Below the pieces are notes generated by a model. It was not told where the DNA came from and searched no databases. It worked only from the letters and a program-made list of their open reading frames with translations. A stretch of DNA of 64,000 bases from a virus. Shown in pieces: positions 1 through 64,000 of the stretch. The position numbers and the translations under genes were made by a program. The stretch is from positions 32,001 through 96,000 of IMG/VR virus record IMGVR_UViG_3300034021_001440. The stretch is one strand, 5' to 3'. Each line of letters opens with the position of its first letter. Positions within the stretch are counted from its first letter, which is position 1.

Positions 1-2
1 TC

Positions 3-1202
3 TATGAGACACGGGCAGCATCGATCTACATTCAAAGTGCCTGGGTTTCTGTCAATTATCACCCCTTGAGTGCTGCTCCGCAATACTTCTTCAACCAGCT
101 GGCTTTGCGATTCTACTCCAATGGGGTGCTTCTTGCCCCCAGCGTTGACTATAACACACAGGACTATCTCATCCGGTACGTCTACAACGACGCCACTCAG
201 GAATACGATTTTACTTATACACCCTTGACGCTTGAGGGCAAAACAATGCTGCCCACGATCGAGGTGTCGGACTCACTGGAAAGCACCTATCGCAAAGACA
301 TCTCTCAGATGATCTTCGGTGGCATTGCCTATACGTTGAGTCCCGCAGTTGCTGACTCCGAGACCCCTCTGCGTCTTTGGAAAACTCAAGACCTTCAGGA
401 TGCTGGCACTGTGGCTCATTTGCTAGAAGATAACTACATCAACCCCTTGCTCGCTGACAGAAACAATGGACCTGGGCTTGAGAACTGGGAGAAATACTTC
501 ATTCGTTTACCGTTGGACTATGGTCGAAACGAAAATCAATGGGAGAAAACAGCCCTGATTTGCCAAGACTTTGGATACTGGGGATCTACTATTGAGCCTG
601 AGTTTATGCGTTGTCCCCCCGAAGATGATGCTCCGGCCATCTATGAAGAACTCTTCCTTTACAACCAGCCCATCCAAGACTACACCTACGTTTACACCGA
701 GCCATATCTGTACTCAAACATCGCCTACTTCACCAGCCCCGAGGTGGGTGACTACGAGAACGCAGGGTTCTTCCCAGCAAACGAGATTCCGTTTGACGGA
801 TTCACCGAGGGTGCTCTGATCTCCTATGACCCCCTTCACAATCGTTTGGCTGACACGGACTCTTCAGTTGGCAACGGCTACGGAGATTGGCTTGGCATCT
901 ACACGAACATTAGCCCTTGCAACCCCTTGACAGGATTCTTCATCAACGACTTGGCTGACGGTGCTCTGACTTATGTTGATGCCCCTCTTTGGGACGCCAG
1001 CATCTACAAGGCTCCTCCCACCTGTGAGCACGATCCCGGATCCTACACCGTTGACGCCAACCACTACAAGATTGGCTACGCTTATTTTGTTGCCGACGCT
1101 TCTGCGGCAGAAGACGGTTTCTTTGACCCTCAACAGCAAGCTGCCTGGAGATATCCTACGGACAAAGTTCCTTCTCTGTATCTGCTGCCCAGGGGCGGGT
1201 AA
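3..1202 (+). CDS. 5'-truncated acidic protein, probably virion structural
   Basis: Frame open from the window start; D/Y/P-rich; lies upstream of baseplate genes. Confidence 0.6.
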   Translation, partial: YETRAASIYIQSAWVSVNYHPLSAAPQYFFNQLALRFYSNGVLLAPSVDYNTQDYLIRYVYNDATQEYDFTYTPLTLEGKTMLPTIEVSDSLESTYRKDISQMIFGGIAYTLSPAVADSETPLRLWKTQDLQDAGTVAHLLEDNYINPLLADRNNGPGLENWEKYFIRLPLDYGRNENQWEKTALICQDFGYWGSTIEPEFMRCPPEDDAPAIYEELFLYNQPIQDYTYVYTEPYLYSNIAYFTSPEVGDYENAGFFPANEIPFDGFTEGALISYDPLHNRLADTDSSVGNGYGDWLGIYTNISPCNPLTGFFINDLADGALTYVDAPLWDASIYKAPPTCEHDPGSYTVDANHYKIGYAYFVADASAAEDGFFDPQQQAAWRYPTDKVPSLYLLPRGG

Positions 1203-1204
1203 AA
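1197..1204 (+). promoter_or_regulatory. GGGTAAAA box (putative late promoter)
   Basis: Recurrent motif overlapping a stop codon, 30 nt before ATG 1227. Confidence 0.7.
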
Positions 1205-1226
1205 CCAAATAGTTCAACCCACCGTT

Positions 1227-1526
1227 ATGGCTACTCGTAGAAAAACTTCTTCTGCAGGGGGATTCTCAACCGAATCTCAACCCGTTGAAGAAGAAAAAGT
1301 TGTGGAAATTACAGAACCTTCGACTCCTGAAGAACTGGAAGAAGAGATTGAAGCCATTGAAGAATTTCTGACCGAAGCAGTTGAGGAAGTGCTTGTAGAG
1401 GAAGAGGCCAAAGAGGAACCACTCGCTCCGGCTCCGGCTCCCGAAGTCAAGCACGAAAATCCTCCTCCCTCCACCACTTCTCTCGTCCGTCACCGTCGTA
1501 ACATTCCGAGATTTGTCAGGCGCTGA
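1227..1526 (+). CDS. hypothetical Glu-rich protein
   Basis: 99-aa ORF after the motif; acidic core with basic ends. Confidence 0.7.
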   Translation: MATRRKTSSAGGFSTESQPVEEEKVVEITEPSTPEELEEEIEAIEEFLTEAVEEVLVEEEAKEEPLAPAPAPEVKHENPPPSTTSLVRHRRNIPRFVRR

Positions 1527-1528
1527 TT

Positions 1529-2344
1529 ATGCTCAAACCGAAGGGACGTAATCTACCGATCGTCAAACAACTGGCTGCGATGCAGCAGGCGTCCGAGTTC
1601 AATATGAAGTACGCTGGTTTGCCAGAGTCTTCTGTTCGCGGCACGATCTATGACGTTGACGATCCTGAAAACCGGGGTCGCGTTCGGGTCCTTTTCGACG
1701 ACTTCAATGCCAATGTGCCCGAAGTCCAGAACGCAGGTGAGTCCTCCGGCAAACGTATTCAAGAAGGTGAACCGCAACTGTCTCACTGGATTGACACGAT
1801 GCCGTCATTCAAGGGAAGACAACCCAAAGGAATGATTGGCAAACGGGTCGGCATCACGATCACGAACCGGCAGTTTCAGTATGCGATTCTCTCGGACGTT
1901 ATCTACGACCCGGAAACTCTTGTCAATGACGCTGCAAAGGGACTGAAGCAGCCAAATAACAGCTCAATGACTCGGCTGCCCGTGTATGACTCCGGGCAAC
2001 TGCCGCCACCGTGCGAAGAAAACCACGGCTGCACAGTGATTGAGAACGACGGCCCACTTCAGTCCGACTGGCTCTGTGTTTGCTTGAAAAGAAACGGAGA
2101 GTATATGTGGGTTCGTCACATTGACGTGTCCCACGGGCACGCAGGACAGAACGACAGCTCACAGCCTCCTGACAACGAGGTTGACAACGAGCAACCGGTC
2201 AACAACCAAACCATTTGGGACTACACGTTCCCCACAACGGCAGGAGAGATGGCAAAAAGAACCAACTATGGGGCAAGTCCCCGCCCCAATCCCTTTGGGG
2301 ACCAGGCGGGTTGGGTTGGACCCGCACCGTCGACGGAGGCATAA
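1529..2344 (+). CDS. baseplate spike/hub protein, gp5/gpV-like OB-fold N-terminus
   Basis: RGTIYDVDDPENRGRVRV resembles the gp5/gpV N-terminal signature. Confidence 0.65.
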   Translation: MLKPKGRNLPIVKQLAAMQQASEFNMKYAGLPESSVRGTIYDVDDPENRGRVRVLFDDFNANVPEVQNAGESSGKRIQEGEPQLSHWIDTMPSFKGRQPKGMIGKRVGITITNRQFQYAILSDVIYDPETLVNDAAKGLKQPNNSSMTRLPVYDSGQLPPPCEENHGCTVIENDGPLQSDWLCVCLKRNGEYMWVRHIDVSHGHAGQNDSSQPPDNEVDNEQPVNNQTIWDYTFPTTAGEMAKRTNYGASPRPNPFGDQAGWVGPAPSTEA

Positions 2345-2347
2345 ACA

Positions 2348-2716
2348 ATGGCAATAGGATACCCCGACGCTGACTACGCAGCACCACCCGACTACTCGGT
2401 GGAGTCAGGAACAAACTGCGGAAATGCCAAACCTGCCCAGTTCTGGCAAGGTGGCAACTTTTGCGGAGACGTAGAAATCAATACGAATCTCACCGTTGGT
2501 GAAAACATCACAGCAACGACCGGTCTGATTGGCAAAGCCCAGTTCACTCAAACGGAAACCCTTGTCAGCGTGCCGGTGACGATTGACGCCAACACAATTG
2601 TCAGAGGGCGCCTCATCACCAACGAGCTGGAAGTCCAAGAGATTGAGTTTCGTGCGGTACGCCTTCCACTTTTTGACAACTACTACGTCTTGGCCTCCTA
2701 CATTCCACCAAGCTAA
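2348..2716 (+). CDS. putative baseplate spike-associated beta-rich protein
   Basis: GDVEINTNLTVGENITAT beta repeats; follows the gp5-like gene. Confidence 0.45.
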   Translation: MAIGYPDADYAAPPDYSVESGTNCGNAKPAQFWQGGNFCGDVEINTNLTVGENITATTGLIGKAQFTQTETLVSVPVTIDANTIVRGRLITNELEVQEIEFRAVRLPLFDNYYVLASYIPPS

Positions 2717-3546
2717 TGGCAATTCGTAGACCGAGCATCTATTCCCCGACGTGGGTCTATCAGGATTTCCTCTACATGGACAATCCTCCAGAGCAACTGC
2801 GTTATCTCCAGGTCAAGTGGGACGGGCAAGTCTACCAAAGAATTTCCGAAACTTTTGACTACAGCAATCCCCCCTACCCTGACATTGAGCAGAAGGGAGG
2901 AGACATCGTTGCGCAAATTGACTACACAATCAGTGGAAAACTGATTACAATCAACGACTGGAACGTTGACTGGCGCGACGAGTGGCCGTTGAGGCAAGCT
3001 GTCAACTACTTGATCAACTGCTTGTACATGCCTGAGAAAGGGTATGTCATTCGCGTTCGTGGGAAAGAAGTTTACAACCAAGCAGGAGAAGCGATTCAGG
3101 TTGCTGACAAAGAGCCGATCGCTTTCTGGGTGTCCGAAACGTTCAAGCCTCTGGACAACGCCCCCAATGACTATCTGGTCCGCTTTGGTGCTCCCGACAC
3201 ACCCCAACCTTATGCAATAAAGTACCAGTTTGCCGCTTCTGTTCAAACGCTGGTAAACGGGGCACAAATTGTCGCAGTTGTACAACCATTCAACCTGCCA
3301 GCTGCTGAAACCTTGTTCTGGGAAGTTGTTGGAGACGAAGTAAACGCAGCATATCTCCTTCAAGGGCCAACCACTGGCTCGGTGCTGATCGACGAAGACC
3401 CGACCTATTTCAACATCCCTTTGACCTACCCAGTGCCGGTGGTTCCGCAAGGTCCCCCGTACATGCTCAACATCAACTTCTATGCCGAGGCCAACAGGCT
3501 GGTTCCCGTTGGGTCAACAACGGTTGAAGTTCCTTCGCTCCCCTGA
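2716..3546 (+). CDS. hypothetical virion protein with C-terminal Ig-like module
   Basis: TLFWEVVG..TGSVLI resembles TLYWELGG..TGSVTI at the end of the 28843 fibre; TAATG coupling. Confidence 0.55.
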   Translation: MAIRRPSIYSPTWVYQDFLYMDNPPEQLRYLQVKWDGQVYQRISETFDYSNPPYPDIEQKGGDIVAQIDYTISGKLITINDWNVDWRDEWPLRQAVNYLINCLYMPEKGYVIRVRGKEVYNQAGEAIQVADKEPIAFWVSETFKPLDNAPNDYLVRFGAPDTPQPYAIKYQFAASVQTLVNGAQIVAVVQPFNLPAAETLFWEVVGDEVNAAYLLQGPTTGSVLIDEDPTYFNIPLTYPVPVVPQGPPYMLNINFYAEANRLVPVGSTTVEVPSLP

Positions 3547-3548
3547 CC

Positions 3549-3556
3549 GGGTAAAA
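3549..3556 (+). promoter_or_regulatory. GGGTAAAA box
   Basis: 30 nt before GTG 3579. Confidence 0.7.
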
Positions 3557-3578
3557 CCTTTGAAAAGGTCGTAGTATT

Positions 3579-4658
3579 GTGGCAATTCCGCAGGTAAAAG
3601 AGATCACGGTGCCAACCCCGATGTCCATCATCGTGTGGTTTGACGGGCCGCTTGACACAAACGTCATTGTGCCCGTAGAATCTTTCACCGTCAACTACGG
3701 CCAGTACGGTGTGTCAACGATCAACTACTCGTCTGACACGATGCTGACCCTGGGGCTAGATAGTGCTCTGTCGCCCTGGGACGAAGTTTTCATCTCTTAT
3801 GAGCCGCCGTTGGACCTGGCTCGTTGCCTGCGTGGCCCTGTGCCCCCGACGGCAAATGACGTGGTTCGAAAGCGAAATGCCGTTCGTGCGTTCTATCGCG
3901 TTCCAGCCCGCAACATGCTGGCTCCCGACGAACTGAAAGACGGCACTCGGACGCAAGCCAACCTCGGTCAGACAATCGGTGGGTATGGATTTCCATACCA
4001 AAACAGAAGTGGCACCCTGACGGAGCACAAGTCGGATCCTCGCTCTGCGAGCCCAGACGACTTCATCGTTGCCTATGGCTTGAAAGAAGCCATTCAGCTC
4101 ACGAACATTGACGATGCTGCTGCGACCTCGGTCAACGTGGCAAAACTGCGCATGGCTATTCAAGATGCCAACGCACTGATTGACAGCTATATTGAACAAA
4201 GCGGCAAAGCAGGCATGGTGCTCATCACGAGCAACCGTCGCCGCACCGCTCTCATCGTTGCTCGCTACTTCCTTGACACCGTTCGCCGCCGTGAGGATGT
4301 AAAGTCAGACTACGAGGTGGCGCTGAAACAAATGCAGGCGGAAATGGCAATGACTGCCATTCGCGCTGGCAACGGCGACTCAGCGATCGACACCCCGGCA
4401 GGCATCATGCGGGCGTGGCGCATTCCTCAACGCTATAACATGGTTTCGGGCAAAGGGTTGTCTGGTTGGACGACCGATACCGGAGGAGACCAAGCACCTG
4501 ACTATAGACAGGGATGGGGTGCAATTGGGCAGAACGACGACTTCCCGAACTGGATCACGGGCGACAACTATTTGGAACTGACCGGTGGAACTCCGCAGAT
4601 TGTGGAGCCGACAGACGCAGGTGGATTCACCTACGACAACGGCGGTTGGATCAACTAA
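3579..4658 (+). CDS. head-tail connector (Mu gp36/DUF1320-like) with N-terminal SwmB-like Ig domain
   Basis: IQLTN..AIQDANALIDSYI..IVARYFL..DVKSDYEVAL is gp36-like; IIVWFDGPLD..FTV..LTLGL..VFISYEPP is SwmB-like. Confidence 0.65.
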   Translation: MAIPQVKEITVPTPMSIIVWFDGPLDTNVIVPVESFTVNYGQYGVSTINYSSDTMLTLGLDSALSPWDEVFISYEPPLDLARCLRGPVPPTANDVVRKRNAVRAFYRVPARNMLAPDELKDGTRTQANLGQTIGGYGFPYQNRSGTLTEHKSDPRSASPDDFIVAYGLKEAIQLTNIDDAAATSVNVAKLRMAIQDANALIDSYIEQSGKAGMVLITSNRRRTALIVARYFLDTVRRREDVKSDYEVALKQMQAEMAMTAIRAGNGDSAIDTPAGIMRAWRIPQRYNMVSGKGLSGWTTDTGGDQAPDYRQGWGAIGQNDDFPNWITGDNYLELTGGTPQIVEPTDAGGFTYDNGGWIN

Positions 4659-4666
4659 GGGTAAAA
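4659..4666 (+). promoter_or_regulatory. GGGTAAAA box
   Basis: 34 nt before ATG 4693. Confidence 0.7.
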
Positions 4667-4692
4667 GCAGCTATAACAATAGCCGACAAAAA

Positions 4693-5163
4693 ATGGCTTA
4701 TTCCTTCCCGCCTAGTCCAACGGTGGGACAAGTATATACCTCGAATGGTAGGACCTGGAAGTGGAACGGCGTCCAATGGACCGCAGTAGCCGTTTCCTCC
4801 CCGACCTCGGCACCGGTGTATGTAAGTGTCTCACCCCCGCCCAATCCCATTCAAGGTTCGCTGTGGTACGACAGTAATAACTCGAATCTGAATATCTGGT
4901 ACACTGATCTCAACGGGGGTCAGTGGGTATCGGTGGTGCCGTACCCTCAGGATAACATTACACAAAACGGCGGTGTATTTGAAGGGCCAATCTACGCTCA
5001 ATACGAAATTCCAAATAATCCTGCCGCGTTCATCACGGTGCAGTGGTTCGACGACCATCTTGTGGGATACCTCATTGAGGAAGGATACATGCGTGCCGGC
5101 AACGGCGTCACCATTGATTCCAATGGTCAAATTGTAGCATTAGACTCAGGACTTATCGTTTAG
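4693..5163 (+). CDS. short tail fibre/adaptor protein
   Basis: Start revised to MAYSFPPSPTVGQVY; GSLWYDS..QWV module typical of cyanophage fibres. Confidence 0.65.
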   Translation: MAYSFPPSPTVGQVYTSNGRTWKWNGVQWTAVAVSSPTSAPVYVSVSPPPNPIQGSLWYDSNNSNLNIWYTDLNGGQWVSVVPYPQDNITQNGGVFEGPIYAQYEIPNNPAAFITVQWFDDHLVGYLIEEGYMRAGNGVTIDSNGQIVALDSGLIV

Positions 5164-5167
5164 AACC

Positions 5168-8100
5168 ATGACAGTAACCGTTCAAAACCTTCGCTCATTT
5201 GTTTCCGGCACCGAACCTGATTCACTGCTGCCCGGACAACTGTGCTACAATATGGCCGACCGCATCGTGTATGTCGGTGACGGGTCAAGTGATAAAACGA
5301 ACTTCGACGGCACCACGACTCCCGGCGTTGCCGGCAGTGGCTGGTTTGCCATGCCGATGGACTTTGACAGCCTCAAAGATTACTTTGTTGCCAACCCTAC
5401 TTTCTACGGAGACATTCCCACCGACGGTCAGGTCGTGTCTTGGAGCACGGCACTCAACCATCCCGTCTGGACCACTGGCGGTGGCGGTGGCGGTGGCCAA
5501 GTCTATACGACCACAAACGGCGCTGTGGCCGTGGCCGGTGGCGCAACAATCAGTGAAAAGATTTCGAATGCGATTGGTGTCGCGTCTCCCGACGAAGGCG
5601 ATGCCGTAATCGTTACAGGCACTCCTGGCGAGGTTTATCAGGGGCTGTATCTTTTCACAACCGAGTGGGTTCGGGCAGCCTACTACGCCTATCCGAACGC
5701 TTCGAGCGTCCCCTACAGCAACACCATCAGCGGTCTTTCGGCAATCACCGTTCAGCAAGGTATCGATGAGCTGGACGTTCTTGTCACCGCTGCCCAGTCG
5801 ACAGCAAACACCGCTGTAGCCAACGCTGCTGCTGCCCAGGCTCTGGCCAATGCCGCGCTGCCTCGTTCTGGCGGCACAATGACCGGCACGATCAACTTTG
5901 CCACTGGTCAGCTGTTCCCGGTCTCAGGCATCCAAGATTCCTCCTCCTCGCAAAAAGGCGTGGTTCAAGGGGGTGCCAACATGATCTACACCTCGGCGGG
6001 TGTGATCGACGTTCGCGCAGCGAGCACTACCAATCCCGGTGTAGTTCAACTCGTCAACTCCACAAGCAATACTTCAACCTCTCTGGCTCCGACCGCCGCT
6101 GCAGTTTCTGATTTGCAAGACCAGATCAATGGTCTGACCGTTGCTTCAAACGTCATTCTTGCCGGTACTTTGGATTGCGCCGCCGGTCTAGTTGACTCGG
6201 TGACTTCTGACGGTACAGCCGCTGGTTTTACAGTTGCCTCTCCCCTGCCTTCGGCTGTGGGTCGTGCTGACTACTATGTAATCGTTTCTGACGCTGGCTC
6301 CTACAACCCCCCTGGCGGCGGTGGCCCATACAACGCTCAAGCCGGTGACTGGTTCCTCTCAAACGGTGCGACTTGGCAGTATCTTGGTGTGGGTGCTCGT
6401 CCGACCTATGCAACCACGAGTGTTGCCGGTATCGTTCAACTTTCTGACAACGCTGCAACTCAGTCCGGTGCCAGTGCGATTCTGGCTGTCACACCGTCTA
6501 CTTTGCAAAGCAAAGTTTCTGACAGCGTTTCAACCACTTCCTCCACATTCATTGCTTCGAGCACGGCAGTCAAAGCCGCCTATGATCAGGGCGTTCTTGC
6601 CCAGACCTCCTCAATTCCCAAGACCACGGTTGCTACCAAAGGCAGCATCATCACCGCCAGCGCCGCAAACACCCCGGTCGGCCTCCCTGTGGGAGCAAAC
6701 GGGTACATCCTGGCCGCAAACTCGGCAACCGCCACTGGTCTGGAATGGGTCCCCGACAGCGCCGGAGACGTGACATCGGTCACAGGGACTGCTCCAATCA
6801 CAGTCAATAACTTCAACCCGCAGACTCCCATCGTTGGAATCAGCGCAGCAACCGGCGCTTCTCTCGGTGCGGTTCAAGTCGGAACCAACATCGACGTCTC
6901 TTCTGGCACAATCAGCGTCAAGAGTGCAACCACAGGACAAGCAGGCGTGGTTCAGCTGGAAGACACCACTTCCTCAACCTCTTCGGTTCTTGCCCTGACA
7001 GCCAACCAAGGCTATGTTCTGCAGCAGCAGATCAATGCCCTGGCAGTGAGCAACAACATCACTCTGGCTGGCACCATTGACGGCAACACTGGCTTCATGC
7101 TGACGGTGACAACCGAAGGAACGGCCAAAGGATTTGTAGTCGGCTCCCCGATGCCTGCCCCCGTGGCCGGAAACTCGGAGTATTTCACCATCGTCACGGT
7201 GCCAGGCACGATGACTCCTCCGGGCGGTTCGGCTCAGCTTGTGAACGACGGCGACTGGTGGCTCTCGAACGGCACAGCTTGGCAGTATCTCTCGGTGGGA
7301 TACTCTGCACCATACGCCACGACGGCAATCCCGGGGGTCGTCCAACTGGCAACCGATGCCGAGGTTCAGGCGGGAGTGGAAACTACCCACGCTGTGGTGC
7401 CTTCGGCTCTGCAAAGCAAGATGTCAGACTCGGCAACCACAACGTCAAGCACGACGATTGCTTCGAGTACGGCTGTCAAAACTGCCTATGACCTGGCTGA
7501 CGCTGCCATCCCTGACGCCACGATCACGGCAAAAGGTGATTTGATTGCAGGAACTGCATCTGCCGCCTATGCTGCCCTGCCTGTGGGAACTGCCGGTCAG
7601 TTCCTGTCAGTGAACGCTGCTTGCGCCACTGGACTGGAGTGGTGCACAATTTCTCTGGCTTGTGTGCCTTGCAGTGCATACACCGCCGTCGGTACGATCC
7701 TGGCCGGCACTGGTGCAGGCACCTATTGCTCGCTCCCCGTTGGAACAAACGGTCAGATTCTTGTTCCCAACTCTGCCTGCGCTGCTGGCGTTGAGTGGGT
7801 TACCCGTACCTCCCTCAATATTTGCGGATACACCTGCACAGCAACTCCATTCAATACCGCTCTTGGTGCCAATGCCGGTGATAGTATCATTTCAGGCACC
7901 AACAACACCAACGTCGGCTGGAACGCAGGTACAGCACTGACCATTGGTGGTGGTAACACCTTCGTGGGTTCTTGTGCTGGTGATTCCGCTATCACAGCTG
8001 ATAACTCAGTCGCTGTTGGCCTCAGTGCTCTGACTAGCGCTGTTACCGCGAACGGAACTGTCGCCATTGGCTCCGGTGCCCTTGCCTCTATGACATCAGG

Positions 8101-10387
8101 TGCCGGAAACGTCGGCATTGGTTATCAGGCTCTTGACACGCTTATTACAGGTGGATGCAACACTGCTGTTGGATTCCAAACCGGAACGAACGTCGCCACC
8201 AACGTTAGTGGAAACACCCTGATTGGTTATCAGGCTGGACTCAACACCTCCACTGGCGGTCAGAACACCTTCGTTGGTAACGCAGCTGGTTCCTCTGTGA
8301 CCACTGGCGCCAACAACACCATCCTTGGTAACTACGTTGGAACTGCTGCTCTTACAAGCAACGTGGTTCTGTCTGACGGTGCCGGAAACCGACGGTTCCA
8401 GGCCAACTCTTCTGGTGCTTGGTCCTATGACGGCACCAGCTTTGGTACTTCGGGTCAGTTTCTGGCTTCCCAAGGTTCCGGGTCGACTCCTGTCTGGTGC
8501 ACTCTGTCTCTTGCTTGCATCCCTTGCTCCGCCTTTACTGCTGCTGGACAACTTCTGGCAGGAACCGGTTCAAGCACCTTCACGGCTTTCACGGTCGGTA
8601 CGAATGGTCAGTTCCTTTCGGCAAATTCGGCTTGTTCTGCAGGGCTCGAGTGGTGCACCCTGTCTTTGGCTTGCGTACCTTGTTCTGCCTTTACCGCTGC
8701 TGGCCAGCTATTGGCTGGTACTGGTACAAGTACCTTCGCTGCTCTCACAGTTGGTAGCAACAACCAAATCCTGGTTGCCGACAGCGCTTGCACTGGTGGT
8801 TTGAAGTGGTTTACGTCTCCAGGCGCATTCTTCTGCGGGTACACCTGCACAGCATCACCTTTCAATACCGCAATCGGCGCTAACGCTGGTGACAGTATCA
8901 CTTCTGGCACTGACAACGTGACCCTTGGCTACAACGCTGGCACCGCGATTACGACAGGCAGTCAGAATGTTGTTATTGGCAGTGGAGCAGCTGTATCCTC
9001 AAACTCCGTTGGCGTAGTTACCATCGGATTCTGTTCCGGTCAAGCATTGACTACGGCCGGATGCGTTACCCACATCGGCTTTATCTCTGGTCGCAATTCT
9101 ACCGGCCCAAGCAACACTTACGTGGGTGCTCTGACCGGTTGTGCCGCTTCGAATACTTCTGCCTGTGGCACCTTACTCGGCTTCTGTGCTGGTTCGGCGC
9201 TAACGACCGGCAACGGTAACATTTTCGTTGGTTTCCAGTCAGGCCGTAATGTAAATAGCGGCGCCAACAACGTTGCCATCGGTACTGCTGCCTTCCAGAC
9301 TGCAACCACAGCTACTAACAACGTCGCTGTTGGTTGTGGCGCTCTGTCAGGTCTCTCCACTTCCTCAGGTAACACCGCTCTGGGTCACCGTGCGATGCTC
9401 AATGCTTCGACGGCGGCGAACAACGTTGCGATTGGTTGCAACGCAGGTGAACAACTCTCAACCGGATCGAACAACGTTTTAATCGGGGACAGCGCCGGAG
9501 ACACAATTACAACGGGTACTCAAAACACCTTCGTCGGTTCTGGCTCTGGTGGTTTGGTTGCTACTACCTCAGAGGGCAACACGGGCCTTGGTTTCAGTGC
9601 CTTGGGTCAAGGTGTTACGTCGGGTGCTTACAACGTTGCTATCGGCAACAGCGCTGGCTTGTCAGTGACTTCCGGTGCCCTTAATACTCTTGTCGGCTAC
9701 ACTGCTGGCCAGGCCATCACAACTGGCGGTAGCAACACACTGGTGGGTCGTTACGTCGGTACATCTACGCTGTCTAACAACGTCGTTCTATCCGACGGTG
9801 CTGGCGCCATTCGCTTCCAGTCCAACTCTTCAGGCGCTATCAGCCTGGGCGCTGGCGGCGCTTACGGTACGGCGGGTCAGATTCTCGTCTCCAATGGTTC
9901 TGGTGCTGCACCCACTTGGACCAGCTCTGGCACAGCTTCTGCCAACTACGGATCTTTTGTTCGCACAACAACTCAAACAAACGCAGGTGGTGCCAGCGGT
10001 AACGCAGTTTCGTACGACACCACAAGTTCGGCAAATAACTTCTCGATTGTGAGTGGGTCTCGGATCACGGCGGCGGTGGCTGGAACCTACCAGATTTTGG
10101 CCAGTTTGCAGGTTCAAAAAACGGATGCTGGCACAGATGATGTCAACTTCTGGGTCAAAAAGAACGGTGTCAACGAACCGAACTCCGCTTACAACCTGAC
10201 TCTCCAAGGAAGCAACGCTGCGCAACTCGGTTACATCAACTGGGTGGTTACTCTGGCCGCTGGTGATTATGTGGAACTGTGGTGGTACTCCGCTGACGCT
10301 AATGCTCGTCTTCTGGCCGACCCCGCTGTTGCCCCCTACCCTGCTGTGCCCGCTTCAGGGTTCATTATTCACCCGATGGGCGCCTAA
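5168..10387 (+). CDS. long tail fibre (1739 aa) with Cys-rich NTAxG repeats and C1q/BclA-like C-terminus
   Basis: ALPRSGGTMTG, ATTxxxGxVQL, KGDLIxG modules, NTAxGxxAG repeats. Confidence 0.85.
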   Translation: MTVTVQNLRSFVSGTEPDSLLPGQLCYNMADRIVYVGDGSSDKTNFDGTTTPGVAGSGWFAMPMDFDSLKDYFVANPTFYGDIPTDGQVVSWSTALNHPVWTTGGGGGGGQVYTTTNGAVAVAGGATISEKISNAIGVASPDEGDAVIVTGTPGEVYQGLYLFTTEWVRAAYYAYPNASSVPYSNTISGLSAITVQQGIDELDVLVTAAQSTANTAVANAAAAQALANAALPRSGGTMTGTINFATGQLFPVSGIQDSSSSQKGVVQGGANMIYTSAGVIDVRAASTTNPGVVQLVNSTSNTSTSLAPTAAAVSDLQDQINGLTVASNVILAGTLDCAAGLVDSVTSDGTAAGFTVASPLPSAVGRADYYVIVSDAGSYNPPGGGGPYNAQAGDWFLSNGATWQYLGVGARPTYATTSVAGIVQLSDNAATQSGASAILAVTPSTLQSKVSDSVSTTSSTFIASSTAVKAAYDQGVLAQTSSIPKTTVATKGSIITASAANTPVGLPVGANGYILAANSATATGLEWVPDSAGDVTSVTGTAPITVNNFNPQTPIVGISAATGASLGAVQVGTNIDVSSGTISVKSATTGQAGVVQLEDTTSSTSSVLALTANQGYVLQQQINALAVSNNITLAGTIDGNTGFMLTVTTEGTAKGFVVGSPMPAPVAGNSEYFTIVTVPGTMTPPGGSAQLVNDGDWWLSNGTAWQYLSVGYSAPYATTAIPGVVQLATDAEVQAGVETTHAVVPSALQSKMSDSATTTSSTTIASSTAVKTAYDLADAAIPDATITAKGDLIAGTASAAYAALPVGTAGQFLSVNAACATGLEWCTISLACVPCSAYTAVGTILAGTGAGTYCSLPVGTNGQILVPNSACAAGVEWVTRTSLNICGYTCTATPFNTALGANAGDSIISGTNNTNVGWNAGTALTIGGGNTFVGSCAGDSAITADNSVAVGLSALTSAVTANGTVAIGSGALASMTSGAGNVGIGYQALDTLITGGCNTAVGFQTGTNVATNVSGNTLIGYQAGLNTSTGGQNTFVGNAAGSSVTTGANNTILGNYVGTAALTSNVVLSDGAGNRRFQANSSGAWSYDGTSFGTSGQFLASQGSGSTPVWCTLSLACIPCSAFTAAGQLLAGTGSSTFTAFTVGTNGQFLSANSACSAGLEWCTLSLACVPCSAFTAAGQLLAGTGTSTFAALTVGSNNQILVADSACTGGLKWFTSPGAFFCGYTCTASPFNTAIGANAGDSITSGTDNVTLGYNAGTAITTGSQNVVIGSGAAVSSNSVGVVTIGFCSGQALTTAGCVTHIGFISGRNSTGPSNTYVGALTGCAASNTSACGTLLGFCAGSALTTGNGNIFVGFQSGRNVNSGANNVAIGTAAFQTATTATNNVAVGCGALSGLSTSSGNTALGHRAMLNASTAANNVAIGCNAGEQLSTGSNNVLIGDSAGDTITTGTQNTFVGSGSGGLVATTSEGNTGLGFSALGQGVTSGAYNVAIGNSAGLSVTSGALNTLVGYTAGQAITTGGSNTLVGRYVGTSTLSNNVVLSDGAGAIRFQSNSSGAISLGAGGAYGTAGQILVSNGSGAAPTWTSSGTASANYGSFVRTTTQTNAGGASGNAVSYDTTSSANNFSIVSGSRITAAVAGTYQILASLQVQKTDAGTDDVNFWVKKNGVNEPNSAYNLTLQGSNAAQLGYINWVVTLAAGDYVELWWYSADANARLLADPAVAPYPAVPASGFIIHPMGA

Positions 10388-10398
10388 CTCGTCTCACT

Positions 10399-10424
10399 GG
10401 GCACCTTCGGGTGCCCTTTGTTTT
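10399..10424 (+). terminator. intrinsic terminator
   Basis: GGGCACC-TTCG-GGTGCCC followed by TTTGTTTT. Confidence 0.85.
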
Positions 10425-10437
10425 GCTTTACAGAACC

Positions 10438-10445
10438 GGGTAAAA
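10438..10445 (+). promoter_or_regulatory. GGGTAAAA box
   Basis: 28 nt before ATG 10466. Confidence 0.7.
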
Positions 10446-10465
10446 CCACACAGGAGGATAACCGA

Positions 10466-11689
10466 ATGGAACTGAACACTATTACGCGAATCGAGCAGTA
10501 CATGTGCGACGCCCTGATCGCCAGCCCACTGATTCCGATTAGCGTCAATGTGTTGCGCCTTGCTGACGCTATCACCAACGAGGGTGTTGTCCAGCAAACA
10601 AACAACATCGTCGTGCGCTACACAGGGTCAACCAACTCGGTTGTCAACAAAATTCCGATGGTTTTCACTCGAACGATGACGTTTGAGCTGAACTTTTCCT
10701 GCCAGAACTATTTGACCTCTTCCGGTCACGACTTTGCCACGCAGCTTCTGACCGGTGCCTTCAACACCCTGAATGGTGGTGTGCCGGGCAATGCCGGAGT
10801 TCAAGTGATTGAACCTTTCACTTGCAGCAGTGAAACTTTTACAGGAATCTCAGAAGAATCTCAATATACCTACACTCAAATCTACAGCCTCCTCATCGAG
10901 GAAGCCCTCCCGTATGTCGCCCTTGATCCGTGCGTTCAGCGGGGCGATTGCCGAGCCATCTGGCCTGGTCAAAACGTCGAAACCAAGCTGCCCCTCGGTG
11001 GTGTTGTTGATGAGGCTTCTGGAGAGATCTACGTTCCGGCATACACCGGGGATCTGGAACCGGGCGAAGACTATGACAAGTGCTGTGGTATTCGATGGAG
11101 CAACGAGTTTGGTCAAAACGGTGACTGGGTGTTTATCACTGATCCAGACACAATCTTTCTTGAAGATCCGTTGGGCCAACCCATTTACCTCCTTCCCACC
11201 AACAGCTATACTGAAGATGGGCGCCTCGTGGTCACCGTTTGGGACGCAGAAACTCGAGAGCCAATCCGAGAAGTTTTCTATTGTGGCACTGGCAAAAAGT
11301 TGGCACGTTATGCCATCGAGCTGTGGCGCAATGTGATTTCTGACGACGGCGGAATCAGCCCCAAGGCACGACTGGACGCCAAATGGTTCCAGAACATCAA
11401 CTGGGGTGAGTTTGCCGTTGTCACTGGCGGGTATCAATTCTTATACACCGACCCGCTGCTGCCAGACGCCCCCGTGGTGTCCATTGACGGTGGCGAACTG
11501 ATTGGCGTTCAAATGGAAACTTTCATTCAAACTGCGAAAGGAAGGTTCTATTATGTGGGTCAATCACCCAAAGGTCGTGGTTGGATGCTTGACGGCACAT
11601 TCGTGACAGCAGAAGTCACTCAACTCTGGCGCCTCGGTTGCCCTCCTTGCACAGCTGACTCAGGTCCCATTTGCTCTCCCCCACTATGA
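10466..11689 (+). CDS. putative tail terminator/completion protein (Mu gp37-like N-terminal domain) with C-terminal extension
   Basis: IVVRYTGS..TRTMTFEL..ATQLL..LNG pattern; start revised to MELNT. Confidence 0.5.
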   Translation: MELNTITRIEQYMCDALIASPLIPISVNVLRLADAITNEGVVQQTNNIVVRYTGSTNSVVNKIPMVFTRTMTFELNFSCQNYLTSSGHDFATQLLTGAFNTLNGGVPGNAGVQVIEPFTCSSETFTGISEESQYTYTQIYSLLIEEALPYVALDPCVQRGDCRAIWPGQNVETKLPLGGVVDEASGEIYVPAYTGDLEPGEDYDKCCGIRWSNEFGQNGDWVFITDPDTIFLEDPLGQPIYLLPTNSYTEDGRLVVTVWDAETREPIREVFYCGTGKKLARYAIELWRNVISDDGGISPKARLDAKWFQNINWGEFAVVTGGYQFLYTDPLLPDAPVVSIDGGELIGVQMETFIQTAKGRFYYVGQSPKGRGWMLDGTFVTAEVTQLWRLGCPPCTADSGPICSPPL

Positions 11690-11841
11690 AACCGGCTGCA
11701 GAACTCTGGCGGCAATACCATGCCGCAGCAAACTCGGGGCAACAGGCGCTTGCCAATCAACTTCTCAGGGCACTTCAACAGTACAAAGGAAACCCGCCGC
11801 GTCCCGCAGGATGCACCAAATGTCGTAGGAGTCTACACTAA
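11686..11841 (+). CDS. 51-aa hypothetical protein (CxxC near C-terminus), absent from the ORF track
   Basis: MKPAAELWRQYH..GCTKCRRSLH; ATGA overlap with the upstream stop. Confidence 0.55.
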   Translation: MKPAAELWRQYHAAANSGQQALANQLLRALQQYKGNPPRPAGCTKCRRSLH

Positions 11842-11842
11842 A

Positions 11843-11869
11843 TTTACTTTTGGTGAAAACCGATATAAT
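11843..11869 (+). promoter_or_regulatory. sigma70-like promoter TTTACT-N15-TATAAT
   Basis: -10 element ends 6 nt before ATG 11876. Confidence 0.6.
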
Positions 11870-11875
11870 AAACAA

Positions 11876-12547
11876 ATGAAAAATTTTTACACCTACGCCT
11901 TTTTGCGAGAAGACGGCACTCCATACTACATCGGAAAAGGTTCTGGAAAACGGGCCTATGCTAAAACAGGAAGGCCGTGCGGTTTCCCGAAAGATAGGTC
12001 TCGCATCCTCATACTGAAAAAAGACTTGACAGAACGGGAAGCTTTTCAGCACGAGGAATATTTAATTTTTGTGCTCGGAAGAAAAGACCTTGGCACGGGA
12101 ATTCTTCACAACAAAACCAACGGAGGTGAGGGTGCTTCCGGAAGGATCGTTAGTGTAGAGATTCGGAGAAAAATCAGTCAAAAACAAATTGGAAAACGAA
12201 TGTCTTTGACTTCGAGGAGAAGGATGAGTGCTGCTCAAAGAGGCAATCGGAATGCATGTGGAACTCGGACAGAGGAACAGAGGCGAAATAACAGTAATGC
12301 GCAAAAAGGGAAAAAGTTATCCGAGGCACACAAAAGGAAGACCAGTGAAACTCTCACTGGCAAGTCAAAAACAAAAATACACAGAGATAGGATTGGTCAA
12401 AGCAAGAAAGGAAATCAGTATGCAAAAGGCAGAAAGCACTGGGTGAATGAAAAGGGAGAAAGACGTTTTCAAGCAGAGTGCCCTGGACCCGATTTTCAAC
12501 GGGGCATAGTTTGGAGTTCGCAGGGTAAAACCAGGAATATGCACTAA
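11876..12547 (+). CDS. GIY-YIG homing endonuclease with NUMOD3-like repeats
   Basis: FYTY..PYYIGKG..R, NKTNGGEG, GKKLSEAHKRKTS; AT-richer; start revised to MKNFY. Confidence 0.85.
   Translation: MKNFYTYAFLREDGTPYYIGKGSGKRAYAKTGRPCGFPKDRSRILILKKDLTEREAFQHEEYLIFVLGRKDLGTGILHNKTNGGEGASGRIVSVEIRRKISQKQIGKRMSLTSRRRMSAAQRGNRNACGTRTEEQRRNNSNAQKGKKLSEAHKRKTSETLTGKSKTKIHRDRIGQSKKGNQYAKGRKHWVNEKGERRFQAECPGPDFQRGIVWSSQGKTRNMH
12523..12530 (+). promoter_or_regulatory. GGGTAAAA box
   Basis: Inside the endonuclease 3' end, 30 nt before ATG 12553. Confidence 0.7.
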
Positions 12548-12552
12548 ATGCC

Positions 12553-12831
12553 ATGTCTAAGGAGAAGGACACAATAATCCAACAGAAAGAGTTTCTCGCC
12601 AATGAAGCCCTACGAGTAGCCAATGAAGCCATCGGAATGCTGCAAGATCAACTGGCCGAGTGTTCCACACGGGATCTGGTTCAAATCTTCTCCGCCTCCG
12701 TGAAAGCTCACCGGGAAATCACCGAGGACATTGTGGTTCTCACTGCCAAAGAACCTCCTGCTGAAGAGCAACTGGCACGGGAATATGATGGCAAGGTTGG
12801 AGAACTTCTCAAAAGAATTAGTGACTTCTGA
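12553..12831 (+). CDS. helical protein, candidate terminase small subunit
   Basis: Position only: translationally coupled to terL. Confidence 0.4.
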   Translation: MSKEKDTIIQQKEFLANEALRVANEAIGMLQDQLAECSTRDLVQIFSASVKAHREITEDIVVLTAKEPPAEEQLAREYDGKVGELLKRISDF

Positions 12832-14582
12832 TGCGTCCAATCCTCACGAAGGCAAAACTGCTCGAAGAGCATAGCACTTGGAGAAAATACATCCGAGGAA
12901 TGAAAGAATTGATGCTGCTTGAGGCGCCTCAATCTGTGATTGATGACTTCCGATACCAGGCAGCACGAAACTGTTTTTTGGCATTTGCCGACATCATGAA
13001 GAAAGGTGACCTCAAAGTGGTTGCCTTTCACGAAATTATTGCATCTGCGTTCGAAGATCTGGCAAACAAGCGCTATCGCCGTCTGATTGTTTCGTGCCCT
13101 CCGCGTTCGGGCAAGTCGATGCTTGCGTCGATGTTTGTAGCGTGGCTGCTTGGTCGAGACCAGCAAACACAGCACATCATTGCGTCATACGGTCAGCAAC
13201 TTTCCAACAAGTTCTTTCGCGACGCCATTCAGATGCTCAAGCATCCAGAGTTTCGAAAGATTTTTCCGGATTGGAAAGGTTTTGCTCCCGACTCCAAATA
13301 CGACATGCTTGGCGGAGGATACATTCTTCCAACCTCCGTTGGCGGTGTGCTGACTGGTTTCACTTCTGGAACGACCAACCTAACGAGCCCTGGCGTGGGC
13401 TCCATGATCATTGACGACCCGCTCAAGGACTCCACCTCGAAAGCTGCTTTGGAAGAGCTGGAGTCATGGTGGGGGGAACAGGCATCCACCCGGCGCACCA
13501 ACAATTGGTGTCAGCTAGTGATTGCTACACGATTTCATGAAAGGGACTTGCACGGGGTGCTGCTGGAAGCGGACGGGGTCTATGACGAGGAAGAGAACCC
13601 GATGGGTTGGCGCTGGGTCAATATCGCAGGCATCATTGAGACTCCGGAGCAGGCCGACGAGGACCCACTGGAGCGAGAGCTGGGAGAAACGCACTGGCCA
13701 AGCAACACTGCGTTCACCGTGGATATGCTCATGGCACAGAAAAAGACCATGGGTTCTTTTGCCTTCTCTGCTCTGTATCAGGGCAACCCGGTGGCTGCCG
13801 AGGGTCAGATCATCAAAGACAGCTGGATTAATCGCATCAACCTTTCAGAGTGTCCAAACTTTGACCTGACTTGGCTCTCAGTTGACTGTGCTTTTTCGGA
13901 AAAAGAAATGGCTGACGAGACAGCAATCTGTGTCGCTTCCATCTCTCACCAGCACCCTGGCCTTGTATATGTTCGAGAAATGATCACGGGCAGACTGGGA
14001 TTCCCAGACTTGATTGCAAAGGTCAAACACTTGTATGCTTTCTATGGTGCCCGTGTTCTGTGCATTGAGAAAGCTGCCTCGGGACAGTCCCTGATTCAGA
14101 TGCTGAAGAAAGAAGCTCGGATTCCGATTGAAGAGATGAAGCCGCTGAAGTCAAAGACGATTCGTCTTCAAGCGGTGGCCCCTTTGATGGAGTTTGCTCG
14201 GGTGAAGTTCGTGGAGGGCGAGTGGATTGACTCGTTTGTGAAAGAACTGACCACGTTTCCTTTCGTCAAGCACGATGACCGAACTGACGCCTTCACCTGG
14301 GCTCTGACTTATTATTCGATGAAGTTAGACAAAGTAGACAAAGGATTGCAAGATAGCATTTTGCAAAACAAACGTTTCTACGGCGACCTCACTCGTCCAG
14401 GATTTGGTGACCGAAACGTTTTCTCAAACTTGTCTCGTGGGCGTTTGCGTTTGTTTCCTGCCGATAACGCCTATAATGACCCGGACTATGATGCCGTCTC
14501 TGGCGAAGCAGACAGTCGATCCGCCTTTTTGAGAGGCATTCGAGGAGCAAATCGAAACATTGGTTGGGACACTGATTTGTGA
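12831..14582 (+). CDS. terL: terminase large subunit
   Basis: Walker A PPRSGKS, Walker B MIIDDP, ATRFH, ALYQGNP, nuclease motifs SVDCA, IEKAASG, HDDRTDA. Confidence 0.93.
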   Translation: MRPILTKAKLLEEHSTWRKYIRGMKELMLLEAPQSVIDDFRYQAARNCFLAFADIMKKGDLKVVAFHEIIASAFEDLANKRYRRLIVSCPPRSGKSMLASMFVAWLLGRDQQTQHIIASYGQQLSNKFFRDAIQMLKHPEFRKIFPDWKGFAPDSKYDMLGGGYILPTSVGGVLTGFTSGTTNLTSPGVGSMIIDDPLKDSTSKAALEELESWWGEQASTRRTNNWCQLVIATRFHERDLHGVLLEADGVYDEEENPMGWRWVNIAGIIETPEQADEDPLERELGETHWPSNTAFTVDMLMAQKKTMGSFAFSALYQGNPVAAEGQIIKDSWINRINLSECPNFDLTWLSVDCAFSEKEMADETAICVASISHQHPGLVYVREMITGRLGFPDLIAKVKHLYAFYGARVLCIEKAASGQSLIQMLKKEARIPIEEMKPLKSKTIRLQAVAPLMEFARVKFVEGEWIDSFVKELTTFPFVKHDDRTDAFTWALTYYSMKLDKVDKGLQDSILQNKRFYGDLTRPGFGDRNVFSNLSRGRLRLFPADNAYNDPDYDAVSGEADSRSAFLRGIRGANRNIGWDTDL

Positions 14583-14610
14583 TTTACATTTGGGGGGACA
14601 AAGGTAAAAT
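14583..14610 (+). promoter_or_regulatory. sigma70-like promoter TTTACA-N16-TAAAAT
   Basis: -10 element ends 5 nt before ATG 14616. Confidence 0.55.
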
Positions 14611-14615
14611 AAATC

Positions 14616-15137
14616 ATGAAGCACAAACACCATATAAAACCCAGATACGAGGGTGGTTCAGACGACCCTGAAAACCTTGTGGAGTTGACTCCAATTCAAC
14701 ACGCAATGTGGCACTATGCCGAGTGGTTGAGGAAAGGAAATTGGCAAGACCTTGCTGCGTATAGAACTCTGGCGGGTAGAGCGCCAAAGGAGGAAGTAAT
14801 CAGAGGATTGGTTTCGGAGTCGAACCGGTCCAGGAAGGGTGAGAAAAGAAGTCCCCGACCCTTGGAAGTTAGACTAAAAATCGCAAAGTCCGTGAAGGAA
14901 AGTCATGAGAGAGCACGAAAAGAAGTCAAACCAAAACCAAAACCAAAACCACCTGCGAGAGGCAGAGGCAGAAAACCAAAACCAATCGAATTGACATCTC
15001 CCTGCGGTCAGTTTGCTTTTTTATTCCCTTCTGCCAAAGAAGCGGGAGCAATACTGGGACTATGGGATGGCAATATTACTAAAGTTGCCCGTGGGGAATG
15101 GAAACAGACGGGCGGATGGACTGCTCGCTACGTGTAG
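14616..15137 (+). CDS. HNH homing endonuclease with NUMOD1-like C-terminus
   Basis: HKHHIKPRYEGGSDDPENLVELTPIQHAMWH; FPSAKEAG..ITKVARG..GGW. Confidence 0.85.
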   Translation: MKHKHHIKPRYEGGSDDPENLVELTPIQHAMWHYAEWLRKGNWQDLAAYRTLAGRAPKEEVIRGLVSESNRSRKGEKRSPRPLEVRLKIAKSVKESHERARKEVKPKPKPKPPARGRGRKPKPIELTSPCGQFAFLFPSAKEAGAILGLWDGNITKVARGEWKQTGGWTARYV

Positions 15138-15184
15138 CGCGATGGAACCGCGTAAAAAGTTTCTAATGTTTTTTCATTGGAACC

Positions 15185-15370
15185 ATGGCAAATTCCCCCG
15201 TTGATCGAAATCCTGAACTCATGCAGCAAGAGTTCGGAACCAAAGTGTTGATTACAGACCTTGCAGCAGACCGTTTGCTGGAGAAAGCATCCAAGCACGG
15301 AAACGAGCGGTATTCAAAGTGGTGCGGAGGCAAAGGCGGCTTTGATGATTTCGCAGAGCGACTTCACTGA
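15185..15370 (+). CDS. hypothetical protein
   Basis: 61-aa ORF preceded by the variant box GCGTAAAA. Confidence 0.6.
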   Translation: MANSPVDRNPELMQQEFGTKVLITDLAADRLLEKASKHGNERYSKWCGGKGGFDDFAERLH

Positions 15371-15378
15371 GGGCTGCC

Positions 15379-15386
15379 GGGTAAAA
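15379..15386 (+). promoter_or_regulatory. GGGTAAAA box
   Basis: 33 nt before ATG 15412. Confidence 0.7.
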
Positions 15387-15411
15387 ATAAGAGTCGATTG
15401 CCAGTCCTCCA

Positions 15412-16230
15412 ATGGATCGACTTATTTTTCTTGAAGGAGGTGAGTTGTATGTAGAGCTCGTCGGACACGAAGCGTATGATCTACCCACTGTTGTCAAGTT
15501 GTTATCCATGCTCACCTCCAAGGAAAAGCGCAAGACTCGTCGCGCTGAAGCTGCCCAGATGCTAGAACAATCCTACTCAAAAGGAATGGATGTTCAGCCG
15601 CCAAAGTTTCTCACCTGGCGCCAAGAAGAACTCTGGAACTCCTTCAAAAGAAACACAGTCACCCTCGCTCATGGCTGTGCCGGTACAGGAAAAACTCTGA
15701 TCGCCCTTCACTACGGACTTCATGGTATCGCCTCTGGCGATTTCGATAAAGTTTTCTACGTTCGTAGCGACGTCGGTGTTGAGTTTCAAAGGGGACGAGG
15801 CGCTCTCCCTGGCGATCTGTCTGAAAAGATCGCTCCGTTGATCGCACCAGTTTTAGACAACCTGCCCTGCATTATGCGTTCTCAGGGCGCAGCAGAATAC
15901 CTTCTCAATAAGAAAATTATTGAGCCGATCCTCCTCGAAGACATTCGCGGACGCTCTCTCAACGAATCTTTCATTATCGTGGATGAAGCGCAGAACTTCC
16001 TGCCTTCGCACATCAAAACCTGTCTCTCCCGCGTGGGCAAAGATTCCAAAATCTGCCTCATCGGCGATACCAAGCAAACGGACTTGGAAGTTTTCCGTCG
16101 CGAGAATGGACTTGTCGATGCCATTCATCGCCTCAACAACCTGATGGAAGTCGGGATTGTAGAGTTTCAAAAAGAAGACATTGTTCGCAACTCTGTGATT
16201 GCGCATATCCTAGACCGCTACGACGACTAA
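15412..16230 (+). CDS. phoH: PhoH family ATPase (alternative start 15508)
   Basis: GCAGTGKT, ALPGDLSEK, RGRSL, IIVDEAQN, GDTKQTD, DIVRN. Confidence 0.93.
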   Translation: MDRLIFLEGGELYVELVGHEAYDLPTVVKLLSMLTSKEKRKTRRAEAAQMLEQSYSKGMDVQPPKFLTWRQEELWNSFKRNTVTLAHGCAGTGKTLIALHYGLHGIASGDFDKVFYVRSDVGVEFQRGRGALPGDLSEKIAPLIAPVLDNLPCIMRSQGAAEYLLNKKIIEPILLEDIRGRSLNESFIIVDEAQNFLPSHIKTCLSRVGKDSKICLIGDTKQTDLEVFRRENGLVDAIHRLNNLMEVGIVEFQKEDIVRNSVIAHILDRYDD

Positions 16231-17648
16231 TGGCAAGCAAGGGACCCATGACTACCGCTCATTATCCTGGAAAGGGAGCTATGGGTCCCTCCTTGGGCAC
16301 ACGCAAGAGAGCACCCACAGCACGGGAAGTCGCTCGAGCAAAAGCGCAAGCGGTTGGTGGCGGAAGGAAAAGGTGCAGGAAAGGAAAAAATTGCTCGGCG
16401 GCTTGTATTCAGTCGCGCATGATTTGTTTGGTTGAGTTTCCCGCACCGGTGCAAGCCCCTCTCGGGCAGGTGCGTGACTATCTGAGGCAGAAAAATAATG
16501 TTCAACCAGGAAGTATCCAGGACAAGCGTCTGAACGCGGCCCTGGGCAAACTCTCCAGTGTTCTCAAAGTTGAGGGCCAAGAGGCCCCGTCAAAACGCAC
16601 GGGTTTGGCAAAGCCAACGGTTGAGTGGAAACGAGATGAAAAGAGGGCAGAAAGACAAGGCATTCTGTGGAAAGAAGTTCAAGGGTTGAAGAAGCGTCGA
16701 AACCTGCTGGGTGAGGCTGAGTTTGAGCGGGAGGCAATGCGTGCCCTTCACAAGGATGCGATGTCACGGGGTCTCCGACTGCCTCGCGCAGAATTGGAAA
16801 TGATCTTGGATGTTCTTCCAAAAAATGTTCAAACATCTCTCGCAAAGTCTGGAAGAGCAGAAAGTGGTCAGTGGTATAATGGAAAGGATGAAAATGGAAA
16901 TGTGATCTTCTCTAGAACCCCAGGCAAGGAAAGAGCTCTCGCTGTGCTCGACATGTGGTTTCGCCAGGGTGGCACAGATGCCTATCAGGGGAGAGGTGGC
17001 CGAGTGTGGGCACCACCCGATCTCGACATTGAGCACATGCGCTCACTCTCACAGGGTGGCAGGGACACCCCGTCCAACTGGATCTTGGCACGAGCTGGTG
17101 CTCAGCGAGCACGTCAGGCTCAACCTCTTGGCAAGTGGATTGATCGATTGCCGTCTTCCAAAGAGGAATACCAAACATATTTGTCAAACTATGCGAAAGA
17201 ACGCCGAGCAAAGCAAGCACGAAAAGCGCGATTGGCTCTGGTTGATCCGAAAAAAATTGGAGACGGGGAACTTTTCAGCAAAGGTGGAAAGACACTGGCA
17301 GAAATTTTCCGTGGAGAAAACGGGGGAAGAACCCCTGACACTTTCACAAAAGAGTGGTTGGGGATTGCAAGTTCTGGGGGACGGAAAGGAAACTCCGGGC
17401 CTCCCGCACCTTTCGCCAAAGGACTGGCTCTCATTGCAAAAGCAGAAGGTCTTCCCAAGGCACGGGCAGTTGGAAACACAATGAAGCGAATGTGGAACGA
17501 TGACTGGAAAGCACAAGGAAACATAACCAAGCAGCAAGCCTTCAAACAAATGGTGTCCGAAATGGAGAAAAGTTTGACCAGCGAACAATTCAACAACCTT
17601 TTCCTGCCCTCAGCGCAAGCATGGGCCAGAGCCAACGATTTCCTGTAG
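16230..17648 (+). CDS. basic Cys4 N-terminal module fused to an HNH-like domain
   Basis: CRKGKNCSAACI..C; QGGTDAY..DLDIEH..S.GG.D..SNW. Confidence 0.65.
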   Translation: MASKGPMTTAHYPGKGAMGPSLGTRKRAPTAREVARAKAQAVGGGRKRCRKGKNCSAACIQSRMICLVEFPAPVQAPLGQVRDYLRQKNNVQPGSIQDKRLNAALGKLSSVLKVEGQEAPSKRTGLAKPTVEWKRDEKRAERQGILWKEVQGLKKRRNLLGEAEFEREAMRALHKDAMSRGLRLPRAELEMILDVLPKNVQTSLAKSGRAESGQWYNGKDENGNVIFSRTPGKERALAVLDMWFRQGGTDAYQGRGGRVWAPPDLDIEHMRSLSQGGRDTPSNWILARAGAQRARQAQPLGKWIDRLPSSKEEYQTYLSNYAKERRAKQARKARLALVDPKKIGDGELFSKGGKTLAEIFRGENGGRTPDTFTKEWLGIASSGGRKGNSGPPAPFAKGLALIAKAEGLPKARAVGNTMKRMWNDDWKAQGNITKQQAFKQMVSEMEKSLTSEQFNNLFLPSAQAWARANDFL

Positions 17649-17652
17649 GGAC

Positions 17653-17985
17653 ATGAGAAAAGACACGCGTTTTCGTCGCCCTGAGCGGGCAGACATTGAG
17701 TCAAAACTTCCCAAGAAAATCCTCTCAGACCCTCAAGCACTCGGCGTCTGGAACATGATGCTCCAGTGTGACGACCCTTCAGACGTTTCTCACAAGTATC
17801 GATCATACCGAGACAGCGCACATTGCACTGTGCCTCGAGAGCATTTACGAGCGATGCGAGACACTATGATAACGGCAATGAGGGAAGAAAACAGCAAAGA
17901 CCCCAAACCAAGAAAAGAGAGGAAACAAGGAGTTCATTACACTGGTCACAATAACGGTTGGCTACCCCAGAGGAAAGGCGCATGA
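17653..17985 (+). CDS. hypothetical protein
   Basis: 110-aa ORF starting 4 nt after the HNH-like gene. Confidence 0.65.
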   Translation: MRKDTRFRRPERADIESKLPKKILSDPQALGVWNMMLQCDDPSDVSHKYRSYRDSAHCTVPREHLRAMRDTMITAMREENSKDPKPRKERKQGVHYTGHNNGWLPQRKGA

Positions 17986-18335
17986 ACGTCACCAAAGAAA
18001 TTGAAAGACACCGCCTTCCCTGCGGAGCGGCAACCATCGCGATCGACGGAGTTTGCCGTCGTCGTTTGAGGGATCACTTTGACGCACTGCTGGACAAGTT
18101 GGCCAATGAGGTCAATCCAGAGGGGGTCGATAAGGATATCCTTGAAATGGAGGAAGATGTCGAGATTCCTGAACCTCCCGCACCGGAAGAGACTCGCGAA
18201 GAGAAGAAAAAGCGTTTGATCGCTGAAGGGAAGCTGAGAGCAGAAGTGAACAAAGAGGTTGGCAAGTACAAAGAAAAACTGATGGGCAACAGCAAAATGC
18301 TGCAGGATATCTCGGGTAAAATCAAGAAACGGTAA
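17982..18335 (+). CDS. hypothetical protein
   Basis: ATGA overlap; start MNVTKE. Confidence 0.65.
   Translation: MNVTKEIERHRLPCGAATIAIDGVCRRRLRDHFDALLDKLANEVNPEGVDKDILEMEEDVEIPEPPAPEETREEKKKRLIAEGKLRAEVNKEVGKYKEKLMGNSKMLQDISGKIKKR
18314..18321 (+). promoter_or_regulatory. GGGTAAAA box
   Basis: 31 nt before ATG 18345. Confidence 0.65.
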
Positions 18336-18344
18336 TCAACCAAC

Positions 18345-18695
18345 ATGACAAATCGTATTGGTGGCGACTTCAATCAAGACGCCATGGAAGCCTTTCGTGC
18401 CGCATATGCTCAACAACTGAGCACTCCCGATGAGGACGGTGTGGCCAATAACTCTGGTCTTCCGACGAATGTAGTGACAAATACTTCACCCTGGATCGAG
18501 CACACTGGGCTGTGGAAATACCCCAGTGGCAAAGGTCCGGATGAAGATTTGAAAACTCCATTTGACCCGAATCAGTATCTTTCCGACGTTATCTCTGACG
18601 ATGATGAGGAAGCCGACAGCTTGAGTGAAGAAGAAGTCGAGCACCTGATCAATGAAATCACTGGATCTGAGGACGAAGAAGAAGAGGCTGAGTAG
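18345..18695 (+). CDS. acidic protein with shared leader motif
   Basis: GDFNQDAMEAFRAAYAQ leader. Confidence 0.7.
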   Translation: MTNRIGGDFNQDAMEAFRAAYAQQLSTPDEDGVANNSGLPTNVVTNTSPWIEHTGLWKYPSGKGPDEDLKTPFDPNQYLSDVISDDDEEADSLSEEEVEHLINEITGSEDEEEEAE

Positions 18696-18702
18696 GGTAA
18701 AA
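18695..18702 (+). promoter_or_regulatory. GGGTAAAA box
   Basis: 33 nt before ATG 18728. Confidence 0.7.
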
Positions 18703-18727
18703 AGCATACATAGCCTGTGGTCCAATT

Positions 18728-19369
18728 ATGTTCTTCACTGCCCCGAGAGTGATTCCTGAACCTCCCGTTGATGGATTCCCCTCCACCAACCCTCGTCAGG
18801 CAGGGTACAACGAGGACATCAAACAGCGTCTGGCTGGTAAAGACGAGGAAGGGAAAGAGCGTCTTCTGGATGCCCTGCGCTTTGCGTTTTGGATGAGCCC
18901 GAATCTGCCCGGCGTTGAGCTTCTGGTCAGTTCTGCACCTGTGATTACTCTCCACGACCTGGAGGGTGAGTTTGACATTACCATCAATCACGGAAGCGCC
19001 GCCTTTTCCGTTCATGAGAGTCCCTATGGCGATTCTACTCTGGAGGATCAAAGGGTGGCCCTCGGTCGCAGGTTGCTGAAGAACTGGAACACTTTGATCG
19101 CTCATTTGCCCGAAGGTTTTATTATCTACGGTCCCGACGTTGATCTCAACCACCCCACTTTCCCTGTTCGGGAAAGAGTTTTGCAAGGCTTGGGTTTTGC
19201 TCCGGTAGAGGCCAACGGTGACCGCATGGCGATTGTTCGCGGTGGCCAACTGTCTCCTTTGACTGCTTTTCAGCACCACGAACTGACCGGGGAGGATGGC
19301 CCGGCTCATTTGTACAATCAGCGTCTCTGCGTCGAAGAGATTGTCTGGGGCAGCAAGGAGGCTGAGTGA
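18728..19369 (+). CDS. hypothetical protein
   Basis: 213-aa ORF following the motif. Confidence 0.7.
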   Translation: MFFTAPRVIPEPPVDGFPSTNPRQAGYNEDIKQRLAGKDEEGKERLLDALRFAFWMSPNLPGVELLVSSAPVITLHDLEGEFDITINHGSAAFSVHESPYGDSTLEDQRVALGRRLLKNWNTLIAHLPEGFIIYGPDVDLNHPTFPVRERVLQGLGFAPVEANGDRMAIVRGGQLSPLTAFQHHELTGEDGPAHLYNQRLCVEEIVWGSKEAE

Positions 19370-20079
19370 TGTACGGTTCCAACTTTGATTTCAGTGGTGT
19401 TGTTCTTCCCGGCGCTGGCGGTCAAATCAACGCCAGCAACGCCATCAGTGGCGATCAACTTGCCAAAATGAATAAGACCGGTAAAAAATGGCGTCCCGAC
19501 GCAGATGGTTTTATGTCCAACCACAATGAGAACATCCTGAAGATGAACGCCGAGCACCGCGAAAAGCGTGCTGGGCTTGTCAATCGGGACTATAACGAGA
19601 ACGCTGACGGCAAAGATGCGATGAAGGAAATCTTCGATCGCAAAAAAGCTCGAATGTCTTCTTTCAAAGAGATGAAGAAGAATGAGTATGGCTTTGCGGA
19701 AGGGGACTCGCAAGACTCAGAGCTTCTGAGCATGCCCCTGCCAGCATTCAAAGACCACACCTGCAAAGGCCCTGGTTGCCCGATCTGCACCAGCCAGAAG
19801 TATGCGGAGATGTCATTCAGAGAGTGGAGCACCGAAAAGCGCAAGGCGCTCAAAGAGGGCAAAGTCAAGGGCGAATTTGCGGGTCCTGACATGAGCTTTC
19901 CGATTGCCAGCCCTGTGGATGTTGCCGCAGCATGGTCTTCTGTGGGCCGCGCCGCCAATCCTCGGGCCATCATGAAGCGCATCATCTCGATTGCCAAAAA
20001 GCATGGCTGGGAGTCGGGTCTCCCGGAGTCCGTCAAGAAACGTCTGGCAGCTGGTGAATCTGGTTTGCCAACGGAGTGA
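19366..20079 (+). CDS. putative head-internal protein
   Basis: Many [FYH]xE sites; C-terminal FAGPDMSFPI..VAAAW..GRA..LP domain of a type seen in phage head-associated proteins. Confidence 0.6.
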   Translation: MMYGSNFDFSGVVLPGAGGQINASNAISGDQLAKMNKTGKKWRPDADGFMSNHNENILKMNAEHREKRAGLVNRDYNENADGKDAMKEIFDRKKARMSSFKEMKKNEYGFAEGDSQDSELLSMPLPAFKDHTCKGPGCPICTSQKYAEMSFREWSTEKRKALKEGKVKGEFAGPDMSFPIASPVDVAAAWSSVGRAANPRAIMKRIISIAKKHGWESGLPESVKKRLAAGESGLPTE

Positions 20080-20082
20080 GCC

Positions 20083-20403
20083 ATGGGGCTTGACATTCTT
20101 GGCGTAGTTGCCTCAATTGCGACTATCATATCCGGACTCGGTTGGGTTCTTGACAGAAACTCCAAAAAGTTTGCGTCAATGCAACAAGCGAGTTCCGACA
20201 TGCTGACAAACTTTGGTGCCAAAGTTGAAAGACTCGACCAAACTCTCACCGAGGTTCGTCTCACTCTTCCAGAAAAGTATGTGACGAAAGAAGAGTTATT
20301 GATGCACATCCGGGGGGAAGAAACCTGGCACAATTCGATTGATCGCCGCCTTGACGATATCCGTGACGAACTTTCCTCCCTACGTGAATGGAGACACCGA
20401 TGA
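20083..20403 (+). CDS. single-pass membrane coiled-coil protein
   Basis: N-terminal hydrophobic helix, then coiled coil with LPEKYVTKEE. Confidence 0.65.
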   Translation: MGLDILGVVASIATIISGLGWVLDRNSKKFASMQQASSDMLTNFGAKVERLDQTLTEVRLTLPEKYVTKEELLMHIRGEETWHNSIDRRLDDIRDELSSLREWRHR

Positions 20404-20999
20404 ACTTTGATGACTACGACTGGGAACGCCTTGAAGGTCTTGGCTTTGCTGAGGATGCTCGTGAAGAGCTGAAGAAAGCATGTTGGAAAGGCTATGAGGC
20501 CATTGGTGTAAAACAAAAGAATGGGCGCACCGTGCCCAACTGTGTGCCTAAGAAGAAAAAGAAAAGTCTGAGTTCTAATCACGGGGAGCAGTTTGACATC
20601 AACAAGCCAAACGACATCAATGACATGGCCATCGGCAATGCCCTGCCGAAAGTGCCTGCCACCGGCCCTGTGAAAAATCCACAGATGGGTGAGCAAAAGA
20701 TTCGCATGCCTCGCATGGAAGAGATCAAAAAAGCCAACGCCAATAATGGGCAACTGGCCATGGCTGCTGCTCCCAACTATGCCGAGACTGAAGACTTCAA
20801 CGATGCGTTTCATTCCGACGAGCCAAATGCCCGGATGATCATCACGCAACTGCGAGTGATGCGAGAAAAGATTGACATCATGCTCGGAATGATGTATCCC
20901 GATGACAACTTTGAACCCTGGGTGGCAACCAAAATTGCCAACGCCGGAGTTGGAGTTGCCAGTGTTGCCGACTATCTTCGCTTTGGGGGAGAAACGTGA
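20400..20999 (+). CDS. putative head-internal protein
   Basis: CWKGY..KNGRTVPNCVP and EPWVATKI..DYL motifs familiar from cyanomyophage proteins. Confidence 0.65.
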   Translation: MNFDDYDWERLEGLGFAEDAREELKKACWKGYEAIGVKQKNGRTVPNCVPKKKKKSLSSNHGEQFDINKPNDINDMAIGNALPKVPATGPVKNPQMGEQKIRMPRMEEIKKANANNGQLAMAAAPNYAETEDFNDAFHSDEPNARMIITQLRVMREKIDIMLGMMYPDDNFEPWVATKIANAGVGVASVADYLRFGGET

Positions 21000-21328
21000 T
21001 GTTTGGATCATTTCCTGACGATGTGCTTGAGGATTTCTTTCAGAGCTATGCTGAAAGAATCGACAAAGACAAAATGCCTTGCAACAAACCCAAGGCACAA
21101 GCGGTGGGTGACTCACTGACTGGAAAGTCACATGTAGTCAAGGCATGCGCAAACGGCAAAGAAAAAGTCATTCGCTTTGGGCAGCGCGGTGTGAAAGGGT
21201 CACCAAAGAAAGAGGGTGAGTCCGCAGCATACGCAAGTCGTCGCAAGCGTTTCAAAACTCGGCACGCAAAAAATATTGCCAAAGGCCCCATGAGTGCGGC
21301 CTACTGGGCAAATAAAGTTAAATGGTAA
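20996..21328 (+). CDS. small basic protein with acidic leader
   Basis: KVIRFG..RRKRFKTRH..SAAYWANKVKW viral domain following YAE. Confidence 0.7.
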   Translation: MMFGSFPDDVLEDFFQSYAERIDKDKMPCNKPKAQAVGDSLTGKSHVVKACANGKEKVIRFGQRGVKGSPKKEGESAAYASRRKRFKTRHAKNIAKGPMSAAYWANKVKW

Positions 21329-21331
21329 CAA

Positions 21332-21339
21332 GGGTAAAA
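21332..21339 (+). promoter_or_regulatory. GGGTAAAA box
   Basis: 35 nt before ATG 21367. Confidence 0.7.
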
Positions 21340-21366
21340 CCCTACATATAATGTCTCTGTCCGGCA

Positions 21367-21891
21367 ATGCGAAAGGACTCCATCAACAATGAAGCCCTTG
21401 AAAAGGCTTATCTGATTTACAAAGAGCACGGTCACGAAATTGTTGACTATGACTTTTCGCACGCGCCGACCGACTATCAGCGGGGCACCGTGCGTGAGCC
21501 AGAGCAGGTCTCTGTCGTCGAAGGTGCTTTCAAAGAGCTGGTGAACCCTGCCAACGTTTCCAACGGTTTCCGCTATGAAGACCTGAAGAGCAAGGCTGAT
21601 GCCCTGGATGCTCGTATCGACGAGCAACAGAACAAGCTGCGTGTGTGTCGCCTGCGCGGAAACTTCCAAGAGTTTCACAGGTGTATGCAAGAAATGCAAG
21701 ATATGATCAAAGAGAAAGAGCGCCTTGACGCCAAAATGGCTGTCGCCGCTCCGGGTGGAAACGCCGGTCAAAAGCAAATGGATGACTATAATCGCACCTA
21801 CGATCAAAACGATAACTACTCTGAAATAACCAGCATTGCAGATCGCATCGCTGCCCTCGAAGAGCAAATCAAGGCATACATGGAGGGGTGA
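21367..21891 (+). CDS. coiled-coil protein with shared leader motif
   Basis: DSINNEALEKAYLIYKE leader; heptad pattern. Confidence 0.7.
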   Translation: MRKDSINNEALEKAYLIYKEHGHEIVDYDFSHAPTDYQRGTVREPEQVSVVEGAFKELVNPANVSNGFRYEDLKSKADALDARIDEQQNKLRVCRLRGNFQEFHRCMQEMQDMIKEKERLDAKMAVAAPGGNAGQKQMDDYNRTYDQNDNYSEITSIADRIAALEEQIKAYMEG

Positions 21892-23150
21892 TCCCCATGC
21901 TGTCACGCCAACCTACTGCTTCCGACATTCGATCTGCCAAAAGCCGTGCCACAGGGGGAGGACGGAAACGTTGCCGCCGTGGAAAGAATTGTTCCGCCGC
22001 TTGCATTCAAGCAAGCATGGTGTGCCTTGTTGAACTGCCAGAGTCCGCAGGTGTCAATCTTTCGAGGGCTTCGTCGTTCTTGAGCAAACGCGCACCGAGC
22101 TTGCCGAGCAGTATGAAGAGGGAACTTGCCGGGCTCGGTGGTGGTCCCACGGATGTATTGGACGTCAAAGCAAAAACAGTTGAAAGAAAAACAGAAGGCA
22201 AGCCGCCGTGGTCAGCCACAGGAAATACCAAGTGGGCACGAGAGGATGCCGAAGACTTTGACTCTGCCTTGGTCGCAAAGGGCAAGACAGAGCCGCTGCG
22301 AAGAGTGGGAGATAAATCTTATGACAAGTGGGATGATAGCTATGGGAGCGGTGCTTCAAAGGTTGGGGAAGGATCTTATGGAGCCGTCATTCGCAACAAA
22401 GACGGCACATATGTGAAGAGAGGAGCCATCTCTGACACCGAGGCCGAGTTGATTGAGCGGGTGGGGAGAGCAGATATCGGCCCTCGCCTGAAGGCAGCAG
22501 ACATTGACGGAAAACACGACTGGCACGACGAAAAATTTGTAGACGTGCGTGAAGGCCGCATCGCAATGACTGGTGTTCCCGGCAAGCCAATTGGTGACAC
22601 TGCCTTTCCGGATACAAAGCTGGGAGGGAGAAATGCCGCTGATGTGTATTGGGGTGCCCTTGGCAATTTACACCGGCTCGGTATTGCCCATAATGATGCG
22701 CACATTGATAACATCCTTGTGGACGACAAGGGCAAAGGGCGCTGGGTGGACTTGGGACTGGCACAGGCTAATCCAAAAGCAGCCTTTCTAGAAGCCTTTG
22801 GAACTTTTACACCGGCAAACAAGTCGGGAGGGTCCAACTGGAAAGAAGGAAATTGGCAAACTTCTCGATGGCGAGCAACCGGAGTTGAAGACTATTTCAA
22901 ACGAAATGACTTTGGAAGAGGAAAAGAGTTTCTTCAAGACGGAAAGTATAAAGAATTTCGTACAGTCGTTGAGAACCAGCCGAAAGTTCTAAACAAACTG
23001 AGAACTATGGGTTTCTCTGTTTCTGAAATTGACCAACTCATTAGAACTCCCATTCGCTCCACTCCGGAGACTTTTCAACAAGGCCCTTGGGCAAAAATGA
23101 CAGACACCCAAGCCAAAGAACTCATCAACATTTTCTACGATGGCATCTAA
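21888..23150 (+). CDS. basic Cys4 N-terminal module fused to a protein kinase-like domain
   Basis: CRRGKNCSAACI..C; GEGSYG, YVK, HNDAHIDN, VDLG. Confidence 0.8.
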   Translation: MIPMLSRQPTASDIRSAKSRATGGGRKRCRRGKNCSAACIQASMVCLVELPESAGVNLSRASSFLSKRAPSLPSSMKRELAGLGGGPTDVLDVKAKTVERKTEGKPPWSATGNTKWAREDAEDFDSALVAKGKTEPLRRVGDKSYDKWDDSYGSGASKVGEGSYGAVIRNKDGTYVKRGAISDTEAELIERVGRADIGPRLKAADIDGKHDWHDEKFVDVREGRIAMTGVPGKPIGDTAFPDTKLGGRNAADVYWGALGNLHRLGIAHNDAHIDNILVDDKGKGRWVDLGLAQANPKAAFLEAFGTFTPANKSGGSNWKEGNWQTSRWRATGVEDYFKRNDFGRGKEFLQDGKYKEFRTVVENQPKVLNKLRTMGFSVSEIDQLIRTPIRSTPETFQQGPWAKMTDTQAKELINIFYDGI

Positions 23151-23307
23151 AAAAGACGACAAAGACTATGGGATTTTGATGGCTCAGTACAAGAACTTGA
23201 GAACCAAAGACCCGGAGAACGCAATAAAATACCTTGAAGGCGCAATGAAGTTGCGAGAGCAAGGAAACGTGAGTGAAGATGCTGTGATAGGGTCTGCGTA
23301 TCTGTAG
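23140..23307 (+). CDS. 55-aa helical protein, absent from the ORF track
   Basis: MASKKDDKDYGILMAQYKNL..GSAYL; overlaps the kinase 3' end and fills the gap. Confidence 0.6.
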   Translation: MASKKDDKDYGILMAQYKNLRTKDPENAIKYLEGAMKLREQGNVSEDAVIGSAYL

Positions 23308-23308
23308 C

Positions 23309-23316
23309 GGGTAAAG
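23309..23316 (+). promoter_or_regulatory. GGGTAAAG variant box
   Basis: 56 nt before ATG 23365. Confidence 0.5.
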
Positions 23317-23364
23317 TTATGGAAAGCGTGTCTTCACACGCGCACAACTTTGCTCTTCAGCACG

Positions 23365-26300
23365 ATGGCAGCGACCAAGATTATTCTCAAGCGATCCTCC
23401 CTTCCCGGAAAGCGCCCCAATACCAATAACCTGGAAGCGGGGGAAATCGCCCTCAACACAAACGCGAACGAACCCGGTCTGTTTTTTGAAGTCACAGACG
23501 GGCAAATCGTCAAAGCTGGTCCGACTGCCTATCTGCCTGACGCCCCGACAGTTTCTCCAGCGCGAGGAGAACTGTGGGTTGACACCGACACAAAGTCCCT
23601 GAGTATTGGCACTCCCACAAACGAGTGGCAAAAAGTTGCTGCCCCGTTTCTGGGTGGCACTGCTGCCCTGACTGTTTTTGTTGCGCCCGATTTTCCGGAA
23701 GCCACTGATTCCTTGGCCAATGACGGTCAGTCCGTGCCGTTCGTGACAATCAACCGTGCCATTCTTGAGGTCACCAAGAAGATCATTCTCGACGCCAACA
23801 ATGGCTTGAGCAGCGGCAACAACCGCTATCTGATTGTTCTGGCTCCCAGTTCGCACTGTGTGGTCAATGGCCCTGGCGCAACTCTGGGTGAGTTCACAGC
23901 CAACTTTGATAGCCCTTATACAGAAGTCACTCAACAGGCCCTTCAACAGTTCAACGTTCCCACAGTTGGTGGTCTAATTCTGCCTCGTGGTGTGTCCATC
24001 ATCGGCATGGACCTCAAGAAAAGCGAGGTTCATCCAGTGTATGTGCCAAAATACACCCACCCTGCTTTCCCGATCAACTATAAGCAAACTTCGACTGGGC
24101 CGGTCTACCAGAACCAGCCCCTGTCCAGCATCTTCCGATGGTCGGGCAACACCTATGTCAGCAACTTCAACTGCTTTGACAAACTCACTGAGCGAGTGGT
24201 GAACTCCGTTCGTGTTGACGAGACGACGGGCGTGGCCATCTTCAGCAGCCCCCGCCCTCACGGTCTGAACTTCAACGATTTCGTTCAAGTCACATATTCC
24301 AACATCGCCGACCAGGCCGGAGCAACTTTTGCCAACGGCGCATACTATGCCAATCCAGTCAACTCGTTTGAGTTTCAGCTTTCTCTCAATAACTGGGAGA
24401 CTCTGGGCACCACCGGGGTATTGGCATCAACCCTGCCAACCTCGTTCACTCTGCCCGTCAGCAACGGCAAGGTGAAACTTCAGGTTGATAACATTTATCC
24501 ATACTACATTCCCTCGGACGGTGTTTCCTACGAGTTGTCGAACTACTCTCACCACCGTCTGAGTGTTTTCAAGAACTGCTCTCTCCAAGATCTCAACGAT
24601 TTCTACATCAAAGTTCAACTTGCTTTCCCAACTCTGTTCGGTGGCTCGGTTGACAAGAATGTGGCAACTGCTCCCGAGTATCAGATTGTTGCCGAGGCGC
24701 AAACTCTGTATCCCCAGAACATCCTGTCAAACAGCGCCTCAAACTCTTCCCCCTACGAGAACCAAGTCAATCACCGTTCCAACTATGGGATGGCAAACGT
24801 TGACGCAGACGGGGAAATTGTCAGCGGCTTCAAGTCAATCATCGTCAATTCTTCCACGGCGGTCATACTTCAGAAAGACCCTTGTGCTTATGAAGTCTAT
24901 GCCGACTCGGATCAGATCTGGCGCACTCTGACGACGACTGCGCAGTCCCGGATGCCTCTGGATACTCCGATCTGGTCAGTTCCCACAGATTTTCAGCTGG
25001 AGATTTTGAACGAAGCGTCCATTCCCAACATTCGTTATTATTACACAACCCTGCTGGTGACCTCGGGCCAAAGCACCGGCCTGACTGACATCGATAACGA
25101 TTTCCGTCACTTTGGTTTCCGAATTCGCGGTGCTGGCGCCTACATGCAGGCACAGTCCACCTACACAATCGGTGCTGCCATTGGTTGCTGGGCAATGGGT
25201 GGTGCCTTGATGAACCTCACCAGCGCAACTTCAAACTTCGGTTCCATTGCGTTTCAGGCCGAAGGTTTTGCCGGCATCGGCACCCTGGGTGGAGCAACTC
25301 AGGTGGGTCAAGGCTTCCTGCAATCTGGCATTGTTCGCCCTCTCGCTCTGACTGAGCCCCAGGTTGTTTCAGACTTCCAGAAGAAAATTCTTCCTCTCGG
25401 AAGCCGAGTGGTTCACATTGGCGACGATCCGACGAATGCCGAAGTGACCCTGATTTATCTACGTCAAGCATTTGATCCCGCAAGCATTCTGCCGTTCTCT
25501 CTCAAGCCGGGGAGTGCTGTGTTCCTGGGTGACGCCACATGCACATACGTTGCCTATTTTGTGGACAACGGAGAGCCCACCTGTATTCTATCTGAGTCCA
25601 ACCCTGCTGTCAACCCATACGCCCCTGGCGGTGCCATTCTGCGCGTCAGAAAGTCTGACTCCAACCTGCCCTCGGGAGGGGTGTCAGAAACTAGCTTCCC
25701 ATACATTCGCCGTTTCATTGACCCTCGCGCAGACACGGAAAAGTGCTACGGATTCTACGTGGAGTCCACCAACCCTGGCTCTCAAGCTCCGCAAACGGGA
25801 GCAGTGCTGCGCCTCAACCAGGTGGGCAAAGATCTGTCGACGACCATTAAGCGCAACTACCAGTTTGACCCTGGGCAGTTTGGTGGAATTGCACAGACTT
25901 TCACCGTTGACCAAGTTGAGACCGTTCAGTATAACTTCTCCCTCAACTATAACAACAAGGTTTCCGACTCGGCACAGTCCACAGCTTATGCGGTGTATGC
26001 GTCGTTGAGTGACAACTCGGGACCTTGGATTCAGTCGTATCCTGTGAATGGGGTTCAGGTTCCTTTCAACACTCAGGAAGGAAACTACATCACCAACAAC
26101 TACCGCAACTATTACGCAGCAGAGAATAACCTCTGGTCTGCTTTGTACTACTCGACAACTTTCAACCCCGAGAACGGGCCGACGAAAGTGTCTCCCAACA
26201 AGGCAGACTCACCGTTTGTGCCTGCGGCCATTCTGGATCGCCAGGAAAACATTCGGGATGCCTGGCAGGGATACGTTCCTGATCCGTACTACTCCTACTA

Positions 26301-28296
26301 CATCAGCGGTGTTCCTGCTGAGTACAACGCAGATATGACCTATCTACGTGGCACGGTTATTCCCCTCAAGGAGTTTTTCTCAGAGTACGTTGTTGACCAG
26401 GATAACGGCTCCGAAAGTCTTGGCATCATCTTCCACCGAGTTCCTGTGGAAGGCGCCGATACTGTCACGACCTCGGCTTCAGTTGCGGTTCAAACCGCAC
26501 AAGTCATGACGACTCCGTTTGTGACGAATCCAACGTTTGGCCGTCCCGAGATCATTCGTTTCAATGCGTTGAAAGTCTCGCAGCTTGAGAACCCGAAGAA
26601 CGGTATCTCCGTAATTCAAGTCACGAACGGACTCATCGGAGGACCGATTGAGTACATGCGAGTGATCGGACTTTCCTCGAACGTTATCACGGCAGTTCGC
26701 AACTACTACCCCGAATACGCCCAGGGTACTCTCCCTACGACGTGGCCTTCCGGTACAAAAATTACTCCTTGCGTGAGCACCGGGTATCCCGAACCCTCAG
26801 TCTATGACCCGGACTGGGCAACCACCAAGAACACAGTTCTTCGCTACTACGAAGTGATGGGCTTCGCTCGTTCCCTGGTGGCTCCTTTCCTGATTCCCCA
26901 GTATGCTGGGGAGCGAGTCCTGTACAATGCTACACTGCCTCTGGCTCCAATAAACGGGTACGCAAACACAGCAGCTCCGTGGCCTGTGGAGTTCAACAAC
27001 CCTTCAACCATTCTGGCAAACAATCACACCTGGACTTTTGTAGGATATTTCGACTATTCGCGTGGTTTGCCCAAGTATCAAACAAACGAACTCTCCCGGA
27101 AACTGGCAGCTGATTATCAGACTTATGGAACGTGGGGTGGCAAAATCACTTGCTTTGGTGCCGGGGAAAGCGGCGCTCTGGTTGTCTCTGGCGACTTCCG
27201 CGAGTCTGCCACACTGAACTATTTCCAGAACAACACTCCGCTTCAGAACTTCAACGATCGCGTTGTCTACGCTTCGCCGACTCCGATCGACTATCCCGCC
27301 CCGGTGCTGGTCTACTCCGTCGACGATCTCACCCCACAGTTCACTGGTGTCTACAATCCTTCAACAGGTCAAGTCACCGGTCAAACTTCGTTCGAACTCA
27401 AGCGCGGCGGATACCGAATCCCCGCATCCCAACTCTCCAACTTTGGTGTTTTGGTGTTCCTGGGCGGTGTTGCTCAGCTCCCCGTGACTGCCTACACAAT
27501 CAACGGTAGTGAAATCATCTTCACTGAGCCTCCCCTGGTTGGCACAGCTTGCGACATTCGTGTCATCACGACGGACGACCAAAACAAAACTCTGGAAGTC
27601 GTTCCCTTCGCCATCGGCGCACCTTTCAACGGTTCAAACGTCGATTTCCCCTTGACTCCGGACTTGGAGGGATTGACAAACGGCAACTCCCTGGTGTTCC
27701 TTGGTGGCGTTCTTCAGGACCCTCTCGGCCCTCCCACACAGACCGACTTTGCCTACACTGTTGTCAATGGCACTGGTGGTGGTTTGTCAATCTCGTTCAT
27801 TGGTGCTGCCCCGCAAAAAGGCACAACCATTGACGTTCGCGGTGTTCTTTCCGGCAACATCTATCGTACAGCCGGTGTGCCGATCGTGTTTATGTCGTCC
27901 ACGGACGAAATCTCCGACAAGTTTGACGGAGCTCGGACTGCGTTCCCGCTGGCGATTGATGGCGTTTCTCTAGATGCCTTCAAAGTCAATTCCGAGAACA
28001 TGCTCGTGAACCTGGGCGGTGTGATGCAGATTCCCATCGCCAACGCTGCAAGTTCTCAGCTGGGTCTGGCATACAGCGTCGGTGTGAATCCGTCCTCCCA
28101 AGTTCTGGAAATCACTTTCGCCGTTCCCCCAACTTTCGGCACGACTTGCAACATTCGCGTTCTGTCTCAGGATGAGTTCATCACTTGCCCGTTGCCTGAG
28201 CTGTTGATCAACCAGAACCTGAAAGCAGGTCCTGGCGTTGAAACTTCGATCGACGGAGAGCTGATTGGTCTGGATGAAGGTCTCATTGGCGGGTAA
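23365..28296 (+). CDS. large virion structural protein (baseplate wedge/fibre anchor type)
   Basis: VAPDFPEATDS..PFVTINRAILE and C-terminal DD...F.G....F.L..VFLGGV.Q.P repeats typical of cyanophage structural proteins. Confidence 0.75.
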   Translation: MAATKIILKRSSLPGKRPNTNNLEAGEIALNTNANEPGLFFEVTDGQIVKAGPTAYLPDAPTVSPARGELWVDTDTKSLSIGTPTNEWQKVAAPFLGGTAALTVFVAPDFPEATDSLANDGQSVPFVTINRAILEVTKKIILDANNGLSSGNNRYLIVLAPSSHCVVNGPGATLGEFTANFDSPYTEVTQQALQQFNVPTVGGLILPRGVSIIGMDLKKSEVHPVYVPKYTHPAFPINYKQTSTGPVYQNQPLSSIFRWSGNTYVSNFNCFDKLTERVVNSVRVDETTGVAIFSSPRPHGLNFNDFVQVTYSNIADQAGATFANGAYYANPVNSFEFQLSLNNWETLGTTGVLASTLPTSFTLPVSNGKVKLQVDNIYPYYIPSDGVSYELSNYSHHRLSVFKNCSLQDLNDFYIKVQLAFPTLFGGSVDKNVATAPEYQIVAEAQTLYPQNILSNSASNSSPYENQVNHRSNYGMANVDADGEIVSGFKSIIVNSSTAVILQKDPCAYEVYADSDQIWRTLTTTAQSRMPLDTPIWSVPTDFQLEILNEASIPNIRYYYTTLLVTSGQSTGLTDIDNDFRHFGFRIRGAGAYMQAQSTYTIGAAIGCWAMGGALMNLTSATSNFGSIAFQAEGFAGIGTLGGATQVGQGFLQSGIVRPLALTEPQVVSDFQKKILPLGSRVVHIGDDPTNAEVTLIYLRQAFDPASILPFSLKPGSAVFLGDATCTYVAYFVDNGEPTCILSESNPAVNPYAPGGAILRVRKSDSNLPSGGVSETSFPYIRRFIDPRADTEKCYGFYVESTNPGSQAPQTGAVLRLNQVGKDLSTTIKRNYQFDPGQFGGIAQTFTVDQVETVQYNFSLNYNNKVSDSAQSTAYAVYASLSDNSGPWIQSYPVNGVQVPFNTQEGNYITNNYRNYYAAENNLWSALYYSTTFNPENGPTKVSPNKADSPFVPAAILDRQENIRDAWQGYVPDPYYSYYISGVPAEYNADMTYLRGTVIPLKEFFSEYVVDQDNGSESLGIIFHRVPVEGADTVTTSASVAVQTAQVMTTPFVTNPTFGRPEIIRFNALKVSQLENPKNGISVIQVTNGLIGGPIEYMRVIGLSSNVITAVRNYYPEYAQGTLPTTWPSGTKITPCVSTGYPEPSVYDPDWATTKNTVLRYYEVMGFARSLVAPFLIPQYAGERVLYNATLPLAPINGYANTAAPWPVEFNNPSTILANNHTWTFVGYFDYSRGLPKYQTNELSRKLAADYQTYGTWGGKITCFGAGESGALVVSGDFRESATLNYFQNNTPLQNFNDRVVYASPTPIDYPAPVLVYSVDDLTPQFTGVYNPSTGQVTGQTSFELKRGGYRIPASQLSNFGVLVFLGGVAQLPVTAYTINGSEIIFTEPPLVGTACDIRVITTDDQNKTLEVVPFAIGAPFNGSNVDFPLTPDLEGLTNGNSLVFLGGVLQDPLGPPTQTDFAYTVVNGTGGGLSISFIGAAPQKGTTIDVRGVLSGNIYRTAGVPIVFMSSTDEISDKFDGARTAFPLAIDGVSLDAFKVNSENMLVNLGGVMQIPIANAASSQLGLAYSVGVNPSSQVLEITFAVPPTFGTTCNIRVLSQDEFITCPLPELLINQNLKAGPGVETSIDGELIGLDEGLIGG

Positions 28297-28298
28297 AA
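28291..28298 (+). promoter_or_regulatory. GGGTAAAA box
   Basis: Forms the Gly-stop of the upstream gene; 54 nt before ATG 28345. Confidence 0.65.
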
Positions 28299-28344
28299 AA
28301 GTATAGGTCCGAAAAACGGATATCACTCTGACATCTAGTCACCA

Positions 28345-28833
28345 ATGGCTACCACAAAGGTTACACCGATTCAACTACTGCGGTCGATTGTCCTCAACAA
28401 ACGTCCTGATCCAACAAAACTTCTGCCAGGGCAGCCCGCTGTAAATACAAATATCGCACAGCCTGGACTCTTTTTCGCCGATAACAGCGGGGCCACCCTC
28501 TTCAAAGTTGGTCCCTGCGCTGTCGGAGGCACTGCTCCCAACGCCGGAGCAACCGGTCCTGGCTCAGGAAACACTCTGGGCGAGCTTTGGTTGGACACTG
28601 GTTCAACTCCTGCTCACCCTGGTCCAACCCTCAAGGTTTGGGATGGTCTACAGTGGATCAATTGTCTTCCTTACACTTACGCAAACGCCATCGTCGCTGA
28701 CACTGCTCCGACCATCAGCGATCACATTCCCGGAACTCTGTGGTGGAACTCCACAACGGGTCTGATGTACATTCTGTACAATGATGGTAACTCCATTCAG
28801 TGGACACAAGTTTCTTCTAGCACCGTTTCTTAA
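28345..28833 (+). CDS. short tail fibre/adaptor protein
   Basis: N-terminus paralogous to the 23365 protein; GELWLDT and GTLWWNS modules. Confidence 0.7.
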   Translation: MATTKVTPIQLLRSIVLNKRPDPTKLLPGQPAVNTNIAQPGLFFADNSGATLFKVGPCAVGGTAPNAGATGPGSGNTLGELWLDTGSTPAHPGPTLKVWDGLQWINCLPYTYANAIVADTAPTISDHIPGTLWWNSTTGLMYILYNDGNSIQWTQVSSSTVS

Positions 28834-28842
28834 TGCAGTAAG

Positions 28843-31149
28843 ATGGCCAATCCAGACAATTTTAATCCTCTTGTTCCTATTCCCAACGGCCCGATTCCTG
28901 ACATCCCGGAAGTTTGGACCTTCAAACCCTCCGGTGGAAACGCTGGTGGGCCCCCTGCGTTCATTATGGGGAATGGATTTACCGTTACCGGAAATCCGTT
29001 TCTTGTCACCATTTCTCAACTTCCCCCGCCGATTGTCGGCACTGTAACCAGGGTTACTGCTGGCACTGGACTGGTTTCCCTGCCTGTCACAGGTGTCCGA
29101 GTCTCGGGCAGCTTTGCCCTGGCTCCCGCCCCCTCAACACTGACTCCGGGTGCATACAAGTATGCCAACCTAACGGTGGATGAGTTTGGCCACGTTGATG
29201 CCGCTTCCACCGGAAACCAGCCGCTCCTTGGCGGTCTGGGTCTCTTCCCCATTTCGGTCACTGGTGCTCCTCCGACCCTGAACGTTTCTATCGGCGCTGG
29301 CTCAACCCTTCAACTGGGTGCAGTCCAACTGGTTGACGATTTGGTTTCCCCCGACAGCACCAAGGCTCTGACGGCAAATCAAGGATATATTCTCAATAAC
29401 GACCTCAATAGCATTCCAATCGATCCGGTCAACGGTCAGTACTATGCTGGCTCGTTCAACCCGACGAACGGACTGCTTCAAAGCGTTTCCTCCCTCGGCT
29501 CAGCAAACGGCTTTGTGCTCGGTCAGTTTTTGCCCGCGCCTGGTAGCCTCAGTGTTGAAGGTTTCGTAATCGCAACTGGCACTGCTTCGTACAACCCTCC
29601 CGGTGGTGGTGGTCCCTACAATGTTCAACCCGGCGACGAGTTCTACTGCGGAAACACTTCCTGGCTTTACATTCCCAAGGCATTCCGTTATAATTACGCA
29701 ACGGACACGACCGCAGGCATCGTAAAACTGGCAAAGCAAAGTGACGTTCGTCCTTTCACGAACAACACCCTCGTTTGCACACCGTATTCCCTGGCCAACC
29801 TGATTGCCACCAACACAGAAGTTGGCTGGATTCTGTTGTCCACCGATGCTGAGTGCCGCGCTCTGCTCACTCCGTCCAAGGCTGTCACTCCGGCAAACCT
29901 TTCGGCCACGCCCGCAACGTTGTTCGATCGCGGTATCGTTCAGCTCAATAACAGCACGACTTCAACCTCAACTACTGAAGCGGCTACAGTCCAAGCCATC
30001 AACTCGGTCTACAATGCTGCGATTCTGAAGTCTCAGATTGTTGCTGTTGGTGACCTCATCTCAGCTTCTGCTGCCGCAACTCCTGTAACTGTGAGCCGTG
30101 GCACCAACCGATATGCGCTCACTGCCGATGATCAAGCCGTCGGCGGAATGTCCTGGGAAGCCATCAGCCCTCCCCAAACCTGCCCGGTTGGCACCATTTT
30201 CTGGTTCCCGAGCACCAACCTCTCAAAACTGCCAACCGACTGGGCATACTGTGACGGTGCGTCGGCGAACTCCGCTGCTGAAACTTCTCCCGGTGTGGCA
30301 AACCCCTACCGCGATCTGTTCAATGTGATTGGATACACATATGGCGGTAGCGGTGCAACCTTCAACCTCCCCGACCTGCGCGGCAAATTTGTTCGCGGTT
30401 GGAGTGGTGCTGGTGGCACTGCAGGTGCTATTGACGCCCCTCGCACTTTTGGAAGCACTCAACTTTCAAGTGTAATCTCACACACACACCAGTTTACTGG
30501 TCTTGGTCACAGTCACAATCCCATCTCAATCGTTGACCCTGGACACAACCACAGTGCAAGAACTGCGACCGTGATTGGACCCAATCGAGGATATTATGGC
30601 AACAAGGACACTGGACCGGACCTGATGAGTGATGGAGTTGACGTGACCGGCGTTACAATGGTTCTTGCCGATTTTGATCCTGCCGTCCTGTCAACTCCTC
30701 CAACCGTCTATAAGCAAACTCTCACAAACACGGCACCGGTCCCAACCGACGAGACTCGTCCCGTAAACTTCTCTCTGGTCCCCATCATTCGTTATACCTA
30801 CGGTTCAACTCCTCCGATTCCGAATCCAAACCCCTACTTCTACTACGTGTCGGTTTCTCCGACTTCGATGGGAGCAAGTGCCACTGCAACAGTGACGGTT
30901 CTCACAGCCAACGTTGCCCGTGGAACCACGCTCTACTGGGAACTCGGTGGCCCTGGCGTCGATGCCAGCTTGTTCAACCCTGCGACTCTGACTGGCAGTG
31001 TGACAATTGGATACAACAACGTTGCAAGTTTCGCTGTGACGGCTGCCGCGTCGCTTCCCACTCCGCCCTACAGCGTGGAAATCAAGATTTACAGCGACTC
31101 CGCTCGCCTGAATCAAGTGGGCAACACCGCCTACCTCACTCTTACCTGA
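28843..31149 (+). CDS. tail fibre with collar domain
   Basis: PVGTIFWF..CDG..LFNVIGYTYG..FNLPDLRGKFVRG; ETRPVN. Confidence 0.85.
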   Translation: MANPDNFNPLVPIPNGPIPDIPEVWTFKPSGGNAGGPPAFIMGNGFTVTGNPFLVTISQLPPPIVGTVTRVTAGTGLVSLPVTGVRVSGSFALAPAPSTLTPGAYKYANLTVDEFGHVDAASTGNQPLLGGLGLFPISVTGAPPTLNVSIGAGSTLQLGAVQLVDDLVSPDSTKALTANQGYILNNDLNSIPIDPVNGQYYAGSFNPTNGLLQSVSSLGSANGFVLGQFLPAPGSLSVEGFVIATGTASYNPPGGGGPYNVQPGDEFYCGNTSWLYIPKAFRYNYATDTTAGIVKLAKQSDVRPFTNNTLVCTPYSLANLIATNTEVGWILLSTDAECRALLTPSKAVTPANLSATPATLFDRGIVQLNNSTTSTSTTEAATVQAINSVYNAAILKSQIVAVGDLISASAAATPVTVSRGTNRYALTADDQAVGGMSWEAISPPQTCPVGTIFWFPSTNLSKLPTDWAYCDGASANSAAETSPGVANPYRDLFNVIGYTYGGSGATFNLPDLRGKFVRGWSGAGGTAGAIDAPRTFGSTQLSSVISHTHQFTGLGHSHNPISIVDPGHNHSARTATVIGPNRGYYGNKDTGPDLMSDGVDVTGVTMVLADFDPAVLSTPPTVYKQTLTNTAPVPTDETRPVNFSLVPIIRYTYGSTPPIPNPNPYFYYVSVSPTSMGASATATVTVLTANVARGTTLYWELGGPGVDASLFNPATLTGSVTIGYNNVASFAVTAAASLPTPPYSVEIKIYSDSARLNQVGNTAYLTLT

Positions 31150-31153
31150 TGCC

Positions 31154-31161
31154 GGGTAAAA
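31154..31161 (+). promoter_or_regulatory. GGGTAAAA box
   Basis: 42 nt before ATG 31196. Confidence 0.7.
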
Positions 31162-31195
31162 CTCACCAACGACGAACAATCCTTAGCGTGTAGAA

Positions 31196-33157
31196 ATGGC
31201 TCCTATCAATCCTTCTCCCAACATCATTCCCAACCAGCCCATCCCAAACAACCCGTTCTACTCACCCGTTATTTGGCAGTTTTACACTCCGAACGGCACT
31301 CTGACTCTGGGCAGCGGTTTCCTGGTGGATCCCGCCACAATGATCGTCCAGAACGCCCCTGGACCCAACCCTCCTGGCACGGTGACCTCGATCACCGCCA
31401 CTCCTGGTGGCGGCCTGGCCACGGTGCCCTCTGGTGGCATCACCTCCACTGGCTCCATCGGTCTGGCCCCCGTGGGCGGCTCCCTGGTGGCAGGTTCCTA
31501 CACCTACTCCTCGGTGACGGTAGACGCCTTTGGCCGAATCACCAACATTGCAGACGGCATCATTCCGGTGCAAAACGTCACCGGTTCTGCCCCGATTGTG
31601 GTGACTGGTGCTGCTCCTTCGGTCACCGTGAGCATTACGGCTGCCACCACGACCGCCCCTGGTGCGGTTCAACTGTGTGACAACCTGGTCACCCCTGCCA
31701 GCGATCTGGCTCTGACGGCGAATCAAGGATATATTCTCAATCTTCAAGTTGCTGGTCTGGCTGCCACTGCCGCCAACCAATTCCTGGCTGGCACCCTGAA
31801 CACCAGCACCACGCTGATGGCTTCGGTGACTGCCGCTGGAACCACTGCCGGTTTCTCCGTTGGCGCTGCTCTGCCCGCTCCCGCTGCTGGCAACGCTGGC
31901 GCTGTGGTCTATGTGACCCAAACTGCCTCCTACACCCCTCCCGGTGGCGGTGGCCCCTATAGCACCGTGCCTGGCGACGAGTTCATCAGCGACGGCACCA
32001 CCTGGATCTGGATTGCCTCTGGTTTCCGCCCCACCTATGCCACCACCACGGTTGCTGGTATCGTTGAGCTGGCAACTCCTGCTGAAGTCACTCCTCTGGC
32101 CAACAACACCCTGGCCGTCACTCCGTTCTCGCTCTCGACAACGATTGCGTCGACGACCCAGCTTGGTTTTGCCGAACTGGCAACCGACGCTGAGACTCTG
32201 GCCCTGACTTCGACGTCGGTTGTTGTGACTCCCAGCAACCTGAATGCTCTGCAGTCCACAACCTCCCAGCGTGGTATCGTTCAGCTGAACGACGATTTCA
32301 CCTCCACTTCGGTGACCCAAGCTGCGACCCCGAATGCGGTCAAGAAAGTCAACGATCTGATCATTCCGAAGACCATTCTGGCTGCCAAGGGCGACCTGAT
32401 TGTTGGTGCTGCTCCTGCCACTCCTGCCATTCTGCCTGTAGGCACGAACGGCTCGATTCTGACGGTTGACGACACCAAACCCCTGGGCGTCGACTGGAAC
32501 GTGCCTGACGCTGTGGCCACGGTTCCCGTGGGTGCGATCACCTGGTTCACTTCGAACGTGGCTGCGAACCTGCCCGTGGGCTGGCTGATTTGCGACGGTG
32601 GATCTTATTCCAACGTTATTGAAATTGCGCCCGGTATTCCCAACCCCTACTACGATCTCTTTGACCTGATTGGAAACACCTTCGGTGGCACTCTGACCAC
32701 CTTCCAAGTGCCCGATCTGCGCGGTCTATTCGTTCGTGGTTTGAATAATGCTGGAGGTACCCCTGCCGCTTACGATCCCGGTCGTGCGTTTGCCTCTGTG
32801 CAGACCTCGGCGGTGCAGACTCACACTCACACCCTGCCCAGCCTGTCTCACGACCATACGGTGACGGTTACTGACCTTGGCCATAACCACTCTGCGGCTT
32901 CTGCGACGGTGGTTGGTGGAAGTCCTGGCTACTATCCCGGTAACAACAACTTCGGCGACAACACACCCGTGGGAGGTTCAGGTCCTGGACAGCTTGGAAA
33001 TGGCAAGGCGTTGACGAACATTACTGCCTCCTCGGCCACCAGTCTTTCTGGAACCTACACCACCCTGATCAACACAGCTCCGACTCCAACCGACGAATCC
33101 CGACCCGTCAATATTGCGCTCTTGCCGATTATCAAATACTCCTCACTTTACGACTGA
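31196..33157 (+). CDS. tail fibre with collar domain (paralogue of 28843)
   Basis: PVGAITWF..GWLICDG..FQVPDLRGLFVRG; HTH, HDH and HNH motifs. Confidence 0.85.
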   Translation: MAPINPSPNIIPNQPIPNNPFYSPVIWQFYTPNGTLTLGSGFLVDPATMIVQNAPGPNPPGTVTSITATPGGGLATVPSGGITSTGSIGLAPVGGSLVAGSYTYSSVTVDAFGRITNIADGIIPVQNVTGSAPIVVTGAAPSVTVSITAATTTAPGAVQLCDNLVTPASDLALTANQGYILNLQVAGLAATAANQFLAGTLNTSTTLMASVTAAGTTAGFSVGAALPAPAAGNAGAVVYVTQTASYTPPGGGGPYSTVPGDEFISDGTTWIWIASGFRPTYATTTVAGIVELATPAEVTPLANNTLAVTPFSLSTTIASTTQLGFAELATDAETLALTSTSVVVTPSNLNALQSTTSQRGIVQLNDDFTSTSVTQAATPNAVKKVNDLIIPKTILAAKGDLIVGAAPATPAILPVGTNGSILTVDDTKPLGVDWNVPDAVATVPVGAITWFTSNVAANLPVGWLICDGGSYSNVIEIAPGIPNPYYDLFDLIGNTFGGTLTTFQVPDLRGLFVRGLNNAGGTPAAYDPGRAFASVQTSAVQTHTHTLPSLSHDHTVTVTDLGHNHSAASATVVGGSPGYYPGNNNFGDNTPVGGSGPGQLGNGKALTNITASSATSLSGTYTTLINTAPTPTDESRPVNIALLPIIKYSSLYD

Positions 33158-33162
33158 TGACA

Positions 33163-33188
33163 AGGGACCTTCGGGTCCCTTTTCTTTT
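33163..33188 (+). terminator. intrinsic terminator
   Basis: AGGGACC-TTCG-GGTCCCT followed by TTTCTTTT. Confidence 0.85.
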
Positions 33189-33190
33189 GC

Positions 33191-33198
33191 GGGTAAAA
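33191..33198 (+). promoter_or_regulatory. GGGTAAAA box
   Basis: 33 nt before ATG 33224. Confidence 0.7.
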
Positions 33199-33223
33199 CC
33201 AGGTATCCCGACAGTTGCGTTTC

Positions 33224-36200
33224 ATGGCGGTCCCGAATCCCCCATTCAACCCAAACAACCGCATTCCAAACGACCCTTTCAACTCTATTAATGTTCCTAC
33301 CTTTAATACAAGTTTTGGCCCCATGATCATTGGGTCTGGACTCAGTATTTCCGGTATCGGGAATCCTCAGACTCTTTCCGCTACTGGTGGCGGTGGTGGA
33401 GCGGTCAATCAGGTTCTTGGCGGTGTGGGCATCTCGACGTCCCCATCAACTGGAACCGTATATGTCAATAACACCGGGGTCACCTCGCTGACGGCTGGCT
33501 CCGGTATTGCCATTTCTGCTAGCACTGGCGCCATCACAATCAGTGCTTCGGGTGTTGGCACTGGCACCGTGACCTCCGTTGCTACAGGCACTGGCCTGAC
33601 CGGCGGTCCGATTATCGCCAGTGGCACCATCTCTCTGGCAAATACTGCAGTATCCCCTGGCACATATAACTATTCTACCATCACCGTCGATGCTCAGGGT
33701 CGTCTGACTGCTGCTTCCAGTGGTGCTGCTCCCGTAACAAATATTGCGACTGGAACTGGGCTCACTGGCGGTCCGATCACAACCACTGGGACCATCGCTC
33801 TTGCCAACACCTCCGTTACGGCGGGCAGCTACACCAATGCCAACATCGTCGTTGACGCGCAGGGTCGTATCACCTCTGCCTCAAACGGAACAGCTTGCAC
33901 TGGCACCGTCACTTCTGTGGCAACTGGCACAGGGCTGACCGGTGGGACAATCACCACTGCGGGAACGATTGCCCTGGCAGACACTGCTGTGTCCCCCGGT
34001 ACTTACAACTTTGCAACTATAACCGTCGACCAACAAGGTCGTCTCACTGCTGCTTCGACTGGAACTCCTCCAACTCCCGGAAGCACCACGGTTACTTCCC
34101 CGATTACTAATAGCGGTACTGCCCTCAACCCGAACATTGGTATTCAAACAGCAACCACAGGTCAGCTCGGTGCGGTTCAAGTCGGCAGCAATATTGATGT
34201 TTCCTCTGGCGTCATCAGTGTTGCCTCTACCGTAGGTGTTGCGACTGCGGTTAGCAACCTCGGTGTGACAACAATCACTGACAACGTAACCTCTACCTCT
34301 TGCAACAGTGCCCTGTCTGCGAACCAGGGACGGGCTCTGCAACAGCAGATTAACTCCCTCCTGGTGACAGGGACGGTCGAACTCGCTGGTACCATTGATG
34401 GTAGCACAGGTTTTGTTGCAACAACAACCTCACTGGGGTCTAGCAAAGGCTACACCGTTGGTGCCGTTCTGCCCGCTGCATCCGCAACCACTGTCAACAG
34501 CTACGTCATTGTAACAACTCCTGGAACAATGACACCTCCTGGCGGTGTTTCCACTGCCGTAACTCGTGGTGACTGGTGGCTGGTGACCCAGTCTTCCCCT
34601 GGCGTCTACGTCTGGAGCTACCTGAACGTTGGTTTCGACCCTCCGATGGCCAGCACAACGACCGCTGGTCTCGTTGAGCTTGCCACGGATGCCGAGACAC
34701 AAGCGGGCACGAGTGCCTCTTTGGCAGTCACCCCGGCTGGCGCCTGCGCAACTTATATTCCTTTCACTCAACTGACTGCCAAAGGCGCTCTGATCTCTGC
34801 CAGCGGTGCAAACACTGCTCTGACTGTGACGGTTGGTTCAGATGGTCAGGTTCTGACTGCTTGTTCTGCCTCCCCGAGCGGACTGTGCTGGACTGCTTCT
34901 TCGGTTCCCGCCATTCCTTGCGCTTGCATCACTGCCAAAGGTGATCTGATAACGGGCACTGCGGCAAACACACCCATTGCCCTCCCTGTGGGAACCAATG
35001 GACAGATTCTCTATGCGGACTCCGCCTGCAGCACGGGGCTGACGTGGGGAACTGCTCCCATCACTTGCCTCGCGTTTGATGCCAAAGGTGACCTTCTGAC
35101 TGGTTTTGGCCCTGACTCTTATGGCATTCTGGGCGTTGGCAGCAACGGCTGCGTGCTCGTTGCGTGCTCAGCTTGTGCCCAAGGAATGTGCTGGGGTCGT
35201 GGCGTCAACTCTGCCACCCCGACTTGCGAAGGTATTGTATACGGTTGCACACTGGCAACCGCAACTGCCCTTGGCTGCAACGCTCTGACCACCGGCACCG
35301 GTGCCAATAGCGTGGCCATTGGTACTCTGGCACTGACCAACAGTGGCGCGGGTACTGACAACGTTGCTGTTGGTTATGCCTCGCTTTGCTGCAACACGAC
35401 CGGCTCTTGCAACACCGTTGTCGGCTCTTGTGCCAACTGCCTTGCTACAGCCACAACCGGAAACACTGCTGTTGGTACCAAAGTTCTGAGCTGCAACAAC
35501 ACCGGAAATAACAACACTGCCGTTGGCTCTCTTGCGCTTCGCGATAATGCTTCGGGCTCCTACAACACCAGCGTTGGCTGGGCCGCTGGATTCAACCTCA
35601 CCTCTGGCTGCTATAACCTGGCCCTTGGCATCAACACCTGTCTTCCCAACCCCGCAGGAAACTGCCAGCTGGCCATTGGTTTTGGCAGCGGCACCAACTG
35701 GCTGACCGGTGACAGCAGCAAGCACATTCAACCTGGTGCTGGCATTCGCGACTGTGCCGGTTGTCTCGGTTGCGCTGGACAGTTCCTGTGCTCCACTGGC
35801 ACTGCCATTCAGTGGGTGACTGGTGTGGGTGACACTCCTGTTGGCACCGTAAACTGGTTCGGTGCTGCGACTGCCCCTGTTGGCTGGCTTGTTGCTGACG
35901 GTCGTGCCGTGAGCCGCACCGCTTATGCTGCCCTCTACGCTGTGATCGGTACCACCTACGGTACTGGTGATGGCACTTCCACGTTCAACCTGCCCGACCT
36001 GCGTGCTGTGTTCATCCGTGGCGTTGATAACGCTGGCGGCACTGCTCGCGGCGTTGACCCAGGTCGTGCGTTCGGTAGTTTGCAGGCGAACTCCGTTCAG
36101 TCTCACTGCCACCAAGTGCAAGTTATCGCGGGTGGTGCTGGTCGCCCTGAGTGGTTGTTCCCCAACAACGCTTGCCCCATTGGAGCCGGATATCCGGCGC

Positions 36201-37417
36201 CCACTGGTGGTGCCGTCCGATCCGCTGGTTTCACAGACCTCACCGGTGGCACGGAAACACGCCCCCTCAACATGGCGCTGTTGCCTTGCATCAAGTACGA
36301 AATCACGGTTGCTCCGACCACTCCGTCTGCCTGCGGCATCCCCTGCGCCTGCGTGACGGGCAAAGGTGCCATCATCGTGGGAAGCGCCCCGAACACCCCG
36401 ACCGCTCTGCCCGTCGGTTTCAACTGTCAGATTCTGGTTGCAAATAGCAACTGTGCGCAGGGTCTGGCCTGGGCGAACCCGCCTGGTGTGAACTATCAGC
36501 AGTGTGCGGCTCCTGCCTTCACAACACCCGTCAACAGCCTCTGTCAGATCGCTGCCATCTCGATCAACACCTTGGGCAACCCTGTGCAGGTCAATGCCTA
36601 TGGCGATGCCTATAGCAGCGGGTCCAACTGGTTTGGTTGCGTCTTCATTCGCCGTTGCGGTTCTCCCAACTCGGACTCCCGTTCGTCTTGGCTGGAAAAC
36701 AATGCGGGCAACATCAACGAAGCCTTTGCCCTCTCCGTTATTGACAACCCTCCCGCTGGCACCTATTGCTACGCCCTCATGATGTGCGTCCCGAGTGGAT
36801 CCGGGGGCAACATCATCGCTGGCGAAGCCGGTGGTCCGGTTCTCAACGCTGTGGAACTCGGTTCTGCCTGCTACACCAACGCCATTCCTTGCACCGCCAT
36901 CACCGCCAAAGGCGACCTGATTGCCGGTGTGGGTATCAACTCCCCCACCGCTCTGCCCGTTGGCAGCTGTGGTGCGGTTCTTCGCCCCAACCCTGCCTGT
37001 GCCACTGGCCTGCAGTGGTGTGAAGTCGGCAAGACTGCCAGCGGCGTTGTCAGCACTGTCAACGTTGCGAACCAGTGGGTCACGATCGATGACATGCAGT
37101 TTGGTTTCTGGAACGGATTCAAGAGCTTCGTTATGAGGTTGGCACCGGGCTGCGCTTATAGTCTTGGTGCAACTTGGACCAGCTGCTATATTGGCGACGG
37201 TGGTGGATTTGGTTCCACATACTATCGAGATCAGACCCTGGTCGCCGGTACTTGGCGATTCATCTGGTGCGACCTGAACTACAGTCAGCACGGCCCGACT
37301 CAAAACGCAACCATCTGCCTGCTTGGCCCCGCTGGCGCCACTCGCATGTATCAGTTCATGGGCATGGTCAGTTCAGCTTACTGCTGCAACCCCATCTCCG
37401 TCACTCGCGTCCTCTGA
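33224..37417 (+). CDS. Cys-rich tail fibre with internal collar domain
   Basis: GTGLTGGPITT repeats, NTAVG repeats, collar motif FNLPDLRAVFIRG. Confidence 0.85.
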   Translation: MAVPNPPFNPNNRIPNDPFNSINVPTFNTSFGPMIIGSGLSISGIGNPQTLSATGGGGGAVNQVLGGVGISTSPSTGTVYVNNTGVTSLTAGSGIAISASTGAITISASGVGTGTVTSVATGTGLTGGPIIASGTISLANTAVSPGTYNYSTITVDAQGRLTAASSGAAPVTNIATGTGLTGGPITTTGTIALANTSVTAGSYTNANIVVDAQGRITSASNGTACTGTVTSVATGTGLTGGTITTAGTIALADTAVSPGTYNFATITVDQQGRLTAASTGTPPTPGSTTVTSPITNSGTALNPNIGIQTATTGQLGAVQVGSNIDVSSGVISVASTVGVATAVSNLGVTTITDNVTSTSCNSALSANQGRALQQQINSLLVTGTVELAGTIDGSTGFVATTTSLGSSKGYTVGAVLPAASATTVNSYVIVTTPGTMTPPGGVSTAVTRGDWWLVTQSSPGVYVWSYLNVGFDPPMASTTTAGLVELATDAETQAGTSASLAVTPAGACATYIPFTQLTAKGALISASGANTALTVTVGSDGQVLTACSASPSGLCWTASSVPAIPCACITAKGDLITGTAANTPIALPVGTNGQILYADSACSTGLTWGTAPITCLAFDAKGDLLTGFGPDSYGILGVGSNGCVLVACSACAQGMCWGRGVNSATPTCEGIVYGCTLATATALGCNALTTGTGANSVAIGTLALTNSGAGTDNVAVGYASLCCNTTGSCNTVVGSCANCLATATTGNTAVGTKVLSCNNTGNNNTAVGSLALRDNASGSYNTSVGWAAGFNLTSGCYNLALGINTCLPNPAGNCQLAIGFGSGTNWLTGDSSKHIQPGAGIRDCAGCLGCAGQFLCSTGTAIQWVTGVGDTPVGTVNWFGAATAPVGWLVADGRAVSRTAYAALYAVIGTTYGTGDGTSTFNLPDLRAVFIRGVDNAGGTARGVDPGRAFGSLQANSVQSHCHQVQVIAGGAGRPEWLFPNNACPIGAGYPAPTGGAVRSAGFTDLTGGTETRPLNMALLPCIKYEITVAPTTPSACGIPCACVTGKGAIIVGSAPNTPTALPVGFNCQILVANSNCAQGLAWANPPGVNYQQCAAPAFTTPVNSLCQIAAISINTLGNPVQVNAYGDAYSSGSNWFGCVFIRRCGSPNSDSRSSWLENNAGNINEAFALSVIDNPPAGTYCYALMMCVPSGSGGNIIAGEAGGPVLNAVELGSACYTNAIPCTAITAKGDLIAGVGINSPTALPVGSCGAVLRPNPACATGLQWCEVGKTASGVVSTVNVANQWVTIDDMQFGFWNGFKSFVMRLAPGCAYSLGATWTSCYIGDGGGFGSTYYRDQTLVAGTWRFIWCDLNYSQHGPTQNATICLLGPAGATRMYQFMGMVSSAYCCNPISVTRVL

Positions 37418-37426
37418 CCTGGCAAC

Positions 37427-37434
37427 GGGTAAAA
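37427..37434 (+). promoter_or_regulatory. GGGTAAAA box
   Basis: 35 nt before ATG 37462. Confidence 0.7.
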
Positions 37435-37461
37435 ATAAACACATCACTCTTGTAGAAAGCA

Positions 37462-39828
37462 ATGGGTTTGTCGACTCCCTTTAATCCCAACTCCCCCATT
37501 CCAAACAACCCATTTTACGCTCCGCAGTTTTCCACTATCAACTCCAGCATCGGTCCGCTGATCCTTGGCACCGGTCTGAACATTTCGGCAGTTGGAAACC
37601 CTCCCACTCTGAGCACCAGCGGGGGAGGGGGCGGCGGATCCGTTTCGCAAATCATCGCTGGCACCGGCATTAGTGTGTCCCCCTCGGGCGGTACCGGCAA
37701 CGTCATTGTCAATAACACCGGCGTTCTCAGCCTCGTGGCTGGCACGGGCATTTCCGTGTCGTCTGTGGGCGGTGTCTACACCGTGAACGCCACAGGTGGC
37801 GCTGGTACTGTCACCCTGATCAACTCTGGCTCCGGTCTGACCGGTGGCCCGATCACCACAAGCGGCACTCTGGCTCTGAACTACGCCTGTGTGGTTGACC
37901 CCACCGACTTTACTGGCAAAGGTGCTATCCTTGCTGGTACCGGTGTGGGCACATACAGTGCTCTGGCTGTTGGCGCAAACGGTCTGGTTCTGACTGCTTG
38001 TTCGACCGCTGCCAACGGCGTTTGCTGGGCTTCGGCAAGCGCGAACGACATTCCCTGCTCCGCGATTACTGCCAAAGGTGCCCTGATTACTGGCACCGGC
38101 CCTTCCACCCTGTTCTCTCTGGGCGTGGGCACCAACGGCCAAGTCCTGACTGCCTGCTCGGCTTGTGGCCCTGGCATGTACTGGACCAACCCGACCGCAG
38201 TTGTTCCTGACGCCACCCCGTCCGTTGAGGGCATCGTCTACGGCATCACCGACGCTGTCACAACATTCAACGTGGGTCTGGGCTCGGACGTTCTGGCTGC
38301 TGGTCCGGCGACTGGGCCTGGCAACGTTGCCATTGGTACTCAGGCTGGATACAATGTCACTTCGGGTCAGCAAAATAACCTCATCGGTGCTGGTGCTGGT
38401 TGCGCCATCACCTCTGGTAATGCGAACAATTTCCTCGGATTCCTGGCTGGTGGTGCTGTAACGACTGGTTCCCAGAATGTTCTGCTGGGCAACAGTGCAG
38501 GCAGCTCTTATACAACCGAACAGGGCAACGTCATCATCGGTGGCAACGCTGGCGTGGCTGGTGTCTGCAACCAAATCCTTCTGTCGGACGGCATCGGCAC
38601 CCTGCGTCTTCAACTCAACCAGTGCGGCGCTATCTCTCCGGACGGTACCACCTACGGTACTGCCGGTCAGGTCCTGTGCTCGGGTGGTCCAAACACCACC
38701 TGGGGTTGGACCTCTAGTTCCACCTCTGAAGCTACCTCCGTCGCTGCTGGCATCATCAAGGGTTGCACCGACAACACCCTTTGTAACTCCTTCTTCGGTT
38801 GCTGTGCTGGTCCTGGTCCCCTCTCTACAGGTGCTTGCAACACTGCTCTGGGATATCGGGCAGGTGCTGCTATCTCGACTGGTAATGTAAACACCATTGT
38901 CGGATTTGGGGCTGGTTGTACCATTAGCAGCGGTAACTGGAACGTCATCATGGGCCATAGTGCCGGTGACTCCATTACATCGGGTGGTTGCAACATTGCC
39001 ATCGGTGGTGCTGCTGGTGCATCCATTACCACCACCTGCGAGAACGTTCTGATTGGTGACCTTGCAGGCACTTCTCTGACCGGTCTTCAAAACGTTGGTG
39101 TGGGAACACAAGCACTTTGTGCCGTTGGTGCTGCAAATGCCAACACTGCTCTGGGTCACAACGCGGGTAGCAGAATCACAATTGGTAACTGCAACGTTGC
39201 CGTGGGCTATCTTGCCCTGGGCTCGCCGATAACGACCATCACCGGCAACAACAACGTGTCTGTTGGCGCTGGTAGTTTCAACAGCTTGACCTCCGGTAGT
39301 GCCAACATCTCGATTGGTAATGGAAACAATAACCCTCTGACAACCGGTGGTTGCAACATCAGCATTGGCTCGACTAATGGCCTGCCAGCTGCAAACACCT
39401 GCTACACAACCATCATCGGAAACGGCATCGTTGCCACGCAAAGTTGCCAGGTGATTATTGGATGGGTGACCGGTGGAACTTGTGCCTCCTTTGTCAACGG
39501 CTCGCTCAACTGGACCGTGAGCTCTGATGCTCGAATGAAGGATAAGGTCGAAGACTTCACCGAGGGTCTTGAACTTATTGAAAAACTTCAACCCCGGAGC
39601 TATAACTTCATCGGCGGTTGCGAAGAGGGTGACGAAGGCGTTCCTGCTTTCGGCCTCATCGCTCAAGAAGTGGCTGAAGCCATTGCCGGAACCAGTGCTG
39701 AGGGTCGCGGTCTGATTGGTGGAACGGAAGAAAACGGATACGGAATTACTTATCCTCAGCTTATCATTCCTCTGATCAACGCTGTCAAGGAATTGTCGGC
39801 CCGAGTGAAAGAACTCGAGTCCAAATGA
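37462..39828 (+). CDS. Cys-rich tail fibre with C-terminal S74 intramolecular chaperone
   Basis: SSDARMKDKV..GLIAQEV..LINAVKELSARV. Confidence 0.85.
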   Translation: MGLSTPFNPNSPIPNNPFYAPQFSTINSSIGPLILGTGLNISAVGNPPTLSTSGGGGGGSVSQIIAGTGISVSPSGGTGNVIVNNTGVLSLVAGTGISVSSVGGVYTVNATGGAGTVTLINSGSGLTGGPITTSGTLALNYACVVDPTDFTGKGAILAGTGVGTYSALAVGANGLVLTACSTAANGVCWASASANDIPCSAITAKGALITGTGPSTLFSLGVGTNGQVLTACSACGPGMYWTNPTAVVPDATPSVEGIVYGITDAVTTFNVGLGSDVLAAGPATGPGNVAIGTQAGYNVTSGQQNNLIGAGAGCAITSGNANNFLGFLAGGAVTTGSQNVLLGNSAGSSYTTEQGNVIIGGNAGVAGVCNQILLSDGIGTLRLQLNQCGAISPDGTTYGTAGQVLCSGGPNTTWGWTSSSTSEATSVAAGIIKGCTDNTLCNSFFGCCAGPGPLSTGACNTALGYRAGAAISTGNVNTIVGFGAGCTISSGNWNVIMGHSAGDSITSGGCNIAIGGAAGASITTTCENVLIGDLAGTSLTGLQNVGVGTQALCAVGAANANTALGHNAGSRITIGNCNVAVGYLALGSPITTITGNNNVSVGAGSFNSLTSGSANISIGNGNNNPLTTGGCNISIGSTNGLPAANTCYTTIIGNGIVATQSCQVIIGWVTGGTCASFVNGSLNWTVSSDARMKDKVEDFTEGLELIEKLQPRSYNFIGGCEEGDEGVPAFGLIAQEVAEAIAGTSAEGRGLIGGTEENGYGITYPQLIIPLINAVKELSARVKELESK

Positions 39829-39852
39829 GTTGAATAAAACTTGAACGCACAC

Positions 39853-39876
39853 GGGGACCTTCGGGTCCCCATTTTT
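39853..39876 (+). terminator. intrinsic terminator
   Basis: GGGGACC-TTCG-GGTCCCC followed by ATTTTT. Confidence 0.8.
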
Positions 39877-39882
39877 GTTGCC

Positions 39883-39890
39883 GGGTAAAA
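39883..39890 (+). promoter_or_regulatory. GGGTAAAA box
   Basis: 33 nt before ATG 39916. Confidence 0.7.
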
Positions 39891-39915
39891 GTGTTTATCT
39901 AGACGTTTGCCAGCA

Positions 39916-42900
39916 ATGGGATTGCCGACGCCCCCCTTTAATCCAAACACCCCAATCCCAAACAATCCCTTCCAGAGCCCTCAAACATACACTGTCAATG
40001 GTCTAAGTGGCCCCACGATTGTTGGTGATGGTCTATATGTTGACTATGCCAATCTATCAATCAATTCCTCCGGCTCCCTAATCACTGGCATCATTGCCGG
40101 TTTGGGCATCAGTGTTTCAAGCACGGTTGGCAATATCACAGTCAGCAACACTGGTGTTCTCAGCCTGAACGCTGGACCTGGTATCAGCATTTCCGGGTCT
40201 ACAGGAAACATCACAATTAGTTCCACAGGTAGCGGCAGCGGCACGGTCACTAGCATCACTGCGAGTACAGGACTTACTGGTGGAACCATTACCACAAGTG
40301 GGACTATAGCACTGGCAAACACTACGGTGAACGCTGGCAGCTACACTTTTGCTTCGTTTACGGTAGATCCGCAAGGTCGTCTAACCGCAGCAAGCAATGG
40401 TTCCGTACCCACTGCAACTCCTACGACCTTAGGGTTGACTTTTGCAGGACCTGGTGACCTTATTACAGGTAATAGCTCTACCGGATATTGCGCTCTAAGT
40501 TCAATACCATCAGTAACAATTTCAGAACGCAACACAGCGTTAGGTGTGCTGGCTCTCAGACTTCTCACCAATGCCGTGGATAACACAGCAGTTGGTTACT
40601 CGGCTCTTAACTCGAACCTCATAGGGAGTTACAACACCGTTATTGGTTCCAATGCTGGTTTTAGCGTAACTGGATCAAAAAACGTTGTTATCGGTGCCTA
40701 CGTCAATCCTGCGAACGTCGCAGGGAACTGTCAACTTGCTATTGGACCTTCTGGTGGTTTCTGTTGGCTCACAGGTAACAGCACTCTAGCTATTAAACCA
40801 GGCGCCGGAATCATTGACTGCGCCGGTTCCTGCGGAACCGCTGGTCAGGTTCTGATGAGCAACGGCTCGAACGCCATTTGCTGGGGGACTGTGGCTGCAG
40901 GCAGCGGCATTCCTTGTGCTTGCATCACAGCCAAAGGCGCTCTTGTCACAGGCACCGCTGCCTCAACTCCGGTTGGTCTTACCGTTGGAACCGACGGTCA
41001 AGTTCTGACAGCCTGTGCAGCTTGCACGACAGGTTTGACTTGGGCTGCCGGTGGTGGCGGTGGAAGTGGCACAGTGACCGACATCACTGCTGGCACCGGA
41101 CTTACGGGCGGCACAATCACAACGTCTGGAACCGTCGCTCTTGACACCGCCTGCGTTATTCCGCCTACGGCTTTCACACAGAAAGGCGAAATGCTAATTG
41201 GTACAGGAGCTGGTACGTATACTGTGGTGGCCCCGGGAACACCCGGTCAGTACCTTACTTACACCAGTCCAAAAGTCGGTTGCAATGCCATATGGACGGA
41301 CCCGGTGGGGGTTGCAACACCTGGTGATCTTGGTTTGGGTTACGGTTTCTACGACACCTCCACCTCTCCCAATAGCATGGCCGCAGGGCAAGGTTCCTTA
41401 GGCAACCTTATTGGAGGAGATAGTAATACGGCCCTGGGTTTTCAAGCTCTTGTAAACTTAAGCACCGGGTCTCGAAATATTGGTCTTGGGTTCTGTGCCG
41501 GAAGTGGCCTAACTACTGAGACAGACAACGTCTTAATTGGATCTTCAGCAGGTAACTTTGACACTCTCACTCAAACAGTAGCTATCGGCTCTTATGCGGG
41601 AACAAAAGCAACAAATAGCGTCTTCATCGGTTACTGTGCGATTCAGTTCGGTCTCAGAAGCTGCAATTCCGTCGTAATCGGCGCCAATGCACTAAACGAC
41701 AACGCATACACAGGTTGTCAGCTTGTTGCTATCGGACCTAACGTTTCTATACCTGCTTTCAACACCAGCTGCCAACTTGCTATTGGTTTCTCTGCCACTG
41801 ACAATTGGCTCACCGGTGACCCCACCAAAGCCATCAAACCCGGTGCTGGTATTATCGACTGTGCCGGTTCCTGCGGAACCGCTGGTCAGGTTCTCTCTTC
41901 AACGGGAACGAACAATATCCTGTGGGCTTCTGGCGCTGCTGCTGCTGCTGCAACTCCGAATAGTTTGGGCACTATTTACGGATGTACTACTACCACATCC
42001 AACTCTTTTCTCGGGTACCGTGCTGGAACCTCTCAAACCGACAACTGCCGAGCTACCTTGGTGGGGAGAGATGCTGGATTCCTTTTAACGACGGGTGACG
42101 GTAACACCGGTGTAGGTAGCACCGCATTGTGTAGCGTAGTGACGGGTTGCTTTAACACCGCCGTCGGTGACAGAGCAATGCAACGTGCCGGATCGGTAGC
42201 TCAAGCAAATACCGCGCTCGGAGTAGTTGCTCTTGAGGATGTTACAGGTGCTTATAACGTAGCTCTGGGTGTTGAGGCTGGTCTCCAGCTCCTTGCTGGA
42301 AACTGCAACGTGTTTTTAGGTGCCGTTGCCGCCCGAGACAATACATCGGGTAACAGAAATGTTGTTATTGGCCCAAATACCACCACCTCTACCTTAACGG
42401 TTAGCTGCGAGCTTGTTATCGGGTATAACGCAGGTCAAAACTGGTTGACGGGTGATAGCACCAAAGCCATCAAACCCGGTGCTGGTATTATCGACTGTAC
42501 AGGTTCCTGTGGTACTGCGGGTCAAGCTTTGCTGAGTGACGGTGCTAACGCAGTTTGCTGGGGATCCGTAAGTGCTGCTAAAGCCTGCCCGACGACACTC
42601 GGAACGGTGTATGGATACGTGGGCACAAACGTTAAAACCGATGCCAGCATAGGTATCGGCCTATGTTCCATGGTGTCGTCCACTCCAACGAACACCCCAA
42701 CCAACGCAGCATTGGGTTTTGGCACTCTTTGTTCTCTGACTACCGGCGGCGGTAACGTCGCAATGGGTTGGCGCGCTCTCGTTACGATGACGACTGGTAG
42801 TGGAAACACTGTGGTCGGTGCTCAGGCTGGTACCGCAGCGAGCGGGACTGAAAACGCGTTTGTAGGGAGTCAGTCAGGGTGTCAGGTAGCGGGCAACCAA

Positions 42901-43626
42901 AACTCATTTTTTGGAATATGCTCAGGAGCCACTCAAGTCAGCGGCGACAGCAACGTGGCAATCGGTTTTCGCACCGCACTGGCTAGCACCACCGGAAGCT
43001 GCCAACTTGCCATCGGTTTCTCTGACACTGAGAATTGGCTGACTGGTGACAGCACCAAGGCCATTAAACCCGGCGCTGGAATCATTGACAGCACTAACGT
43101 GTGTGGCACGGCAAACCAAGTTCTGGTCTCCACAGGCGCCAACGCAATTCAATGGAAATCAGTCAACTCGGCACTGGCCGTGCCGAACTACGGTTCATTC
43201 AACAGTACAACCACGCAGACTGTCGGTACCATCAACGTCGGACAACCTATTACACTCAGCACAGTCTCAGCCACTGGCTTCTCAATCGTTGGAGGAAGCC
43301 AAATCACAGCAGCCTCAGCTGGCACATACAACATCCAAATCTCCCTTCAAATAATCTCCACGAGTGGTGGTGGTGGCCTCGTCGAAGTCTGGTTTGTTAA
43401 AAATGGCACGGCTATCACTAACTCAAACACTCGTTACTCGGTCAAAAACGCCAACGAGGAGGAAGTGGCCGCACTCAACCTCGTCGAGACTCTCACTGCT
43501 GGTCAAAACATTCAAGTCTACTGGGCCAGCGACAACGTCAATATGACCTTGGCAACACTTACAAGCACCATGGGTGGCCCCGCCATTCCGTCAGCCATTG
43601 TGACTGTCGTTCCGGTTGGAGCCTAA
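39916..43626 (+). CDS. Cys-rich tail fibre with four repeated modules and C1q/BclA-like C-terminus
   Basis: Four copies of WLTGxxTxAIKPGAGIID; C-terminus paralogous to the 5168 fibre. Confidence 0.85.
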   Translation: MGLPTPPFNPNTPIPNNPFQSPQTYTVNGLSGPTIVGDGLYVDYANLSINSSGSLITGIIAGLGISVSSTVGNITVSNTGVLSLNAGPGISISGSTGNITISSTGSGSGTVTSITASTGLTGGTITTSGTIALANTTVNAGSYTFASFTVDPQGRLTAASNGSVPTATPTTLGLTFAGPGDLITGNSSTGYCALSSIPSVTISERNTALGVLALRLLTNAVDNTAVGYSALNSNLIGSYNTVIGSNAGFSVTGSKNVVIGAYVNPANVAGNCQLAIGPSGGFCWLTGNSTLAIKPGAGIIDCAGSCGTAGQVLMSNGSNAICWGTVAAGSGIPCACITAKGALVTGTAASTPVGLTVGTDGQVLTACAACTTGLTWAAGGGGGSGTVTDITAGTGLTGGTITTSGTVALDTACVIPPTAFTQKGEMLIGTGAGTYTVVAPGTPGQYLTYTSPKVGCNAIWTDPVGVATPGDLGLGYGFYDTSTSPNSMAAGQGSLGNLIGGDSNTALGFQALVNLSTGSRNIGLGFCAGSGLTTETDNVLIGSSAGNFDTLTQTVAIGSYAGTKATNSVFIGYCAIQFGLRSCNSVVIGANALNDNAYTGCQLVAIGPNVSIPAFNTSCQLAIGFSATDNWLTGDPTKAIKPGAGIIDCAGSCGTAGQVLSSTGTNNILWASGAAAAAATPNSLGTIYGCTTTTSNSFLGYRAGTSQTDNCRATLVGRDAGFLLTTGDGNTGVGSTALCSVVTGCFNTAVGDRAMQRAGSVAQANTALGVVALEDVTGAYNVALGVEAGLQLLAGNCNVFLGAVAARDNTSGNRNVVIGPNTTTSTLTVSCELVIGYNAGQNWLTGDSTKAIKPGAGIIDCTGSCGTAGQALLSDGANAVCWGSVSAAKACPTTLGTVYGYVGTNVKTDASIGIGLCSMVSSTPTNTPTNAALGFGTLCSLTTGGGNVAMGWRALVTMTTGSGNTVVGAQAGTAASGTENAFVGSQSGCQVAGNQNSFFGICSGATQVSGDSNVAIGFRTALASTTGSCQLAIGFSDTENWLTGDSTKAIKPGAGIIDSTNVCGTANQVLVSTGANAIQWKSVNSALAVPNYGSFNSTTTQTVGTINVGQPITLSTVSATGFSIVGGSQITAASAGTYNIQISLQIISTSGGGGLVEVWFVKNGTAITNSNTRYSVKNANEEEVAALNLVETLTAGQNIQVYWASDNVNMTLATLTSTMGGPAIPSAIVTVVPVGA
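40726..43130 (+). repeat. four dispersed ~130-nt coding repeats (approx. 40726, 41767, 42404, 42997)
   Basis: gccggttcctgcggaaccgctggtcaggttct identical in copies 1 and 2; accaaagccatcaaacccggtgctggtattatcgactgt identical in copies 2 and 3. Confidence 0.8.
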
Positions 43627-43627
43627 C

Positions 43628-43635
43628 GGGTAAAA
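43628..43635 (+). promoter_or_regulatory. GGGTAAAA box
   Basis: 34 nt before ATG 43662. Confidence 0.7.
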
Positions 43636-43661
43636 CCAACTAACAGAACTTTCCAGTAGCG

Positions 43662-45098
43662 ATGACGGTAACCAGTGTACTTACGGGGGTGGGGCTCACA
43701 GGTGGTCCGATTACATCAACCGGCACCATCAGTTTGCTTCCCCCTGTTGGAGGAAACATCGGCGGCGTAAAACCAGGCGCAAACGTTATTATCGCCTCAG
43801 ACGGCACAATCAGCGTTGCCCCTCCCAACCCTGGCACCATCACTGGCGTCTCGGTTGGCGGGGGCTTGGTTGGCGGGGGCACCACTGGCACCGTGACCGT
43901 GGCGGTGAACTTTGCCTCTCCCGCTGAAGTTGCCGCAGGCATTGTCAACTATAAGGCAATCGCCCCGAGCTCCCTGTCTGCGAAGCAAGGCAGCCTCACC
44001 GAGTCAGGCTTCGTCCAGCTTTCAGACGCTTATGCCTCTGTCGACTCCACTCGGGCGGCAACACCCACCGGCGTCAAGGCAGTCTATGACATTGCCACGG
44101 CGGCACTGCCGAAGTCCGGCGGCACGATGACTGGTGTCATCAACTTTGCTGCTGGGCAAACTTTCCCTGGCACGGCTTTCCCGATTGCCACCCCGTTGTC
44201 TCTGGGTGTTATCAAAGTTGGCTCTGGCTTGAGTGTCAACGGCTCGGGTCTGGTCACCACCGTCAACAATGGCACCGTGACTGCCATCACCCCTGGCCCT
44301 GGCCTGGGTGCTCCGGCAACCGGCAACGTGATCACCAATACCGGCACCATTCGCCTGCTGCCCCCGACCACTGACGGTCTCACCCTGGGCGGTGTGAAAG
44401 CGGGTGACAACATCAACATTGCCAACGACGGCACCATCAGCGCAGAAGGGTTCCTTCTCACGAACAACCCGTATGCCTATAACAGCTACATCTTCCCGCC
44501 TCCTGCGGTTCCTTCGGCTGCTCCTGGCCTCAACGGTTCTTTCTTGCGTTTGAAAAATCGCGTCACTGGTGAAGTGGAGTGGGCAACGAACAATGGCATC
44601 ACTTCGATCACAGCAGGCACGGGTCTGACCGGAGGCACAATCACCTCCACAGGGACAATCGGTCTGGCAACCACAACCGTGATTCCTGGCACGTATGGCG
44701 CCACCGGGCTGATCTCCACTTTCACCGTGGATTCCCTGGGTCGCGTCGTTGATGCTGGTGAGGCCAATCCTTATGCCCCGTTCCAAATTGCGACGCAAAG
44801 TGCTCCTCCCAACCTTGTGCTGGACTTTGCAGACAACAACCTGAACTGGACCTGGACGATGCTTGCCAACACGGTGATGCAAGCTCCGCAAAATGCCCAG
44901 AGTGGTCAGCGTGGAAGCATTTTGATCATTCAGAATCCCACCGTGCCCAAGGTGCTCACCTGGCAGGCCAACTGGAAATGGGCCAATGCAACTCCCGTGA
45001 TGATCACTGCGGTGGCAAGTGCTCGTGATATGTTTGAGTTTGTTGTGATTGACTCAACGAACATTCTTATCACTAACGTCATCAAAAACTACGGCTGA
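43662..45098 (+). CDS. tail fibre protein (Cys-free)
   Basis: LGGVK.G.N..I..DGTIS repeats, ALPKSGGTMTG. Confidence 0.8.
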   Translation: MTVTSVLTGVGLTGGPITSTGTISLLPPVGGNIGGVKPGANVIIASDGTISVAPPNPGTITGVSVGGGLVGGGTTGTVTVAVNFASPAEVAAGIVNYKAIAPSSLSAKQGSLTESGFVQLSDAYASVDSTRAATPTGVKAVYDIATAALPKSGGTMTGVINFAAGQTFPGTAFPIATPLSLGVIKVGSGLSVNGSGLVTTVNNGTVTAITPGPGLGAPATGNVITNTGTIRLLPPTTDGLTLGGVKAGDNINIANDGTISAEGFLLTNNPYAYNSYIFPPPAVPSAAPGLNGSFLRLKNRVTGEVEWATNNGITSITAGTGLTGGTITSTGTIGLATTTVIPGTYGATGLISTFTVDSLGRVVDAGEANPYAPFQIATQSAPPNLVLDFADNNLNWTWTMLANTVMQAPQNAQSGQRGSILIIQNPTVPKVLTWQANWKWANATPVMITAVASARDMFEFVVIDSTNILITNVIKNYG

Positions 45099-45126
45099 TT
45101 TACTCTCCCTCCCACTCCGCTAAACT
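45099..45126 (+). promoter_or_regulatory. sigma70-like promoter TTTACT-N16-TAAACT
   Basis: Same hexamers and spacing as at 59339. Confidence 0.6.
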
Positions 45127-45160
45127 GATAGCGGTATACCACCCCAACCTTTACCTACCA

Positions 45161-46093
45161 ATGGCAGATAAAAAATACTGCATCTTCCAAATTCAAGGCG
45201 GACTTGGAAAGCACGTTGCAGCGACGGCAGTCGCCCAAGTCATCAAGAAGGCTCACCCGGATCGCGAACTGATTGTCGTATGCGCCTGGCCTGAACTCTG
45301 GACGAGTCTCCCATTTGTTTATCGCGTATTTCCTCTGGGAAATACTCAGTATTTTTACGAAGAATATGTGGAAGGCAAGGACTCCCTGATCTTTGCCCAG
45401 GAGCCATACTTCACCACCACCCACATTAACAAGACTCATCGCCTGGTTGAAACCTGGTGCATGATCTATGGTCTGAAGTATGACGGTGAGCAACCGGTTC
45501 TGAAAATCAACCCCGAGCAGCGCAAGACCATTCGCAACTTCTATGAACCGAAGTTCGAAGGCAAGCCGCTGATGCTCATCCATACGAACGGCGGTCTGTT
45601 TCAGAACGAGCGTCCCTTCTGCTGGAGTCGGGATATGCCCATCGAAGTGGCACAAAAAGTCTTCAACCACTTCAAGAAAAGTCACACCGTGATGCAAATC
45701 ACCCGCCCTGCTTCGCCGCAGATTGAGGGTGCTTTCATTCGCAACGAGCCTCTCTCCAACACGGAACTGGCTGGTTTGGTGGAGTTTTCTGACAAGCGCC
45801 TCCTGATTGACTCTTCGCTTCAGCACATGGCTGCTGCGTTCGGGCTGCCTTCCACCGTGCTCTGGAATGCCACTTCGTCTGTGATCTTTGGTCACGCGAT
45901 GCACGACAACATTCAAGCCAAAGAAAAGCCGCAGAAGTCTCTGCCTGGAAGCTATCTCTTTGACTATCAGTTTGATGCCAACGAGAATGAGTTTCCGTAT
46001 GAGGACGACGACCTCAAAAATCTCTACGACCTTGACCGCATCATTGCGTCGCTGGAAAAGCAAACCAATGAGGTGAAGAAGGGTTTCGCATGA
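45161..46093 (+). CDS. GT-B glycosyltransferase, GT9/heptosyltransferase-like
   Basis: GGLGKHVAATAV..IKKAHPD..IVV and LLIDSSLQHMAAAFGLPSTVLW match GT9-type GLGD and DSG..H.AAA...P motifs. Confidence 0.75.
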   Translation: MADKKYCIFQIQGGLGKHVAATAVAQVIKKAHPDRELIVVCAWPELWTSLPFVYRVFPLGNTQYFYEEYVEGKDSLIFAQEPYFTTTHINKTHRLVETWCMIYGLKYDGEQPVLKINPEQRKTIRNFYEPKFEGKPLMLIHTNGGLFQNERPFCWSRDMPIEVAQKVFNHFKKSHTVMQITRPASPQIEGAFIRNEPLSNTELAGLVEFSDKRLLIDSSLQHMAAAFGLPSTVLWNATSSVIFGHAMHDNIQAKEKPQKSLPGSYLFDYQFDANENEFPYEDDDLKNLYDLDRIIASLEKQTNEVKKGFA

Positions 46094-46884
46094 ACCGCTT
46101 CGTGTTTCTTGCTGGGCTGCCTCGCACAGGTTCCACTGTGCTTGGCGCCCTTTTGAATCAGCACCCGTTTCTGTATCCAACGGAGACGTCGATGGTTCAC
46201 CGCCACATTCACGAAGTTTCAAACTTTTTTGTAGGAGAGTATCCTCTCTACGACACGAACGACCCCAACTCACCCCTGTGGGGAATCGTGAGAGGTATTC
46301 TGCAAGGGGCGTATGAACACGTCAAGGGGAAAGTAGTCATTGAGAAAAGCAGGGGGTGGTCGTGGGAAATCGACATCCTGAGAAAGGCTTTGGGGGAGCC
46401 ACCCAAGTTCGTCGCCACTGTGCGGTCCATTCCCGAAATTATCTCTTCTTTCATCCTCCTGGCCAATAAAATTGGCGATGACTCAAAGATTCATACACAG
46501 TTGAGGGAGACAGGTTATCCCATAACCACCTGGAACCTGTCGCACTTCATCTGGGAAAAGTACATCGATGCTGACTGGCAAGGTTTCCGTCAAGCATACG
46601 AAACAAACACTGACTTGTTTCACCTGATTGAGTACGACGACCTTGTGCAAAAACCTGAGGAAGTTCTCAATAATTTTTATTCTTTTATTGAGGTGCCTCC
46701 CATTAAAGTTCACACGGACTCCCTTGTGCGCGGTGCCGTCGAAAATGACGATGCCTTTGGGTTGCCAGGACTGCACGACATCCGCTCAGACTTGTCTCGC
46801 ACTTCTCCCCCCGCACTTGAAGTTCTCGGAGAAGAGTGCTACAACTTTTGGGAGGCTCAGCGCCTGGAATTTTGGCGAGGGTAA
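46090..46884 (+). CDS. PAPS-dependent sulfotransferase family protein
   Basis: GLPRTGST..LLNQHP, VRSIPEIISS, IEYDDLVQKPEE. Confidence 0.85.
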   Translation: MNRFVFLAGLPRTGSTVLGALLNQHPFLYPTETSMVHRHIHEVSNFFVGEYPLYDTNDPNSPLWGIVRGILQGAYEHVKGKVVIEKSRGWSWEIDILRKALGEPPKFVATVRSIPEIISSFILLANKIGDDSKIHTQLRETGYPITTWNLSHFIWEKYIDADWQGFRQAYETNTDLFHLIEYDDLVQKPEEVLNNFYSFIEVPPIKVHTDSLVRGAVENDDAFGLPGLHDIRSDLSRTSPPALEVLGEECYNFWEAQRLEFWRG

Positions 46885-46886
46885 AA
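46879..46886 (+). promoter_or_regulatory. GGGTAAAA box
   Basis: Gly-stop overlap; 30 nt before ATG 46909. Confidence 0.7.
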
Positions 46887-46908
46887 TCTAAAAAAGATTG
46901 TCACATCA

Positions 46909-47403
46909 ATGGCTGCGCTCAATTTCCCAACCTCACCAACACCGGGTCAGCTGTATCCAAGTCCAGCAATCTCTGGTGTGTCGCAATACCAGTGGGACAA
47001 CACTGCTGGTGTGTGGAACACCGTTGCCACTTTCGTGAAGCTCAATAATCAAAGTGCGTACAACAGTTATGTTTGGCCAGTCGCAGACGGTCTGGCTGGG
47101 CAGCAACTGGAAACGGACGGTTCCGGGAATCTGTACTGGGATGCCGCTTCGAATCCGACCTTCTTCTATCTGCAACTGGACAGTTCAGTTCCGTTCGACG
47201 GAATTCAAACAATTTTCACCCTCATCGATCCTGCCACACTCAACGCCTACTCCCCGACGCCAAACTCCAACATCGAGGTTTTCCTCGGCGGTGTTCCTCA
47301 GCAGTTTGGCACAGCCTACACCGTGGCTGGTTCGACAATTACCTTCACCAACCCGCCCATCGCAGGCACTTCGTTCTTTGCGACAACCGTCATTCAAGGG
47401 TAA
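46909..47403 (+). CDS. short fibre/adaptor protein
   Basis: NFPTSPTPGQLY N-terminus; FDG....F.L..VFLGGVPQ repeat as in the 23365 protein. Confidence 0.7.
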   Translation: MAALNFPTSPTPGQLYPSPAISGVSQYQWDNTAGVWNTVATFVKLNNQSAYNSYVWPVADGLAGQQLETDGSGNLYWDAASNPTFFYLQLDSSVPFDGIQTIFTLIDPATLNAYSPTPNSNIEVFLGGVPQQFGTAYTVAGSTITFTNPPIAGTSFFATTVIQG

Positions 47404-47405
47404 AA
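47398..47405 (+). promoter_or_regulatory. GGGTAAAA box
   Basis: Gly-stop overlap; 36 nt before ATG 47434. Confidence 0.7.
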
Positions 47406-47433
47406 GCAGTCAAGTGTAACTGACGAATTAACT

Positions 47434-50400
47434 ATGGCGTTAACTCGCGCTCAACTACTGATGGGAAATTGCGCACAGGGATGCGTACTTCCTGGTCAGG
47501 TTCAAGGCGTAAAACAAGGCGCTGGTGTTTGTATCGCTAACGACGGTACAATCTCTTTCTTTGCTGGAACTTCCACAGGCGTAGTCAAAACCAATAATCC
47601 TACGGCTTTCAATAGCTACATCTGGCCCAATGCCGACGGCATCGCTGGCTCTCAGCTGACGACTGACGGCCTGGGCAACCTCGCCTGGGGTCCTGCTCCG
47701 GGCGACCTCTTCATCAAACTGCAACCGACTTCCACCCAGACTGGCGCGTTTGCGAACATCACCGGTCAGGCTGGCTGCGTGGCGATGACTTTCATCGCGG
47801 CGCCGAATCAGTTTGCGATTCAAACCTGCGACGGTGACGCAAGCCTCTTCGGTGTGACCGCTGGCCGTGGTTCCGGTTGCGTGGCGACCAACACTGCTTT
47901 CGGTGCTTGCAGCCTCTTTACAAATACGACTGGAAACAGCAACACAGCCATCGGCTACAAAACGCTGTGCTCCAACCAGGTCGGCAACTGCAACACTGCA
48001 ATCGGCTTCTGCTCCCTTGTTTCCAACTCGGCAGGATGCCTCAACACTGCGGTCGGCTATCAGAGTCAGACCTTCACTTCGACCGGAAACTGCAACACTT
48101 CGATCGGTTTCTGCTCACTCTACAATAACACCAACGGCGGTTGCAACACTGCCGTCGGTAATGAAACTCTTTATTGCAACACCAGCGGTCTGTGCAACAT
48201 CGCCGTCGGCCCTCGTGCTCTGTACTGCAATGTGAGCGGCTGCTGCAACATTGCTGCTGGCCTGTGCGCTCTGCAAAATAATACCACAGGATGCAGCAAC
48301 CTGGCGATTGGTGCCTTTGCTTCCAACTGCAACACGATTGCCTGCTTCAACTTTGCCATCGGCGACTGTGCCCTGTTCAACAACCAAACGGTTGGTTGCA
48401 ACATGGCGATCGGCTGCAAGGCGATGTTCTGCACGACCATCGGTACTCGCAACCTGGCCATCGGTACTTGCTCGCAGTATAACACCACAACCGGTTGCTA
48501 TAACACGACCCTCGGTCACTGCTCGATTGGACGCGGTGTGAACGCTGGCTGCTGCAACGTGGCTGTTGGCTTCTGCTCTCTGTTTGAAAACACAGCCGGT
48601 CTGTGCAACATTGCCATCGGTCAAGAGACCATGGCCTGCAACACCTCCGGTTGCTGCAACATTGGCGTGGGTGCCTTTGCCCTCCGCTCGAACTCTTCTG
48701 GCTGCTGCAACATCGGTATCGGTTCACAGGCTCTGTGCTGCCTGACCACCGGTAGCTGCAACGTCGGCGTGGGAACTTTTGCCCTCTGCGGCAACACCGC
48801 TGGTCTGTCCAACACTGCTGTTGGCGACAGTGCAATGCAGAATAACAACACCGGTTGCTTCAACGCGGCTGTTGGTTCTGACTCCCTGTGCTGCATTGTG
48901 AGCGGTTGCTATAACACCGCTGCTGGCTCTTGCTCGATGGTCAATACCACGGTTGGAGCTTCCAACGTGGGTGTTGGTTTCCGTGCAATGGAGGCCAATC
49001 AGGACGGTTCTTGCAACGTGGCTGTTGGTCAGTGTGCTCTGGGAGCTTCTTCGACAGCTGACTGCAACGTTGTTCTGGGCTTCGAGGCTGCAGCGGATAA
49101 CTGCGGAAATCGCAACGTTGTGATTGGCCATCAGTCCGGCTTCAACGGTGGTGGCAATCCTTCGGACAACGTCATCGTCGGTGCTCTTGCTGGCTGCAGC
49201 ATGACGACTGCCTGCTGTGTGACCCTCGTCGGTGCGTGCGCTGGACAGACCATTACAAACGGTGACTTCAACACTCACATCGGTGCCCTGGCTGGTTTTG
49301 GAACCAACTACACTGGCGTCTGCAACTCTTCGCTTGGTTTGCGTTCTCTCTGCGCACTGACCACTGGCGCCTGCAACACTGCCGTTGGTGCGGATGCAAT
49401 GTGCTCGGCAACGAGCGGTTGCCTCAACGTGGCAGTGGGTAATCAGAGCCTGCAAAGTTTGGTCTCAGCCTGTGGAAACACTGCACTGGGTCAAACGGCA
49501 ATGCAAAATGCCGTCAGCGGCTGCTTCAACGTTGCCGTCGGTACTTGCTCGCTGATCAACAATGCTTCCGGTTGCTACAACACCGTTGTTGGTGTGGAAG
49601 CTGGCGGTGCTGGCGGTGCAAGTTTCTCTTGCGCTACATTCGTTGGTTTCAACGCTGGCGTTGCGGCCACCACAGCTCAGCTGGCGACGGCGGTTGGTTG
49701 GTGCTCCGCTGCCAACTTGAGCACTGGAAATTGCAACACTGCTGTTGGTGCTTGCAGCATCTTCAACCTGAGCACCGGTTGCTTTAATACAGCGGTTGGG
49801 AACAACGCCGGGGTTAGCCTTACCACGGGTGGGTGCAACACTGCTATTGGTTTCAACGCTCTTTGCAGTGCTGCGAGCACAGACGCAAACACCGCTGTTG
49901 GTTGGTGTTCAGCAGCCTCTCTGACGACCTGGCCAAACACTGCTGTGGGCTTCAGGTCCCTGACCACAATGGCCACGGGACAATACAACACGGCAATTGG
50001 CACCGGGTCTTTGCGTGACTTGGCTTCTGGTGTCAACAACACCGCCGTGGGTGATGGGGCTGGTAAGTGTCTTGCCTCTGGTTCGTGCAACACTCTTATT
50101 GGCTCAAACACCGGGCAGCTTGCTGGTTCGAGCTTCAACAATGCCACTCTCGTAGGTAATGGGGCCGGAGCTAATCTTTCGACAGCGCCTCTGGCAACTG
50201 CTGTTGGTTTCTGTGCTGCTCAAGCTCTTAGTACTGGACTCTACAACACTGCCGTGGGTGGTTGTGCCTTGTTCAGTCTCACATCCGGTAATCTCAACAC
50301 CGCAGTGGGCATGAACGCCGGTAAAAACATGACCACGGGGTGCTACAACACTGCGTTTGGTCAGGGAGCCCTGAGAGACGTAACAACGGCCAACCAGAAC

Positions 50401-51378
50401 ACAGGTTTTGGAACCGGGGCTCTTCGTCAACAAACCGGGGGATGCAACACTGCAGTGGGTGCCAGCTCCGGTCAAGGTCAACCGGGATCCACTGGTGCTT
50501 GTAACACCACTGTTGGTTACTTTGCCGGTTCCTGCATCACGACTGCCACTGGTGTCTCAGCCATGGGATGGTGCGCCGCCTGTTCTGTTTCTACAGGACT
50601 GAACGCAACGGTTTTTGGATCTGAAGCTGGATGCACTCTCTCAACTGGTATCAACAACACTCTAATTGGCCAACGCGCTGGTTGCGCAATAACCACAGGA
50701 GCCAGTAACACTGCGGTTGGTCAAGCCGCTGGTAAAGAAGGTATAGGAGGAACAAACAACGTTTTGATGGGAGACAACTCCGGTCGTTGTATGACGGGCG
50801 GTAACTTCAACTCCGTACTTGGGTCTCAAGCCTTTAATGGTGCAACTGGTTCTACGCCTAACAACCTGGGTCAGTTCAACACGGCCCTTGGCTATCAGGC
50901 CATGGGTATCTTCACGGGTGGGAATAACAACATTGCCATCGGTTATGCATCTGGCTATACTTTCTGCAACCTGGCGGGCCTCAACAACCAGATTGTGATG
51001 GGTAATGCCTCACATACCAATGCCTTCATTCAAGTCGCATGGACGGTTGTTTCCGACGAGCGCAAGAAAAAGATCAAAGGACCCGTGGCTCTCGGCCTGG
51101 ACTTTGTCAAAAACCTTGAACCCATCGAATACCAGTTTATCGACGAAGAGACTCAAGAGATCAAAGACGAGACATACCGTTATGGTTTCTCAGCTCAAAA
51201 GGTTCGTGCCCAGGAAGTTGACCCTGAGCATCCGGTGATTGTGGGTGGCTCGGATGAAAAAGGTTGGAATCTTACCACCGACTACATGTTGCCGCCTCTG
51301 GTCAATGCCATTCAAGAGCTCTCTGCTCAAGTTGAAGAATTGAAAGCAAAACTTGCTGCCCTCGAGGGTAAAAATTAG
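47434..51378 (+). CDS. extremely Cys-rich tail fibre with 17-aa repeats and S74 chaperone
   Basis: Tandem NTAVGxxALxxNxxGxx repeats; VSDERKK..YGFSAQ..LVNAIQELSAQV. Confidence 0.85.
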   Translation: MALTRAQLLMGNCAQGCVLPGQVQGVKQGAGVCIANDGTISFFAGTSTGVVKTNNPTAFNSYIWPNADGIAGSQLTTDGLGNLAWGPAPGDLFIKLQPTSTQTGAFANITGQAGCVAMTFIAAPNQFAIQTCDGDASLFGVTAGRGSGCVATNTAFGACSLFTNTTGNSNTAIGYKTLCSNQVGNCNTAIGFCSLVSNSAGCLNTAVGYQSQTFTSTGNCNTSIGFCSLYNNTNGGCNTAVGNETLYCNTSGLCNIAVGPRALYCNVSGCCNIAAGLCALQNNTTGCSNLAIGAFASNCNTIACFNFAIGDCALFNNQTVGCNMAIGCKAMFCTTIGTRNLAIGTCSQYNTTTGCYNTTLGHCSIGRGVNAGCCNVAVGFCSLFENTAGLCNIAIGQETMACNTSGCCNIGVGAFALRSNSSGCCNIGIGSQALCCLTTGSCNVGVGTFALCGNTAGLSNTAVGDSAMQNNNTGCFNAAVGSDSLCCIVSGCYNTAAGSCSMVNTTVGASNVGVGFRAMEANQDGSCNVAVGQCALGASSTADCNVVLGFEAAADNCGNRNVVIGHQSGFNGGGNPSDNVIVGALAGCSMTTACCVTLVGACAGQTITNGDFNTHIGALAGFGTNYTGVCNSSLGLRSLCALTTGACNTAVGADAMCSATSGCLNVAVGNQSLQSLVSACGNTALGQTAMQNAVSGCFNVAVGTCSLINNASGCYNTVVGVEAGGAGGASFSCATFVGFNAGVAATTAQLATAVGWCSAANLSTGNCNTAVGACSIFNLSTGCFNTAVGNNAGVSLTTGGCNTAIGFNALCSAASTDANTAVGWCSAASLTTWPNTAVGFRSLTTMATGQYNTAIGTGSLRDLASGVNNTAVGDGAGKCLASGSCNTLIGSNTGQLAGSSFNNATLVGNGAGANLSTAPLATAVGFCAAQALSTGLYNTAVGGCALFSLTSGNLNTAVGMNAGKNMTTGCYNTAFGQGALRDVTTANQNTGFGTGALRQQTGGCNTAVGASSGQGQPGSTGACNTTVGYFAGSCITTATGVSAMGWCAACSVSTGLNATVFGSEAGCTLSTGINNTLIGQRAGCAITTGASNTAVGQAAGKEGIGGTNNVLMGDNSGRCMTGGNFNSVLGSQAFNGATGSTPNNLGQFNTALGYQAMGIFTGGNNNIAIGYASGYTFCNLAGLNNQIVMGNASHTNAFIQVAWTVVSDERKKKIKGPVALGLDFVKNLEPIEYQFIDEETQEIKDETYRYGFSAQKVRAQEVDPEHPVIVGGSDEKGWNLTTDYMLPPLVNAIQELSAQVEELKAKLAALEGKN
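51366..51373 (+). promoter_or_regulatory. GGGTAAAA box
   Basis: 31 nt before ATG 51397. Confidence 0.6.
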
Positions 51379-51396
51379 CCATAAAGGATGCACACA

Positions 51397-51675
51397 ATGA
51401 CACAAGCTCAATTTGATCCCTGGTCTCCCGAAAATCGCCAAAAAGCTGCCGATCGTGTTCTTGACTCAATTCAAGTTTTAGAAGATCTGCAAAAAGGTTG
51501 GAGCCCTGACCTTTCTAGTTCGCCCGAGGATCAGGCAGAAATGAAAAAGCAAGTCTATGACGCAAACCTCCAGTTCCTCAAAAACACCCTCAAAGAACCC
51601 TACTACGAAGGTTTCCTGGATACGAAGCGCGTTGAGGACGCTATTGCTGCTGCTGAAGCTGCCGAGATTTCTTGA
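51397..51675 (+). CDS. small helical protein, possible fibre assembly factor (alternative start 51388)
   Basis: Acidic helical ORF directly after the fibre gene. Confidence 0.55.
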   Translation: MTQAQFDPWSPENRQKAADRVLDSIQVLEDLQKGWSPDLSSSPEDQAEMKKQVYDANLQFLKNTLKEPYYEGFLDTKRVEDAIAAAEAAEIS

Positions 51676-51697
51676 GTTTCTCCAAAACATAATCAAA

Positions 51698-54400
51698 ATG
51701 GCAACGCCCACCACCCCAACCGACGGGACCATTTATCCTCCCAAACCCATTCCTGGCCAGAATCAGTATCGCTATGATGCTGCCACGGCCACCTGGGTTC
51801 CCATCGTCCCCAGTCAGACGGTCACTCCTGGCACTTATGGTTCTTCCACAAGTGTCGGGAGATTCACTGTTGACACATCGGGGGCGATTTATTTTGCTGA
51901 GGATTTGCCCATTCCCATTTCCTCCACGCAAACACAGGGTTTGGTTCAGCTCGTTGACAATACCTCAACGAACGATAGCACCAAAGCCCTGACAGCGGCA
52001 GCTGGTTATCAGCTTCAGCAGGAGCTGGATGCAAAAGCCGATGGCACTGTCAAACGGGTGAATACCGGCCTCGGTCTCACCGGCGGGCCAATCACGGTGA
52101 CTGGCACCGTCAGTATGACAGAAACAGGGGTCACCCCTGGGTCATACACTCTGGCAAGCATCACTGTGGATTCCACAGGGCGAATCACCACGGCATCAAG
52201 TGGCACCCCTGGAATCACAGGAATCGTCGCTGGAACAGGGCTCTCGGGTGGAGGCACCTCGGGAACAATCACTCTGAACAACACCGGAGTTCTGTCTCTG
52301 ACGGCAGGGTCTGGAATCAGTCTTGACGCAAGCACGGGCAACATCACAATCGCCACCACGGGTGCCGGCACTGGCACAGTGACCCAGGTGAATACTGGAA
52401 CTGGCCTGACAGGTGGTCCAATCACCACGTCGGGAACTATTTCTCTGGCGGCAACGGGGGCAACCGCAGGAAGTTATACAAACGCAAACATCACGATTGA
52501 CGCTTTCGGTCGCATCTCGAGTGCCTCGAATGGAACCAATGGCACCGTGACTTCAGTCGGCACCGGCCCTGGTTTGACAGGTGGGCCGATCACCACAATT
52601 GGCACAGTCCAGTTGGCAACTTCTGGTGTTTCCGCAGGCAACTACACCAGCGCCAACATCACAGTTGACACCTTTGGCAGAATCACTGCGGCAGCCAATG
52701 GCCCCGGTGGCACCATCACGCAAGTTATCGCTGGCACAGGTCTTTCCGGTGGCGGTTCATCCGGCGCTGTGACTCTCAATAACACTGGCGTGCTTTCACT
52801 GGCTGCCAGCACAGGAATCAGTGTGTCTGGAAGCACAGGCAACATCACCATCGGCAACACGGGGGTGACTTCTGCTGTGGCTGGCACAGGAATTTCTGTC
52901 AACGCAGCAACGGGTGCAGTCACTTTCACCAACACTGGCGTGACTTCTCTGACTGCTGGCACGGGGGTGACGCTCTCGGGATCAACCGGTGGTATCACAA
53001 TCTCCTCGACTGGACTCGGTGGCACGGTGACCTCGGTCACTGCGGGGTCTGGTTTGGCCACGACTCCTGCCGCAGGCATCACCACAAGTGGCTCAGTCTC
53101 GATTGCCACCGGGGGCATCGTCAACTCGATGGTTTCCAACACCGCTGCAATTGCTGCCACGAAACTATCGTTCACACAAACTGGCACCGGTGCAGTCACA
53201 GAAACTGTTCAAGCAAAGCTCGAAGAAATGATTTCTGTGTATGACTTTGGCGCAACGGGCGACGGCGTCACCAACGACACAACTGCGGTTCAGAACGCGA
53301 TCAACGAGGCTTCGGCCCGTGGCGGTGGCACGGTGGTGTTTCCTTCGGGCACCTTTGCCTGCACCCAACTGAACGTTCCTTCTGATGTGACACTGTTTGG
53401 GTTGGGGGGAGTTATCAAAACTTTCGGCACAATTGGATACCAGATTCGACTCGCAGCCAATGCAACGAACGTCGGTGTTCTGAACATAGAATTCTCAAGC
53501 CCTGGTCTCGACCCAGCCGCCGGAGGGGGCAACTCTGCCGTCATTAACTCAAACGGAATAAACACAAATTGCCGTTTCGAAAACAATTCTTTCCTGAACA
53601 TTCCTACGAATCTTGGGCAAAGAATGAGCGCGATTCTTGGAGACTGGGATGCCTGCCGTGTGGCTTTCAACTATTGTGCGCAGTGTGGTGGAGACATTTA
53701 CAACTTCAACTCGGGCTATAATGTTGTTGTCGGAAACATTGCCTTGAATGGTGGCGACGGTGGCATCGCGTTCAACAACGGAGCGTATGGTGAAATCGTT
53801 GGAAACAGAATCTATAAGTGTAGCCTGGGAATTGGGTCAGGTCCACAAGGAACAACCGCCAATAACTTCAACTTCTTCACAATTTCAGGAAACACGATCG
53901 ACTCTTGCGACTACGGAATCAACATGGGGTGGTTTGCCTTTGCTGGTCGTGAAGGCCCAACGAATGTTTCCATCACCGGCAACACGATCACACGTTGCAA
54001 AAACTTTGCGATTTCTTACAACGGAAATAGCACCGTGGCAGGCGTGGCCAAATACATTGACATTGTTGGAAATGTTTTCGGATTCATGGGAACTGCTGAC
54101 TACGATGGGACAACAAACCCGAACGCTGACGGTGTAGTTTTGGACTATTGCAGCGAAGCAAACTGCAGCGATAACATTTTTCACGACATTCCAAATCGGG
54201 GCATTCGCTCTGTGGGTTCTGAAGGAGTCACTGTCACTTCAAACACTTTCCGCAACATAACCGGCACTGCGGTTTTCTTTGACCCTGGAAGCACACGTTT
54301 CATCATCTCCCTGAACCAAATCAAGGCAGCTGGCACAGGCATCAACACAGGTGCGGGTTCTACCAACTTCATCAACCTCAATAACCTCGTGACACCCTAA
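51698..54400 (+). CDS. tailspike with pectate-lyase-like right-handed beta-helix
   Basis: ISVYDFGATGDGVTNDTTAVQNAIN..GGGTVVFPSGTF followed by GN.I repeats; start revised to MATPTT. Confidence 0.85.
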   Translation: MATPTTPTDGTIYPPKPIPGQNQYRYDAATATWVPIVPSQTVTPGTYGSSTSVGRFTVDTSGAIYFAEDLPIPISSTQTQGLVQLVDNTSTNDSTKALTAAAGYQLQQELDAKADGTVKRVNTGLGLTGGPITVTGTVSMTETGVTPGSYTLASITVDSTGRITTASSGTPGITGIVAGTGLSGGGTSGTITLNNTGVLSLTAGSGISLDASTGNITIATTGAGTGTVTQVNTGTGLTGGPITTSGTISLAATGATAGSYTNANITIDAFGRISSASNGTNGTVTSVGTGPGLTGGPITTIGTVQLATSGVSAGNYTSANITVDTFGRITAAANGPGGTITQVIAGTGLSGGGSSGAVTLNNTGVLSLAASTGISVSGSTGNITIGNTGVTSAVAGTGISVNAATGAVTFTNTGVTSLTAGTGVTLSGSTGGITISSTGLGGTVTSVTAGSGLATTPAAGITTSGSVSIATGGIVNSMVSNTAAIAATKLSFTQTGTGAVTETVQAKLEEMISVYDFGATGDGVTNDTTAVQNAINEASARGGGTVVFPSGTFACTQLNVPSDVTLFGLGGVIKTFGTIGYQIRLAANATNVGVLNIEFSSPGLDPAAGGGNSAVINSNGINTNCRFENNSFLNIPTNLGQRMSAILGDWDACRVAFNYCAQCGGDIYNFNSGYNVVVGNIALNGGDGGIAFNNGAYGEIVGNRIYKCSLGIGSGPQGTTANNFNFFTISGNTIDSCDYGINMGWFAFAGREGPTNVSITGNTITRCKNFAISYNGNSTVAGVAKYIDIVGNVFGFMGTADYDGTTNPNADGVVLDYCSEANCSDNIFHDIPNRGIRSVGSEGVTVTSNTFRNITGTAVFFDPGSTRFIISLNQIKAAGTGINTGAGSTNFINLNNLVTP

Positions 54401-54402
54401 CC

Positions 54403-54410
54403 GGGTAAAA
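54403..54410 (+). promoter_or_regulatory. GGGTAAAA box
   Basis: 36 nt before GTG 54439. Confidence 0.7.
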
Positions 54411-54438
54411 CCTATTATAATCGATAAACGAAAGCGCA

Positions 54439-56715
54439 GTGGCACTGTTATCTTTTCCATCACCTGCTGTCAACGGTCAACTGTACCCTGCGACGCCTGT
54501 TGCTGGGCAAAATCAATATCAGTGGGAGACGGCAACCAACACATGGAGACTGCTCGGGGCAGCAACCGGTGTGATTCCGGGAGTGTATGGTGACGTCAAT
54601 AACATTCCGCAGATTACTGTTGATGCCACGGGGCGCATCACAGTTGCCACAAATATTGCCATCGGTGCCAACTATGTAAAGACAAACAATACAAGCGCGT
54701 ACAATAATTACGTTTGGCCCAATGCCGATGGCGGTGCCTCTGATATTCTGACAACGGACGGTTCGGGCAACCTGGCCTGGCAAAGTTTCCCGTTCACCAA
54801 CTATTGGCAACTGATCGGTTCGACTCTGCTGCCTGCCACGCCTGGGCAAACCCTGGCCATCACAGACTCTGGCTCCAACTTCACATTTGTCACAGACCCA
54901 GCCACAAAAGAAACAGAGTTTCTTGACGGCACGACTGCCGTTGTTGTGACTCCGAATGCGGCGGGAGTTTCCACGATTGCCGTGTCTGGGGCAGGTTCCC
55001 TTGCTCAACCGCTTGGTCTTTTGGGCTCTGACTTCAGCGTCTCTGCCTATGGAAACTCATATCTCAACACTCCGTCCAATCTCACTTTCACACAGTCACT
55101 CTTCAGTGTCAGCACTCCGATCTCAACCGACGCTGCCCTGACGGTCAACGCTGGCACAGCCAATAGCTTCTCCACTCCGCCCTCACGCGGAACCAGCGGT
55201 CAAATCCTGGTCACCAACGGTGACGGAACCACATCGTGGGTCACCAACCCTGAGCAAGGATGGTGGGCTCGCTCTGGCAGCAACCTCTATCCCGAGAACA
55301 ACGGTGACAACGTACAGATTCGAAGCCTGGCAAATATTCCTGTCATTGAGCTCAACTCGGACGGCACTGCCTCTTTCATCAAAGGCAATCAAAGTCTTTT
55401 CATCACACCTCAGGACATCACCGGCAACGTTGAACTGAAAGTTATCAACCTGCCGGGAGCGGGAAGTCTCAACGTTGACGCCAACTCTGTAAACCTGCGT
55501 GCTTTTGGTGGAGCCTACACCAACCCGCCAACGCAGTTCCTTCTCAATCACACACAAGGCATCACATTTGACGCCGACATCTCTGGCACCCGTCGCAATC
55601 TTTTGACGGCAAACCTGGACGGGGACTTTGAAGTTGGATACAATATTGACTTCGGCGCTCCTGCTTTGTCGGTTGATGGCTTGCTCGGAAACACTCGCGT
55701 CGGTGGTATTCTGACGGTCAACAACGGTGTTGGCCCTGGACCCACCCCTGGTCCGAACTCATACGCCTTCCCCAACAACCGTGGCATCGCTGGCTACGTG
55801 CTGATGACAAACGCAGACGGCTCCACAAAGTGGGAGAACGTGGCACTGTTGAGTGGTTACTGGACGCAATCGCTTTCTGGTCTGGACTTGTATCCGACAC
55901 AGGCTGGACAGAACGTGTTCATTCGTGACTCTGCAAGCAACAATGCGATTGAGCTTTTTGCTGCTGGTTACATTGTTGCCTACGGCGGTGACGTCAATGA
56001 TCCAACTTATGCGGTGGCCAACAACGGCACCGGCATGTACGGCACGAACAGTGAGCTGGACTTTGCCGTCAATGGTCTGCAAGTTGCGAAGATCGACCAG
56101 AATTATTTCTACAGCTACGGTGAAATCCAGATGGAAGGGGTGGCAACCAACCCCGGCACCACAGCTGTGTTTGAAAATGACAACGCTGCCCTGCGTTTCG
56201 TTGCCAGCTCTGACCCCCTCGTTCTCAAGAACATCGAGTTTGAAATCGGTGAGAACATTCAGGCGGGTTTCTTCAACAACACCGGAGACTTTGCCGTTGT
56301 TCAGGGCAACGCCTCGGTCGGTTCGGCAAACATTGTCACATACATTGACTCAACCACTCTGGCAGTCGGCAGCGCCAGTGCCAACCAAGGCGGCCTCTTC
56401 AAATACGTCTCGGCGTTCAATGGTGGCGACGGCGTTGAAACATACCAGGACGAAGCCACTGGCGACTGGAACCTGAGAATGGATCACACGGCAACTCCGG
56501 TTGTCACAGTCAATGCCACTGACATCAACCTGGACACAAACCTGGATGTTGCCGGAGACACCACTCTCAATGGCAATCTGTTCTATCCTGCACCGACTGT
56601 TCCTCCTGCCTCTGCTTCACCTGGCACACCGGGACAGATTGCGTGGGATGCCAACTATATTTATGTTTGCGTTGCTCTGAATACTTGGAAGCGTTCGCCG
56701 CTGGCCACCTGGTAA
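54439..56715 (+). CDS. tail fibre protein
   Basis: G..GQ.L.T.G.G...W repeats; C-terminal GTPGQIAWDANYIYVCVALNTWKR. Confidence 0.8.
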   Translation: MALLSFPSPAVNGQLYPATPVAGQNQYQWETATNTWRLLGAATGVIPGVYGDVNNIPQITVDATGRITVATNIAIGANYVKTNNTSAYNNYVWPNADGGASDILTTDGSGNLAWQSFPFTNYWQLIGSTLLPATPGQTLAITDSGSNFTFVTDPATKETEFLDGTTAVVVTPNAAGVSTIAVSGAGSLAQPLGLLGSDFSVSAYGNSYLNTPSNLTFTQSLFSVSTPISTDAALTVNAGTANSFSTPPSRGTSGQILVTNGDGTTSWVTNPEQGWWARSGSNLYPENNGDNVQIRSLANIPVIELNSDGTASFIKGNQSLFITPQDITGNVELKVINLPGAGSLNVDANSVNLRAFGGAYTNPPTQFLLNHTQGITFDADISGTRRNLLTANLDGDFEVGYNIDFGAPALSVDGLLGNTRVGGILTVNNGVGPGPTPGPNSYAFPNNRGIAGYVLMTNADGSTKWENVALLSGYWTQSLSGLDLYPTQAGQNVFIRDSASNNAIELFAAGYIVAYGGDVNDPTYAVANNGTGMYGTNSELDFAVNGLQVAKIDQNYFYSYGEIQMEGVATNPGTTAVFENDNAALRFVASSDPLVLKNIEFEIGENIQAGFFNNTGDFAVVQGNASVGSANIVTYIDSTTLAVGSASANQGGLFKYVSAFNGGDGVETYQDEATGDWNLRMDHTATPVVTVNATDINLDTNLDVAGDTTLNGNLFYPAPTVPPASASPGTPGQIAWDANYIYVCVALNTWKRSPLATW

Positions 56716-57468
56716 TCAGAAGTCCAGCGACAAGTCTTCGGGGTCTTCGGCAGCGAATGACCCAATCAACTCTAGGGGAGTGACATAACCGTCGCTCCCT
56801 TTTGATCTATTTGCCGTGGCACACACCATCGCGTACCGTGCGTGATCTCTGTGAAAATCTTGCCATTCTTCCCAGAGTTCGCTGTCTTTGAATCTTTTCT
56901 TTGTGGGCGGACCACACAGTGTCAGATCTGTGTATTGCAACTCCAACGAACTGATAAACCGGTCGGCAATTTCTGAAAAAGTCATACCAACGTGGTCAAT
57001 GTCCGTGCGCATACCTTTGCGAATCTTGAGTCCCGACAAAGGACAGAGAATCGGCAACTCCACGCCTTTGCGATACTCCTGAAGCTGTTCCAGAATGCCA
57101 CCCCTCATCGCTGCCTTGACGGCATTGTAATGTTTCTCTTCTGGCGTGGCCGAGGTTACGATTCGCTTGACGGGATATAATTCATCAATAAGTTTTGCTT
57201 TGCCAATCGGTTGCCGTGTGCTCCCGCGCTCCAACGAAAGCATCTTCACTCGGCGCCCAGCAGCAGTGTCCAGATATCTCAACCTCACCTGCACTTCAGA
57301 GTCAGAAGCCATCTTGCCCCAACGCTCCGTCAGTCGACAGGATCTCAGTACAAACTCTGCCGGCTCTCCAATTATCAAGCTGTTTGCACGGTGGTTGTTG
57401 ATGATGCGGGAAAGTTTCGAAGAATAGTCAGTCTTCGTCAGTCCAAAAGTTTCGCGGCCAAGTGTCAT
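56716..57468 (-). CDS. DCL/DUF3223-like protein with HNH-like C-terminus
   Basis: CPLSG..DIDH...FSEI..WQDFH..CATANRSKG; start MTLGRE supported by the motif. Confidence 0.6.
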   Translation of the reverse strand: MTLGRETFGLTKTDYSSKLSRIINNHRANSLIIGEPAEFVLRSCRLTERWGKMASDSEVQVRLRYLDTAAGRRVKMLSLERGSTRQPIGKAKLIDELYPVKRIVTSATPEEKHYNAVKAAMRGGILEQLQEYRKGVELPILCPLSGLKIRKGMRTDIDHVGMTFSEIADRFISSLELQYTDLTLCGPPTKKRFKDSELWEEWQDFHRDHARYAMVCATANRSKGSDGYVTPLELIGSFAAEDPEDLSLDF

Positions 57469-57492
57469 GGGTGCCGTGTTGTGTCTATGAAA

Positions 57493-57500
57493 ATTTACCC
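57493..57500 (-). promoter_or_regulatory. GGGTAAAT variant box on the minus strand
   Basis: 32 nt before minus-strand ATG 57468. Confidence 0.6.
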
Positions 57501-57501
57501 G

Positions 57502-57528
57502 TTTACCGACGGCGGCGGGAGCTATACT
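57502..57528 (+). promoter_or_regulatory. sigma70-like promoter TTTACC-N15-TATACT
   Basis: Heads the 57555 gene cluster. Confidence 0.5.
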
Positions 57529-57554
57529 GCAAAGAGACATGAGGTGTCCACGAT

Positions 57555-57908
57555 GTGACCACAATCATTCGCAGGCGCGAAGACTTGCGTTTGCTTCAAG
57601 GAACAGAGGTGCTCGTGTCTGGGCGCTTGAAAGAGTATCGCCGCCACGAAAAGCGACGGGACCTTGATACGCTGCTCCTTGTAAACCTAATCGTTACTCC
57701 GATCCCACTCGGTGAGTCGATCTTTTTGAGTCATCTGTGGTTCTTGCGACGACAGTTTCGAAAGATTGGAAAAGTGCCAGAGCAAAGCCAAAGGATACAG
57801 TTTATTGGAGAAGTGTACTCTTATCGACGTCTCGGAGGTAAGAGCATCGACCGAGGGCTTTTCAACACCACCGACTTCGGTATCAAACCTCTACGCTATG
57901 AAGATTAA
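57555..57908 (+). CDS. hypothetical basic protein
   Basis: 117-aa ORF, GTG start with GAGG upstream. Confidence 0.65.
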   Translation: MTTIIRRREDLRLLQGTEVLVSGRLKEYRRHEKRRDLDTLLLVNLIVTPIPLGESIFLSHLWFLRRQFRKIGKVPEQSQRIQFIGEVYSYRRLGGKSIDRGLFNTTDFGIKPLRYED

Positions 57909-58104
57909 CATAACCAACCGGTTCACCGCCCAAGGCACCGAGTTCTATGAGTGGGATCTCTGGGACGGTCCAGCCGACAGCTCCGACCATGCTCACGGTT
58001 ATGCCACCGACCTTGTGCATGCTTTTTCAAAAATTCTTGAGTGGCGCGAACGAATTGCAAACGACTATGCCGACCTCTTCACTGACACAGAACAAGCTGG
58101 CTGA
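57898..58104 (+). CDS. hypothetical protein
   Basis: Start revised to MKINIT. Confidence 0.55.
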   Translation: MKINITNRFTAQGTEFYEWDLWDGPADSSDHAHGYATDLVHAFSKILEWRERIANDYADLFTDTEQAG

Positions 58105-58696
58105 ATACAAAACCAATGCAAAGCAGTGGGCTCAGGAGCGACTTGCCGATGAGAACACCGTCATTATTGACATTGAAAGCACGGGCTTGCTTCACCAGGA
58201 CCCGGACACGGAGATCGTTCAAATTTGTATTCTGAACGTTCACTCTCGTCCTCTTTTCAGCATGATGCTGAAACCTTCGCAACCAATGAAGGAGGAAGTG
58301 ATTGCCATTCACAAAATCAGCAATGAGCAAATCTTTAATCAGCCTCTGTTCCCGCAAGTTGCAAAGATTATTGCTTTCACTCTGAAGGACAAACACGTCG
58401 TGTCCTGGAATATGGACTTTGACTGGAAGCTCCTGATGCACATGTTCAAAAAGTATGAGCAGGAAACTCCAAAGATTGCCGGGGCCTCCTGCGCGATGGA
58501 TCGTTATTCCGAGTGGTCGGGTGAGTGGTCGTCGAAAAAAGATGGCTTCAAATGGCAACGCCTCCCCAACTTTCTCGGCGAAGAGTCGCACGACGCCATC
58601 AACGATTGCCGCAATGCTTTGAAAGCAATGCAAAAAATGGCAGGGTTGTTCAACGAAGAGCAACTCACTGCATCAGACATTGACTTGGATTTCTGA
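58067..58696 (+). CDS. DEDDh 3'-5' exonuclease (DnaQ-like)
   Basis: IIDIESTGL, WNMDFD, HDAINDC. Confidence 0.88.
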   Translation: MPTSSLTQNKLAEYKTNAKQWAQERLADENTVIIDIESTGLLHQDPDTEIVQICILNVHSRPLFSMMLKPSQPMKEEVIAIHKISNEQIFNQPLFPQVAKIIAFTLKDKHVVSWNMDFDWKLLMHMFKKYEQETPKIAGASCAMDRYSEWSGEWSSKKDGFKWQRLPNFLGEESHDAINDCRNALKAMQKMAGLFNEEQLTASDIDLDF

Positions 58697-58708
58697 TGTG
58701 GGTATAAC
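58680..58708 (+). promoter_or_regulatory. sigma70-like promoter TTGACT-N17-TATAAC
   Basis: Upstream of the endonuclease ATG 58729; also reads as GGGTATAA. Confidence 0.5.
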
Positions 58709-58728
58709 TTTGTAAATGCTGACGGTCG

Positions 58729-59337
58729 ATGAAAAAACACTTCTATGTTTATTATTCCTATGAGGAGTGGGGTAGAGGATACATCGGCCGCCGCGAATGT
58801 ATTTGTTTGCCCGAGGAGGACACCAAATACTTTGGGTCTTTCAGGGACAAATCTTTTCAACCCACGAGCAAAATAATCCTCGCCACTTTCAACACACGAG
58901 AAGAAATGTGTCAGGCAGAAGTTGATTTGCATCTACTATTTCGAGTTGATGAAAATCCTCACTTTGCAAACAAAGCACGACAAACCTCCAACAAATTCTG
59001 TATGGATATGCAAGGAGAAAAAAATCCCAACTTTGGGAATAGGTGGAAGTGGACGGAGGAACAAAGGAGAGCGAGAAGCCAACTCTGTAAAGGAAGAAAA
59101 GGCACACCTCACTCCGAAAATACAAAAGAAAAAATTCGACAAACTCGAAAAGCAAAAAATTGTGGCATTGGAAATCAAAACGCACGGGGGAATTCATTCT
59201 CTCTCACCGATGAACAAAAAGAAAATAGGCGAAGAGCAGCCCTGGCACGGCCCATCCTTGAGTGCCCCGTGTGCGGAAGGGAGTGCAAAGGCACTGCCGG
59301 CGTCGCCAACCATTTGAGAAGCCACGGAGACTTTTGA
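58729..59337 (+). CDS. GIY-YIG (Seg-like) homing endonuclease with NUMOD3 and C2H2 finger
   Basis: FYVY..GYIG..YFGS; HSENTKEKI; CPVC..HLRSH. Confidence 0.8.
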   Translation: MKKHFYVYYSYEEWGRGYIGRRECICLPEEDTKYFGSFRDKSFQPTSKIILATFNTREEMCQAEVDLHLLFRVDENPHFANKARQTSNKFCMDMQGEKNPNFGNRWKWTEEQRRARSQLCKGRKGTPHSENTKEKIRQTRKAKNCGIGNQNARGNSFSLTDEQKENRRRAALARPILECPVCGRECKGTAGVANHLRSHGDF

Positions 59338-59338
59338 G

Positions 59339-59366
59339 TTTACTTCTCTGGCAAAAACACTAAACT
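59339..59366 (+). promoter_or_regulatory. sigma70-like promoter TTTACT-N16-TAAACT
   Basis: Heads the thyX cluster. Confidence 0.6.
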
Positions 59367-59388
59367 GTTATTGAATCTACCTAGACCG

Positions 59389-59775
59389 ATGATCACTTTT
59401 GGCACGTATCGCCTGACCTACACTCCCCCCGAAGAGACTTTTGGCTCTGTGGAGTCGACAGTTGATATGTCAATCTCCTCCGAAGCAGACCTGAACGATA
59501 TGCTCGGCTTCTTCGAGGATTTTCTCCGGGCCACCGGATACCAACTTGGCAACTCTATTCTGCAACTGGAAGAGCCGCCTGCTCTCAACAATTCGAACCA
59601 AGATTTCTGGGAAGACGACGGGGTCTCGCTCGTTGGCAATCCTTGGACCGCAACCCTTGGAAACTACGGCAAGAGTGACCAGGGTATTGTCTTCACTGGC
59701 ACACGTCTTCCCGGTGGTGATGATCACCTGTCGTTCCGCTCCTGCTTTGGCTCTGACGTTGTCACCTTCAGCTGA
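59389..59775 (+). CDS. hypothetical protein
   Basis: LNDMLGFFEDFLRATGY motif common in phage hypothetical proteins. Confidence 0.65.
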   Translation: MITFGTYRLTYTPPEETFGSVESTVDMSISSEADLNDMLGFFEDFLRATGYQLGNSILQLEEPPALNNSNQDFWEDDGVSLVGNPWTATLGNYGKSDQGIVFTGTRLPGGDDHLSFRSCFGSDVVTFS

Positions 59776-60560
59776 TGAAAAATACCTCTCCCTGGTTTAT
59801 TGAAGGGTCGTCCAAAGCTCGGATGGTCTGGGTCACCCCAGACGCCGAAGAGCACATTGCCTACATTGCTCGCGTCAGCAATCCGAAAAACCAAGAGAAC
59901 GAAAAGTTTGAAGGACTGCTGAAGTATTGCATCAAGCACGGCCACGTTTCCGTCTTCGAGCAAGCAGCAATGTGCGTGGAGATTGTCACTCCGCTTGCGA
60001 TTGCCACCCAGTTGCTGAGGCACCGTTCCTTCTGCTTTCAGCAGTTTTCGATGCGATACAGCAGCAACGAAGAACTGAAAGAGTTGCTCGGTGACTTTGG
60101 GAATCTGTATTACGTTCCTGAGGAAGCTCGTCTCCAAGACACAAAGAATCGTCAGAATAGCATCTTCGCAGAGGACGCCCAGCTCGACGACGCAATGCAG
60201 AACACAATGCTTTCTGCCTACAACATCGCAGACCTTTGTTACAATGATCTCCTTGAACGTGGCATCGCAAAAGAAATCGCAAGGTTCGTACTTCCGCAGG
60301 GTGGTTTTACTCGCTTGTACGTTACAGGTAGCTGTCGCAGCTGGATGCATTATCTTGGGGTCCGTGATGACGAAGGTGTTGTTCAGTGGGAACACGTCGA
60401 ACTCGCCCGTGCCATCCGGCCAATCTTCGCCACGCAGTTCCCAACCGTGAACCGTGCCTTCTTCAATCGCGATCGAAACCCGCTGGAGGTGGAGAATGAA
60501 GAGTTGAAGGCTGAGGTTGCTTTTCTGAGAGCACTTCAAAGGGAAAAGAACAATGGATAA
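59775..60560 (+). CDS. thyX: FAD-dependent thymidylate synthase
   Basis: HGHVSVFEQ, RHRSFCFQQFSMRY, AKEIARFVLP, QWEH. Confidence 0.93.
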   Translation: MKNTSPWFIEGSSKARMVWVTPDAEEHIAYIARVSNPKNQENEKFEGLLKYCIKHGHVSVFEQAAMCVEIVTPLAIATQLLRHRSFCFQQFSMRYSSNEELKELLGDFGNLYYVPEEARLQDTKNRQNSIFAEDAQLDDAMQNTMLSAYNIADLCYNDLLERGIAKEIARFVLPQGGFTRLYVTGSCRSWMHYLGVRDDEGVVQWEHVELARAIRPIFATQFPTVNRAFFNRDRNPLEVENEELKAEVAFLRALQREKNNG

Positions 60561-61176
60561 AGTTCGAGGTTTCGACCAGTTTCTCTACACTTTTGACGTT
60601 CCGTTTCGCATTCTGAATACTGCTCAACAGATTGCTTTTTCTCTTGACTATCACGAAAATCACTACAACCTCACTTCGAAAGTTGAAGACTCAATTGGTT
60701 TGCCAGAGATGGCAATCGTGCGAGAGTGGATCGACGAACAGCTGGAGGAACTGCGTCAGGAAGAACGGTTCGAGTGTGACTCAGTCAAGACTTGCATCGA
60801 GTGGTTCAACAAGTCTTTTCCAGGAATGTGGCATCACGCACACACTCACGACAACTCTTTCCTGAGTGGCCTGATCTACCTGACTGAGTCCAACGCAGAG
60901 ACCTGGTTCAGTATTCCCAGCATCTGGAGCAAAGAGTACACGATGCTGAATCTGAGTCCTGCAAATAAAGGTCTCACGTTTCTAAAGTATCCTACAACTG
61001 TGGGGAAGATGATTGTCTTTCCTTCGAGTTTACTTCACAGTGTATCTGAACATAATAATCCAGAGCCCCGTTTCTCATTGGCATTCAATGCCTTTCCGTC
61101 GGGACTCGTCGGAAGCAGGTCGGAAACGCACCATCGCCGTTTCATGCACGTTACCGTTAATCAGACTACCCTTTAA
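60553..61176 (+). CDS. putative 2OG-Fe(II) oxygenase
   Basis: HTHDNSFLSGLIYL..VFPSSLLHSV..RFSLAFN. Confidence 0.85.
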   Translation: MDKVRGFDQFLYTFDVPFRILNTAQQIAFSLDYHENHYNLTSKVEDSIGLPEMAIVREWIDEQLEELRQEERFECDSVKTCIEWFNKSFPGMWHHAHTHDNSFLSGLIYLTESNAETWFSIPSIWSKEYTMLNLSPANKGLTFLKYPTTVGKMIVFPSSLLHSVSEHNNPEPRFSLAFNAFPSGLVGSRSETHHRRFMHVTVNQTTL

Positions 61177-61400
61177 TGACTTCCACTCTTACAAAGCAGC
61201 TCGTCCACGCCTACTGGCACATTCTCGAGGACTTCCCTTCGAAAGACGGTGAATACGTTGTTGTGTTTGCGACTGACGAGGGCACCTTTGGCTACCCAGA
61301 TGTCTGGGAGTTTACTGCCCGCGATGGGTGGCAACCGCTCTTCGGACTGAGTCACGAGGACCAACCCACTCACTGGTGTAACTTGCCAATGCCCAAATGA
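61176..61400 (+). CDS. DUF551-like small protein
   Basis: W.....P...GEYVV..PTHWCNLP. Confidence 0.65.
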   Translation: MTSTLTKQLVHAYWHILEDFPSKDGEYVVVFATDEGTFGYPDVWEFTARDGWQPLFGLSHEDQPTHWCNLPMPK

Positions 61401-62368
61401 CTGATAGACCGAAACTAGAGAGCGCCTTTACTCTCGACCACAATCCATCGCCCTTAGTGGTAGTTGACTTTCACGTTTACCTTCACGACGTCAAGCGATG
61501 GTTTGAGGATAAGATTGAAGGCTCCTTTAGTGAAGAGGTCGAAGATAAACTCATCAAGGGGGCGTGGGCACTGAAGGTCAATCGCGGACCTGACATGCTC
61601 CCTCGTCATTCCCACCGCATTCTTGTCGTTGCCGACTCTCGTTTCCAGGACACAGGAAACTACTGGCGCGACAAGTTCATGAAAGAATCACAAGAAGTTC
61701 AAGAGGCTTGGAGCAACTATGCTGAGAAAGAGGGCAAAGACCTTGCTGAGTTACCTACGCATTACAAGGGAACGCGAACTGAAAAGGATGCCACCTTTTG
61801 GCGAGTATTTGACATTGGGTGGGAGTATGTCAACGCCTACTTCCCGGTTTTCTCTCAGGAAGGTTACGAGGCAGACGACATTGCGGGCGCTATCTATCGC
61901 ATCAGTCGGGATAACCTTGGCGACGGCATTGCTCATAAAAGGCAAATCCTCCTCTCGACGCTAGACCGCGACTGGTCTCAACTTGTAGATGAAGAGCACC
62001 GTGTCTATTTCGCCAACTCCAGAGTACCGTTCCCTTCGGAAAAAATACAAGAGAGACTTGTGGGTAACCAGGGCGTCATCGAGCATACTGCTCATCGCAT
62101 GGGTTTTGAACTCGATCACCCTAAGAACCTCGCTGACTGGAAAGTCAAGCACGGGGACATGGGGGATAATCTTCCTCCAGGTAGTCCTAAGTGTTTGTTT
62201 GATCTTTGCGAGGCAAACCCTCATTACACTATTGAAAAAGCGGCACCGTGGTACGTGGAGTTGGTAGAGTGTATGAATGATCCCGCGTCGAACATTCGTG
62301 ACGACCACTTTGAGCAGACTCTTAGACAGTTTGCCAAGATTTGCCTAGAGGCCCCAGTCAAACTCTAG
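61397..62368 (+). CDS. 5'-3' exonuclease / flap endonuclease (T4 RNase H / T5 D15-like)
   Basis: VVVD, YKGTR, GYEADDIAG, DRDWSQL, GDMGDN. Confidence 0.85.
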   Translation: MTDRPKLESAFTLDHNPSPLVVVDFHVYLHDVKRWFEDKIEGSFSEEVEDKLIKGAWALKVNRGPDMLPRHSHRILVVADSRFQDTGNYWRDKFMKESQEVQEAWSNYAEKEGKDLAELPTHYKGTRTEKDATFWRVFDIGWEYVNAYFPVFSQEGYEADDIAGAIYRISRDNLGDGIAHKRQILLSTLDRDWSQLVDEEHRVYFANSRVPFPSEKIQERLVGNQGVIEHTAHRMGFELDHPKNLADWKVKHGDMGDNLPPGSPKCLFDLCEANPHYTIEKAAPWYVELVECMNDPASNIRDDHFEQTLRQFAKICLEAPVKL

Positions 62369-62369
62369 C

Positions 62370-62377
62370 GGGTAAAA
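62370..62377 (+). promoter_or_regulatory. GGGTAAAA box
   Basis: 31 nt before ATG 62401. Confidence 0.7.
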
Positions 62378-62400
62378 CCATTTAGATTGACCGAGAAAGA

Positions 62401-63048
62401 ATGGCTGATGCAGCCTATCAAGCAAAATACCTGGCGACTGCAAGGCTTCTTTGGGACGCTTCTCACGGCGTTCCGGAGGATATTCCTTCGGACTATTGTG
62501 AGTATCTTGAGCATGAGTATGTTGATGGGGATATCTCTTTGGTTCCTCTTCTCCCTAAACTTGACTATACGGAGCACCTAGAAGACTGGGAAGTTGACGA
62601 AGCCATCGAGATGCTTGGCAAAGTCAAACCCGAAGACTGGCCCGACATTGCGGACATTGAGAGTATCTCCGCCGAGGCGCTGTTGCAAGATGAAGGCGAA
62701 TATGACTTCGTTGAAGACAACCTGAGCACTGCTGAGAAGACAGAGAGAGTTCTTGCGTCGGCAATCTCTTCCGTCTTCGGTGCTCCCGTCTCTGAAGTTC
62801 GCAGCGAAAAAGGATATTTCCCCAATCCCAAAAACCATTTCCTTCTGGAAGATGACGGTACGTTTGCTGGAACGTTTTCCCACGAAGGCAAAAAGTACTT
62901 GTTTGAAATCTTTCCTGACGAGCAGGGTTGGACAGTGACATACCGAATGCACTGGAAAGACCTCAACGATTTGCCCGCCGTGGCAGACCAAGACAACGAG
63001 AAGAAAAATGACTACACACGGCACGTTCGTAATCGTGGTTGGAGGTAG
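62401..63048 (+). CDS. hypothetical acidic protein
   Basis: 215-aa ORF following the motif. Confidence 0.7.
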   Translation: MADAAYQAKYLATARLLWDASHGVPEDIPSDYCEYLEHEYVDGDISLVPLLPKLDYTEHLEDWEVDEAIEMLGKVKPEDWPDIADIESISAEALLQDEGEYDFVEDNLSTAEKTERVLASAISSVFGAPVSEVRSEKGYFPNPKNHFLLEDDGTFAGTFSHEGKKYLFEIFPDEQGWTVTYRMHWKDLNDLPAVADQDNEKKNDYTRHVRNRGWR

Positions 63049-63050
63049 AG

Positions 63051-64000
63051 ATGGCAGCTTTCTTTGAAGGAGGTCCGATTCCTCTTCTTGGCGTCACACC
63101 TCAGGTCTTGTCAAATGTTGTTGGTCAAGGGCTGACTCAAATTGCTGCGGATCAAGTCAGCACTCTGGTTGGAGAGGTTTTTCAAGGTTCGGGTCAGTCT
63201 TTTCTGGCTGGACCCGGTCAGACGCTCCTCAGCAATGCCGCAAACAATATTCTCAACATCGGATTGAGTTCTGCTCTAGGTCAAGAGATCAGTGGTGTCT
63301 CTGGCCTCGATCTGACCAACGGCCAACAGTTTTTGGCAAGTGTAATCACTCCGGACATTACTTCTACAATATCAGCTAACATTAATGACTCAATCGCTAC
63401 AGCGTTAGAGAGTGCAGGGCCCTTTGGACCGGTGCTTTCAAGCGTACTGTCAAACGTCGGAGATGAAGTCGGCGGTGCAATAAATGGTTTTTTTGGCATA
63501 GGTGGTGGTGGTGGTGACGGTGGTGAAGCAGCCGGTGAGGCACCGGGAACCAATCGACGTTTTCCGGGAGCCACCTCAGACGATCCTCCGGCAAATTATG
63601 GAGGAAACGCATACACACTTGGCCCCTCAGGCGGCGACGTCACCTTCTCGTTGCAACCTGCCAATCAAGGACCTCAGCTGCAAGGGTTGGGCGAACTATC
63701 CAACCCCAAAACTCAAACAGCGTTCAGCAATCTTAGTTACACTGGGACTCCGCCAAGCTTCGCCGGAGTGACATATGACGCAGAGAATCTGGCCAAGATC
63801 AGCAGCATGGGATCTCTAACGTCAAGCAACAGTGTGGATCTCAGCTCATACTGGACAAACCCAACCACTGACGGCAGTTTCTCCAAAGAGACCTTCAGTG
63901 CTCAGCAAGCCCAAGGTTGGTCATTCATTTGCGCTCCTGAAGACATTAGCTGGGACCTGGCCAATGCGTCCAGCCGCGTCGATATCTTCGGAACCAACAA
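63051..64000 (+). CDS. 3'-truncated virion protein, possibly tube initiator/baseplate hub
   Basis: Open from MAAFFEGG to the window end (not in the track); ends WSFICAPEDISW..RVDIFGTN. Confidence 0.55.
   Translation, partial: MAAFFEGGPIPLLGVTPQVLSNVVGQGLTQIAADQVSTLVGEVFQGSGQSFLAGPGQTLLSNAANNILNIGLSSALGQEISGVSGLDLTNGQQFLASVITPDITSTISANINDSIATALESAGPFGPVLSSVLSNVGDEVGGAINGFFGIGGGGGDGGEAAGEAPGTNRRFPGATSDDPPANYGGNAYTLGPSGGDVTFSLQPANQGPQLQGLGELSNPKTQTAFSNLSYTGTPPSFAGVTYDAENLAKISSMGSLTSSNSVDLSSYWTNPTTDGSFSKETFSAQQAQGWSFICAPEDISWDLANASSRVDIFGTN

Follow-up and report, generated by a model that had tools for sequence, protein, structure and literature searches.

GGGTAAAA probably makes up, by itself, the complete recognition element of a promoter class specific to the phage: a −10-type box with no −35 element that would be read by a phage sigma factor. 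The promoter role, the reading by a phage sigma factor, the exact start, and the timing are all inferred here, and "late" is applied on the basis of gene function and not of timing. A sequence-only reading of the window (the whole 64,000-nucleotide stretch of viral DNA analyzed) had placed 20 exact copies on the + strand, and all 20 coordinates were verified. That reading also called for a genome-wide motif count and a position test. Copies are not equally frequent on the antisense strand: the window has 20 on the + strand and 0 on the − strand, and the 112-kb phage record has 31 and 0. Dinucleotide shuffles of the window gave a mean of 1.45 copies and a maximum of 6. In an unbiased 8-mer scan, GGGTAAAA was the top word both in the phage genome and in the cultured relative Synechococcus phage S-CBWM1 (P ~1e-31 each), where it is the most over-represented 8-mer (33 copies versus 1), and it was the sole strongly over-represented strand-specific word. 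Across nine clade genomes (781 kb), the gene strand has 183 copies and the opposite strand 4, and 3 of these 4 have an ATG 31 to 37 nt downstream on their own strand. At least one copy beyond the window (genome position 106260) simply encodes a P-loop G-K-T. The variants previously noted at 15150, 23309, and minus-strand 57500 are present as GCGTAAAA, GGGTAAAG, and GGGTAAAT, and two more were added to them, AGGTAAAA at 14602 and GGGTATAA at 58700 (Table 1).

Table 1. Boxes, terminators, and two-box sites in the window (d, distance in nt from the first G of the box to the start codon)
Feature	Position	Strand	d	Context
GGGTAAAA box	1197..1204	+	30	TAA is stop of upstream 970-aa gene; ATG 1227
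GGGTAAAA box	3549..3556	+	30	Before 3579-4658, head-tail adaptor-like gene (Mu gp36 domain)
GGGTAAAA box	4659..4666	+	34	Before 4693-5163 (tail-fibre-like), then 1739-aa fibre gene at 5168
Intrinsic terminator	10399..10426	+		7-bp stem, TTCG loop, T run; directly 5′ of next box
GGGTAAAA box	10438..10445	+	28	Before 10466-11689; AGGAGG between box and ATG
GGGTAAAA box	12523..12530	+	30	In last 25 nt of gene 11720-12547; before small gene 12553 and large terminase gene 12831
Two-box site TTTACA-N16-TAAAAT	14583..14610	+		Overlaps variant AGGTAAAA (14602-14609); ATG 14616 exactly 6 nt past box; possible hybrid or leaderless promoter
Variant GCGTAAAA	15150..15157	+	35	Before 15185-15370
GGGTAAAA box	15379..15386	+	33	Before PhoH-like gene at 15412
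GGGTAAAA box	18314..18321	+	31	Before 18345-18695
GGGTAAAA box	18695..18702	+	33	Before 18728-19369
GGGTAAAA box	21332..21339	+	35	Before 21367-21891 and kinase-like gene at 21888
Variant GGGTAAAG	23309..23316	+		Before 1648-aa baseplate-wedge-like gene at 23350
GGGTAAAA box	28291..28298	+	54	TAA is stop of 1648-aa gene; before minor-tail-like gene 28345
GGGTAAAA box	31154..31161	+	42	Before 653-aa gene at 31196
Intrinsic terminator	33162..33189	+		8-bp stem, TTCG loop, T run; ends 10 nt before next box
GGGTAAAA box	33191..33198	+	33	Before ~1400-aa fibre gene, ATG 33224
GGGTAAAA box	37427..37434	+	35	Before 788-aa gene at 37462
Intrinsic terminator	39853..39880	+		7-bp stem, TTCG loop, T run; ends 13 nt before next box
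GGGTAAAA box	39883..39890	+	33	Before ~1236-aa fibre gene, ATG 39916
GGGTAAAA box	43628..43635	+	34	Before 478-aa tail-fibre-like gene at 43662
Host-type two-box candidate TTTACT-N16-TAAACT	45099..45126	+		Before 45161 (310-aa gene, then sulfotransferase); cluster without box
GGGTAAAA box	46879..46886	+	30	TAA is sulfotransferase gene stop; before baseplate-wedge-like gene 46909
GGGTAAAA box	47398..47405	+	36	TAA doubles as a stop codon; 1314-aa fibre gene follows at 47434
GGGTAAAA box	51366..51373	+	31	Before 51397-51675, then ~900-aa fibre gene
GGGTAAAA box	54403..54410	+	36	Before 758-aa fibre gene (GTG 54439)
Variant GGGTAAAT	57493..57500	−		32 nt before ATG of gene 57474-56716
Host-type two-box candidate TTTACC-N15-TATACT	57502..57528	+		Before 57555 cluster
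Possible variant GGGTATAA, weak	58700..58707	+		29 nt before ATG at 58729
Host-type two-box candidate TTTACT-N16-TAAACT	59339..59366	+		Before 59371 and ThyX
GGGTAAAA box	62370..62377	+	31	Before 62401-63048 (homologue of S-CBWM1 gp2)

All 20 exact copies in the window lie 28 to 54 nt before a start codon (median, 33; recounted for the starts at 33224 and 39916). A spacing of 28 to 36 nt with outliers of 42, 54, and 56 had been claimed; the range found is 28 to 37 nt for 18 of the 20, and the outliers of 42 and 54 were recovered, but not that of 56. Across the + strand, just 2.9% of positions are followed by a start 25 to 60 nt downstream, and the probability of 20 of 20 by chance is ~1e-31. 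Many copies overlap the end of the preceding gene, but none extends into a gene by over 30 nt; the one that reaches furthest begins 25 nt before a stop codon, in keeping with the earlier remark that no copy is deep inside a gene. The only − strand gene of the window (57474-56716) has its own − strand variant box. Strand-specific nick sites occur in some T5-like and LUZ24-like phages, and the strict strand specificity and exact, short consensus would also suit a nick site or modification site, a DNA-level mark unrelated to expression. Nothing about such a mark would place it 28 to 37 nt ahead of start codons, flip it wherever a gene is inverted, or make it follow orthologous genes; this explanation is extremely unlikely.

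The box precedes virion and morphogenesis genes. DNA-metabolism and glycosyltransferase genes have host-type two-box promoters (TTTACn-N16-TAnACT), which agrees with the split by gene class drawn previously. Ten two-box sites were found versus 1.5 expected, and nine of the ten precede non-virion genes; the first 4 kb has 10 versus 1.6 expected. As the sequence-only reading had noted for such clusters, there is no box before the sulfotransferase cluster (45161-46884) or the cluster at 57555-62368 (RNase T-type exonuclease, ThyX, 2OG-Fe oxygenase, and 5′-3′ exonuclease); candidate two-box promoters are found there instead. The box also stands ahead of some genes outside the virion class, among them PhoH and a 315-aa gene that lies upstream of the DNA polymerase gene, so the label "late" may be too simple.

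The description of the promoter as a single box was borne out: no −35 element was seen, the upstream sequence carries no information, and no k-mer is enriched there apart from terminator loops, and none is −35-like. Immediately before the box, 13 of the 20 window copies have C, which fits the observation that C is often found there, and the other 7 have A (G or T, 0/20); this C/A preference does not hold in S-CBWM1. The seventh base past the box is A in 17/20 copies, and N5 followed by YA, estimated earlier at about half the copies, was counted in 13/20. An ATG lies exactly 6 nt past the box at three sites (S-CBWM1 10790, S-CBWM1 110001, and window 14602). A start at the YA, as had been proposed, is compatible with both observations. 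Three window copies follow strong terminators by 10 to 22 nt, a gap that leaves no room for another promoter. These details also bear on whether the box is a site for a phage DNA-binding activator or repressor with the true promoter elements beside it, as for T4 MotA boxes and P2 Ogr-type late activators. The word is short, exact, strand-specific, and at a fixed distance from genes, and there is a weak T/A preference 5 to 8 nt past it. However, a TAnnnT hexamer stands at the expected place in only 2/20 window sites, nothing is conserved upstream, the three boxes are close behind terminators, and an ATG 6 nt past the box is hard to square with a start further downstream. An activator or repressor site is thus quite improbable.

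A role in RNA, as a processing site, 5′ stabilizer, or translation enhancer of polycistronic transcripts, would account for the tight spacing to the start codon; the many boxes overlapping an upstream gene end would be transcribed by read-through, and Shine-Dalgarno sequences are weak in many leaders. However, two tRNA genes of S-CBWM1 are preceded by the box and three window copies directly follow terminators, which speaks against a translation signal. With 22 to 28 nt between it and the AUG, the box is also at the limit of a ribosome's reach or past it, and in three cases the ATG begins only 6 nt after the box. We consider an RNA-level role highly improbable.

The phage, a large cyanophage, falls outside the T4-like group and is related to S-CBWM1 and, at a greater distance, to S-TIM5. 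Box status is shared between orthologues of the phage and S-CBWM1 (both, 10; one only, 5 and 4; neither, 32; Fisher P = 1.4e-4), while the proteins are only 30 to 66% identical. In aligned orthologous intergenic regions the exact box alone is kept and the flanks diverge; the 62370 box is exact in four genomes with diverged flanks. The S-CBWM1 counterparts of gene 10466-11689 (gp101), the PhoH gene, and the minor-tail-like gene at 28345 are likewise preceded by a box, and the position orthologous to the 23309 variant has an exact box (71518). For the fibre gene at 47434, the box is retained by the orthologues in S-CBWM1 and in related contig G2 despite a different upstream context, the G2 orthologue of the 758-aa fibre gene also has it, and gp123 of S-CBWM1, orthologue of gene 57474-56716, has AGGTAAAA at d = 33. 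In the controls, S-TIM5 and two T4-like cyanophages carrying other sigma genes, the box is not enriched.

A phage sigma factor encoded outside the window had been predicted, and a search of the rest of the record found its gene at genome position 107715-108305, 11.7 kb past the window end. The 196-aa protein matches Sigma70_r2 (E = 1.8e-16) and TIGR02937 (60.6 bits, above cut-off), and its region 4.2 aligns to RpoS. In the structure model a disordered linker connects sigma2 to sigma4, and every fold match is a sigma factor; a sigma3 domain is absent. The sigma4 domain is retained though no −35 element is seen, which calls for explanation. A phage sigma factor exists as predicted, but this one is an ordinary sigma-70-family protein with sigma4 and not of the gp55 type; T4 gp55 is not known to have sigma4. 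The protein is 47 to 83% identical across the clade, and every clade contig with the sigma gene has a strand-biased box, although most contigs were chosen for carrying that gene and the co-occurrence is partly circular. Most likely this sigma factor reads GGGTAAAA, a pairing drawn solely from co-occurrence. No other sigma gene is present in the phage record, which is incomplete (CheckV, 51%; no tRNA array), and S-CBWM1 has a second, gp152; therefore, another factor could read the box.

Gram-positive SigB/SigF-type promoters have a GGGTAT −10 and a GTTT-type −35 at fixed spacing. The box shares the GGGTA core at −10, but the phage promoters have no GTTT-type −35. The consensus had been described as different from the T4 type; the sequence does differ, but it is not an unrelated consensus, since it resembles the −12 element of SigF/SigB-type promoters. 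In Synechocystis PCC 6803, SigF promoters (PpilA1 and sigF; Asayama and Imamura 2008) combine a −12 element, GGGTAA(G), in which GGG occupies −15 to −13 and T is at −12, with two further requirements, a −32 element (TAGGC) and purine-rich sequence upstream; they are read by a non-primary cyanobacterial sigma-70-family factor and are not recognized by the sigma-70-type holoenzyme (PMC2532724). The match to GGGTAA raises the alternative that a host group 3 SigF-type factor reads the box, while the phage sigma factor serves other targets or helps. However, YAGGC lies 10 to 30 nt upstream in 1/31 and 1/33 sites, the chance level, and the region upstream of the box is not purine-rich. A conserved phage sigma factor also needs targets, and no other strongly over-represented strand-specific word is available. 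Unlike SigF, the phage protein lacks sigma3, and it is not assignable to SigF by sequence: among the NCBIfam models, SigF gives a lower score than SigK, RpoS, and FliA, and all are far under their cut-offs. Reading by a host sigma factor would gain from S-CBWM1, where the box often continues as GGGTAAAAT, containing a near-consensus TAAAAT −10 hexamer, but the base after the box in the phage genome is mostly C and not the T that the primary sigma factor needs at −7. Overall, a host factor as the reader is rather unlikely.

Reading by the phage sigma factor has precedents. Like phiEco32, in which gp36 recognizes one element with its centre at −11.5 (PMC12276001), the phage is proposed here, from sequence, to encode a sigma-70-family factor replacing the host sigma, with early genes on host sigma-70 promoters and middle/late genes on a single element. 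Unlike in that E. coli phage, the consensus is GGGTAAAA and not AATGTA, and the host phylum and phage lineage are different. T4-type late promoters (TATAAATA; gp55/gp33/gp45; PMC2988020) likewise have a single 8-bp −10-type box before virion genes, no −35, and a phage factor as reader, as inferred here, but the box sequence differs and the factor proposed here is conventional, with sigma2 and sigma4.

In the proposed scheme, host RNA polymerase carrying the primary sigma factor would act first, early in infection, and read the two-box promoters (TTGACT/TTTACn-N15-17-TAnACT) ahead of small early genes, genes for replication and nucleotide metabolism, the glycosyltransferase cluster, and probably also the gene for the phage sigma factor. 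The phage sigma factor (sigma2, linker, sigma4) would next take over the host core enzyme and read the box as a −10-type element, with GGG at about −15 to −13, T at −12, and AAAA at −11 to −8. The new holoenzyme would start at a purine 6 to 7 nt past the box, giving 5′ leaders of ~15 to 25 nt, or leaderless mRNAs where an ATG sits at the start. The box would drive ~24 short transcription units made up of genes for head, tail, baseplate, and fibres, and a number of these units would end at TTCG-loop terminators just 5′ of the next box. The phage would offer a well-grounded and testable instance of a strategy already known, and not a new kind of system.

The exact 8-mer GGGTAAAA (here called the box, with distances counted from its first G) occurs 20 times in the window, always on the + strand, compared with a mean of 1.45 and a maximum of 6 copies in dinucleotide shuffles. 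Each of the 20 coordinates at which the sequence-only reading had placed it proved correct, strand included, and the one-mismatch variants that it reported are present. Across the whole record, the box is found 31 times on the + strand and never on the other. With curated gene starts, all 20 window copies lie 28 to 54 nt (median, 33 nt) upstream of a start codon, and none lies deeper than 30 nt within a gene. Because only 2.9% of positions have a start codon 25 to 60 nt downstream, the probability of this placement for all 20 copies by chance is about 1e-31. These counts bear out the earlier remark that no copy was noticed deep in a gene. That the box is a DNA mark without a role in expression is extremely unlikely. 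At window positions 1197, 28291, 46879, and 47398, the TAA within the box doubles as the in-frame stop of the gene before it: the end of one gene and the putative promoter of the next use the same bases.

Outside the window, at least one copy is a coding coincidence and not a promoter: the copy at genome position 106260 (10260-10267 of record stretch L007) encodes the G-K-T of a P-loop that is conserved as protein in relatives. Another, at genome position 108313 (L007:12313-12320), lies within the first codons of a gene overlapping the end of the phage sigma gene. The 8-mer is kept there in two relatives while the adjacent codons specify different residues, which suggests selection on the DNA word, perhaps as an internal promoter.

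The record (112,418 bp; G+C content, 52.7%) is an IMG/VR virus in which a single strand holds nearly all genes. It is probably incomplete, since CheckV estimates 51% completeness and no tRNA genes were found in the whole record, although S-CBWM1 and two related contigs carry tRNA arrays. Another contig of the clade has nearly the same length (112,424 bp). Among the products encoded in the window, which spans bases 32001 to 96000 of the record, are the large terminase, a head-tail adaptor, baseplate proteins, many very large fibre proteins, PhoH, a kinase, and a sulfotransferase, together with those of a cluster for an exonuclease, ThyX, and a 5'-3' exonuclease. A frameshift suspected at 51397-51700 turned out to be two ordinary genes lying side by side. 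Among cultured phages, S-CBWM1 (Aokuangvirus; 139 kb; host, Synechococcus CBW1002) is closest, with 54% terminase identity, and S-TIM5 comes next with 34%. Gene order agrees with that of S-CBWM1 at protein identities of 30 to 66%, and a megablast search of the window against phage records gave no match.

When all 8-mers were scored against a third-order Markov model, GGGTAAAA ranked first both in this genome and in S-CBWM1 (P of about 1e-31), with independent words far behind. S-CBWM1 carries 33 gene-strand copies and a single copy on the opposite strand, and at about ten of its sites the TAA of the box serves as the upstream stop codon. Of the orthologous gene pairs, 10 have a box before both members, 9 before just one, and 32 before neither (Fisher P = 1.4e-4). 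Genes preceded by the box include those for the portal, protease, baseplate, fibres, and PhoH, and the sheath gene has one about 100 nt upstream in both phages. The box is missing from gyrase, DNA polymerase, primase, exonuclease, and ribonucleotide reductase genes and from the sigma gene itself. When orthologous intergenic regions are compared across up to four genomes, nothing is common to them except the box and the beginning of the coding sequence. Upstream of the box of the 1314-aa fibre gene lies a gene end in this phage and a terminator in a relative. The box thus travels with the downstream gene and not the upstream one.

The same sigma gene is present on fourteen IMG/VR contigs. Seven of these were examined in full and gave gene-strand/opposite-strand box counts of 9/0, 13/0, 24/1, 28/1, 24/0, 13/1, and 8/0. 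For nine clade genomes (781 kb), most of them contigs selected by presence of the sigma gene, the totals are 183 and 4. Of the four opposite-strand copies, the two that were examined both have an ATG 31 to 37 nt downstream on their own strand. One of these two, in related contig G003, stands back to back with a gene-strand copy, and a third, in contig G004, is in a similar arrangement, judged by position. Likewise, a − strand box variant lies 32 nt upstream of the ATG of the only − strand gene of the window, and the same holds for the S-CBWM1 orthologue of that gene. S-TIM5 was rejected as a relative sharing the box, which is not enriched there (8 and 4 copies versus 7 and 3 for the reversed word); the strongest 8-mer of S-TIM5 attains no more than P = 4e-9. 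Nor is the box enriched in two T4-like cyanophages whose sigma homologues are distant, at 2 to 3 copies each.

Only the 8 positions of the box are invariant, and 2 to 3 weak ones follow it. From −45 to −2, no position carried information in either this genome or S-CBWM1, and there was neither a −35 element at fixed spacing nor a shared enriched k-mer, in agreement with the single-box architecture first proposed. The base preceding the box is biased toward C or A in this genome only, a bias absent in S-CBWM1. A −10 hexamer downstream of the box was tried and rejected, being found at only 2 of 20 sites; the same count argues against the box being an activator site adjoining another promoter, which we consider quite unlikely. 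Since the flanks carry no information, the box was also rejected as a piece of a longer repeat or mobile element. In S-CBWM1, several boxes are immediately preceded by a repeat of roughly 35 nt that includes GTGAAAGATT and CACTGTCCCA. The present genome lacks this repeat, which could be a site for a regulator or else a small mobile element.

The sole enriched upstream k-mer, CTTCGG, is the loop of a terminator hairpin. Strong TTCG-loop terminators end 10 to 22 nt upstream of three window boxes (see the table), and relative G2 has similar hairpins upstream of orthologous boxes. That boxes directly follow terminators, that two of them in S-CBWM1 precede tRNA genes, and that at some sites an ATG begins 6 nt after the box all speak against an RNA-level element, a role that is very unlikely.

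Candidate promoter, terminator, and repeat features
Feature	Position	Strand	Remarks
Two-box site	window 45099-45126	+	before gene pair with sulfotransferase
Two-box site	window 57502-57528	+	exonuclease and ThyX cluster
Two-box site	window 59339-59366	+	exonuclease and ThyX cluster
Two-box sites	genome 1, 629, 1713, 106366, 109155, 110238	+	
Terminator hairpin	window 10399-10416		G+C-rich, CTTCGG loop; near-identical to two others; directly precedes box 10438
Terminator hairpin	window 33162-33181		G+C-rich, CTTCGG loop; near-identical to two others; directly precedes box 33191
Terminator hairpin	window 39853-39870		G+C-rich, CTTCGG loop; near-identical to two others; directly precedes box 39883
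S-CBWM1 ~35-nt repeat	S-CBWM1 record 26636-26661		
S-CBWM1 ~35-nt repeat	S-CBWM1 record 65860-65886		
S-CBWM1 ~35-nt repeat	S-CBWM1 record 126614-126637		
S-CBWM1 ~35-nt repeat	S-CBWM1 record 135659-135702		
S-CBWM1 ~35-nt repeat	S-CBWM1 record 84569-84582	−	

Cyanobacterial SigF promoters have a −12 region GGGTAA, a −32 region TAGGC, and a purine-rich upstream stretch (PMC2532724). Every copy of the box starts with GGGTAA, and alignment to the SigF −12 region (GGG at −15 to −13, T at −12, and then AA) places the predicted transcription start 6 to 7 nt after the box, at a conserved A. This A occupies the 7th position past the box in 17/20 window copies, 21/31 copies genome-wide, and 17/33 in S-CBWM1. 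The bases downstream of the box show a weak YY preference, and in 13 of the 20 window copies a pyrimidine directly precedes the A. The resemblance to SigF promoters does not extend upstream. YAGGC lies 10 to 30 nt upstream in 1/31 and 1/33 sites in this genome and S-CBWM1, respectively (0.9 and 0.84 expected), and upstream purine fractions are 0.47 and 0.52 versus backgrounds of 0.49 and 0.52. The box is not a full SigF-type promoter, and we regard it as unlikely that a host SigF-type factor reads it.

An ATG begins at the 7th-base A at S-CBWM1 positions 10790 and 110001 and at window variant 14602, and these mRNAs would be leaderless if transcription starts at that A. At window 14583-14616, TTTACA-N16-TAAAAT overlaps the box variant AGGTAAAA, with the ATG starting 6 nt after the variant. 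This stretch may be a hybrid host/phage promoter from which the 173-aa gene following the terminase would be transcribed as a leaderless mRNA.

A second, host-type pattern, TT[GT]ACn-N15-17-[TC]AnACT, occurs 10 times on the + strand versus 1.5 expected, and 9 of these 10 two-box sites lie 10 to 34 nt upstream of non-virion genes. Besides those in the table, genes behind two-box sites include gyrase, a high-light-inducible-like gene, and the ribonucleotide reductase region. The small genes of genome 1-4000 have ten sigma-70-like two-box sites versus 1.6 expected, most of them in 1-1800 (L005:1-1800, the record stretch there) and including a repeated TTGACT-N17/18-CATACT. S-CBWM1 has 5 two-box sites versus 0.9 expected, one of which precedes psbA. 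A generic sigma-70 scan of the window gave 14 to 16 sites versus 9 to 10 expected, which is not an enrichment; of the window promoter scans, only the narrower pattern TTTACn-N16-TAnACT was enriched. The box had been described as missing before the DNA-metabolism and glycosyltransferase clusters; that absence stands and is explained by the two-box class, which precedes such non-virion genes. The sequences thus hold two candidate promoter classes, divided by gene function.

A distinct sigma factor or RNA polymerase encoded elsewhere had been predicted as the reader of the box, and the sigma alternative has found a candidate: a sigma gene, the only one in the record, lies at genome 107715-108305, 11.7 kb beyond the window end. 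Its product matches Sigma70_r2 (E = 1.8e-16) and scores 60.6 bits against the TIGR02937 superfamily model, exceeding the cut-off, and its C terminus aligns to RpoS region 4.2. The predicted structure (mean pLDDT, 78) comprises sigma2 (residues 4 to 89), a disordered linker (91 to 118), and sigma4 (120 to 195), with no sigma3, and its fold matches are exclusively sigma factors. The protein is 49% identical to S-CBWM1 gp142. Its homologues in metagenomes number over 500 (E ≤ 1e-5), the best 120 all being 69 to 83% identical. Because models for SigK, RpoS, FliA, SigB/F/G, and cyanobacterial SigF score alike and far under their cut-offs, it is not placeable in any named subgroup, and a pairwise search detected no similarity to the S-TIM5 SigF gene. 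A TTGCCG-N17-TATAAT two-box site, a consensus match only, ends 22 nt before the likely start codon of the sigma gene. S-CBWM1 has a second sigma gene, gp152, besides gp142. As for the polymerase alternative, a PF00940 search for a T7-like RNA polymerase gene gave no match, with search controls likewise unmatched, and no RNA polymerase appears in the complete annotation of S-CBWM1.

Co-occurrence of the sigma gene and the box, in contigs mostly chosen via that gene, points to this factor as the putative reader. The simplest reading, which we consider probable, is a cascade: the host holoenzyme would read the two-box promoters, this host-driven transcription would lead to production of the phage sigma factor, and that factor would then guide the core enzyme to the boxes. 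The closest system in mode of action is phiEco32, whose own sigma factor, gp36, recognises one element centred at −11.5 and whose early genes rely on host sigma-70 (PMC12276001). There is also a resemblance to T4 late promoters (PMC2988020). However, the over-represented word here is GGGTAAAA and not the T4 late box TATAAATA, and the only sigma gene here has a predicted sigma4 domain, unlike gp55-type factors; for both reasons, the system is not a member of the T4 type. Single-subunit (T7-like) promoters span about 17 to 23 bp including the start site, in contrast with the 8 invariant positions of the box. Phage sigma factors that recognise a promoter consensus of their own are a known strategy, of which this system would be a further instance. 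A full-text literature search for the 8-mer, whose scope did not include the original S-CBWM1 genome paper, returned primers and unrelated matches only, and papers citing S-CBWM1 do not mention the motif.

More tentatively, the two-domain factor (sigma2 and sigma4, no sigma3), one of a large environmental group, might initiate independently of a −35 element from one 8-bp word copying the host SigF −12 element, with sigma4 only holding the polymerase flap or docking a co-activator. Such copying might allow cross-activation: the phage factor could also activate host SigF-regulon genes, such as pilins, or host SigF could fire phage late genes.

Together, these data provide a transcription map, inferred from sequence, for a poorly known cyanophage lineage, with about 24 units in the window, two promoter classes, and terminators. 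Since S-CBWM1 is a cultured member, the prediction is directly testable. A sigma4 domain retained without a −35 element, on a SigF-like box, would be a useful case for promoter specificity set by sigma2 alone, and the box and its putative sigma factor might serve as an orthogonal promoter–sigma pair in cyanobacteria.

What the first reader, a model, noticed from the sequence alone, without database searches (positions are those of the whole stretch)
16230..23307. Shared basic Cys4 module fused to swappable effectors (HNH-like, kinase), each with a small downstream partner
Seen: PTAREVARAKAQAVGGGRKRCRKGKNCSAACIQSRMICLVEFP (from ~16314) and PTASDIRSAKSRATGGGRKRCRRGKNCSAACIQASMVCLVELP (from ~21912) are nearly the same module. 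One is followed by an HNH-like domain, the other by a protein kinase domain. Both lie in late-box units near terminase, and each is followed tightly by a small ORF (110 aa; 55 aa overlapping). Established: polymorphic toxins such as phage MuF toxins pair a conserved delivery domain with variable toxins and an adjacent immunity gene. Inference: a phage polymorphic effector system whose Zn-binding basic module loads enzymes into the capsid for injection (host takeover, anti-defence or competition).
Basis: partly seen in the sequence, partly recalled or inferred. Interest (0 to 1): 0.85.

Follow-up and report, generated by a model that had tools for sequence, protein, structure and literature searches.

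The report
Cys4 address tag on phage-packaged enzymes
Two late genes of this cyanophage-like virus share a short, basic, four-cysteine N-terminal tag that many related phages fuse to interchangeable enzymes (nucleases, kinases, ADP-ribosyltransferases), and in the nearest cultured relative four of the five proteins with this tag are reported or annotated as present in the virus particle, so the tag probably loads enzymes into the virion for delivery to the next host.

Summary
ORFs 16230-17648 (472 aa) and 21888-23150 (420 aa) share an N-terminal module, GG-x-RKR-C-x-KGK-x-C-x3-C-I-x5-C-LV[ED]-x-P. One continues into an HNH-like nuclease, the other into a Bud32/RIO-like kinase.

A profile search found 324 protein clusters. 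In the 150 listed hits the module is N-terminal and single-copy. It is fused to at least 22 C-terminal families (ART, kinase, HNH types, HExxH, nucleotidyltransferase, unknowns), often stacked in mosaic. It matches nothing in Pfam, NCBIfam or the PDB, and a pattern scan found none in cellular genomes.

In Synechococcus phage S-CBWM1 (syntenic block) five proteins carry the module. Three kinases are reported in virions and a fourth protein is annotated as a virion structural protein. The one kinase without the tag is not listed.

"Packaged, swappable effectors" is therefore supported. Zinc binding is untested. The "immunity gene" part is not supported. The 110-aa ORF is a conserved core gene whatever the upstream variant. 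The 55-aa ORF tracks kinases across phage families, and its S-CREM2 homologue was itself detected in virions.

It is a new variant of a known kind (T4 capsid-targeting sequences, MuF toxins). Other first-stage readers flagged this same stretch; the scan shows nothing like it on other DNA.

The parts
15379..15385 (+). GGGTAAA late-type box heading the PhoH / module-HNH / 110-aa ORF operon
   Evidence: 22 copies in the window against 4.6 expected, 21 on the + strand, mostly just upstream of structural genes
15412..16230 (+). PhoH-like ATPase (context); its stop overlaps the start of the module-HNH gene
   Evidence: Pfam PhoH E=3e-50; terL-phoH-module gene order conserved in 34 loci and in S-CBWM1
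16230..17648 (+). 472-aa protein: variable leader, Cys4 module, linker, HNH-like (beta-beta-alpha-Me) cargo with helical C-terminal region
   Evidence: AlphaFold mean pLDDT 79 with the cargo confident; best fold matches are the S-CBWM1 and S-TIM5 virion proteins
16308..16445 (+). Cys4 basic module, copy 1 (residues 27-72)
   Evidence: Cys at residues 49, 55, 59, 66
17016..17129 (+). HNH core (residues 263-300: D-I-E-H ... S-N-W ... G-A-Q-R-A-R)
   Evidence: E268, H269, N283 invariant in 25 homologues; Pfam HNH and NCBIfam IscB-HNH weak matches
17653..17985 (+). 110-aa ORF, conserved core gene that always follows the first module protein
   Evidence: Found after the module gene in 13 loci, in 28 more and as S-CBWM1 gp107 (38% id, E=6e-19); no family match
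21332..21338 (+). GGGTAAA box heading the 174-aa ORF / module-kinase / 55-aa ORF operon
21888..23150 (+). 420-aa protein: Cys4 module, low-confidence linker, Bud32/RIO-like protein kinase; GTG start overlapping the 174-aa ORF by 4 nt
   Evidence: catalytic residues conserved in 25 homologues
21906..22043 (+). Cys4 basic module, copy 2 (residues 7-52)
   Evidence: Cys at residues 29, 35, 39, 46
22320..22817 (+). kinase catalytic core (about residues 145-310)
   Evidence: Alignment A9: G160, G162, K177, E185, H268, D270, N275, D288 invariant and N269 in at least 90% of sequences
23140..23307 (+). 55-aa ORF, kinase-linked partner
   Evidence: Homologues lie next to kinases in L003-L010, L030, L031, L084, L098, L146 and others, and as S-CREM2 gp13; 26 of 30 HMM hits are kinase-adjacent; absent where the kinase is absent (L013, L018)
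23309..23315 (+). GGGTAAA box of the downstream 1648-aa tail-fibre gene; marks the 3' edge of the kinase cassette
   Evidence: in L013 and L018 the 174-aa ORF is followed directly by the fibre gene

Best explanation
The shared segment is an N-terminal address tag. It is a 22-47-residue basic motif with four invariant cysteines (core K/R-x-C-x-K-G-K-x-C-x3-C-[IV]-x5-C, usually followed by L-V-[E/D]-x-P and a flexible linker). It directs enzymes made together with the structural proteins into the assembling virion, from where they enter the next host with the DNA. In this phage two proteins carry it. (1) An HNH-like nuclease-fold protein sits at a fixed position (terL - phoH - X - 110-aa ORF) and diverges far faster than its flanks. 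(2) A Bud32/RIO-like protein kinase, together with a 55-aa partner, forms an accessory two-gene cassette inserted between the 174-aa ORF and the first tail-fibre gene. Shown: the shared module; its strict N-terminal position; the diversity and mosaic of its cargo; its restriction to phage sequences; late-box co-regulation; and the genetic linkage of the 55-aa ORF to kinases. Taken from the literature and annotation for homologues: presence in virions. Inferred: that the tag itself causes incorporation (by binding scaffold/core, portal or DNA); that the four Cys bind a metal; that the enzymes act early in the next infection (host takeover or counter-defence); and that the 55-aa protein binds the kinase and travels with it as a regulator, inhibitor or chaperone. 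The 110-aa ORF is a conserved core gene of unknown role, not a cargo-specific antidote.
For: Module shared between the two proteins: E=7e-13, old paralogues. An exhaustive profile search gave 324 clusters at E<=1e-3 and 170 at <=1e-10. In the 150 listed the match is single and N-terminal. In 188 sequences Cys1 lies at residues 5-68 (median 26) with unchanged spacing. Cargo: 22 C-terminal clusters among 175 proteins. They include an R-S-ExE ADP-ribosyltransferase (54 representatives; PDB Vis E=3.5e-15), an unknown domain (43), kinase (24), HNH types, an HExxH type (10) and cytidylyltransferase-like. They are combined as module+A+ART, module+B+NTase+ART, module+E+D and so on. Several tagged proteins occur per genome: 2 here, 5 in S-CBWM1, 5 in each of two IMG/VR phages, and tandem arrays in L009 and L084. 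Virion link: S-CBWM1 gp174 (module+HNH-like) is annotated 'virion structural protein' and lies between the prohead peptidase and the major capsid protein. PMC10665884 states that the APH-, ChoK- and Rio2-type kinases of S-CBWM1 were detected in virions; these are gp162, gp161 and gp113, all with the module. The PknB-like kinase gp173 has no module and is not listed. Homologous cargo without the module is also virion-associated: S-TIM5 AEZ65730 and S-CREM2 gp14 kinase and gp12 'Cas9-like' nuclease. In S-CREM2 the kinase and its 55-aa-type partner have a shared short leader (K-x-x-[FL]-x-x-F-L-T-E) where this phage has the Cys4 module. Co-regulation with structural genes via the GGGTAAA box. The genome has a portal, a 932-aa prohead protease-scaffold and a major capsid protein. 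No module in 185,579 species genomes by pattern. The same cargo types (ART, kinase, NTase, peptidase) are those predicted to be head-packaged in MuF fusions and polyvalent proteins (PMC5512222, PMC9503650).
Against: There is no direct data for this phage: no proteome, and no test that the tag is necessary or sufficient. The S-CBWM1 virion data reached me only through GenBank product names and a secondary citation; the primary paper (Xu 2018) was not readable. S-CBWM1 gp106, the positional equivalent of the 472-aa protein, is annotated only 'hypothetical'. The authors of PMC10665884 themselves warn that abundant non-structural proteins can contaminate virion preparations. AlphaFold gives the module low confidence (pLDDT 45-62), so no fold or metal site can be claimed. 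The same Cys core occurs at the C-terminus of small proteins with hydrophobic or lipobox-like N-termini. This shows that the core is a self-standing knot that can serve outside a targeting role, possibly disulfide-bonded rather than metal-bound.
Confidence: 0.6

Rival explanations
1. Classical polymorphic toxin-immunity system. The module is the delivery domain, the C-terminal domains are toxins aimed at competitors or the host, and the small downstream ORFs are cognate immunity proteins that protect the producer.
For: Variable C-terminal enzymatic domains on a constant N-terminal module, including toxin-type ARTs related to Vis, Tre1 and HopU1. Small ORFs tightly coupled downstream. The 55-aa ORF co-occurs with the kinase and is lost with it. 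HNH DNases with small helical inhibitors are known (colicin E9/Im9; my own knowledge).
Against: The 110-aa ORF is 59-85% identical and stays in place while the upstream protein is 22-27% identical or of another type, with terL 87% and phoH 91%. The 55-aa family is conserved at 40-60% across kinases that are only 26-43% identical, and it can lie upstream (L003-L009). Its S-CREM2 homologue is in the virion proteome table and has the kinase's own leader. About half of the kinase ORFs have no such neighbour. No MuF, Rhs or other known toxin-delivery domain was found. A lytic-type phage has no obvious need to protect a dying host.
Confidence: 0.12
2. The module is a basic nucleic-acid-binding knuckle that acts inside the infected cell, tethering various enzymes to phage or host DNA/RNA or to a replication/packaging complex. 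Detection in virions is a by-product of sticking to packaged DNA or of high late expression.
For: Very basic composition (GG-x-RKR-C-x-KGK) with four invariant Cys. Position next to terL and phoH. An HNH protein beside a terminase recalls the HNH-terminase cooperation of HK97-like phages (my own knowledge). PMC10665884 raises the contamination caveat.
Against: A DNA tether does not explain why ARTs, protein kinases, metallopeptidase-like and unknown domains share one tag. It also does not explain why the untagged PknB-like kinase of S-CBWM1 is not among the virion-detected kinases. Binding to DNA that is then packaged would still make the module a packaging device in practice, so this rival partly merges with the main reading. 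No match to any known DNA-binding zinc finger.
Confidence: 0.15
3. The module is a stability or regulatory element that happens to be shared by late enzymes and has no addressing role. It could be a metal- or disulfide-locked cap, or a redox switch that keeps the enzymes inert until they reach a reducing cytoplasm.
For: The same Cys core is found in small, probably exported proteins where disulfides are likely. AlphaFold is not confident without a cofactor. A nuclease stored next to DNA needs to be kept inactive (inference).
Against: A strict N-terminal position followed by a variable, low-confidence linker fits a tag better than an allosteric element. One cap serving more than 20 unrelated catalytic folds is hard to reconcile with specific regulation. 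This reading does not explain the correlation with virion detection in S-CBWM1.
Confidence: 0.08

Closest known systems
T4 capsid-targeting sequence (CTS) on internal proteins IPI-III and Alt
   Same: An N-terminal signal shared by otherwise unrelated proteins, including an ADP-ribosyltransferase. It loads them into the prohead core, and they are ejected into the host with the DNA. It is portable to foreign proteins, and the cargo is poorly conserved between related phages (PMC9026906).
   Different: The T4 CTS is about 10 residues, has no cysteines and is removed by gp21 after a Glu. Here the element is 22-47 residues with four invariant Cys and a basic cluster. Cleavage is unknown: a conserved [E/D] three residues after the last Cys is suggestive only. 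The phage group is S-CBWM1-like, not T4-like.
MuF-family phage polymorphic toxins and MuF-effector fusions
   Same: A constant head-associated N-terminal part with variable C-terminal enzymatic domains (ART, kinase, nucleotide-modifying), encoded among head genes and predicted to be injected (PMC12226406, PMC9503650, PMC5512222).
   Different: No MuF domain here. The constant part is a tiny Cys motif, not a roughly 300-residue structural protein. The neighbouring small ORFs do not behave as cognate immunity genes. MuF toxins are described in temperate phages of Firmicutes.
Polyvalent proteins of phages and conjugative elements (Iyer et al. 2017)
   Same: Several effector domains are strung in one polypeptide (for example module+B+NTase+ART at 1088 aa; module plus three kinase-like domains at 1460 aa), drawn from the same repertoire of ART, kinase, NTase and peptidase.
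   Different: Most members here carry one or two cargo domains. The unifying N-terminal Cys4 module was not found in that paper by text search.
Virion-associated protein kinases, cytidylyltransferases and 'Cas9-like' nuclease of cyanophages (S-CBWM1, S-CRM01, S-TIM5, S-CREM2)
   Same: Homologous cargo (kinase 26-30% identity; HNH-like domain 26-29%) found by mass spectrometry in virions. S-CBWM1 has the same gene block.
   Different: In what I could read, those reports list the proteins one by one without noting a common N-terminal tag. GenBank starts for gp113 and gp161 even cut the tag off. The T4-like phages use a different leader.

Membership tests
MuF-type phage polymorphic toxin | N-terminal MuF (SPP1 gp7 / Mu F) head-morphogenesis domain | tested here: not met
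   No MuF match in Pfam scans of the two window proteins or of 30 homologues
MuF-type phage polymorphic toxin | Variable C-terminal toxic/enzymatic domain on a constant N-terminus | tested here: met
   22 C-terminal clusters on one module
MuF-type phage polymorphic toxin | Adjacent cognate immunity gene that varies with the toxin | tested here: not met
   The 110-aa ORF is conserved whatever the upstream variant. The 55-aa ORF is linked to kinases but is conserved across divergent kinases, and its S-CREM2 homologue is virion-listed
T4-type CTS-directed internal head proteins | Short N-terminal propeptide of the T4 CTS type, removed by the prohead protease after Glu | tested here: inconclusive
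   The sequence is not CTS-like (Cys4, 22-47 aa). A conserved [E/D] at Cys4+3 (89%) and a Pro at +5 (85%) could be a processing site. The genome has a prohead protease. Cleavage cannot be tested here.
T4-type CTS-directed internal head proteins | Protein present inside mature virions | not testable with these tools
   Only indirect: S-CBWM1 annotation and the PMC10665884 statement for four of five tagged homologues
HNH (beta-beta-alpha-Me) nuclease | Catalytic His and the Asn of the HNH motif on a beta-beta-alpha core | tested here: met
   E268, H269 and N283 are invariant in 25 homologues. The model has strands 265-269 and 284-288 followed by helix 289-295. The third polar position is Q in the window protein and N in most others.
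HNH (beta-beta-alpha-Me) nuclease | Significant match to a curated HNH model or solved HNH structure | tested here: inconclusive
   Pfam HNH 17.3 bits, below the 21.4 cut-off. Foldseek gives the Gme HNH (4h9d) at E about 1, probability 0.6, over 56 columns.
Protein kinase-like (Bud32/RIO/ePK) fold | Gly-rich loop, ATP-binding Lys, catalytic H-x-D...N loop and metal-binding D-x-G | tested here: met
   G160, G162, K177, E185, H268, D270, N275 and D288 are invariant and N269 is nearly invariant in 25 homologues. Pfam Pkinase at 22.4 bits and Bud32 at 24.6 bits are below the curated cut-offs.
Zinc finger / zinc knuckle | Four conserved metal ligands | tested here: met
   Four Cys with fixed spacing in all 188 sequences examined
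Zinc finger / zinc knuckle | Metal binding, or membership of a known zinc-binding fold | tested here: not met
   No Pfam, NCBIfam or PDB family matches. The model has low confidence there. Metal binding itself cannot be tested here.
R-S-ExE ADP-ribosyltransferase (cargo of homologues, not in this window) | Sequence relationship to solved ARTs and an ExE catalytic motif | tested here: met
   Profile A3 against the PDB: Vis E=3.5e-15, then Tre1-type, HopU1, ExoT, SpvB, VIP2. S308, E350 and E352 are invariant.

The most novel reading that the evidence does not exclude
The KGK-Cys4 motif is a previously unrecognised, portable and probably metal-dependent virion-loading domain. Functionally it is the counterpart of the T4 capsid-targeting sequence but is unrelated to it. 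A broad set of aquatic phages (contigs of 35-600 kb) would use it to arm their particles with more than 20 interchangeable enzyme families. The locus after phoH would be an arms-race hotspot, and the kinases would travel with a dedicated 55-aa regulatory subunit.
Probability: 0.45. Interest if true: 0.8.

Novelty: new variant of a known kind. Interest (0 to 1): 0.68.

Why it matters
Packaged 'first-strike' proteins decide the first minutes of an infection, but outside T4 (CTS), N4 and the MuF fusions the rules for loading them are unknown. A short tag that can be read from sequence would allow several things. The injected arsenal of uncultured cyanophages could be predicted from metagenomes; ART, kinase and nuclease cargo are already visible. 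It would explain why several unrelated 'regulatory' enzymes turn up in cyanophage virion proteomes. It would point to unknown cargo families, such as the 43-cluster domain D, as candidate host-takeover or anti-defence enzymes. It would also offer a handle for loading foreign proteins into phage particles. Finally, it corrects start-codon annotations in S-CBWM1.

Tried and rejected
AlphaFold of the kinase protein with the mosaic alignment A1 gave a useless model (pLDDT 47.7).

tblastn of the 54-aa module against the phage collection found nothing, even though S-CBWM1 has it; the query is too short or was filtered.

My first degenerate DNA pattern had one N too many and found nothing. The corrected pattern worked.

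Window-level domain clustering collapsed into one component, so I replaced it with clustering of the last 200 residues.

Pfam scans of cargo-cluster representatives were mostly empty. PDB profile searches of domain D and the HExxH type found nothing credible.

ESM Atlas gave no usable hit for the module or the 110-aa ORF.

Foldseek against the PDB for the 472-aa model gave only weak HNH matches. The VIA-align wide search had not finished after repeated collection attempts.

The genome-contig scan with the module pattern found no cellular copy. It used a single pattern, so divergent forms could have been missed.

I considered and rejected two ideas. Lipoprotein or secretion signal: the tagged proteins have no hydrophobic stretch. 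Recent duplication or assembly artefact: synonymous divergence and conservation in dozens of contigs argue against it.

Full report
OBSERVATION

The window is part of a 112,418-bp single-contig virus record. All genes in the region are on the + strand. In order they are:
- large terminase, 12831-14582
- an HNH homing-type endonuclease, 14616-15137
- PhoH, 15412-16230
- a 472-aa ORF, 16230-17648
- ORFs of 110, 125, 116, 213, 237, 106, 203, 110 and 174 aa
- a 420-aa ORF, 21888-23150
- a 55-aa ORF, 23140-23307
- a 1648-aa tail fibre, from 23350

The 472-aa and 420-aa proteins share only their N-termini (BLASTP E=7e-13). The shared part reads P-T-A-x-[ED]-[IV]-x-x-A-K-[AS]-x-A-x-GGGRKRCR[KR]GKNCSAACIQ[SA]xM[IV]CLVE[FL]P, with four Cys spaced x5, x3 and x6. 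The two coding stretches differ at most synonymous positions. No third copy exists in the genome.

THE TWO CARGO DOMAINS

The 472-aa protein has an HNH (beta-beta-alpha-Me) core. E268, H269 and N283 are invariant across 25 homologues, and there are weak Pfam HNH and NCBIfam IscB-HNH matches. An AlphaFold model built on the family alignment is confident for residues 80-472 (mean pLDDT 79) but not for the module (pLDDT 45-62). Its best fold matches among viral models are:
- the S-CBWM1 'virion structural protein'
- the S-TIM5 'virion structural protein and packaging'
- 'cytitidyltransferase' proteins of T4-like cyanophages

The 420-aa protein is a small Bud32/RIO-like kinase. Its Gly loop, Lys, Glu, H-N-D...N and D-L-G are conserved or invariant. 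It is related at 24-30% identity to kinases of Synechococcus phages.

THE MODULE IS A WIDESPREAD N-TERMINAL UNIT WITH SWAPPABLE CARGO

A word-based search with the 56-aa module returned 39 longer proteins. An exhaustive HMMER profile search over 1.84 billion representatives returned 324 clusters at E<=1e-3 and 170 at <=1e-10. In the 150 listed hits the match is single and N-terminal. In 188 sequences the four Cys keep their spacing, with Cys1 at residues 5-68 and a median of 26.

I clustered the last 200 residues of the 175 proteins that have at least 150 residues after the module. This gave 22 families:
- an R-S-ExE ADP-ribosyltransferase, 54 representatives (PDB Vis E=3.5e-15; ExE invariant)
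- an unknown domain D, 43 representatives
- the kinase, 24 representatives
- three HNH-like subfamilies, 11, 3 and 2 representatives
- an HExxH family, 10 representatives
- a second HNH-like family, 8 representatives
- a cytidylyltransferase-like domain
- about ten small groups or singletons

Domains are stacked in mosaic: module+A+ART, module+B+ART, module+B+NTase+ART (1088 aa), module+E+D and module+A+E. One 1460-aa protein has three kinase-like domains.

The module matches nothing in Pfam, NCBIfam or the PDB. A pattern scan of one genome for each of 185,579 prokaryote species found no copy. Most of these lie at the N-termini of 200-1460-aa ORFs on contigs of 35-618 kb.

GENOMIC CONTEXT AND THE VIRION LINK

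The nearest cultured phage is Synechococcus phage S-CBWM1 (terL 54% identical). Its gp103-gp116 block is syntenic with window 12831-23350:
- terL
- PhoH
- gp106, with the module at residue 6
- gp107, the homologue of the 110-aa ORF (38% identity, E=6e-19)
- several small genes
- gp113, a 'RIO-like kinase'
- gp114, 64 aa, which resembles the 55-aa ORF at motif level only (BLASTP at E<=0.01 and the HMM both missed it)
- baseplate genes

A profile scan of the S-CBWM1 record finds five module ORFs: gp106, gp113, gp161, gp162 and gp174. For gp113 and gp161 the deposited start codon lies downstream of the module. gp174 (module + HNH-like) is annotated 'virion structural protein' and sits between the prohead peptidase and the major capsid protein.

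PMC10665884 states, citing Xu et al. [quoted passage not shown] By product name these are gp162, gp161 and gp113. The fourth kinase, PknB-like gp173, has no module and is not in that list. So four of the five tagged proteins are reported or annotated as virion proteins, and the one untagged paralogue is not named. I could not read the primary paper, so this rests on annotation and a secondary citation.

Homologous cargo without the module is also virion-associated:
- S-TIM5 AEZ65730
- S-CREM2 gp14 kinase, 21 peptides
- S-CREM2 gp12 'Cas9-like' nuclease, 28 peptides

In this genome both module genes lie in operons headed by GGGTAAA. This box occurs 22 times against 4.6 expected, almost always on the + strand and just upstream of fibre, adaptor and other structural genes. 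The genome also encodes a portal, a 932-aa prohead protease with a long C-terminal extension, and a major capsid protein.

THE SMALL ORFS

The 110-aa ORF follows the first module protein in every related locus that reaches far enough: 13 loci, 28 more, and S-CBWM1 gp107. Its conservation does not track its neighbour. In L048, L083 and L134, terL is 87%, PhoH 91% and the 110-aa ORF 76% identical to the window. The protein between them shares only the module with the window protein, and its cargo is about 22% identical to another HNH-like subfamily. The position after phoH is therefore a hypervariable locus with conserved flanks, and the 110-aa ORF is part of the conserved flank, not a cognate antidote.

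The 55-aa ORF behaves differently. It is absent, together with the kinase, in L013 and L018, where the 174-aa ORF runs straight into the fibre gene. It is present and overlapping the kinase stop in L030 and L031. It lies immediately upstream of a 33%-identical kinase in L003-L009, and downstream of the triple-kinase protein in L010.

An HMM of the family gives 30 hits in the loci held. Of these, 26 are adjacent to a kinase ORF on the same strand. The other four lie in loci (L041, L059, L119, L128) that cover a region where a 91-aa module-only stub is followed directly by the hit, as checked in L059. About half of all kinase ORFs have no such neighbour.

In the T4-like phage S-CREM2, gp13 (78 aa) is a homologue (E=7e-10) that lies directly after the virion kinase gp14. 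It is itself listed in the virion proteome with one peptide. gp13 and gp14 begin with the same leader (MKDLHSFLTEQ / VKRFDAFLTEEE). From memory this resembles the T4 capsid-targeting sequence; I did not verify that against a T4 sequence. If it holds, homologous kinases carry a CTS-like leader in T4-like phages and the Cys4 module in S-CBWM1-like phages. That fits the two being functional equivalents.

MECHANISM

My best reading, at about 0.6, is that the Cys4 module is an address tag. It brings late-made enzymes into the particle by binding the scaffold/core, the portal or the DNA. Its basic cluster would suit DNA or an acidic scaffold. The enzymes are then delivered with the genome and act before phage genes are expressed.

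The conserved L-V-[E/D]-x-P after the last Cys (acidic in 89% of sequences, Pro in 85%) and the variable, low-confidence linker fit a tag-linker-cargo design. They may also mark a protease site, but this is untested.

The concept is established for T4 (PMC9026906) and predicted for MuF fusions and polyvalent proteins (PMC5512222, PMC9503650). What is new is the tag itself and the breadth of its cargo. Zinc binding is plausible but unproven. The same core in small, probably exported proteins leaves disulfide bonding open as an alternative.

VERDICT

The system is a new variant of a known kind. Other first-stage readers noted the same stretch of this genome; the look-up by sequence showed no such finding on other DNA.

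Noticed in passing
window, 22 sites, e.g. 3549, 4659, 15379, 18695, 21332, 23309, 28291, 31154, 33191, 37427, 39883, 43628: GGGTAAA occurs 22 times against 4.6 expected, 21 on the + strand, typically 20-40 nt upstream of structural-gene starts. It is a strong candidate late promoter or regulatory box.
   Followed up: partly
L045:8411-8464 and L001:3986-4039 (S-CBWM1 MG450654.1, gp113 and gp161): The deposited start codons of two S-CBWM1 kinases lie downstream of an in-frame Cys4 module with its own ATG (MSKRCTKGKSCGATC..., MGKNCSKGKSCGSAC...). The annotated proteins are probably N-terminally truncated.
   Followed up: yes
IMG/VR loci L049, L050, L051, L065, L072-L074, L080, L100, L111, L121, L123, L140, L143 and others: A second family has the same core motif. 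These are 45-150-aa proteins with hydrophobic or lipobox-like N-termini that end in CCKxCxKGKxCGxSCIxxxxxCHxPxGCAC. No Pfam or NCBIfam match. They are possibly exported, disulfide-rich proteins.
   Followed up: partly
window 16230-17648 compared with L048/L083/L134 (IMG/VR): The gene between phoH and the 110-aa ORF is hypervariable. Identity outside the module is about 22%, while terL, phoH and the 110-aa ORF are 76-91% identical. This pattern is typical of an arms-race locus.
   Followed up: yes
L009:5950-9928, L084:973-4161, L010:4804-9186: There are tandem arrays of two or three module-bearing kinase genes, interleaved with 55-aa-type ORFs in L084. One 1460-aa protein has the module followed by three kinase-like domains.
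   Followed up: partly
alignment A7 N-termini; window 19366-19420 and 20388-20430: Many homologues of the 472-aa protein start with an N-[FY]-D-F-A motif upstream of the module. Similar N-terminal strings occur in the window's 237-aa (SNFDFSG) and 203-aa (MNFDDYDW) ORFs. This may be the shared leader that another first-stage note describes.
   Followed up: no
L162:3311-5847 (S-CREM2 OR473000.1 gp13, gp14): The virion kinase gp14 and the small gp13 share an N-terminal K-x-x-[FL]-x-x-F-L-T-E-[EQ] leader, which from memory resembles the T4 capsid-targeting sequence.
   Followed up: partly
window 14616-15137: An HNH/NUMOD homing-type endonuclease sits between terL and phoH. It is present in only some close relatives (L015, L018, L027) and absent in others, so it is probably a mobile insertion.
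   Followed up: partly
genome G000:C1:19797-22595 (outside the window; L163:1798-4593): A 932-aa ORF has a head-maturation protease domain in its first ~330 residues (phrog_976, E=3.5e-65). The long C-terminal extension is probably a fused scaffold.
   Followed up: partly

Follow-up and report, generated by a model that had tools for sequence, protein, structure and literature searches.

Organization of the locus

The window, that is, the whole 64,000-nucleotide stretch of viral DNA that was analyzed, derives from a cyanophage relative. It encodes a GT9-like glycosyltransferase (GT; P0001) and a sulfotransferase (P0002), both on the + strand and surrounded by fiber genes, with the start of the sulfotransferase gene overlapping the stop of the GT gene by 4 nt. 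The initial annotation had described a coupled pair of this kind amid the fiber genes, and the gene positions, the overlap, the fold of P0001 and the Pfam match of P0002 bear this out. The features are as follows.

5168..10387, +, 1739-aa structural protein with 29 Cys, densest in aa 800-1400
31196-33157, Cys-poor fiber with 2 Cys
33215..37417, +, Cys-rich fiber, 1400 aa, 54 Cys
37462..39828, +, Cys-rich fiber, 788 aa, 25 Cys, Peptidase_S74 C-terminus
39907..43626, +, Cys-rich fiber, 1239 aa, 35 Cys, same repeat family as the 1314-aa fiber
43662..45098, +, Cys-free fiber, 478 aa, 0 Cys, Phage_fiber_2 repeat; directly 5' of the GT gene, an internal contrast
45133..45140, +, GGTATACC, about 21 nt 5' of the GT start, at the site where other genes bear GGGTAAAA
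45161..46093, +, GT9-like GT-B glycosyltransferase (P0001, 310 aa), from fold and donor-binding signature
46090..46884, +, PAPS-dependent sulfotransferase (P0002, 264 aa, PF13469), from Pfam and PAPS-loop motif
46879..46886, +, late-type GGGTAAAA within the 3' end of the sulfotransferase gene, 5' of the 164-aa gene
46909..47403, +, 164-aa Cys-free protein; residues 93-159 resemble parts of tail-fiber and virion structural protein families
47434..51378, +, 1314-aa fiber (P0003), 87 Cys, 17-aa repeats, Peptidase_S74 intramolecular chaperone at the C-terminus; candidate substrate
54439-56715, Cys-poor fiber with 1 Cys

In some close relatives the gene for the 164-aa protein is kept immediately 3' of the GT. 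The late-type motif GGGTAAAA occurs in 20 copies where 1.45 would be expected, every one on the + strand, and lies about 20-30 nt 5' of the start in most genes inspected. It is absent 5' of the GT gene, where GGTATACC stands in its place. The pair had been assigned to a non-late promoter class; the missing late motif agrees with this, and the GGTATACC variant may mark a separate class. That the GT–sulfotransferase pair lacks the late-type motif borne by the fiber genes counts against a role in fiber tailoring.

Fold and conserved residues of the two enzymes

The AF2 model of P0001 (pLDDT 94) was compared with known GT structures. GT9 chains (3tov, WaaF, TibC and WaaC) gave Z scores of 18.3-23.3 with rmsd 3.3-4.0 over 246-276 residues, whereas the best non-GT9 GT-B fold reached Z 11.5. 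The top ten Foldseek matches were all GT9 enzymes, with GT9-like NDH subunits appearing from rank 25. As modeled, P0001 is thus a GT-B fold closest to CAZy family GT9, as had been proposed from the sequence. It is the fold that settles the assignment, because the PF01075 (GT9) match is sub-threshold (12.5 bits vs a cut-off of 22, E = 0.088). Even a weak PF01075 match was found in only 6 of 73 P0001 relatives, and none of the NCBIfam models matches P0001.

The GT9 donor pattern D-(T/S)-G-x-x-H-x-A-A-A was judged to be present in P0001 as D217-S-S-L-Q-H222-M-A-A-A. In the hhalign alignment LLIDSSLQHMAAAFG of P0001 lies opposite VSVDTGLSHLTAALD of WaaC, placing DSSLQHMAAA on WaaC DTGLSHLTAA. Conservation of D217, S218 and H222 is 90% or higher among 73 diverse relatives. 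G13, G14 and K17 of the N-terminal loop G-G-L-G-K17 are nearly invariant in relatives, and a gapless comparison of the loop only sets P0001 L-G-K17-H opposite M-G-D13-V of WaaC, which holds the catalytic Asp13 in its β1–α1 loop. From its sequence and model, the enzyme looks functional.

P0002 scores 50.2 bits with PF13469 (Sulfotransfer_3), whose cut-off is 27, and carries a 5'-phosphosulfate-binding (PAPS) loop, GLPRTGST, at residues 9-16. Among solved structures, its best match is the CurM sulfotransferase (E = 1e-4), while tyrosine sulfotransferases match in the loop alone. A sulfotransferase was found in 45 of 56 GT-centered loci. It is an accessory part of the GT system, since pelagiphage-type phages have the GT without it.

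Cysteine pattern of the fibers

The 87 Cys of the 1314-aa fiber make up 6.6% of its residues, with about 2.2 Cys per repeat over aa 200-500. Its period is 17 aa, with 28 anchor spacings of exactly 17. Parsing of 105 repeats placed Cys at positions 6, 7, 10, 11, 16 and 17 only, all of them variable; none occurred at N1, x2, A3, V4, G5, A8, L9, N12, T13, x14 or G15. The repeat unit first described, with about two Cys at its variable positions, was therefore recovered, as was the division between four other Cys-rich fibers (25-54 Cys) and nearly Cys-free ones (0-2 Cys). The C-terminal domain matches Peptidase_S74 (PF13884) at residues 1207-1265 with 30.6 bits against a cut-off of 22. In a low-confidence AF2 model (pLDDT 55) each 17-aa repeat contributes two strands to a β-roll resembling the YadA head. 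One fiber relative matches PF05658, and several are named ‘trimeric autotransporter adhesin’ by JGI.

Cysteines are also inserted in a second module type of the fiber at 33215..37417 (C-x-C-I-T-A-K-G ... S-A-C-x-x-G-L-x-W), and in the protein at 5168..10387 the same modules occur both with and without Cys. Typical members of the fiber family are almost Cys-free (median 0.13%). Within the same repeat family, Cys makes up 3.4% of GT-linked repeats and 0.6% of GT-free ones; no enrichment was seen for Ser, Thr or Asn, and Arg was slightly up. Across the six hot positions, repeats with 0, 1, 2 and 3 Cys numbered 218, 176, 57 and 6, close to the 222, 172, 54 and 8 expected, and no positive pair coupling between these positions was found. 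The Cys residues behave as independent sites, which fits poorly with disulfide pairs. Because Cys alone separates the GT-linked fibers and the sites are independent, the fiber cysteines are favored as the concern of the enzyme.

Association of the GT with Cys-rich proteins

Twenty-seven viral contigs with consecutive C-N-T-A-[VI]-G fiber repeats were compared with a Cys-blind sample of 77 contigs from the same fiber family. The GT was encoded in 16 of the 27 and in 2 of the 77 (Fisher odds ratio 54, p = 6e-10), counts that overstate the number of independent events because the contigs are related to each other. Both GT-bearing contigs of the Cys-blind sample have fibers that rank near its top in Cys content. 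The GT starts between -45 and +38 nt from the end of a fiber gene on the same strand in at least 9 of the 16 GT-bearing Cys-repeat contigs. When loci were instead centered on the GT, a protein of at least 200 aa with at least 3% Cys was present in 27 of 56 viral loci (48%), compared with 6/80 and 7/78 (8-9%) for a ≥3%-Cys protein in control loci of similar GC. The co-occurrence check set beforehand was thus strongly positive on both counts.

Nevertheless, some observations count against fiber tailoring. About half of the GT-centered loci have no Cys-rich neighbor within 10 kb. The close relatives L006, L007 and L009 retain the GT, and the fibers on their contig fragments are Cys-poor. Conversely, L299, L307 and L308 encode Cys-bearing fibers with 7-12 kb of downstream sequence and no GT. 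In favor of the link, S-CBWM1, the closest isolate, lacks the GT, and its fibers are Cys-poor.

The link recurs in four GT clades sharing less than 35% identity, with unrelated Cys-rich proteins as partners. The GT tracks Cys over three unrelated protein architectures. In the cultured phage P-SSM2, PSSM2_304 and PSSM2_306 (10.1% Cys) lie just 5' of the GT-family gene PSSM2_307, whose cassette also includes the carbamoyltransferase PSSM2_308. The order in AG-345-O18 is two proteins with 9.6% and 10.7% Cys, a fiber-assembly chaperone, the GT and a carbamoyltransferase. A 31-kb pelagiphage retains the GT, whose start codon overlaps the fiber stop codon.

Cell-surface cassettes of Bacteroidota place the GT 3' of β-roll proteins with 3-6% Cys and also hold a T9SS-sorted NHL propeller protein and an FkbM methyltransferase. 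A Cys-rich neighbor was present in 28 of 56 Bacteroidota GT loci; the Cys-rich gene was upstream of the GT in 19/38 loci and downstream in 7/46. Phage superinfection exclusion cannot explain these cassettes. Recurrent GT neighbors are APS kinase, a carbamoyltransferase, a GT2–methyltransferase fusion and GT8, and the GT itself is found fused to an FkbM methyltransferase and to GT25. These neighbors and fusion partners are sugar-tailoring enzymes.

Proposed function

Since many phages and some bacteria encode the GT next to Cys-rich fiber-like proteins, these proteins are probably what it decorates, and we infer that the fiber is the likely substrate of the GT and sulfotransferase. Our best explanation, put forward tentatively, is that the two overlapping genes form a Cys-linked tailoring module for the phage's own tail fibers. 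In the infected cell, the GT would take a host nucleotide-sugar and transfer it onto the Cys-studded β-solenoid repeats. The sulfotransferase, using host PAPS, would then sulfate the attached sugar; direct sulfation of the protein is less likely. Attachment would most likely be to the many Cys at exposed, variable repeat positions, which would make it S-glycosylation, and the fibers of the released virion would be covered with anionic sugars in place of free thiols.

Cys as the acceptor, with S-linked, sulfated sugars as the simplest form, is a possibility that we hold at somewhat short of even confidence. To our knowledge every S-glycosyltransferase described so far (SunS, ThuS) has a GT-A fold and belongs to family GT2, and the known GT9 protein transferases AAH and TibC modify Ser; both points count against it. 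Of the original suggestion that the phage modifies its fiber cysteines, the association, the Cys-only difference and the independence of the sites are in its favor, and the chemistry stands as a proposal. The GT9-like family of phages and Bacteroidota could, on the same tentative footing, be a new class of GT-B protein S-glycosyltransferases, in which dozens of Cys thiols per β-solenoid fiber or adhesin chain would be loaded with sugars that partner enzymes sulfate, methylate or carbamoylate. If true, S-glycosylated virions, and likewise sulfated ones, would be known here for the first time.

Decoration of the fibers on Ser, Thr or Asn, similar to AIDA-I/TibA heptosylation or HMW1 N-glycosylation, would account equally for the gene linkage to fibers. 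The Cys would then have another task, such as locking the fibers by disulfides after lysis, binding metal or sensing redox state, and the GT would mainly keep thiol-rich, sticky fibers soluble. GT9 protein transferases do target Ser of β-helical adhesins (TibC, Z 20.1), and nearly every repeat contains N12-T13-[TS]14, so that N-T-T and N-x-S/T are abundant. However, the same N-T-T sequons are borne by GT-free fibers of the family without the enzyme, Ser, Thr and Asn are alike in GT-linked and GT-free fibers where Cys differs, and unrelated Cys-rich proteins without such repeats also accompany the GT. We regard this reading as rather unlikely.

The GT and sulfotransferase might instead remodel a host glycan (lipopolysaccharide or exopolysaccharide) during infection, blocking superinfection or keeping progeny off debris; they would adjoin the fibers only since receptor-masking and receptor-binding genes travel together. 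The usual interpretation of cyanophage sugar genes is that they alter the host cell surface (PMC12801897). The classical role of GT9 enzymes is heptosyl transfer in the LPS core, the late motif seen at structural genes is missing from the GT operon, and the neighbors GT2, GT8, GT25 and carbamoyltransferase are typical polysaccharide enzymes. Such a role predicts a link to receptor specificity, not to the Cys content of shaft repeats. It is made decidedly unlikely by the way the GT follows Cys across unrelated architectures, by the GT and Cys-rich cassettes on Bacteroidota chromosomes beside T9SS-sorted proteins, and by retention of the fiber-overlapping GT in the 31-kb pelagiphage.

It is very unlikely that the Cys merely cross-link the fibers by disulfides, with the GT–sulfotransferase pair an unrelated passenger of a hypervariable fiber region. 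Virions do inhabit oxic water, Cys-rich β-helices with disulfide ladders exist (e.g., beetle antifreeze protein), and the GT is missing from some contigs with Cys-bearing fibers. Against this, hitch-hiking hardly explains the odds ratio and the immediate downstream placement, Cys counts per repeat fit independence without pairwise coupling, and four of the five Cys-rich fibers have an odd number of Cys. That the GT-like protein acts without catalysis, as an assembly factor or chaperone of thiol-rich fibers, is scarcely credible. Its frequent position directly 3' of a fiber gene (the usual place of fiber chaperones) could speak for such a role, as could Lys17, which in the gapless loop comparison appears to occupy the GT9 catalytic Asp position. 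Against it, the signature for nucleotide-sugar binding hardly varies across hundreds of clusters, nor do other residues of the pocket, and the enzymes that constantly accompany the GT or are fused to it serve sugar tailoring.

Comparison with known systems

The proposed fiber-tailoring module resembles the heptosyltransferases AAH/TibC, which act on the bacterial autotransporter adhesins AIDA-I/TibA (GT9; PDB 4RAP, 4RB4). The GT9-type GT-B fold is shared, and in both cases a cytoplasmic enzyme is encoded beside a long β-solenoid repeat adhesin, with modification expected at many repeat positions; here the substrate relation is inferred. Here Cys instead of Ser marks the linked substrates, the context is a phage virion, and the partners are sulfo-, methyl- and carbamoyl-transferases. 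As the whole 310-aa P0001 model covers TibC residues 96-398, TibC residues 1-95 have no counterpart in P0001; these N-terminal ~95 residues bear the iron-finger and dodecamer contacts.

The best structural matches are the LPS core heptosyltransferases WaaC/WaaF (PDB 2H1H, 1PSW) and 3TOV (Z 19-23), which share the D(S/T)xxxHxAAA donor signature. Unlike WaaC/WaaF, P0001 has no lipid A-core context, is embedded in fiber genes and matches Pfam GT9 only below threshold; its N-terminal acceptor-side loop reads L-G-K in place of M-G-D in WaaC.

The glycocin S-glycosyltransferases SunS, ThuS and GccA transfer sugar to a Cys thiol of a ribosomal peptide in the cytoplasm. The likeness lies in the chemistry only, as proposed here: these enzymes are GT-A (GT2) and modify small bacteriocin peptides at one or two Cys, whereas P0001 is GT-B and its proposed target is dozens of sites on a megadalton fiber.

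Mycobacteriophage GTs next to structural genes modify the phages' own virion proteins, with glycans on the C-terminal ends of the capsid and tail-tube subunits (Freeman et al. 2023, cited in PMC12619734, PMC12801897). As described in these citing papers, that system involves a different GT family and capsid proteins, not fibers, and offers no precedent for sulfation; the present case is computational only. Sulfotransferases have been predicted computationally to modify co-encoded fiber-like proteins, in neighborhoods that combine sulfotransferase, PAPS-synthase and hydroxylase with tail-collar or collagen-like proteins (Iyer et al. 2010, PMC2938197). In that system sulfation was proposed on residues hydroxylated by 2OG-dioxygenases, whereas here, in a cassette where no dioxygenase was noted, the sulfotransferase is coupled to a glycosyltransferase.

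A glycosyltransferase–sulfotransferase pair within the fibre module

The window comes from a 112-kb IMG/VR virus record with an estimated completeness of ~51%; its large terminase shares 54% identity with the counterpart in Synechococcus phage S-CBWM1. A megablast search of the region against phage records gave no match. From ~23 kb to 57 kb of the window, the + strand carries a long series of fibre and tailspike genes. The initial annotation had placed a coupled glycosyltransferase and sulfotransferase among them, an arrangement supported by the overlap of the two genes and the Pfam match of the second.

Sugar-modifying genes of the fibre module
45161-46093, + strand: P0001, the glycosyltransferase (GT), 310 aa; its end overlaps the start of P0002 by 4 nt
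46090-46884, + strand: P0002, PAPS-type sulfotransferase; PF13469 at 50 bits against a cut-off of 27; loop G-L-P-R-T-G-S-T

The sulfotransferase gene is followed by that of a Cys-free 164-aa protein and then by that of the 1314-aa fibre P0003. Neither an APS kinase nor a GT2 enzyme was found within the 112 kb of this partial record; the module in this phage is the GT and sulfotransferase alone, and without an APS kinase there the sulfotransferase must draw on host PAPS.

The upstream motif GGGTAAAA occurs 20 times in the window against 1.45 expected by chance, always on the + strand, and lies ~20-30 nt 5' of the start in most genes examined. In this phage lineage it probably serves as the late promoter or as a signal akin to it. 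The GT gene has GGTATACC in its place.

Example sites of GGGTAAAA from the motif count
3549-3556, + strand
28291-28298, + strand
43628-43635, + strand
47398-47405, + strand

A late motif of this type also lies at 51366-51373, within the 3' end of the P0003 gene and ahead of a 95-aa ORF (51388-51675). The mechanical call of a 947-aa pectate-lyase-like tailspike (51557-54400) overlaps this ORF at its start in another frame; the true start is probably an in-frame Met shortly past 51675.

The GT is a distinct family inside the GT9 fold

Sequence profiles hardly recognise P0001: it falls in PHROG 8954 (function unknown), reaches only E = 0.088 against Pfam GT9, and gave no NCBIfam match. The AF2 model, built from an alignment of 73 diverse relatives, had a pLDDT of 94. 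Its top structural matches were all GT9: 3tov (Z 23.3), WaaF (21.4), TibC (20.1), WaaC (19.6) and the plant NDH subunit PnsB1. Non-GT9 GT-B enzymes reached Z values of at most 11.5. We conclude that the GT represents a distinct, uncharacterised family inside the GT9 fold. It has 626 clusters at 50% identity and members on at least 581 IMG/VR contigs; some members are fused to an FkbM methyltransferase or a GT25 domain.

The family retains the donor signature of GT9. The loop past strand 1 is nearly invariant and reads G-G-L-G-K17, the WaaC counterpart being S-S-M-G-D13. As hhalign of the family against WaaC covered the C-terminal signature only, the Asp-to-Lys replacement is based on a gapless comparison by eye. 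The GT is probably an active enzyme whose acceptor side is altered. Because the donor site is conserved and the genomic partners are sugar-tailoring enzymes, we argue for real glycosyl transfer. Speculatively, with Lys where an Asp base is usual, the site would be well suited to a thiolate as nucleophile.

Cysteine-rich fibres and their repeats

P0003 contains 87 Cys (6.6%) and ends in a Peptidase_S74 chaperone domain. Its repeat has a strict 17-residue period, N-T-A-V-G-x-x-A-L-x-x-N-T-x-G-x-x, with Cys confined to positions 6, 7, 10, 11, 16 and 17, in agreement with the initial description of 17-aa repeats with Cys at variable positions. The claim of four more Cys-rich fibres beside nearly Cys-free ones also held: four further structural proteins have 29, 54, 25 and 35 Cys, and others have 0-2. 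A second, unrelated fibre module also has inserted Cys, with Cys-free copies of the module in the same proteins.

The closest database matches of P0003 (39-43% identity) are repeat-driven, and there are no close orthologues. A related-locus search with the fibre alone as query found no relatives. Among the best 120 database relatives of the repeat region the median Cys content is 0.13%, a minority reaching 2-4.4%. A 273-aa fragment was modelled by AF2 from a single sequence without alignment (pLDDT 55), and only its strand periodicity was used. In this low-confidence model the Cys hot positions fall at the ends of both strands of each repeat, which fits corner or surface sites; finer detail is not reliable.

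The GT is associated with cysteine across viral loci

Related loci were sought with a 14-sequence subset of the 73-sequence GT alignment, and 56 dereplicated GT-centred viral loci were surveyed. A sulfotransferase is present in 45, mostly as the immediate neighbour on the same strand, and P0003-type fibres in 26. Other frequent neighbours are APS kinase (which makes PAPS), a carbamoyltransferase, a GT2-methyltransferase fusion, GT8, and T4 neck and gp15 genes. The GT and its partners are a sugar-tailoring kit housed within the fibre module.

At least one protein of ≥200 aa with ≥3% Cys was encoded in 27 of the 56 loci, compared with 6 of 80 T4-like loci anchored on gp15. Since the latter may be without fibre genes, a second control set anchored on fibres but GT-free was added, and 7 of its 78 loci qualified. 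The GC contents of the three sets are similar (0.37, 0.35 and 0.40), ruling out composition as the source of the Cys excess.

The association was also examined from the side of the fibres. Eighty IMG/VR fibres were collected blind to Cys by a DNA pattern in which two N-T-A-[VI]-G anchors lie at a distance of 17 codons. This sample has a median Cys content of ~0.3%. The GT occurs on 2 of 77 searchable contigs, and the fibre with the highest Cys content in the sample is on one of these two. Adding a Cys codon ahead of each anchor matched 27 contigs, mostly short fragments. The GT is on 16 of them (~14 of 24 after dereplication), directly 3' of the fibre in at least nine. The co-occurrence check proposed in the initial annotation was thus positive (odds ratio 54, p = 6e-10). 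Position by position, essentially only Cys differs between GT-linked and GT-free repeats, at 7, 10, 11, 16 and 17; this comparison gave no enrichment of Ser, Thr or Asn.

Breadth of the association in phages and bacteria

The sampled GTs form four clades at <35% shared identity, each with Cys-rich neighbours. In pelagiphages HTVC111P and HTVC112P, the stop of the repeat-fibre gene is overlapped by the GT start. Two genes ahead of this pair, and directly 5' of a large tail protein gene, lies a gene annotated as an RTX-toxin-activating lysine acyltransferase (L003:2231-2638 in HTVC111P, L004:2003-2389 in HTVC112P), which may point to lysine acylation as a second virion-protein modification.

Cultured P-SSM2 has a GT-family member in the unannotated PSSM2_307 (E = 2.5e-25), located after PSSM2_304 and PSSM2_306 and ahead of a carbamoyltransferase gene. 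PSSM2_304 and PSSM2_306 are glycine-rich, tip-like 355-aa paralogues with 36 Cys each (10.1%). They share the signature W-T-V-P-x-G-V-T ... W-G-A-G-G-G of a glycine-rich domain, and between them lies a 225-aa protein devoid of Cys. The three genes span L292:20796-23662, and all are annotated as hypothetical although this cyanophage has been studied extensively. In AG-345-O18 the genes are arranged as in P-SSM2, with an intervening fibre-assembly chaperone.

The GT family is absent from S-CBWM1, the closest isolate, whose fibres have 0-0.8% Cys. At the equivalent position, directly after a tail-fibre gene, S-CBWM1 encodes a GT4 enzyme (gp075, PF00534; L091:20749-21723); placing a sugar enzyme at the close of such modules may be a more general pattern. 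A 362,763-bp contig binned as Candidatus Paceibacterota (L335) has the GT followed by repeat fibres of 1031 and 1781 aa with 4-5% Cys, and looks like a huge phage mis-binned as a bacterium.

Among cellular genomes, the GT family occurs chiefly in Bacteroidota (Flavipsychrobacter and other Chitinophagaceae), with contigs of up to 1 Mb carrying it. The cassette there comprises a beta-roll repeat protein with 3-6% Cys, an NHL propeller protein bearing a C-terminal T9SS sorting domain, the GT and an FkbM methyltransferase, fused or separate; some versions include a sulfotransferase. The repeat protein weakly matches the grass antifreeze beta roll. Flavipsychrobacter-like MAGs carry several chromosomal copies per genome. 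In bacteria and viruses alike, Cys-rich genes are far commoner upstream than downstream of the GT.

Chromosomal cassettes in Bacteroidota MAGs
L325:4711-11652
L328:5165-11629
L353:6815-10936

Nature of the proposed modification

The simplest account would be that the GT and its partners decorate Cys-rich fibre proteins, with Cys as acceptor. Decoration of fibres by these enzymes seems fairly likely; linkage of the sugar through sulfur is a more tentative proposal, with the chances leaning somewhat against it. To our knowledge, S-glycosylation has no GT-B precedent, which counts against S-linked decoration, as do relatives that carry the GT but show no Cys-rich fibres, and a small number of contigs that have Cys fibres and lack the GT.

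Cyanophage sugar genes have been interpreted as modifiers of the host surface (PMC12801897). Modification of host LPS is unlikely as the general function of this GT: the gene is placed with fibre genes, its Cys-specific association extends over protein architectures that are unrelated, and cassettes with it occur in bacteria.

Across 457 consecutive repeat pairs of GT-linked fibres, different hot positions showed no positive coupling within a repeat or between neighbours, and the number of Cys per repeat was distributed as for independent sites. The sole coupling, of C17 with C17 of the next repeat, is partly imposed by the ascertainment pattern. A disulfide ladder is expected to have Cys in pairs, and a regular one is ruled out by the missing pair coupling.

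Comparison with known systems

In the literature searched, virion glycosylation is described solely for the capsids and tail tubes of mycobacteriophages (cited in PMC12619734). The function of phage sulfotransferases has been called unclear (PMC10580990). Sulfation of proteins resembling the tail collar has been predicted in the setting of other enzymes (Iyer et al. 2010, PMC2938197). A literature search for S-glycosylation in phages gave nothing relevant.

Tail fibres set phage host range. If Cys-linked decoration is correct, abundant aquatic phages (cyanophages, pelagiphages and T4-like phages) would coat their fibres with sugars via cysteine, and a chemistry that is not known to have been sought would underlie how virions recognise hosts, how stable they are and how they stick in seawater. 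The idea is directly testable, as the cassette is present in two cultured phages, P-SSM2 (PSSM2_304 to PSSM2_308) and HTVC111P (gp52 and gp53). The poorly understood phage sulfotransferases would gain a role, and the very short list of S-glycosyltransferases a GT-B enzyme. Moreover, adhesin glycosylation of the type performed by the bacterial autotransporter heptosyltransferases AAH and TibC would extend to viruses and to surface proteins of Bacteroidota.
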